A stretch of 15,280 nt of DNA, taken from the IMG/VR virus record IMGVR_UViG_3300035670_002020. One strand, given 5' to 3'. Under the pieces are notes generated by a model, which saw nothing but the letters and a program-made list of their open reading frames with translations, was not told where the DNA came from and made no database searches. This document shows, in pieces, positions 1 through 15,280 of the stretch. Origin of the DNA: a virus. How positions within the stretch are numbered: position 1 is the stretch's first letter; each line of letters begins with the position of its first letter. The position numbers and the translations under genes were made by a program.

Positions 1-127
1 AATGTTGTGGCATATCTTGGTTAGCAACAATCTTTACAGTTTTCTTTTTGCCGTCAAACAATTCTGCAATTACAACAAAGCCTGTAAATAGTTTTCCGTC
101 TTCGTGAGCTGTATTTACAATTCTTAC
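1..127. repeat. Terminal overlap copy 1, identical to 15154-15280 (circular-assembly overlap)
   Basis: Base-by-base comparison shows 1-127 equals 15154-15280 with no mismatch. The repeat lies inside an ORF that reads in frame through the junction. Confidence 0.95.
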
Positions 128-190
128 TAGCTCACTAGCCATTACATCAGGTAGTTCTATTGTTTGTTTTTTTGCTTTAGGTTTACTCAT
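1..190 (-). CDS. Hypothetical protein, N-terminal part of a 98-aa ORF spanning the circular junction (continues at 15153..15047)
   Basis: ATG at 190..188 overlaps the endolysin stop (ATGA). The frame is open to nt 1 and, after circularisation, continues in frame to TGA at 15049..15047 (297 nt). Product: MSKPKAKKQTIELPDV...EEDDEDFYDPEWFDGQ. Confidence 0.6.
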   Translation of the reverse strand, partial: MSKPKAKKQTIELPDVMASELVRIVNTAHEDGKLFTGFVVIAELFDGKKKTVKIVANQDMPQH

Positions 191-594
191 ATTCCAAATG
201 CCTTTCCGTTAAGGTCGCCTGCCTGTGTAAAGGATATATGCAAATGTGATACGTGAGGGTTAGACCCTTTGTAGACACGCCAAGCCCAATTTTGTCGTGG
301 TGAGGCTATTCGGTGTTGGTGAATAATGTAACTAAGTCTTTTGTCGCCTTTGAGTGCAATTGTCTTAATTTGCTCAGCAAGTAGCCAAGACTCTTTACTA
401 GATCCTTTAACAAGATCTGCGTCAATATCTATAGCACGAACCCACCCATTCTTATCTGGGTTGTGGTCTGATTTACGTGCGTTGTGTGAAGTGTCGCCTA
501 TCCAGCCGTCCGAGCGTTTATCGCGCTTAGGATACTTGGCGTTTATTTCAGAGCGTAATTGCTCAGCTGCTTTACTTAACCTTGGTTTTGGCAT
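187..594 (-). CDS. Putative endolysin, zinc peptidoglycan peptidase of the LAS/M15-like type
   Basis: 135 aa with SDGWIGDTSHNARKSDHNPD...AIDID...NPHVSHLHIS. This gives an H/D...HxH metal-ligand pattern like VanY/M15-type peptidases and actinophage lysin domains. It sits at the end of the tail module, where lysis genes normally lie. Confidence 0.6.
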   Translation of the reverse strand: MPKPRLSKAAEQLRSEINAKYPKRDKRSDGWIGDTSHNARKSDHNPDKNGWVRAIDIDADLVKGSSKESWLLAEQIKTIALKGDKRLSYIIHQHRIASPRQNWAWRVYKGSNPHVSHLHISFTQAGDLNGKAFGI

Positions 595-742
595 TAGGGT
601 TCATAGCTCCCATTGAAGCAGCTACGACAGCACCTAATACAGCTCTGTAATCAAGGGCAAAGTCTGTTGCTTGCCAAGCTGCTAGGAAAGCAATTGCAGC
701 TAAAGAAAATTGTTTATGGTTAAAGGATTGAAGCAAGTTCAT
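572..742 (-). CDS. Small hydrophobic protein (56 aa), possible holin; below the track cutoff
   Basis: Hand translation gives MNLLQSFNHKQFSLAAIAFLAAWQATDFALDYRAVLGAVVAASMGAMNPNAKTKVK. It fills the otherwise non-coding 595-719 gap immediately upstream of the endolysin. The hydrophobic stretches are short (12-14 aa), the start is uncertain, and it overlaps both neighbours by 23 nt. Confidence 0.3.
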   Translation of the reverse strand: MNLLQSFNHKQFSLAAIAFLAAWQATDFALDYRAVLGAVVAASMGAMNPNAKTKVK

Positions 743-944
743 CTTTTGTAAGTCCTGCTATTTCTGCTAACTTTTTGATAGCAGATTCTCTGGCTTCTTG
801 TTTGGCTTTATACTCGGCTTCAACTAATTGAAATGCGACATTGTCGGCTTCGCGTTGTGCAATAAATTCTGCTTTAGAATCGCCAGTCAATTCAATAACT
901 TTTTCGCCAACACCAATAAATATTTTTTCAGTTGCCATTGTCAT
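720..944 (-). CDS. Hypothetical small helical protein downstream of the tail fibre
   Basis: The track gives a 74-aa ORF. The second ATG at 938 is the better start, since TAGGAG lies 8 nt upstream. The product is charged and coiled-coil-like (AEYKAKQEARESAIKKLAE), with no recognisable family. Confidence 0.5.
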   Translation of the reverse strand: MTMATEKIFIGVGEKVIELTGDSKAEFIAQREADNVAFQLVEAEYKAKQEARESAIKKLAEIAGLTKDELASIL

Positions 945-949
945 ATCTC

Positions 950-1564
950 CTATTGGTTATATCCAAAAACTTGAATTGTGCCTGAAATATTTCCACCACT
1001 TACGGGAAAAAATCTTGCTTGGTCATAAGAAGTTGTCACTGTCATAGCACCACCACCATTCATATATCCATAATCATCTCTTGAATGCACCCAAGTTATT
1101 GCTGTATTTCTAACAGCAAAAGGGGAATACAAATCTATTGATGTATTAAAACCTGCATTTCCAATAATAAAAGTTGAAGAACTAGCACCACTATTTCCCT
1201 GACTAATTGTTCCTGCAAGATAAGTTGCATATTGTAAATTCCAACGATAATTTCCACCAGTTGAATTGAACGAACCACCAGTTCCAAGTCTCATACCTAA
1301 ATCACCTGAACCAGCAGTTCCTTTATAGATAATTTTGTAATTTTCATAAGTTGATGAAAAAGTTGCAGCAGGTAAATCTTGACTGGCTACTCCACTAAAA
1401 CTAGTTGTATTCAGTAAAACCATTCCAGCTTTTTTAGTACCAAGAGCTGTGTTCATAGCTGTATCTATGTCTTGACCAAGCGTGGCAATAGCCGTAGCGC
1501 CGTCTTTAACAAGGTCTGTGCTTTGAGGAATATCAAAGCCATAATTGGTCGTAGTAGTTGCCAT
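950..1564 (-). CDS. Tail fibre / receptor-binding protein
   Basis: 204 aa, rich in Gly/Ser/Thr/Asn and beta-type sequence. The N-terminus NYGFDIPQSTDLVKDGATAIATLGQDID resembles the conserved N-terminal motif of actinophage minor tail/fibre proteins (from memory). It is the last gene of the tail module. Confidence 0.6.
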   Translation of the reverse strand: MATTTTNYGFDIPQSTDLVKDGATAIATLGQDIDTAMNTALGTKKAGMVLLNTTSFSGVASQDLPAATFSSTYENYKIIYKGTAGSGDLGMRLGTGGSFNSTGGNYRWNLQYATYLAGTISQGNSGASSSTFIIGNAGFNTSIDLYSPFAVRNTAITWVHSRDDYGYMNGGGAMTVTTSYDQARFFPVSGGNISGTIQVFGYNQ

Positions 1565-1584
1565 TGTTCTAGTTTATCCTTTTC

Positions 1585-2814
1585 TTAAATAACGTCAAGC
1601 CAACGAGTTGTATTGTCTAAATTCTGCCATTGGATCAAAGCGTTGTAGTCTTCCCATTGTACGTCAAGTGTTGAGTAGATTGAGTTAGATACAGACATTG
1701 TTAGCTCTAAGTTTCTGCGTCCTAGTGTCCAAGTCCAGCCCTCAACAAAGCCCTCAAAATAGCCCTCGGCTATTAAACCTATTGGGATATTGTCTAAATA
1801 TAAAAGGGTATCCATTGTGACACCTAGCAGATCATCACGAACAGTATTAGTCATTCCGTCATTGGCAAGGTTTACAGATATTGCTTCTAATGACGTTCTT
1901 GGTGTTCCACGATAATTAACAAAGTTTACAGCTTGTTCTTGGGCGTCTAATTGTTGTGCCAATATAGTGCTTCTGATTTCTTGTAACAAACCATAGTTAT
2001 TTATTGACGTATCGTTTTGAGCTGCTTCCTCTGCTATTGGGTCGTCATATTGAATAATTACGCTGTTAGTAATATCTGCTGTTTGTAGTCTTGTTTGTAT
2101 GTCAGCATTAACTAAATCTGCATTAAGTTCTATTAAGTTAGTTGCGTAGTTTTCGCTTCTGCGTTCAGCGTCAGCGTAACCAATCTCAAAGTCGGCTGTA
2201 TCGTATAAGTATCCTAAGCCTGATTGTTGGGTTAAATCTGTTAGGTTTGAGGCTTGGTCTATTTCAGGGTTTCTAGCTAGTACTTCGTAACGTCCAGCGT
2301 CAATTGTGTCTATGCCTTGCACACCATAGTTAGCCCAAGTTTCGGTAGTAAAATCGTTCCAAGTAAGTGTGTTACTTAAATCTTCCCAAGCAACAAACAA
2401 AGTTTCTTCTAGTATTCGTTGTATTCGTGCGCCGTCTAATTCTTCTGGGTAACTAACTGCGCCTGCTGTTCTTTTAACAAGTAAACCAAGTGCACCTATT
2501 GCTTGTATTTGTAATGTGTTAGGTTCACCACCTAAACCAGCACCATTAAAACTATTGTAAACACCTGAAACTTCACCCGTGAATAGTTTTATATATGATC
2601 CTAATGAATCAGTAACTTCTATGAGTACTGTGTCAAGTAGTTCAACTACTGGGCTTGCGCCGTCAAGGTTTAATAATTCTATATTGCAATAACTTGGTTG
2701 CGTTGGCTCAAAGAAATCATTACGACCATAAGTAATTGTGCCACCACTAAGAATTACGGAAGTTTGTACGACTCCAGCAATTGTTACCCTATAAGTTGGT
2801 GTGTAAACTGTCAT
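1585..2814 (-). CDS. Distal tail protein-like minor tail protein (Dit-like, extended)
   Basis: 409 aa, immediately downstream of the tape measure, which is the canonical Dit position. The N-terminus is beta-rich (YRVTIAGVVQTSVILSGGTITYGRNDFFEPTQP). An AAAGGA SD precedes the next gene. Confidence 0.5.
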   Translation of the reverse strand: MTVYTPTYRVTIAGVVQTSVILSGGTITYGRNDFFEPTQPSYCNIELLNLDGASPVVELLDTVLIEVTDSLGSYIKLFTGEVSGVYNSFNGAGLGGEPNTLQIQAIGALGLLVKRTAGAVSYPEELDGARIQRILEETLFVAWEDLSNTLTWNDFTTETWANYGVQGIDTIDAGRYEVLARNPEIDQASNLTDLTQQSGLGYLYDTADFEIGYADAERRSENYATNLIELNADLVNADIQTRLQTADITNSVIIQYDDPIAEEAAQNDTSINNYGLLQEIRSTILAQQLDAQEQAVNFVNYRGTPRTSLEAISVNLANDGMTNTVRDDLLGVTMDTLLYLDNIPIGLIAEGYFEGFVEGWTWTLGRRNLELTMSVSNSIYSTLDVQWEDYNALIQWQNLDNTTRWLDVI

Positions 2815-2818
2815 AGGT

Positions 2819-4093
2819 TTATCTAAAGCCGAAGTTGAAAGGTTTTATACCTGTTGTTTTAAGTGCTGTGTTTTGCACTTTAGTAATTGTTCTAGCTGTG
2901 CCTTGTGGGTCTATTGCACCTCTGACGTTGTTGTTAATTACAACTGTTGGCTTTTGTGTGTTAATTCCTACCAAGCCTTGTACTTTGCCTGATAGTGGGG
3001 CGTCTGGGGCAAATTGACCTGTTGCGCTTGCAAATTGTCCAATAAGTGAATTATCAAAGGCTTGCTTAAAATCTCTAAACTTTTGTACAGCTGAGTCAAT
3101 CTTTGCAAATAAACTATCTAAACCATTCACCATTGCTGTTAATAAGTTAATAAATCTTACAAAGCCTGATTCTGAACCTGTGGAAGAATCAAATTGTCCG
3201 GCTAAAGTTCCAAGACCTGAACCAAGGTCACGTAAAGCTGTGCCGAGATTATAACCGGCGTTTTCAGCGTTGTTTGTCTTTTCCTCAAACATTCCAAGGC
3301 TTGGGACAACTGCTTTCTTTTTACCTGTTAAGCCGTCTACGATTCCTTGTAATGCTGGGGCAAGTATGTCTGTTGCAAACTTTGCAAATCGTTCTAACAA
3401 TGGTAGTAGTGCTTGACCTAAACTTTCTTTGGCTTCATCTATTGCTATCTTAAATCTTGCAAGGCGACCAGCAAAAGTATTAGCAGCTGCGTCAGCTTGT
3501 CCCTCAAAAGTTTCAGATAAAGCAATAACGGCTTTATCAAAGTCCTTAGTTTTAACAATATTTTCATCAAGAGGCACACCGATACGCTTTAATGCACCAA
3601 GGTTGCCGTCATAGGCTTTACCTAATGCTTCTGTAACTGTGGCTAAATCTTTACCTGTACCAGCTGCAATATTTAATGCAAGTTGTTGTAGTTTTTGTGC
3701 TTTAGTAACGTCTTGTGTTGATCTAACAAGTCTGTCAAGGCTTGGACGTAATTGGTCGTCTGCTACACCTGTAGCGCGTGCTGTTTTGTCAATGTAATCT
3801 TCTGTGGCTTTAACTTGGGCGTCTGTAGCTTTTGTAACGTTTTTAAGTGTTTGTGCTAAAGATATTTGGGCTTTCTCATCTTCAATAGCTGCTTTAACGG
3901 CGTCTACACCGATTTTGATAGCTGCAACGCCAGCAGCTGCACCAAGAGCTGCAAAAGCAACAGCACCTTTTTTAAGTGCGCTACCTAACTTATCTGAAAA
4001 TGTACGTGTTTCTTTATCGGCTTTATCTAGTCCGTCTATGAATTGTTTAGTGTCAGCAAGTAACGCTAGTTTAAGCGTCCTAATGTCAGCCAT
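2819..4093 (-). CDS. Tape measure protein (about 424 aa)
   Basis: Ala/Leu/Lys-rich helical protein with a hydrophobic segment (GAVAFAALGAAAGVAAIKIG), located after the chaperones and before the distal tail genes. I prefer ATG at 4093 (TAATG overlap with the upstream stop) over the track's TTG at 4111. Confidence 0.75.
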   Translation of the reverse strand: MADIRTLKLALLADTKQFIDGLDKADKETRTFSDKLGSALKKGAVAFAALGAAAGVAAIKIGVDAVKAAIEDEKAQISLAQTLKNVTKATDAQVKATEDYIDKTARATGVADDQLRPSLDRLVRSTQDVTKAQKLQQLALNIAAGTGKDLATVTEALGKAYDGNLGALKRIGVPLDENIVKTKDFDKAVIALSETFEGQADAAANTFAGRLARFKIAIDEAKESLGQALLPLLERFAKFATDILAPALQGIVDGLTGKKKAVVPSLGMFEEKTNNAENAGYNLGTALRDLGSGLGTLAGQFDSSTGSESGFVRFINLLTAMVNGLDSLFAKIDSAVQKFRDFKQAFDNSLIGQFASATGQFAPDAPLSGKVQGLVGINTQKPTVVINNNVRGAIDPQGTARTITKVQNTALKTTGIKPFNFGFR

Positions 4094-4560
4094 TATAAAC
4101 CTGCTTTCCAAGCGTCTCTAATACGTTCATAACCTTTAAGCCATTCCTGAGCAATCGTTGGTTGAAATCTTGACATTGCACGATACAACCACCAACCCTC
4201 TTTACCACCCTTGCCAGAGCGTCTAGGGAACTGTTTGTATTGCTTTGATCCAAATTCATTACCCATTATCACATAACCAGCACTAAAAGCACTAGAGCCA
4301 ACTTTACGATTACCACCAATACTAAAACTTGGTGCTTTATCTGATTTAGATATTTTAATTGAGTCAGCAACGGCTTGTGCTTGTTTAACATTGTAAGGCG
4401 CATTACTAGCTGCACCTTTAGCGTAGTTAGCACCACGTTCTGCTAAAGCACTAGCAATTTGTTTCATATCTTTTTTAGCTATATCGTCCATTTTACTAAA
4501 TGCACGAAGAAGCCCACGATAGTCTTTATCAACTTTAACTAATTGAATTGCTTTAGCCAT
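4093..4560 (-). CDS. HK97 gp10-like tail-component / neck protein
   Basis: 155 aa. The motif GYVIMGNEFGSKQYKQFPRRSG...WWLYRA resembles the YA..vEfGt....PFl.pA core of the HK97 gp10 family (PF04883, from memory). The position between GT and the tape measure is atypical. Confidence 0.45.
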   Translation of the reverse strand: MAKAIQLVKVDKDYRGLLRAFSKMDDIAKKDMKQIASALAERGANYAKGAASNAPYNVKQAQAVADSIKISKSDKAPSFSIGGNRKVGSSAFSAGYVIMGNEFGSKQYKQFPRRSGKGGKEGWWLYRAMSRFQPTIAQEWLKGYERIRDAWKAGL

Positions 4561-4962
4561 TATTGCGCTCGTTCAATACGTCTATAGCTGTAGCCCATAT
4601 TTCGGGTTCGGCATTGAGCCAATAATCGGGTGTTATCCCAGTTGCTATTGCTAGTTCTACTGCTGTTCGCCCGATACTTCGGGCTTGGTAAAATTTGCTG
4701 TCTCAAAATCAGAAGCTGTAATATCGGTGACTTTACTTTTCCAAGTGTCAAAGTTCTCAACTTTTTTGGTAATGCGTTGTTGCATTTTGTGAGCCAAGAA
4801 TAGAAGAAGTGTGTTACTTGGTGTGCTTTCTTCAATAAGTATTTTAACAATTGACTTGCCGTTATATAGTTCTTTTTCTGCAAGTGATAGTTCAATTGGT
4901 CTAGTCCATTCATCAAACTTTTCACCTGTTTCTAATTCCCACGTTAATTTTAGTTTAAGCAT
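4553..4962 (-). CDS. Tail assembly chaperone GT-like product via programmed -1 frameshift (about 136 aa)
   Basis: From AAATTTT (4696..4690) the -1 frame stays open for 45 more codons to TAA at 4555..4553. The extension reads ...YQARSIGRTAVELAIATGITPDYWLNAEPEIWATAIDVLNERNNG and ends with an 8-nt overlap on the next ATG. This removes the 97-nt gap that would otherwise be non-coding. Confidence 0.65.
4657..4962 (-). CDS. Tail assembly chaperone (G-like, zero-frame product)
   Basis: 101-aa acidic protein directly after the major tail protein. The SD is AGGGG 7 nt before the ATG. A slippery heptamer lies near its 3' end. Confidence 0.7.
   Translation of the reverse strand: MLKLKLTWELETGEKFDEWTRPIELSLAEKELYNGKSIVKILIEESTPSNTLLLFLAHKMQQRITKKVENFDTWKSKVTDITASDFETANFTKPEVSGEQQ
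4669..4684 (-). promoter_or_regulatory. Frameshift-stimulating stem-loop (GCCCGA-AGTA-TCGGGC)
   Basis: Perfect 6-bp GC-rich stem with a 4-nt loop, starting 5 nt downstream of the slippery heptamer. This is the canonical spacing. Confidence 0.5.
4690..4696 (-). promoter_or_regulatory. -1 ribosomal frameshift slippery heptamer A_AAT_TTT
   Basis: The minus strand reads GCA AAT TTT in the G frame, so the X_XXY_YYZ phasing is correct. Confidence 0.65.
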
Positions 4963-4990
4963 TTGTGTGCCCCTGTTCTGTTTGTTGTTG

Positions 4991-5398
4991 TTACGCTGTT
5001 AGGTCTTCGGTTGGAATACCTACAACTTGTAGTGATACTGAACAAGTTTGTGCGTCTGCACCTGAAGCAGTAACCGGTGGGTATTGTGGTAATACTGTAC
5101 CAGTTAAAGTTACACCTGTTGTCAATGTCAAAACAAAAGCCAGAGCTGTGTCTGGTGCTGACTCGGTTGCGTCCCAAAGTGCTTTATATAAGCTGTCTGG
5201 GCTTTTACCTGCGTCATTCAAGAAATTAATATCTAGAGTGACGTTTGAGTCAATGTATTTGTATGCTTTTCCTGCAAGAGTGTCAAAAGTTAAACGTTCG
5301 GTATCAAAGTTGATAGCAGAATCTAAAATTTGTTCACTATAGTTTTTTGTAGCAATAGTTAAAGTTAAACTACGACCACTTAAAATAGTTGTTGCCAT
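4991..5398 (-). CDS. Major tail (tube) protein
   Basis: 135 aa, beta-rich, with a strong SD (GAAAGGT). It lies immediately upstream of the G/GT chaperone pair and after the connector genes. Confidence 0.6.
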   Translation of the reverse strand: MATTILSGRSLTLTIATKNYSEQILDSAINFDTERLTFDTLAGKAYKYIDSNVTLDINFLNDAGKSPDSLYKALWDATESAPDTALAFVLTLTTGVTLTGTVLPQYPPVTASGADAQTCSVSLQVVGIPTEDLTA

Positions 5399-5410
5399 TT
5401 CGTACCTTTC

Positions 5411-5782
5411 TTAGCCTGTGTAGGCTGTTTGTAGTTGTATTTCAGCAGTTAATAGATCAGTACTATTAGTGCTTCTAATTCTTGGGCTACTTACAGACAA
5501 TATTATCCAAGTTGTCGGCAAGAGTCCTAGAATTGTTTCTATATCGTCTTCCAAGTTTGTTAGCGCGCTTGGGTTAGAATACGTTGTACTAACAACTTCT
5601 AATGTTAGTCTTACGTAATAGTTTTTGCTATTGCCTATAACCATTGGTTCAAGGTATGGGTCACTAGCTAAAATTAGGCAGGCTGGGGGAATAATAATTT
5701 CTGGTACGTGATCATAAACAGAATACTTTGTATTTGAGGTGATTGCTGTTTTAAGTCCTGAACGTAGCGTACTTAACGGCAT
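5411..5782 (-). CDS. Tail terminator / head-tail joining protein (DUF3168-like)
   Basis: 123 aa. The pattern LKTAI...VYDHVPE...PPACLILAS...YVRLTLEVV resembles DUF3168-type tail terminators (from memory). The position just before the major tail protein fits. Confidence 0.45.
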   Translation of the reverse strand: MPLSTLRSGLKTAITSNTKYSVYDHVPEIIIPPACLILASDPYLEPMVIGNSKNYYVRLTLEVVSTTYSNPSALTNLEDDIETILGLLPTTWIILSVSSPRIRSTNSTDLLTAEIQLQTAYTG

Positions 5783-5784
5783 AA

Positions 5785-6363
5785 TTAACCTACTTGACTA
5801 TTAGAGTCAATATATTTACTAATTAAACCTGTAACTTTGTACAAAAGGGTTCTGCCCATACGATATGGGGCTGGTGTGTAATCAAGGGCTTGTTGTGTGC
5901 CACCTGCAGCTAGTCTTGATTGGAATACGTCTACAGCAATTTGTAGCACAGCTTCTTCAACAGCTGCTACGCCGTCATATTGTGATAAATCGTTTTCAGC
6001 TGCAATACCATTAGGTATAACGTTGTAATATTCGGTGTGAATTGGTGCGCCTGTTGTTGTAATTCTAAAAGTGTATGGATCAACTATATCTGAGATTGTT
6101 TTATTGCCGTTTACGTGTGCTTCAACACCTGATATGGCTATTGTTTGTCCGTCATAAAATTGGTGTGGTCTTGTTGTGTGTATTGTTGTTGTGGTTGCTG
6201 TTTCTGAATAGTGTTTATCTATTCCAACTTTCCATTGAATAAGAAAGTCACCTATTGCGTCTTCTGCTGTGTTAATTATTGCGTTTAGTGCTGTGTCATC
6301 ATAGAGAGTATTTGGAACGCCAAGTACAGCTCTTAACTGAGCTGCTGTTACTAATTCTGGCAT
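5785..6363 (-). CDS. Head-tail adaptor (gp6-like connector) with an internal insertion
   Basis: The N-terminus AQLRAVLGV...DDTALNAIINTAEDAIGDFL and the C-terminus AVLQIAVDVFQSR...YRMGRTL match the gp6/Phage_connect_1 pattern. An extra beta-rich segment of about 80 aa lies between them. The SD GAGAGG is 7 nt upstream. Confidence 0.6.
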   Translation of the reverse strand: MPELVTAAQLRAVLGVPNTLYDDTALNAIINTAEDAIGDFLIQWKVGIDKHYSETATTTTIHTTRPHQFYDGQTIAISGVEAHVNGNKTISDIVDPYTFRITTTGAPIHTEYYNVIPNGIAAENDLSQYDGVAAVEEAVLQIAVDVFQSRLAAGGTQQALDYTPAPYRMGRTLLYKVTGLISKYIDSNSQVG

Positions 6364-6383
6364 TTTATTTCCTCTCGTTTAGG

Positions 6384-6417
6384 GTGAGGCTAGCCACAGG
6401 GGCGAGACTAGCCTCAC
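6384..6417 (-). terminator. Strong stem-loop just downstream of the capsid gene (10-bp perfect stem, 14-nt loop; no U-tract)
   Basis: GTGAGGCTAG...CTAGCCTCAC perfect inverted repeat, extendable by G-U and C-G pairs, within the 68-nt gap between the capsid stop and the adaptor start. It could be a partial or I-shaped terminator, or an mRNA-stabilising hairpin. Confidence 0.5.
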
Positions 6418-6431
6418 GTCTTAGTGGTTTA

Positions 6432-7979
6432 TCAGGTTAAGTTAAACCAGTTTGCGCCAGCTGCAATTTTTGTAGCTAGTGCGCCGTATCCGTAGTAATT
6501 AACGTCAATTTGACCTGTGTTAATTACGTTGGTGCGTAGTGACAATCTTGGTGATTCGTACCAAGTGTAAGCGTCAGGGTTTACTACAGCCATTGAATAA
6601 TCTGCTGTGCCTACTCCACCTGAGCCAGTAAAGTTACGGGACACATATAGATCAAGTCCTGCAACTGAGCCACGCAGAGATTGTGGGCTTACTGCTCCAC
6701 CTGCGTTGCTTGGTTGTGAAGCTGTGTAGATTGGACGACCTGCGTCGTTGTAACCCATAATGTTACCCCATTGTTCAGGTGTAACAATAAGTGCGCGAGC
6801 AAAACCAAGTGAAGCTGAATAAACAGCTGCAGCTGCAGATGACACGTAAGCAATTAAGCCTTCTTTGTCATTGTCTTGTGGTGTTGCGTTAAGTGTTCCT
6901 GTACCTTGCATAGCTTGACCAACGAATGAGTCTGTTGCTTTTGCGTATGCGTATTCCATTTGACGTACTAATTCGTCAAAGAATACTGGTGATGAACGAT
7001 CTAATAATTCAACTGACAATGTTTGTTGTCCACCAAATTTTTTAACTGATACTGACACAAAAGATGAAGCTGTATCTGTTTCAGATAATGCTGAAGCCTC
7101 TGAAGCCTCTGCAACTGTTGGTGCTGTTGTAATTTTTGGAATCTCAAAAGACATACCTGAAGTTGGTAATGTTCCTTTACTGATTGCGTCAATAACTCCA
7201 CGATCAGCGTTTGCAATTCCGTTAATTACTTCGGTTGATTGTGGGGTTGGAATAAAACCTGCGTTGTTTGAGGTTGTGTCAGCTGCCATTACATATTGAC
7301 GGCTGTCTTCATTACCTAGAGCTGCTCTTAATGAGTGTTCTAAGTATGATCCTTTAGAAACAATTGGGCTTCTTGGTGCTGTGAAGATTGCAGGGCGTGC
7401 GTTACGTTCCTGTGCTTCAACAGCTGGGGTTGCTACAACTTCAGCTGCAACTTCCTCTACTACTTCTGGGGTAACTTCGTTTGACACGATAGTTTCCTCA
7501 CTTTCTGTTGTTGGTTGTGAAGTTTCTGCGCTTGCAGCTACTTCGGTTATTTGTGCGTATTCGCCAAATGCTGGAAATGTGACGTGTGAAACTTCTTTTA
7601 AGGTTGCTTCATTAACAATTACTTGTTCGCCTTTGGTGACGTAGTCGTCAATCATTGCGCCTACGCTAAATCCGGTTCGTAAACCCTCTTGTGCTTCGGC
7701 TAATGCGTCATCACCTGCATTGGTTCTTGCTATCTTGAATGTTCCGACAATTCCTTTGTCGTCTTCTTCATATCTTGATAATTTGCCAATTGGTCTAGTC
7801 ATATCGTGCTCGGTAAAAAGTTTAATACCTTCACCGATTTTTAATGAGCCTTGTTGAAAAACAACATCACCCATATTGGTATGTCCTACCTGACCAAAAG
7901 GAACAATAACGCCTGTTAATTCACGTTTTGATGAATTAGCTGCGATAATGTCGGTTGAGAACTTAATAAAGTTATTCAT
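6432..7979 (-). CDS. Fused prohead protease (HK97 gp4 / S78-like) - acidic linker - HK97-fold major capsid protein
   Basis: Residues 1 to about 146 carry protease motifs (FTEHDMTRPIGKL, GFSVGAMI, LKEVSHVTFPAF). Residues about 147-205 form a Glu/Val/Thr/Ala-rich low-complexity linker. The C-terminal 310 aa or so look like an HK97-type capsid protein (KKFGGQQTLSVELLDRS...). It is one uninterrupted 515-aa ORF, and its start overlaps the portal stop (ATGAATAA). Confidence 0.75.
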   Translation of the reverse strand: MNNFIKFSTDIIAANSSKRELTGVIVPFGQVGHTNMGDVVFQQGSLKIGEGIKLFTEHDMTRPIGKLSRYEEDDKGIVGTFKIARTNAGDDALAEAQEGLRTGFSVGAMIDDYVTKGEQVIVNEATLKEVSHVTFPAFGEYAQITEVAASAETSQPTTESEETIVSNEVTPEVVEEVAAEVVATPAVEAQERNARPAIFTAPRSPIVSKGSYLEHSLRAALGNEDSRQYVMAADTTSNNAGFIPTPQSTEVINGIANADRGVIDAISKGTLPTSGMSFEIPKITTAPTVAEASEASALSETDTASSFVSVSVKKFGGQQTLSVELLDRSSPVFFDELVRQMEYAYAKATDSFVGQAMQGTGTLNATPQDNDKEGLIAYVSSAAAAVYSASLGFARALIVTPEQWGNIMGYNDAGRPIYTASQPSNAGGAVSPQSLRGSVAGLDLYVSRNFTGSGGVGTADYSMAVVNPDAYTWYESPRLSLRTNVINTGQIDVNYYGYGALATKIAAGANWFNLT

Positions 7980-9075
7980 TAATTAAGTCTTCCCTTTCTC
8001 TTGCTTCCTCTACTGTCATTACACCAAGAGGAATAAGTTTTTGATATATTTCAGCGCGTTCTATAGCACTTGGGCTATAAAATTCTTCTAAATCAAATTT
8101 TACTATAGATCCACGTGGCGTAATATCGTTGTCGCTTAATCTTTGTGTAATACAAGTCATTAAAGGTTTTAATGACAAATCTATTAGGCTTCTTCTTTCA
8201 GCTGTAACGTTTGAGTAAGTCATTGAGCCACCTGCGTTACCACCTACGTAGTATTCAGGTAAATTACAAGCCCGACTTATTTCGGAAGCCATATATTGAC
8301 GTGCTTGGTTTAGCGTTAATTGTTCTGGGCTAAATCCTATGCTTTGGAAATCTATTGTGTCGTTTACAAAAGCTGTGCCACGTGTCTGTCTTGCTTCTTT
8401 CCAAGAATTTAATAGGGCTGTAACTCTTTCGGCTGGCATTGGCAAGTTAGATTTCAACACAACGTTAGGTGTTGGTTCGTCTGCAAATCTTTTAACTGCC
8501 TTTTCTAAAGCTAGTGCCGTAAGTATTGTTGTTCCTGCTCTTACAAGTAGTCCTTCGTCATATCCTGTAAATGGAATTAAAGAACCTAAACCATTTTCAG
8601 GTACACGATTGCCGTCTACGCTGTAATAACGTACGTTGTGACCTAATGAATCTAAAGTTCTAGTAATTCTTGATACTGAAATCCATTCAGCAGACAAAGG
8701 TCGTCCGTCTGTGCCAAGTTCAAGTATTCTTAAATATCCTTGACCTGTAAATAGTAAATCTTCTGCTAAAAATGTATATACAGATTGTCCTGTCATACGT
8801 GGGTCTGGTTGTCTAATAAAAGGTGGGGTCGGAACTTTACTGTTGTTTGATTCGCGTCTAACTTCTAATGGTAATGATCCGATAGTTGCACAAATAATGT
8901 TTCTAGCTCTTGCAACGGCTGGTACTTGCATTGCTTGGGCGCGTGATACTGCTGATAAACCAAAATAGTCAAAAGGTTGGGCGTATTGTTGATAATTGTA
9001 TGGTGCTACAGCTGCGTCTACTTTGTTTGCGCTGTTGTCAGGTGTAACACCTAATAGATTTTGGAAGAAGCCCAT
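7972..9075 (-). CDS. Portal protein (HK97 family-like)
   Basis: 367 aa between the terminase and the protease/capsid gene. The motif AMQVPAVARARNIICATIGSLPLEV resembles the conserved HK97-type portal N-terminal region. Confidence 0.75.
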   Translation of the reverse strand: MGFFQNLLGVTPDNSANKVDAAVAPYNYQQYAQPFDYFGLSAVSRAQAMQVPAVARARNIICATIGSLPLEVRRESNNSKVPTPPFIRQPDPRMTGQSVYTFLAEDLLFTGQGYLRILELGTDGRPLSAEWISVSRITRTLDSLGHNVRYYSVDGNRVPENGLGSLIPFTGYDEGLLVRAGTTILTALALEKAVKRFADEPTPNVVLKSNLPMPAERVTALLNSWKEARQTRGTAFVNDTIDFQSIGFSPEQLTLNQARQYMASEISRACNLPEYYVGGNAGGSMTYSNVTAERRSLIDLSLKPLMTCITQRLSDNDITPRGSIVKFDLEEFYSPSAIERAEIYQKLIPLGVMTVEEAREREDLINE

Positions 9076-9116
9076 AACTTCTAATTCTTTACCAAATCGT
9101 TATAATAGTCAAGCAC

Positions 9117-10553
9117 CTAAGCAACTACAATGTCTTGGTTTGACCCACGTATGCCGTACTGTTCAGCCTTAAATATTGCTAAGACCATTGAAATAGCAGC
9201 TGTTGATTGTTGTCGGCGCATAATATACCAAGCCCCAGACTCGTTTGCTTTTTTAATACAAGAATTAACGCTAGCTGTTAAATCAGGTTGATTACTATGA
9301 GCAAGTCTACCACCACTCATAGCCGATAATGTTGCGTCGCAGGCTTGGTAGTAGTCACTTCCTTTAATAACTTCTGCGTTTATGCCTGCCTGTCTTAGTT
9401 TGGCAACAACTGAGTCACCACTAAACCTATTAGCAACAATGGCTTCTGCGTTGTAATGTTTAGCCCACTCTGAAACACGTCCAGCAATAATTAAATCATC
9501 TATTGCGTATTCGGATTCAACACATTCCATTAGTCCTACAGCTATTGAGCCGTCATCAATTATTTGTGTTCCTGTTAATGCCCAACTTGTGCGCTCTGGT
9601 GATATTTCTAAACCTAACCAAGTTGATCTGTCTGGTTTAAGTTCAAGTATTGGTTGCATACAAGAGTTCCAAGAGCCAAGTGCCCAAGGGCTGTTCATTG
9701 TTGTTACCCACATACTTAAACACTCGGTCATAAAGACTTCTGTTGGGTCTGACATTCTGGCTTTGATTGCTGATATGTCAATAGTGCGACCTAGTGCAGG
9801 GTTTGCTTCTTTCCAGCCCTCTATGTCGTTTAGTTTTCTGTGTGGTGCAGCTGACCATTCCATAAAGTTGATGTCATCATCTGTATCTTTTTCAATTTTG
9901 TCTAATGCACGTTGTCTTAGGTTGTTTAGTACAACGCTTTGATGATCACCTGCGTTACTGATAAAGAACCCTTGAGAATTTGGGCGTGCTTGCATTGTGT
10001 ATGCCAAAGCACTAAAGGCGTCAAAGGTTTTATGTTGTCTTACTTCGTCTAAATAAACTGTGTCTGATGATAGTCCTCTAGCTGCGCCTGCTGTTGGTGC
10101 AATAATTTTGTATCTGCAACCTGAGCCTTTGATTTCTATTTCTTCTCGACCATTAGCTCTTGTTATGTGTTTAACTTTACGTCTAAGCCAATCAAAGTTA
10201 TCTACAACTTCTATAACTTGTCTAAATGTTTCTAAAGATAAGTCTCTGTTTTGTGCTGTTGCTACTTGTAGTTTCTCGTCCCATAGGTAAAGCCCTGCAA
10301 GGATACGCATACGCAGTAAATGTGTTTTGCCATTTTGTCTAGCTGCAATAATCAGGTTAGTTTTGTGTTGAAATGAGCCGTCTTCTTTTATTTTGCTTGT
10401 TTCAAGTATGACGTTTTCTTGCCAAGGCAGTAAAGGCATACCAATCTGTTTGGCAAACTCAACAACTTCGTGACCTTTAGTTTGGCTTACTAATGGTGTG
10501 GTCTGTAGTCTCGGTTCTGAGTTGCCGTAATGCTTCAAGTGGGTCTTCACCAA
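9117..10553 (-). CDS. Terminase large subunit
   Basis: Contains LLPWQ, Walker A-like AARQNGKTHLL, Walker B-like VYLDEV and a C-terminal nuclease-size domain. The start is uncertain (TTG 10553, GTG 10550 or TTG 10538) and overlaps the 3' end of the small terminase gene. Confidence 0.85.
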   Translation of the reverse strand: MVKTHLKHYGNSEPRLQTTPLVSQTKGHEVVEFAKQIGMPLLPWQENVILETSKIKEDGSFQHKTNLIIAARQNGKTHLLRMRILAGLYLWDEKLQVATAQNRDLSLETFRQVIEVVDNFDWLRRKVKHITRANGREEIEIKGSGCRYKIIAPTAGAARGLSSDTVYLDEVRQHKTFDAFSALAYTMQARPNSQGFFISNAGDHQSVVLNNLRQRALDKIEKDTDDDINFMEWSAAPHRKLNDIEGWKEANPALGRTIDISAIKARMSDPTEVFMTECLSMWVTTMNSPWALGSWNSCMQPILELKPDRSTWLGLEISPERTSWALTGTQIIDDGSIAVGLMECVESEYAIDDLIIAGRVSEWAKHYNAEAIVANRFSGDSVVAKLRQAGINAEVIKGSDYYQACDATLSAMSGGRLAHSNQPDLTASVNSCIKKANESGAWYIMRRQQSTAAISMVLAIFKAEQYGIRGSNQDIVVA

Positions 10554-10800
10554 CTTCTAATTCAGGTTTCTCTTTACGACCAAACAAGCTAAGCCCATAC
10601 TTATCTAAGATTTGTTGTAACTGTCCCATATACTTAACTTCTTCAATAGGTTTCAGTGTTCCACCGTCAAGAACACCAGCTAAAGTAAACGCCATAGCCA
10701 TACCAGCTGCGTCTAAGTCTGAGATAATTCCCTGACGTAATGCTTCGTCGTGTGCACGATCTAATGCTGGCAGAATTCTGTGCTTTTCTTCTTTAATCAT
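10477..10800 (-). CDS. Putative terminase small subunit (107 aa)
   Basis: Synteny: it sits between the HNH and the large terminase genes. I prefer ATG at 10800 (ATGATTAA overlap with the HNH stop, AAGGGG upstream). The track's 138-aa form extends into the HNH gene and looks like read-back. Confidence 0.5.
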   Translation of the reverse strand: MIKEEKHRILPALDRAHDEALRQGIISDLDAAGMAMAFTLAGVLDGGTLKPIEEVKYMGQLQQILDKYGLSLFGRKEKPELEVGEDPLEALRQLRTETTDHTISKPN

Positions 10801-11167
10801 TACGATTAACCCCTTTAGGTAATTGGAACGGGCTTTTAAGCTCTTTCGGAGAGAAAGAAGTGGCAGGGGTCGGTGGTGTCTTATCGTGCTCAAAAAATCG
10901 TATCATTTCTTTTTCTTTTCGCTTTCTTGCTCGTTTACGATTGTATTCTTGCTCGGTCTTTGATCCTTTAGAGTAGTTGCAATGTTTGCAAGCAGTAACG
11001 AGATTACTGAGTTCATCTGTGCCCCCTTTATGGATGGGTGTGAGATGATCGACTGTATTAGCTGTAGTAATTCCACAGTAGTAGCAGGTGTGGTTGTCTC
11101 GTTTAAGTACGAATGTTCTGAGTTTTCGCCAACGTGTTGATGATCCATTACGTTTAATTATATCCAT
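10793..11167 (-). CDS. HNH endonuclease (terminase-associated)
   Basis: Motifs CYYCG...VDHLTPIHKGGTDELSNLVTACKHCNYSKG. It lies directly upstream of the terminase genes, as in HK97-like cos phages. Confidence 0.85.
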   Translation of the reverse strand: MDIIKRNGSSTRWRKLRTFVLKRDNHTCYYCGITTANTVDHLTPIHKGGTDELSNLVTACKHCNYSKGSKTEQEYNRKRARKRKEKEMIRFFEHDKTPPTPATSFSPKELKSPFQLPKGVNRND

Positions 11168-11176
11168 ATGTTAATT

Positions 11177-11182
11177 ATTATA
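11177..11182 (-). promoter_or_regulatory. Candidate -10 box (TATAAT) for a leaderless or short-leader HNH/late transcript
   Basis: Perfect TATAAT 9 nt upstream of the HNH ATG, which has no SD. No convincing -35. Confidence 0.3.
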
Positions 11183-11313
11183 TATGTTAAGAACCTTTGA
11201 GTGTTGAAGTACAGAGAATGGCTTGAATGTAAACCACTCTCATAGTTGAACCCCTGAGGTTTCGTACTATCGAATGGAAGCCTTATTGGTTATTCGGCTT
11301 AGTCTTGCCATAT

Positions 11314-11365
11314 CATCACAAACTTATGTAGCTACTAGAAGACTCGTTAATAGCAGTTTGTGATG
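11314..11365. repeat. 11-bp perfect inverted repeat (CATCACAAACT / AGTTTGTGATG) with a 30-nt spacer
   Basis: Read directly: 11314-11324 is the reverse complement of 11355-11365. The spacer contains the 8-bp palindrome GTAGCTAC (11328-11335). Confidence 0.8.
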
Positions 11366-11505
11366 TCGTAACTTCTCGTATTGTTACACGCTACGTTGAT
11401 TAGGCATAGATAAGTAACGCCCTCTGACGGCGATTAAATTGGCTATCAACCAACCCTAGACTTTAGGTTTAGACTTGGCACTAGCTACCAAGTATGTAAC
11501 TTATA

Positions 11506-11754
11506 TCAGTAATCGTTGTAGTTGTCTATCCTTGGGTCTTGTATCCAATCATTTATTATCATTAAGTTTTCTTTACGTGCTAAATCACGATCTACTTTAT
11601 CTTGGTATTCTTCTAACTTCTTTTTATCGTCAAGCATTTTTTGGTAACACTTAGCGTCACGGCAGGGCACTTCTCTGCTGTTATCGTAATCGTAGTGATA
11701 ATGCAAGTATATTACTTTACTCATTGTCGCAATCGTGTTGTAATTCTTTGGCAA
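11506..11754 (-). CDS. Hypothetical protein (72-82 aa)
   Basis: ORF with a TTG at 11754 or an ATG at 11724 (MSKVIYLHYHYDYDNSREVPCRDAKCYQKM...). Charged and helical, with no recognisable family. It is the last gene before the ORF-free region. Confidence 0.5.
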   Translation of the reverse strand: MPKNYNTIATMSKVIYLHYHYDYDNSREVPCRDAKCYQKMLDDKKKLEEYQDKVDRDLARKENLMIINDWIQDPRIDNYNDY

Positions 11755-11794
11755 TCATTTTATGACACCCCTTACACCAAATATATGTAGCCAT
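11717..11794 (-). CDS. Candidate micro-ORF, 25 aa, Cys-rich (MATYIWCKGCHKMIAKELQHDCDNE)
   Basis: Its ATG overlaps the upstream stop as TAATG. CxxC plus H and C could form a small zinc knuckle. It is very short and speculative. Confidence 0.25.
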   Translation of the reverse strand: MATYIWCKGCHKMIAKELQHDCDNE

Positions 11795-11880
11795 TATTTG
11801 AGATATAACTTAATTGCTATAGATAGTGACGCAACACTTACAAACGCCCCAGCAAACATACCTATTATAAATTGTTGCAT
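11794..11880 (-). CDS. Candidate micro-ORF, 28 aa, hydrophobic (MQQFIIGMFAGAFVSVASLSIAIKLYLK)
   Basis: Its ATG overlaps the methyltransferase stop as TAATG, and its own stop overlaps the next ATG as TAATG. It contains a single hydrophobic helix. Confidence 0.35.
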   Translation of the reverse strand: MQQFIIGMFAGAFVSVASLSIAIKLYLK

Positions 11881-12380
11881 TATTTAGCTCTTTCCATAGA
11901 ATTTGTACCAACAAACAAATCTAATAATACATCATCTTTTTCATAACCTAACAAACTTAATACCCATTTGTTAAATTCATCTGGCTTAGCACCTTGTAAA
12001 CCTGTTTTGCGTGTTGGTGAGGTCATTAGCCAATCTTTTACCATTGGTTTACGACTACCTAATTTTTTGTTTGTCTTGAATAACACACACTCGTACATAT
12101 ATTGAGTCATTACAGGACGTATTTGTGCATAAGGTTTTACCCAAACAGCCATACGTGTTTTGTCAGGGCATTGTGGTAATAACCAACTTATATCTCGTGG
12201 GTTACAACTTAAAGCCCAACCATCATAAGCGTTATCCATCATAGTAACCAAATCTATGTGGGTCATTCTGTCGTCCCATATATAGGCTTCTTCGTGGTGT
12301 TTTTGATACATTTTTTTACCCATACCAAAATATGGTGGGTCAGCATAAGCAAATATCATTTGATCCTTTGCATACACCAT
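11880..12380 (-). CDS. Compact beta-class (N6-adenine/N4-cytosine type) DNA methyltransferase-like protein
   Basis: ADPPY (motif IV) lies almost at the N-terminus. The C-terminus has GAKPDEF...DDVLLDLFVGTNS, resembling the HPxxKP...vLDPFxGSGTT motif I region. Only 166 aa, or 159 aa from ATG 12359, which has an AAGGA SD. Confidence 0.6.
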   Translation of the reverse strand: MVYAKDQMIFAYADPPYFGMGKKMYQKHHEEAYIWDDRMTHIDLVTMMDNAYDGWALSCNPRDISWLLPQCPDKTRMAVWVKPYAQIRPVMTQYMYECVLFKTNKKLGSRKPMVKDWLMTSPTRKTGLQGAKPDEFNKWVLSLLGYEKDDVLLDLFVGTNSMERAK

Positions 12381-12425
12381 TTGCAGTAACTAGCGTTATA
12401 ACACCAACCACCACAGCTAACACAT

Positions 12426-12536
12426 CTACTTATCAAATTTAACATAGTTTTTGACCACCTCAAACAAGTTAGCCAAACCAAACACAGCTAGTATTACACC
12501 TGCAAACAGTAATGCGTCTATGTATCTTTGTTCCAT
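12426..12536 (-). CDS. Candidate micro-ORF, 36 aa, single-pass membrane peptide (MEQRYIDALLFAGVILAVFGLANLFEVVKNYVKFDK)
   Basis: ATG with an AGGGG SD 7 nt upstream and a clear hydrophobic core. Below the track cutoff. Confidence 0.4.
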   Translation of the reverse strand: MEQRYIDALLFAGVILAVFGLANLFEVVKNYVKFDK

Positions 12537-12555
12537 TTGTTGCCCCTGTCTTGAC

Positions 12556-12693
12556 TTAGTGTTTTTTTTCTACTATCTTTCTTGCTTCTTCCATATCATC
12601 TTGATTGTGGAAGTTTGATGATTTGCTGAGTAAGTCTTGTGATATTGAGAGTCGTAAGACTTGCTCTAGACGATATACGTCTTGTGGTTTCAT
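12556..12693 (-). CDS. Hypothetical 45-aa protein (MKPQDVYRLEQVLRLSISQDLL...)
   Basis: Internal ATG of the 104-aa track ORF, preceded by AAAGGGGGG 3 nt upstream. The longer form overlaps the Rpf gene by 92 nt and has an implausible N-terminus. Confidence 0.45.
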   Translation of the reverse strand: MKPQDVYRLEQVLRLSISQDLLSKSSNFHNQDDMEEARKIVEKKH

Positions 12694-12713
12694 TCGCCCC
12701 CCTTTCTTATGTC

Positions 12714-12779
12714 TTATTGTCGCATAAACAACGCTAATAACACCAGAAACACACCAACAAATACGATAATTGTTTCCAT
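12714..12779 (-). CDS. Candidate micro-ORF, 21 aa, hydrophobic (METIIVFVGVFLVLLALFMRQ)
   Basis: Its ATG overlaps the Rpf-gene stop as TAATG. The peptide is almost entirely a transmembrane-like helix. Confidence 0.35.
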   Translation of the reverse strand: METIIVFVGVFLVLLALFMRQ

Positions 12780-13087
12780 TATTTAACCCCCGTAATTTTT
12801 GAGCATTGTGGAAATGCTCGACTAAATCCTTGCTTAGACACAAGCAACTGTGCGCGTTTATATTGTTCACGCACAGAAGCCCGTGCAGGGTCGCCAGACC
12901 CCCCTACCCATTCCCACGATCTGTTATCAAACTGAAACAAGCCCCTATACTTGCCTGTTCGATTTACAGCTTGTGGGTTTAATGACGACTCACAGAACGC
13001 AATTTTCCGGTAACGCTCTGGTAGTAGCTCAACGTCATTAAAATATGGGTCAAGTAGTAATAGTTCTAAAATTGTTCTGTCTTCCAA
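12779..13087 (-). CDS. Stand-alone Rpf-domain (resuscitation-promoting-factor-like) lytic transglycosylase, 102 aa
   Basis: FCESSLNPQAVNRTGKYRGLFQFDNRSWEWVGGSGDPARASVREQYKRAQLLVSKQGFSRAFPQCSKITG aligns motif for motif with the Micrococcus luteus Rpf domain as I recall it ([49 protein letters not shown]...WPLCSQKLG). The catalytic Glu and both cysteines are included. The start is a TTG overlapping the upstream gene by 22 nt. Confidence 0.8.
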   Translation of the reverse strand: MEDRTILELLLLDPYFNDVELLPERYRKIAFCESSLNPQAVNRTGKYRGLFQFDNRSWEWVGGSGDPARASVREQYKRAQLLVSKQGFSRAFPQCSKITGVK

Positions 13088-13812
13088 TCTGCAGCTGCCG
13101 TTTCAGCCTGTTCGTGGCTTGACGGAAGTCTAGAAGCGTTTAACCAAGCACTAAGGTTATCTGCCAATTGTTGCTGTTGATCTAATTGGTTTTTAACGAT
13201 TGTGTATGGTGCGAATTCTAGCTTAGAAAACTCCTGTTCCTTACTTAGGAATTGCAGATATTTCAGTAGTTTCTCTTTATCCCAATCAGTATAGATACGC
13301 TTACAGAGACTATGCAAGAAGTTTATTTGCTTTTCTGTAGCAACTCTATAAGACCCAAAATAGCCCATTTCTAAGCCTTGCCCTTGTCCTGATATAGGCG
13401 CAGGGGTTTCGGGGCTAATTTTGCCCTTATTTTGGCTTAAATCGGTATCTGGTGGGGTCTGCCAAGGGTCGTTTTCTGTGTTCACGTTACGTTGTACTTC
13501 CTCTCTAGAAGCAATGCCTTTAGTAACAGCAATACCAAGAGCTGCAATAGCACGACCCCAAGCACTTGTTTCAAGGGTCATCATTTCAGCACCTTTAGCA
13601 AAGCCTCTAGCTGGTACACGTTCCCAAGCCCAGCCACTTGCGTAAGCCATTTTGTCGCGTTCAGGGTAAGCAAAGGCTTCACCATAAATATAAGTTTCGC
13701 CATTAAACTCAAGTACACCTTTATATTGAAAATGCAAAGTGCCCTCTGGATATTTGTCGTAAAACATTTGTATACGATCTTTAACTTCTATGTAGTTCTT
13801 CAGATAATCCAC
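13066..13812 (-). CDS. Putative DNA-binding recombination/replication protein (tentatively Rad52/Sak-like N-terminal domain)
   Basis: 248 aa, with a GTG start and a TAGGAG SD 8 nt upstream. LETSAWGRAIAALGIAV...IASREEV resembles the E(S/T)xAxxRAxxxxGIG motif of Rad52/Sak-type annealases. The C-terminal ATEKQINFLHSL-type helix is of unknown function. The family assignment is weak. Confidence 0.3.
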   Translation of the reverse strand: MDYLKNYIEVKDRIQMFYDKYPEGTLHFQYKGVLEFNGETYIYGEAFAYPERDKMAYASGWAWERVPARGFAKGAEMMTLETSAWGRAIAALGIAVTKGIASREEVQRNVNTENDPWQTPPDTDLSQNKGKISPETPAPISGQGQGLEMGYFGSYRVATEKQINFLHSLCKRIYTDWDKEKLLKYLQFLSKEQEFSKLEFAPYTIVKNQLDQQQQLADNLSAWLNASRLPSSHEQAETAAADWKTEQF

Positions 13813-13974
13813 TTAATTAACTCCTATAAATAGTCCGTAAAATTCTTGCAATTGTTCCATTTTGTTTATGCAATCACATTTCTCAAATATGCACCTAGTT
13901 CTATGGTAATAATCCATAGTGTGATAAGCGTGCGCTAATAGCTGTGATATTGGGTAAAACTGTTTATCTAGCAA
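13813..13974 (-). CDS. Candidate 53-aa protein, His/Cys-containing (MLDKQFYPISQLLAHAYHTMDYYHRTRCIFEKCDCINKMEQLQEFYGLFIGVN)
   Basis: TTG at 13974 with an AAAGGGG SD 4 nt upstream, or ATG at 13917 giving 34 aa. The stop abuts the GTG of the next gene. Confidence 0.35.
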   Translation of the reverse strand: MLDKQFYPISQLLAHAYHTMDYYHRTRCIFEKCDCINKMEQLQEFYGLFIGVN

Positions 13975-14031
13975 AATGCCCCTTTCGTTAAAGAAAGGTT
14001 AAGGCTTACCTGTGTCAAAACACGGCATTGA

Positions 14032-14040
14032 ATTATAACA
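14032..14040 (-). promoter_or_regulatory. Candidate extended -10 promoter (TGTTATAAT)
   Basis: Perfect TGnTATAAT on the minus strand, 15 nt after the metallophosphoesterase stop, in one of the few intergenic gaps. It is positioned to drive the 53-aa/248-aa/Rpf block. Confidence 0.35.
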
Positions 14041-14054
14041 ATTTGATAACGGCT

Positions 14055-14825
14055 TTAACGCCAAAGTTCGCCCTCAGCTATAAATGAGCCGTCTTTGTTA
14101 AAAGGCACTAGCTCAGGTTTAACTTGTCCGTCTTGCTCGTAAAGTATTCCAAAGCCTGCCTGCCAGTTTGCGTGACCCTCTTTCATATAACGCATACCAG
14201 CACTATTGAGGTCGCACAAGTGTCCTACTTCCATACCCCAAAGTGTTGAAAGATTTCCAGCAAATCCGTGACTCGCAGAGCTAATACCTTGTCTGTGTGT
14301 GTGACCACAAACAACGTTCTTACCTGTTCTTGTAGCTAGTCCTAAAGCTGTTTGTCCTGCGTGATTGTAGAGTCTGCCCTCGTCGCCGTGCCCAAGAATT
14401 ACCCCTTTGGCAACTTCGGTTAATGATCTGTTATATGTAACTTTTATATCTTTATCGTTATAGCCAAGTAGATTTTCTATTTTGATTGCGTCAATAACAC
14501 TAAATGCTGGTGCGTGACGGCTAATGTACTTTTCAATTCGTATCGTGTGATTGCTTCGTTGAATTTGGAAAGGCTTACTGCGTCCAATAGCACTACGGAA
14601 TTCTTTGAGTAAGCCTCTCAAACCTATTATATTCTTTTGTAACGAACCCTCAAACTCTAGGGCTGTGCCACGTGCATAAGTTGATATTGTTTGACAATCA
14701 AGTTCATCACCAACACAAAGTAACTTATCTGGTTTAACGTAGGCTATGTAATCTAAAAGGCTTTCAACGTAAGACTTTTTAATAAAAGGATATTGCAAAT
14801 CTGAAATAACAACGTAACGTTTAAT
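14055..14825 (-). CDS. Calcineurin-like metallophosphoesterase (about 256 aa, apparent ATT start)
   Basis: Motifs in order: VVISDLQ (motif I variant), GDELD, SNHT, GHGDEG, GHTH. Motif I lies upstream of the track's TTG start (14798). The only start-like codon after the in-frame TAA (14831..14829) is ATT at 14825..14823, preceded by AAGAGGT with a 5-nt spacer. Confidence 0.7.
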   Translation of the reverse strand: MKRYVVISDLQYPFIKKSYVESLLDYIAYVKPDKLLCVGDELDCQTISTYARGTALEFEGSLQKNIIGLRGLLKEFRSAIGRSKPFQIQRSNHTIRIEKYISRHAPAFSVIDAIKIENLLGYNDKDIKVTYNRSLTEVAKGVILGHGDEGRLYNHAGQTALGLATRTGKNVVCGHTHRQGISSASHGFAGNLSTLWGMEVGHLCDLNSAGMRYMKEGHANWQAGFGILYEQDGQVKPELVPFNKDGSFIAEGELWR

Positions 14826-14828
14826 ACG

Positions 14829-15050
14829 TTACCTCTTTCGTTTAGGCTTACCTAACTGTGTGTTAATACTATCTATAGTACTACGAATTTTTGTGACCTC
14901 AATCTGTAGGCGTGTCACTTTATCGTTTAATGATGAACCACCATTAGGAAATAATTGGCTTTTCATTTTAGTTATTTCAACTGTTGCTTTTACAACTAAA
15001 ATAAGGACTGTAATAAGTAAACCAATAATGCCTACGAGTTCGTTTATCAT
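14829..15050 (-). CDS. Single-pass membrane protein with a coiled coil and basic C-terminus (73 aa); holin-like or exclusion-like
   Basis: N-terminal LVGIIGLLITVLILVV helix, a heptad-like middle region and a KPKRKR tail. Its ATG overlaps the upstream stop (ATGA). Confidence 0.55.
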   Translation of the reverse strand: MINELVGIIGLLITVLILVVKATVEITKMKSQLFPNGGSSLNDKVTRLQIEVTKIRSTIDSINTQLGKPKRKR

Positions 15051-15280
15051 TGTCCGTCAAACCACTCCGGATCGTAAAAGTCCTCGTCGTCTTCTTCGGG
15101 TGACATTGTGAATTGGTATTTCTCAGCTGCATAGTTGATAATGCCAAATACTGAATGTTGTGGCATATCTTGGTTAGCAACAATCTTTACAGTTTTCTTT
15201 TTGCCGTCAAACAATTCTGCAATTACAACAAAGCCTGTAAATAGTTTTCCGTCTTCGTGAGCTGTATTTACAATTCTTAC
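15047..15280 (-). CDS. Same junction-spanning 98-aa ORF, C-terminal part (5' end runs off the window end; 15154-15280 duplicates 1-127)
   Basis: The open frame enters from the window end. TGA at 15049..15047 overlaps the next ATG (ATGA). It is absent from the ORF track because it has no start within this copy. Confidence 0.6.
   Translation of the reverse strand, partial: VRIVNTAHEDGKLFTGFVVIAELFDGKKKTVKIVANQDMPQHSVFGIINYAAEKYQFTMSPEEDDEDFYDPEWFDGQ
15154..15280. repeat. Terminal overlap copy 2, identical to 1-127
   Basis: Exact 127-nt identity with the window start. 127 is a common maximum k-mer length in de Bruijn assemblers, which emit circular contigs with a k-length overlap. Confidence 0.95.

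Follow-up and report, generated by a model that had tools for sequence, protein, structure and literature searches.

The window, the whole 15,280-nt stretch analysed here, is a genuine and complete tailed-phage genome that is circular in the assembly and carries no conventional replication or lysogeny gene, as had been proposed from the sequence. It is almost certainly a complete cos phage of the small-genome actinophage-like class and forms a new lineage of that already described class of tiny viruses; the small-genome situation itself is known from RRH1, clusters AN and EE, and freshwater "miniphages". Taken as a whole, it is probably a strictly lytic, cos-packaging miniature siphovirus, which may combine the host replisome with a recombination module of its own.

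The genome has a GC content of about 0.40, and all credible ORFs lie on the minus strand. Positions 1-127 are identical to 15154-15280, and the circle therefore measures the 15,153 bp originally given. Among 98 related TerL-bearing IMG/VR contigs the longest reaches 15,329 bp, and across about 100 related metagenomic contigs unit length is the maximum, tandem joins excepted. The window junction (1/15280) is crossed uninterrupted and colinearly by many related contigs, and one contig of 15,079 bp starts at the right physical end and stops no more than 6 nt short of the left. The longer contigs, of 32 kb and 20.6 kb, repeat the unit of about 15 kb head to tail; their joins lie at the cos ends and are no evidence of replicative concatemers.

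The expected cos-type packaging is borne out by the contig termini of relatives, with 29 of 139 mapped ends inside a single 100-bp bin, about 18 left ends sharing one start base and eight right ends sharing one stop base. In minus-strand orientation, the right end closes with ...GACAC (plus 10876) and the left end opens with ACTTCTTTCTC (plus 10861). The 11-14 nt between them are absent from both contig ends and therefore bear the signature of 3' cohesive ends as in Arthrobacter cluster AN, which shows the same layout, with 11-base 3' ends after GACAC (PMC5513430). From this absence and the analogy to cluster AN, we infer a 3' overhang, predicted to consist of an 11-nt core, CGACCCCTGCC, at 10862-10872 and three extra bases (CAC) in the window genome. 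Virions contain a linear DNA unit of about 15.1 kb with short cohesive ends, the terminase genes at its left end and the HNH endonuclease gene, whose 3' tail crosses cos, at its right end; the assembled circle is the cos-joined form.

Pfam and PHROG searches recognised many of the virion genes, and the full head, neck, tail and lysis set on one strand that had been claimed is present (Table 1). Cultured relatives of the 515-aa capsid protein carry the annotation "major capsid and protease fusion protein", and a protease-(scaffold)-capsid fusion is a common feature of the small-genome siphovirus group (PMC7302621). The earlier capsid estimate of T=3/T=4 agrees with a published allometric model, in which T=3 capsids hold genomes of 11.8 kb and T=4 capsids genomes of 18.0 kb on average (PMC7762592). 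The tape measure, put at about 424 aa, has exactly this length. In g18, a programmed -1 frameshift yields a 47-aa extension, the heptamer and the open -1 frame being kept in 21 of 21 distinct relatives. The putative receptor-binding protein g23 displays a median identity of 41% among relatives, nucleotide matches being absent at 1000-1300. Holin-like g25 has two hydrophobic segments, homologues of g26 are confined to actinophages, and in Glutamicibacter phage Montesquieu a g26-like domain forms the N-terminus of the gene directly before the holin. From its sequence features, g01 is possibly an accessory lysis protein.

Table 1. Features of the window, in order of plus-strand position.
Feature	Position	Strand	Basis
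Assembly overlap; circular closure, no physical end	1..127	.	= 15154-15280; relatives continuous through junction
g27, 98 aa, acidic C-terminus	15047..15280 + 1..190 (across assembly junction)	-	ORF calling
g26, probable endolysin catalytic domain	187..594	-	PHROG 32486; zinc-peptidase motif H-x5-D...H-x-H, by eye
g25, holin-like small membrane protein, 56 aa	572..742	-	Sequence; adjoins g26; 93% conserved among relatives
g24, 74 aa, between tail tip and lysis genes	720..944	-	Sequence
g23, hypervariable tail-tip protein, probable receptor-binding protein	950..1564	-	Variability among relatives
g22, tail-tip or distal tail protein, 409 aa	1585..2814	-	Position only; no family match; conserved among relatives
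Tape measure protein, ATG at plus 4093	2819..4093	-	PHROG 991, E 2.7e-12
g20, HK97 gp10-like tail component	4093..4560	-	PF04883, E 1.6e-4 (weak)
Tail assembly chaperone, g18 (4657-4962) with frameshift extension ending at 4553	4553..4962	-	Heptamer A_AAT_TTT (4690-4696)
g17, probable major tail protein	4991..5398	-	Position only (gene order vs phage Swenson); no family match
g16, neck or minor tail protein	5411..5782	-	PHROG 22278, E 2.7e-7
g15, head-tail adaptor	5785..6363	-	PF05135, E 8e-4 (weak)
Fused prohead protease and HK97-fold major capsid protein, 515 aa	6432..7979	-	PF04586 (Peptidase_S78) + PF05065/PF25209; PHROG 2263, E 6e-69
Portal protein	7972..9075	-	PF04860, E 1e-38
TerL (large terminase subunit)	9117..10553	-	PHROG 9, E 2.5e-70
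g11, candidate small terminase, 107 aa from ATG	10477..10800	-	Position only; no family match
HNH endonuclease, last gene of linear map	10793..11167	-	PF01844, E 2.6e-13
cos site	10861..10876	-	Contig-end pile-up; likeness to cluster AN (PMC5513430)
Conserved structured non-coding element, 10 helices; core multi-helix domain 11307-11431	11214..11491	-	Covariation
g09, small conserved protein	11506..11754	-	Sequence; conservation; no family match
g08, accessory DPPY-motif methyltransferase-like gene, variable slot	11880..12380	-	Motif and slot content
g07 (36 aa, hydrophobic) and g06 (start uncertain), small ORFs	12426..12870	-	Sequence; comparison with relatives
g05, free-standing Rpf-type transglycosylase-like protein	12779..13087	-	PF06737, E 2.6e-12
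g04, probable RAD52-superfamily single-strand annealing protein	13066..13812	-	Predicted fold and gene neighbourhood
g03, conserved 53-aa protein	13813..13974	-	Sequence; conservation among relatives
g02, actinophage-type metallophosphoesterase	14055..14798	-	PHROG 221, E 4e-61
g01, 73 aa, N-terminal hydrophobic segment and coiled coil	14829..15050	-	Sequence; conserved among relatives

Searches of both strands with Pfam, PHROGs and NCBIfam revealed no polymerase, primase, helicase, initiator, integrase or repressor; genes for partition or excision are likewise missing from the window, none of its genes is divergently transcribed, and DnaA boxes are neither enriched nor clustered. Sensitive searches thus left the absence of conventional replication and integration genes standing, but three DNA-transaction genes had escaped the original prediction: one for a RAD52-like annealase, one for a metallophosphoesterase and an accessory one resembling methyltransferases. 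The last of these, g08, was found in only two related contigs, has a cultured-phage homologue annotated as DNA methyltransferase and occupies a slot that in other relatives contains a PF00145 C5-methylase. For g27, all 167 homologues fall within the lineage of the window, none with a Pfam domain, and cultured phages gave no match.

The predicted fold and the gene neighbourhood suggest that g04 is in all likelihood an annealase. It matched none of the sequence models of known or curated annealase families; its AlphaFold model shows an N-terminal domain of about 110 aa (pLDDT 90-97, alpha-beta-beta-beta-alpha topology) followed by a helical C-terminal region, and this domain matches the fold of the RAD52-superfamily phage annealases Sak, Sak3 and Erf. 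In the PDB, human RAD52 accounts for all of the best matches (E 2e-4, probability 1.0), together with yeast Mgm101. Annotated BFVD matches comprise ERF, Rad52/59/22 and SAK3 proteins as well as one protein fused to an Exo VIII-type nuclease. Members of the family lie in early regions beside exonuclease, SSB and resolvase genes, as in actinobacterial prophages (YqaJ-type exonuclease) and in Lactobacillus phage Ld17 (SSB and resolvase). In contrast to the G35P/G34.1P recombination module of SPP1, the window carries neither a lambda-Exo/YqaJ-type or RecE-type exonuclease nor an SSB, and its sole nuclease candidate is the metallophosphoesterase g02. This protein matches 1199 phage records over its full length, nearly all of them actinophages, where the family has no assigned function; it is a possible nuclease partner of g04.

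The only large intergenic gap of the genome is occupied by a structured element that is very probably functional. It keeps 84-87% nucleotide identity while a conserved ORF is absent, and its 63 pairs are formed in 99% of cells. Compensatory double changes affect 15 pairs, whereas shuffles gave 6.4 +/- 1.5 and slid controls 1-4, and a divergent relative retains 35 of 36 core pairs with eight double changes. The folded strand is the gene-sense strand, as seen from G-U cells (310 sense, 5 antisense) and MFE z-scores (-3.2 sense, -1.5 antisense). No Rfam match was obtained, and the element contains neither an AT-rich stretch nor iterons, which argues against a classical origin. Structured sense-strand RNAs replace a dedicated initiator protein in ColE1 (the RNA II primer) and a dedicated antiterminator protein in HK022 (put). 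The element resembles them in being structured on the sense strand, lies at the early/late boundary and belongs to a genome with neither an initiator nor an antiterminator protein, but it shows no similarity to either in sequence or Rfam, and its architecture, in which hairpins flank a multi-helix core of about 125 nt, is unlike that of either.

After injection, the cohesive ends would anneal, and the host would provide ligase, RNA polymerase and the entire replisome. The phage would contribute only a recombination module, the annealase g04 with g02 as possible nuclease partner, promoting recombination-dependent (sigma-type) concatemer synthesis like the annealase G35P in phage SPP1, and the HNH-terminase machinery would cut the concatemers at cos. 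The structured element, which separates the early genes from the HNH-cos-terminase-structural block, would be the prime candidate for the cis-acting control that is otherwise missing, acting either on read-through into the late genes or on replication priming. This specific replication scheme is tentative, and we hold it at somewhat under even chances; cluster AN lacks any annealase, and therefore the g04/g02 module may be dispensable for replication.

The main competitor is phage-initiated replication as in lambda or P2, with a small lineage-specific protein (g27, g09, g03, g06 or g24) serving as an unrecognised initiator or helicase loader at the structured intergenic region. Several conserved ORFans without detectable family, the acidic aromatic C-terminal tail of g27, of a type used for docking on host replication proteins, and the conserved, lineage-specific element would suit such a system; the candidates, however, all measure 53-104 aa, below the size of known initiators, the element has no iterons, AT-rich stretch or DnaA-box cluster, and its wobble pattern points to a single-stranded fold and not a duplex binding site. 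We consider this unlikely. A temperate or episomal life through unrecognised maintenance functions is very unlikely, even though the related small Gordonia phages of cluster CW are temperate (bioRxiv 10.1101/2022.02.05.479200) and many small ORFs are unannotated, given the missing integrase, repressor, partition, excision and divergently transcribed genes and the absence of prophage copies from 185,579 GTDB species genomes.

That the window might be a helper-dependent satellite or a gene-transfer-agent-like element is less probable still. A size of about 15 kb without replication genes recalls RcGTA clusters and capsid-forming satellites, but the genome has a terminase, portal, capsid, complete tail, lysis genes and cos site of its own, it lacks an integrase, the same species genomes hold no relatives of it, and cultured relatives built on the same plan are lytic and autonomous (PMC5513430, PMC7302621). 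Least probable of all, and close to negligible, is the view that the window forms just a piece or a chimera of a larger genome, with its replication genes elsewhere: the 127-nt repeat by itself could be an assembly artefact and a few related contigs reach 20-32 kb, but the length ceiling of the 98 contigs, the colinear crossing of the junction, the end-to-end contig and the unit composition of the longer ones all speak against it.

The lineage is common in metagenomes and distantly akin to cluster AN, Penoan, cluster EE and RRH1. Members of Arthrobacter cluster AN (genus Decurrovirus; for example Decurro, Maggie and Swenson) have a similar size (15.3-15.7 kb) and share the order of small ORFs, terminase, portal, fused protease-capsid, short tail module and lysis genes, then a few small genes with HNH last beside the right end; they are lytic and, like the window, lack DNA polymerase, helicase, primase and integrase (PMC5513430). 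Detectable similarity, however, is limited to HNH, TerL (21% identity), portal (28%) and protease-capsid (about 36%, protease part). Cluster AN has a GC content of 60% (window 40%), a tape measure of 665 aa, four DNA-binding proteins and one leftward-transcribed gene, whereas the window has all genes on one strand and no recognisable helix-turn-helix protein; the AN annotation lists no annealase, phosphoesterase, Rpf-like protein or structured element like those of the window. Other siphoviruses with unusually small genomes are Curtobacterium phage Penoan (15,303 bp), those of Microbacterium cluster EE (17.0-17.5 kb) and Rhodococcus phage RRH1 (14,270 bp, given as about 14.3 kb in the original prediction; PMC5513430). 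They likewise carry an HNH nuclease and no replication genes (PMC7302621), but protein similarity to the window is low and nucleotide similarity is lacking, their hosts are high-GC soil actinobacteria, and cluster EE carries transcriptional regulators including lsr2.

In all, 109 actinophages below 20 kb have been catalogued (bioRxiv 10.1101/2022.02.05.479200). Freshwater "miniphages", complete metagenome-assembled tailed phages with a distinct peak at about 15 kb and a minimum of 13.5 kb, are in part predicted to be actinophages (Kavagutti et al. 2019, PMC6802176); the lineage of the window is likewise metagenome-only and widespread, but those calls were based on whiB, which the window genome lacks. 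The initial guess at an actinophage is in keeping with the closest cultured relatives of the capsid (211 records) and the phosphoesterase matches, nearly all from actinophages, and with the free-standing Rpf-type transglycosylase. A freshwater actinobacterium of low GC content is the most likely host. Against this stand the GC content of 40%, far under the values for hosts of cultured actinophages, and two related contigs binned in MAGs labelled Methylopumilus and Psychromonas, which are probably binning errors. In this miniature phage, the recombinase and the conserved folded non-coding element provide leads to its copying or timing.

Positions 1-127 of the window are repeated exactly at 15154-15280, which leaves a unique circle of 15,153 bp, just as the original prediction had calculated, with a GC content of about 40% throughout and 27 defined ORFs (g01-g27), the long ones all being located on the minus strand. 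Our comparison with related metagenomic contigs revealed that the genome is complete, unit-length and of the cos type, a linear molecule of about 15.1 kb. Many of those contigs run colinearly through the assembly junction of the window, which is therefore a point of circular permutation and not a physical end, and one relative of 15,079 bp covers the linear unit from its right end up to a point within 6 nt of the left. A search of IMG/VR yielded 98 relatives of the large terminase (TerL), forming two groups with 94-99% and about 73% amino-acid identity, and the longest contig among them measures 15,329 bp. The possibility that the window is a fragment of a larger genome was also checked against the few contigs of 20-32 kb carrying related genes, all of which proved to be head-to-tail repeats of the unit with junctions at a cos end. 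In two JGI contigs of 32,058 bp (L101) and 20,593 bp (L102), the junctions coincide precisely with one of the cos ends (rc 4300 or rc 4278), while the other end is truncated by 240-440 nt; these contigs are thus not concatemers and not larger genomes, but tandem assembly joins of linear units, uninformative on replication. Parts of another relative of 14,886 bp (IMGVR_UViG_3300020042_005403) align to the window in opposite orientations, a fold-back suggestive of a chimera or hairpin formed during assembly.

The physical ends became visible when the true ends of related contigs were mapped onto the window, where left and right ends pile up sharply at one site: 29 of the 139 mapped ends fall into the 100-bp bin 10800-10899, in which about one would be expected. 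Some 18 independent contigs share their first base and start with A[CT][TG]T[CT]TTTCTC..., directly after the conserved GC-rich CGACCCCTGC[CT]; on the other side, ...GACAC is the precise end point of eight IMG/VR contigs, and two JGI contigs end one base earlier. The 11 nt between these ends (14 nt in the window, due to a CAC insertion) are absent from both sets of termini, the pattern expected of a 3' cohesive overhang removed by end-polishing, and from this we infer the 3' polarity. A few contigs read through the cos site, as is expected of circular or concatemeric forms. For phages of the Arthrobacter cluster AN, 11-base 3' ends have been described (PMC5513430). Swenson, a member of that cluster, displays the same end layout as the window, namely ...GGACAC, an 11-nt C-rich overhang and then a pyrimidine-rich left end.

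The gene order around the cos site fits this picture. The HNH endonuclease gene adjoins the terminase genes across cos, with g11, the candidate small terminase (TerS), and TerL immediately downstream, as in HK97-type HNH-assisted cos packaging. On the linear map, TerS and TerL are located at the left, and the HNH gene closes the map at the right, its 3' tail reaching across cos, so that the short cohesive ends, of presumed 3' polarity, and the right-end HNH gene both resemble cluster AN. Because the HNH ORF spans the cleavage site, its final ~25 codons are found at the left end once the genome is linear, and the ORF is intact only while the genome is circular or concatemeric.

Features of the window, with positions in plus-strand numbering, and the basis of their assignment
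Feature	Position	Strand	Basis
Tail-tip gene g23	950-1564	minus	hypervariable among relatives
Tail chaperone g18, -1 frameshift	heptamer A_AAT_TTT 4690-4696; 47-aa extension 4553-4696	minus	canonical slippery heptamer
Tape measure		minus	PHROG 991
HK97 gp10-like protein		minus	weak match
Head-tail connector		minus	weak match
Protease-capsid fusion, 515 aa, one ORF		minus	S78 protease PF04586 and HK97-type capsid PF05065/PF25209; PHROG 2263 over full length, E 6e-69
Portal		minus	PF04860, E 1e-38
Large terminase		minus	PHROG 9, E 2.5e-70
HNH endonuclease	10793-11167	minus	Pfam match
cos site	10861-10876	minus	contig-end pile-ups
Structured element	11214-11491; core 11307-11431	minus	covariation
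Possible hydrophobic mini-ORF, 28 aa	11793-11879	minus	
Methyltransferase-like g08	11880-12380	minus	DPPY motif
Rpf-type transglycosylase-like g05, 102 aa	12779-13087	minus	PF06737
Annealase-like g04, 248 aa	13066-13812	minus	predicted structure
Metallophosphoesterase g02	14055-14798	minus	PHROG 221, E 4e-61

Assignment of the virion and packaging genes by Pfam and PHROGs bore out the claim of a full virion and lysis gene set on one strand. Prohead protease and HK97-type capsid protein are encoded by a single gene, as in small-genome actinophages. The tail chaperone gene g18 carries a -1 frameshift site, and both its heptamer and the open -1 frame are preserved in 21 of 21 distinct relatives. 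A larger ORF overlapping g18 in frame +1 ("g19", 4560-4925) was considered as the chaperone extension and rejected, since the conserved extension lies in the -1 frame after the heptamer; this overlapping ORF looks spurious. Among the lysis genes, homologues of g26 are found in actinophages only and, in Glutamicibacter phage Montesquieu, form the N-terminus of the gene directly before the holin, while g25 encodes a small protein with two hydrophobic segments. The tail-tip gene g23 is hypervariable among relatives that are otherwise 80-90% identical: the median protein identity is 41%, and its middle part (1000-1300) shows no nucleotide match among them. It probably encodes a receptor-binding protein under diversifying exchange.

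The dimensions estimated for the virion also appear reasonable. The tape measure, predicted at about 424 aa, has exactly 424 aa counted from the ATG, corresponding to a tail of ~65-70 nm where ~65 nm had been proposed, and for 15,153 bp a packing density of 0.5 bp per cubic nm gives an internal diameter of 38.7 nm, in line with the proposed ~39 nm. A T=3 or T=4 capsid agrees with a published allometric model: 15 kb falls between its mean genome sizes of 11.8 kb for T=3 and 18.0 kb for T=4, and for Rhodococcus phage RRH1 the model predicts T=3 (PMC7762592).

The claim that replication and lysogeny genes are missing stood for conventional genes, but three DNA-related genes (g02, g04, and g08) were found. 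Searches of Pfam, PHROGs, and NCBIfam on either strand revealed no polymerase, primase, helicase, initiator, integrase, repressor, or partition protein; an excisionase was not found in these databases either, leaving the window without the genes typical of temperate phages. NCBIfam gave no credible match for ten non-structural proteins. The TerL protein has no relative among 185,579 GTDB species-representative genomes, which means that these hold neither prophage copies nor a link to a host. DnaA boxes are not enriched in the window, tRNA and tmRNA genes are absent from it, and scans for promoter and terminator consensus sequences gave counts no higher than in shuffles.

Among the three DNA-related genes, g02 encodes a metallophosphoesterase with 1199 full-length homologues, almost all of them in actinophages. 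As only positions 120-362 of the PHROG profile are matched, an N-terminal truncation was considered and rejected, because mycobacteriophage homologues have the same length of ~243 aa and match end to end. Gene g08 is otherwise present in only two related contigs, and in other relatives (L102-L104, around 11454-12086) its place is taken by a PF00145 C5-cytosine methylase. This position is a swappable slot, with g08 as its accessory anti-restriction cassette. Between g08 and g09, a gap of 125 nt contains a possible mini-ORF (MQQFIIGMFAGAFVSVASLSIAIKLYLK). The early genes further include g05, a free-standing protein with an Rpf-type motif, which actinophages usually carry within the tape measure protein. 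The other small proteins have 53-104 aa and belong to no family detected here, and g27 is confined to the lineage of the window.

The assignment of g04 is based on its predicted fold and on gene neighborhoods. Its N-terminal ~110 aa form a widespread domain with 1973 cluster representatives, yet g04 matched nothing in Pfam, including the curated annealase families Rad52_Rad22, Erf, and Sak, or in NCBIfam, and 50 relatives gave no relevant Pfam match. The related PHROGs 23738 and 11717 are labelled "unknown function", an hhalign comparison of the g04 family with Sak of lactococcal phage ul36 was negative, and sequence searches with g02, g04, and g26 against PDB sequences gave no match. The AlphaFold model built from a diverse alignment, however, reached a pLDDT of 90-97 with an alpha-beta-beta-beta-alpha topology, thus including the beta-beta-beta-alpha core of the RAD52-type fold. 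In a Foldseek comparison with the PDB, all top matches were human RAD52 (E 2e-4, probability 1.0), accompanied by yeast Mgm101; in BFVD, uncharacterised family members were followed by annotated ERF, Rad52/59/22, and SAK3 annealases and by a fusion to an Exo VIII-type nuclease. Judging from this model and from the gene neighborhoods of its relatives, g04 very probably encodes a single-strand annealing protein of the RAD52 superfamily.

The genomic neighborhoods of g04 relatives show the associations known from such proteins. In Brevibacterium and Arthrobacter prophages, the homologue lies directly downstream of a YqaJ-type exonuclease gene in the same orientation, and in Lactobacillus phage Ld17 it is found in the early region with SSB and resolvase nearby. 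In the window, the sole nuclease candidate is the phosphoesterase g02, separated from g04 only by the 53-aa g03. By analogy with the exonuclease gene upstream of the prophage homologues, g02 is possibly the nuclease partner of g04.

The sole large intergenic gap of the window (11168-11505) lies between g09 and the HNH gene. With 84-87% identity, its conservation matches that of coding DNA; it contains no conserved ORF and harbors the structured element. RNAalifold and pair counting on 26 distinct relatives revealed 10 helices comprising 63 local pairs, and 99% of the cells are paired. Compensatory double changes were observed at 15 pairs, compared to 6.4 +/- 1.5 in column shuffles (0 of 500 reached 15) and 1-4 in slid controls, and the one-sided changes are switches of A-U or G-C to and from G-U. 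All strand measures point to the gene-sense strand: 310 G-U cells are counted in this orientation and 5 in antisense, the paired share is 99% in sense and only 83% in antisense reading, and folding is better than in shuffles for the sense (z = -3.2), but not for the antisense strand (z = -1.5). Even a divergent member of the lineage (L123, DATBNI010000159.1), whose annealase is only 39% identical, keeps the central multi-helix domain (L123:2632-2772; nhmmer E 1e-14), preserving 35 of 36 core pairs with eight double compensatory changes relative to the window. An IMG/VR motif scan detected the element only on contigs of up to 15.3 kb belonging to the lineage of the window.

Rfam 15 showed no match for the whole window at E<=1, and only chance-level matches for the element alone at E<=10; the element is unclassified and could be new in its own right. 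Its neighborhood might call to mind an intron- or IscB/HEARO-like unit formed together with the HNH gene, but this was rejected, as besides the lack of an Rfam match the HNH protein is short (124 aa) and has no RuvC domain, and the genes on either side do not represent two parts of a split gene. The element sits exactly at the border between the early non-structural genes and the HNH-cos-terminase-structural block. Because of this position, and because AT-richness and iterons are absent, we tentatively favor a role in transcriptional read-through or antitermination over one as primer or origin, which we consider quite unlikely. It also seems doubtful, although conceivable, that the element represents a new class of cis-acting RNA of ~280 nt on the sense strand, replacing the missing protein regulators or initiators. 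Such an RNA would either time entry into the HNH-cos-terminase-structural block, acting as a protein-independent antiterminator or read-through switch, or recruit the host replisome as a ColE1-like primer or R-loop origin.

A possible life cycle can be drawn from these features. The cohesive ends would anneal after injection, with ligase, RNA polymerase, and replisome provided by the host; the annealase g04, possibly with g02 as nuclease, would promote recombination-dependent synthesis of concatemers, which HNH protein and terminase would cut at cos, and the structured element would give cis-acting control. The annealase G35P acts in the theta-to-sigma switch of phage SPP1, and the role proposed for g04 would be parallel to it. 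As the gene pool is actinophage-like and the GC content is 40%, a freshwater actinobacterium of low GC content is the probable host; searches for CRISPR, tRNA, or prophage links revealed none, and the names attached to cluster members did not indicate a host. The sole host-like labels come from two short contigs of the lineage, P0098 (NCBI MBW0156042.1) and L123, binned in MAGs named "Candidatus Methylopumilus sp." and "Psychromonas sp.", probably as a result of mis-binning.

The observation made for the window is confirmed and its interpretation supported, but the phenomenon itself is already described: tiny siphoviruses devoid of replication genes were reported with RRH1 in 2012 and with cluster AN in 2017. 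At 15,153 bp, the window is a complete dsDNA siphovirus genome below 20 kb, as are those of small-genome actinophages. Using tblastn, the capsid fusion matched 211 cultured phages of Microbacterium, Arthrobacter, Gordonia, Curtobacterium, and Rhodococcus, and the top matches among those listed have genomes of 15.3-15.7 kb with the annotation "major capsid and protease fusion protein". Swenson and the Curtobacterium phage Penoan reveal the same architecture as the window and no annotated replication genes. Membership in a PhagesDB cluster requires ~35% shared phams. Only 4 of the 27 window proteins are detectably similar to AN (Swenson) or Penoan proteins, with 21-36% identity, so the window does not share enough genes with any existing small-actinophage cluster (AN, EE, CW; RRH1), and 7.9 kb of it had no nucleotide match among 50,697 phage records. 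The window thus represents a distinct lineage of this kind, outside the existing clusters. A total of 109 actinophages of 14,270-19,679 bp have been catalogued (bioRxiv 10.1101/2022.02.05.479200). In freshwater metagenomes, a "miniphage" peak at ~15 kb with 155 complete genomes below 15 kb was reported, formed by complete tailed-phage genomes of ~13.5-15 kb (PMC6802176); the size of the window agrees with this peak.

To the question of how tiny siphoviruses without replication genes replicate and time their expression, the lineage of the window, which appears to be abundant in metagenomes, adds three handles lacking or unreported in cultured examples: a cos site mapped exactly, at base resolution, a RAD52-type annealase beside an actinophage phosphoesterase, and a structured element supported by covariation. 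If neither the element nor the annealase were necessary, the genome would still serve as a clearly bounded reference for miniphages of a widespread group. If one of them is necessary for replication or late expression, this would reveal a minimal host-dependence strategy of a tailed phage and would also add a new RNA family. Should the element indeed be a new cis-acting RNA, it would, together with the annealase, explain how a tailed phage without replication genes is copied.

Follow-up and report, generated by a model that had tools for sequence, protein, structure and literature searches.

A stand-alone Rpf-type lytic transglycosylase gene without a secretion signal in a 15-kb uncultured phage: a candidate second lysis enzyme

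Introduction

What would a virus with a genome of only some 15 kb do with a free gene for a resuscitation-promoting factor (Rpf) domain? The question is raised by a stretch of viral DNA of 15,280 nucleotides (IMG/VR record IMGVR_UViG_3300035670_002020), which was analysed over its whole length and is called the window below. Its minus-strand open reading frame at 12779..13087 translates into MEDRTILELLLLDPYFNDVELLPERYRKIAFCESSLNPQAVNRTGKYRGLFQFDNRSWEWVGGSGDPARASVREQYKRAQLLVSKQGFSRAFPQCSKITGVK. An initial annotation, made from the sequence alone, had described this product as essentially a bare Rpf domain, encoded by a free-standing mini-phage gene that lies outside the lysis cassette, and had taken it as a clue to an actinobacterial host. 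The gene and its parts are as follows.

12779..13087, minus strand: gene for an Rpf-type lytic transglycosylase, 102 aa, TTG start (ORF list, PF06737 and fold)
12803..13015, minus strand: catalytic Rpf domain, residues 25-95, with the glutamate E33 and the Cys32/Cys95 pair (Pfam envelope)
13016..13087, minus strand: conserved N-terminal extension, residues 1-24 (consensus of homologues, predicted helical)

Results

The product is an Rpf domain preceded by a conserved N-terminal segment

Comparison of the 102-aa protein with Pfam revealed a match of residues 25-95 to positions 6-77 of the 77 in PF06737 ('Transglycosylas'), with an E-value of 2.6e-12 and 47.7 bits, above the gathering score of 27 bits; the SLT model reached 18.7 bits, under its cutoff. 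Among PDB sequences, phmmer matched RpfC (2n5z, 7e-8), RpfE (4cge, 1.9e-6) and RpfB, and the CES motif and both cysteines of the phage protein line up in the alignment with RpfC and RpfE. All motifs named in the initial annotation were recovered, namely CES (C32-E33-S34), G.Y.G..QF (G45-F53), SW..VGG.G.P..AS..EQ..RA and the cysteines C32 and C95; residues C32, E33, S34 and C95 do not vary among 49 homologues. From these 49 sequences, AlphaFold2 gave a model with a mean pLDDT of 87.8 and values above 90 for residues 21-102. The top 15 Foldseek matches of this model in the PDB were all RpfC, RpfE or RpfB, with target-normalised TM-scores of 0.75-0.87 for catalytic-domain chains and an rmsd of 1.5-2.0 Å for most of them, and MltF and MltE appeared as distant matches. 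The initial annotation had tied its assignment to a profile and a structural comparison of this kind, and both returned the Rpf family, the model superposing on RpfC, RpfE and RpfB. The phage protein has all the sequence and structure features of that family.

The word 'bare' did not stand, since residues 1-24 form a conserved extra segment. Its pattern, approximately xILExLL..P...VELLP, is kept among the homologues, and two helices, at residues 4-12 and 14-20, are predicted in it at low confidence (pLDDT 47-64, AlphaFold2). Similar N-termini (MLVEAIFALT...) occur on Rpf proteins of other phage families. Judged by length and composition, the extension is too short and too polar or acidic for a signal peptide or a transmembrane (TM) anchor. 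No signal peptide or TM segment was found in the protein by Kyte-Doolittle analysis, as initially noted: the maximum over 19 residues (KD19) is 0.81, without a basic n-region, whereas genuine TM segments, both nearby and in one cellular homologue, reach 1.9-2.7. A SAR or signal-anchor N-terminus was also considered and ruled out, the hydrophobic run of about 9-11 residues being broken by Glu and Asp, at the same KD19 of 0.81. The protein thus lacks the export signal of a secreted bacterial growth factor, which is clear in cellular relatives and in the prophage Rpf described below, and it combines a muralytic domain with the absence of a secretion signal, as holin-dependent endolysins do.

The gene is constrained and widespread in related miniphages

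For comparison, 80 loci of this phage family were taken from IMG/VR; their portal identities are 85-98%. A tblastn presence/absence matrix showed Rpf in each of the 17 family loci in which both flanking genes are covered. The median pairwise dN/dS among 16 family members was 0.14, at a median dS of 0.69, indicating that the ORF is under purifying selection. The TTG start is kept in most relatives, and the aligned codon is ATG in locus L017 (MGYSTILEIL...), which supports the assigned start, as well as in proteins P0001 and P0002. This start sits 22 nt inside the upstream gene g248 and is not preceded by a Shine-Dalgarno sequence, so that Rpf is likely to initiate by translational coupling to g248. 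Promoter and terminator scans performed no better than on shuffled sequence and thus give no information on timing.

Divergent miniphage lineages also carry Rpf (58-65% identical), and a collection of 5.8 billion proteins yielded 68 homologue clusters of 91-110 aa, many of them on contigs of 14.7-14.9 kb. A minus-strand Rpf at locus L074 proved to be apparent only, the product of an inverted-join assembly artefact. The uncultured phage group that carries Rpf is heavily represented in public metagenomes. The related contigs are probably of freshwater origin, judging by the sample series and by their fit to the size class of the 'miniphages'. This class of small freshwater phages, about 15 kb in size, was described without mention of an Rpf gene (PMC6802176), and its members are reported to be abundant in freshwater metagenomes.

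Rpf lies in the non-structural arm of a complete genome

Bases 1-127 are repeated exactly at 15154-15280, and this terminal repeat of 127 nt marks a closed, complete genome of 15,153 bp, in keeping with the mini-phage of the initial annotation. All plausible genes of the ORF listing are carried by the minus strand. Outside the lysis genes and the surroundings of Rpf, the landmarks are the following.

2819-4111, minus strand: tape measure (profile match)
6432-7979, minus strand: protease-capsid fusion (profile match)
7972-9075, minus strand: portal (profile match)
9117-10553, minus strand: large terminase (profile match)
10477-10893, minus strand: 138-aa gene, read as small terminase from its position alone
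10793-11167, minus strand: HNH nuclease (profile match)
13066..13812, minus strand: g248, of unknown function, adjoining Rpf (PHROG 23738, E 2.2e-21, and PHROG 11717, both of unknown function)
14055-14798, minus strand: metallophosphoesterase (PHROG 221, E 4e-61)

The start of many family contigs lies some 1785 nt upstream of the portal gene, which would place the physical genome end between the HNH and the 138-aa gene. Read from that end, the genome would run through terminase, head and tail genes and a lysis block (g74, g56, g135, g55, g73) into a non-structural arm, in which the metallophosphoesterase gene is followed by g53, g248, Rpf, a chain of micro-genes, g82 and HNH. Rpf begins 1.7 kb past the holin-like g73, three genes on. 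The initial placement is borne out in that Rpf lies in this arm, between the metallophosphoesterase/g248 block and the HNH end, as a free-standing 102-aa ORF between g248 and the micro-genes. This position is kept among miniphage lineages over more than 40% protein divergence, and a g248 homologue directly precedes Rpf in all miniphage lineages examined. Neither g248 nor its homologues matched a Pfam model, and g248 had no phmmer match among PDB sequences. No recognisable integrase gene was found in the miniphage genome.

The genome plan bears on whether Rpf might be a virion-borne entry enzyme, packaged by means of its N-terminal helix as a possible targeting tag and opening the wall at infection. 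Such a function would be analogous to that of the Rpf-like motifs in mycobacteriophage tape-measure proteins; Piuri and Hatfull, in 2006, reportedly found that peptidoglycan-hydrolase motifs of tape measures aid the infection of stationary-phase cells. The catalytic core has weak PHROG matches to the tape-measure families phrog_16277 and phrog_13339 (E 2e-3 to 4e-3), profile searches found no Rpf or other muralytic motif in the miniphage tape measure itself, and the N-terminal segment is conserved and unexplained. However, none of the miniphage lineages has Rpf within its structural module, the gene standing beside those of the replication arm, and we know of no mechanism by which a soluble protein of 102 aa would enter a siphovirus tail. 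We regard this function as very unlikely.

A separate cassette makes Rpf the second muralytic gene

The lysis genes proper were located elsewhere, in a separate cassette at 187-742, in line with the initial statement that Rpf is not in the lysis cassette; the holin-like g73 lies two genes downstream of g135.

187..594, minus strand: g135, probable primary endolysin with a metallopeptidase-like domain of peptidoglycan-hydrolase type (homologue domains and synteny)
572..742, minus strand: g56, small, weakly hydrophobic membrane protein, holin or antiholin candidate, overlapping the g135 start (KD11 2.35, KD19 1.45)
14829..15050, minus strand: g73, N-terminal TM segment and charged C-terminal tail, holin-like (KD19 2.63)

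The tail genes are followed by g135, for which 5064 representative homologues were collected. In 69 diverse homologues, PG_binding_1 accompanies the domain 29 times, PG_binding_3 13 times and M23 four times, and several carry lysozyme, SLT, GH25 or GH108 domains. The homologue MONT_30 of Glutamicibacter phage Montesquieu lies directly upstream of an annotated holin gene. Six residues of g135 (H37, H44, D56, H114, H117 and H119) are invariant among homologues, and this set of His and Asp suggests a metallopeptidase. No Pfam model matched g135, neither g135 nor MONT_30 had a phmmer match among PDB sequences, and the AlphaFold model of g135 (pLDDT 40) gave no usable fold, so that its assignment as a peptidoglycan hydrolase relies on the domain partners of its homologues and on the Montesquieu synteny. 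With this cassette present, Rpf is the second muralytic gene of the genome.

A small membrane protein is coupled to Rpf

Downstream of Rpf, the chain of micro-genes starts with three short ORFs.

12714..12779, minus strand: hydrophobic single-pass micro-gene, 21 aa, METIIVFVGVFLVLLALFMRQ (KD19 2.65)
12556..12693, minus strand: conserved soluble micro-protein, 45 aa, AAAGGGGGG, with a strong Shine-Dalgarno sequence (homologues in loci L099 and L100)
12426..12536, minus strand: single-TM micro-protein, 36 aa, MEQRYIDALLFAGVILAVFGLANLFEVVKNYVKFDK (KD19 2.24)

The ATG of the 21-aa ORF and the stop codon of Rpf overlap by one base (TAATG). The micro-ORF is intact and hydrophobic in 16/16 family loci, where it has 21-23 codons and starts with ATG or GTG at 0-4 nt from the Rpf stop; its dN/dS in the family loci is 0.40. 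In divergent miniphages, a one-TM protein of 46 aa or of 78-86 aa fills the same slot and likewise overlaps the Rpf stop. The relative frame of the two ORFs varies among relatives (offsets -4, -1, 0 and +1), and a read-through fusion of Rpf with the TM micro-ORF was ruled out on this ground. Conservation of the overlap without that of the frame argues for coupled expression of two proteins. The chain goes on with four more micro-genes, all conserved, which include the 45-aa soluble protein, a TM protein of 36-44 aa and a 29-aa CxxC...CxxC protein.

These observations raise the possibility that Rpf is a membrane-partnered wall remodeller, the TM micro-protein (12714-12779) exporting or tethering it before lysis so that it would loosen or modify the wall locally. 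Priming of lysis, superinfection exclusion or a function as a self-contained, minimal holin-lysin pair are candidate uses. A one-TM protein overlaps the Rpf stop in all miniphage lineages, with varying length and sequence, in a manner pointing to coupled expression; a small protein of 64-93 aa stands directly before Rpf in an unrelated phage family of about 40 kb (see below); and the conserved N-terminal helix, which takes no part in the catalytic fold, might serve for docking. Conversely, 21 aa is, to our knowledge, shorter than any characterised holin, the selection on the micro-ORF is relaxed, and the adjacency may reflect only the dense packing of micro-genes in this arm. Taking both sides together, we hold a remodelling function to be decidedly improbable.

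Other uncultured phages carry the same form of Rpf

A profile search retrieved 4687 relatives of Rpf, many of them signal-less, 96-107 aa long and encoded on contigs of 15-40 kb. In a phage family of about 40 kb with sigma-70, DnaB and GP88 genes, an Rpf of 97-101 aa closes the late operon, in the order TM protein of 84-85 aa, M23 peptidase, small protein of 64-93 aa, Rpf; at locus L091 of this family, the small protein has two TM segments. In a third phage type (L101), Rpf lies about 6.5 kb from the M23 gene, with about 5 kb of accessory genes between the M23 block and Rpf. A small TM protein adjoins Rpf in every case examined. The initial annotation had mentioned neither the N-terminal helix and the TM micro-gene nor the recurrence of such a mini-Rpf in further families of uncultured phages.

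Among 50,697 phage records, the sole match at E <= 1e-3 was gene 102 of prophi79-1 (39% identity); no cultured phage in these records carries the signal-less stand-alone form, and a megablast of the whole window against them gave no match. The nearest cellular-type relatives are secreted LysM-Rpf proteins with a signal peptide, 55-60% identical in the domain. When Rpf peptide patterns were run against 185,579 species genomes, no close cellular homologue was found; the two weak matches, in an Acutalibacteraceae genome and a Gastranaerophilales MAG, were SLT-like and unrelated. The scan thus points to no recent host donor and assigns no host directly. The portal and terminase have their nearest cultured relatives in tiny actinophages and in Microbacterium and Curtobacterium phages (about 30% identity), and those of g135 are also found in actinophages. 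The host is accordingly presumed to be actinobacterial, the clue seen in Rpf being independently backed by these three proteins. The cultured phages of 'Ca. Planktophila' (39 kb) were considered and belong to a different family; the paper describing them does not mention Rpf.

Discussion

A second lysis enzyme is the preferred function

We favour, at even odds (a probability of about 0.5), the view that Rpf is a holin-dependent, glycan-cutting second lysis enzyme and the partner of the peptidase-type endolysin g135. In the scheme that we infer for its enzymatic activity, the timing of its expression, its route to the wall and its cooperation with g135, Rpf would be translated in coupling with g248 and would accumulate harmlessly in the reducing cytoplasm, its Cys32-Cys95 disulfide forming only outside. 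A cysteine pair that oxidises outside the cell could be a natural safety latch. Membrane lesions made by g73 and g56, by the Rpf-coupled TM micro-protein, or by both, would then let Rpf reach the wall, where at lysis Glu33 would cleave MurNAc-GlcNAc bonds and g135 would cut stem peptides or cross-links.

Several lines of evidence argue for this function. The catalytic domain is complete and constrained, with its invariant glutamate and cysteine pair, and, like classical holin-dependent endolysins, the protein has neither a signal peptide nor a TM segment. In the unrelated family of about 40 kb, Rpf belongs to a lysis block of M23 and TM genes, and the small TM protein consistently found beside Rpf also fits. 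A peptidase lysin accompanies Rpf in the miniphages and in the other types, so that each phage type examined pairs Rpf with a lysin of this kind; the fusion of g135 homologues to lysozyme, SLT or GH25 domains indicates that a peptidase and a glycosidase are the usual combination. The nearest cultured relatives, Kels and EricDab, have endolysins split into single-domain proteins. RpfB of M. tuberculosis acts synergistically with the endopeptidase RipA. By analogy, the proposed function mirrors the multi-domain or split lysins of actinophages, the RpfB-RipA pairing and the R protein of phage lambda.

The main counter-argument is the position of the miniphage Rpf outside the lysis cassette, in the non-structural arm, and the Rpf of the third phage type is also far from the M23 gene. 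In addition, cellular Rpfs are weak bulk muralytic enzymes, and Rpfs are on that account not obviously good lysins; g135 alone may suffice; and the signal-less stand-alone form has no counterpart in a cultured phage among the 50,697 records.

An action on host dormancy is less probable

The same position in the genome suits another function, that of a dormancy-breaking or host-activating factor which, by making the muropeptide signals that cellular Rpfs also produce, would keep the infected cell awake or wake its neighbours after release by lysis. A conserved place among replication-arm rather than lysis genes fits host manipulation, the Rpf domain is full and has all its catalytic features, and its closest cellular-type relatives are the secreted LysM-Rpf proteins. 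M. luteus Rpf is active at picomolar concentrations, and the presumed hosts are slow-growing oligotrophs. Infection by Rhodococcus phage WC1 up-regulates four host rpf genes, for which the authors suggest a phage-driven prevention of dormancy (PMC10986025). However, an Rpf that lacks a signal peptide could not get to the wall while the infected cell is alive, except through export by a partner, the benefit to neighbours is an indirect selective advantage, and Rpf sits within the lysis module in the family of about 40 kb. We judge a role of this kind unlikely, and the present evidence does not favour it over lysis. The supply of permissive hosts would rise if it did apply.

A more far-reaching version would see in the signal-less mini-Rpf and its coupled TM micro-protein a means of phage control over host dormancy in slow-growing freshwater Actinobacteria. 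Rpf, exported during infection or released by lysis, would here make muropeptide wake-up signals, which would explain both its place in the host-takeover or replication arm and its recurrence in several unrelated, abundant phage families. We consider this version quite unlikely.

Significance

The Rpf domain itself is not new to phages, as PhaLP lists PF06737 203 times among phage lytic proteins (PMC8310338) and one mycobacterial prophage has a stand-alone Rpf that is secreted. The novelty lies in a compact, signal-less form of about 100 aa, with a conserved N-terminal helix (predicted) and coupled to a tiny membrane protein. In the miniphages of about 15 kb, this form belongs to the fixed gene core, and at least two further types of uncultured phage have it as well. 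As a lysin, Rpf would make up, with the peptidase, a minimal two-gene lysis solution for presumed actinobacterial hosts, and it would be an easily expressed enzyme for the walls of bacteria that are difficult to culture. With an action on dormancy, it would directly exemplify how a virus can manipulate the resuscitation pathway in Actinobacteria, and it could help to cultivate freshwater lineages.

Comparison with known systems

The miniphage Rpf shares its family, fold, catalytic glutamate and cysteine pair with the actinobacterial Rpfs (M. luteus Rpf; M. tuberculosis RpfA-E; PF06737). Unlike the cellular proteins (P0068, P0209 and others), it lacks both a signal peptide and a membrane anchor, and none of their LysM, G5 or DUF348 accessory domains is present. 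Its motif GKYRGLFQFD differs from the canonical GxYGGLQF of actinobacterial Rpfs, and the extra conserved N-terminal helix, as predicted, is a feature of the phage protein.

The closest phage counterpart is gene 102 of the M. abscessus prophage prophi79-1 (MW584153.1), annotated as a resuscitation-promoting factor, which is likewise a stand-alone, single-domain gene of 102 aa outside the lysis cassette. Its product, in contrast to that of the miniphage, begins with a classical cleavable signal peptide (MTKLKLIAVSVVFAAASSTFVAHAHA), pointing to a secreted Rpf of the lysogenic-conversion type. The Rpf-like motifs of mycobacteriophage tape measures have the same catalytic core and also belong to actinophages, but they form part of a structural protein longer than 1000 aa and arrive with the virion, whereas the miniphage Rpf is a free 102-aa gene of the non-structural arm.

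In overall plan, the miniphage resembles Arthrobacter phage Kels (14.8 kb) and Gordonia phage EricDab (16.6 kb), with a capsid-protease fusion, HNH at the right end and a portal that is about 31-34% identical to theirs. Kels and EricDab divide their endolysin between two single-domain genes, and the lysis enzymes of the miniphage would likewise be separate. The two lysin genes of Kels and EricDab are adjacent and of peptidase or amidase types, whereas the putative second enzyme of the miniphage is of Rpf type and lies about 2.4 kb downstream of the first.

The R protein of phage lambda is a small, soluble, signal-less lytic transglycosylase that serves as endolysin and needs membrane lesions to reach the wall. 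Together with other SLT-clan endolysins, it belongs to the same lysozyme-like clan as Rpf and to a different family. The gene for R lies between holin and spanins in a compact lysis cassette, whereas the miniphage Rpf, for which we propose a similar route to the wall, is encoded outside the cassette.

Genome ends and assembly form

The first 127 nt of the window recur exactly as a terminal direct repeat (1-127 = 15154-15280), and the assembly is therefore closed and circular, with a genome length of 15,153 bp. The sister locus L102, from a related miniphage, is a concatemer-like assembly of 24,955 bp. In many of the IMG/VR loci of the same miniphage family (L010-L089), the contig begins some 1785 nt ahead of the portal gene, between the HNH nuclease gene and the gene for a 138-aa protein, a recurrence which suggests that this position is a physical genome end (cos). 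Other family contigs break between g248 and HNH, and these breaks suggest that the stretch from Rpf to HNH is a hotspot of microdiversity.

Genes flanking Rpf

The genes on either side of Rpf, together with a nearby methyltransferase gene, are as follows.

13066-13812, minus strand: g248, assigned to PHROG 23738 and 11717, both annotated as of unknown function
12356-12779, minus strand: conserved chain of micro-genes after Rpf
11880-12380, minus strand: DNA methyltransferase of 166 aa with a DPPY motif

In all miniphage lineages examined, g248 lies directly 5′ of Rpf and overlaps it. No PDB or Pfam match was obtained for g248, and one of its homologues carries the precomputed label PF27148 (Slr1353_N). 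On the other side, the products of the chain in the window are, in order, a 21-aa TM protein, a soluble one of 45 aa, a second TM protein of 36 aa and one of 29 aa with a CxxC...CxxC pattern; relatives additionally encode a 28-aa TM protein and a zinc-ribbon-like protein of 25-43 aa.

The DPPY-motif methyltransferase was found in none of the 89 related loci. At its site, three relatives (L012, L019 and L022) hold instead a 36-aa TM micro-ORF, which has the same first seven residues, MVYAKDQ. The methyltransferase gene thus seems to have been inserted in frame recently, or to have recently replaced another gene in frame.

g135 and the lysis block

187-594, minus strand: g135, with a peptidoglycan-hydrolase-like domain
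14829-15050, minus strand: g73, with a TM segment at its N-terminus and a C-terminal tail dense in charged residues

The g135 domain belongs to a very large family (5064 representatives at 50% identity) for which there is no Pfam model, with His37, His44, Asp56, His114, His117 and His119 invariant and with PG_binding_1/3, M23 or lysozyme-like domains as frequent fusion partners. AlphaFold, run on a shallow alignment, gave no usable model of g135. Of the two small membrane proteins, g73 resembles a holin more than g56 (572-742) does, and the lysis block may therefore span g56, g135, g55 and g73.

Rpf in other loci

An opposite-strand Rpf in L074 (IMGVR_UViG_3300020042_005403) was rejected as an assembly artefact: the contig is an inverted-join chimera, with 1-6468 on one strand, 7307-11639 on the opposite strand, and a tape-measure fragment duplicated and inverted. 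In L101 (1483-8997), from a third phage type, an 84-aa/M23/334-aa/60-aa block and the Rpf gene lie about 5 kb apart, with accessory genes in between (T5orf172, GT2 glycosyltransferase, methyltransferase and Lyase_1), and insertions appear to concentrate at the junction preceding Rpf, as at a hotspot.
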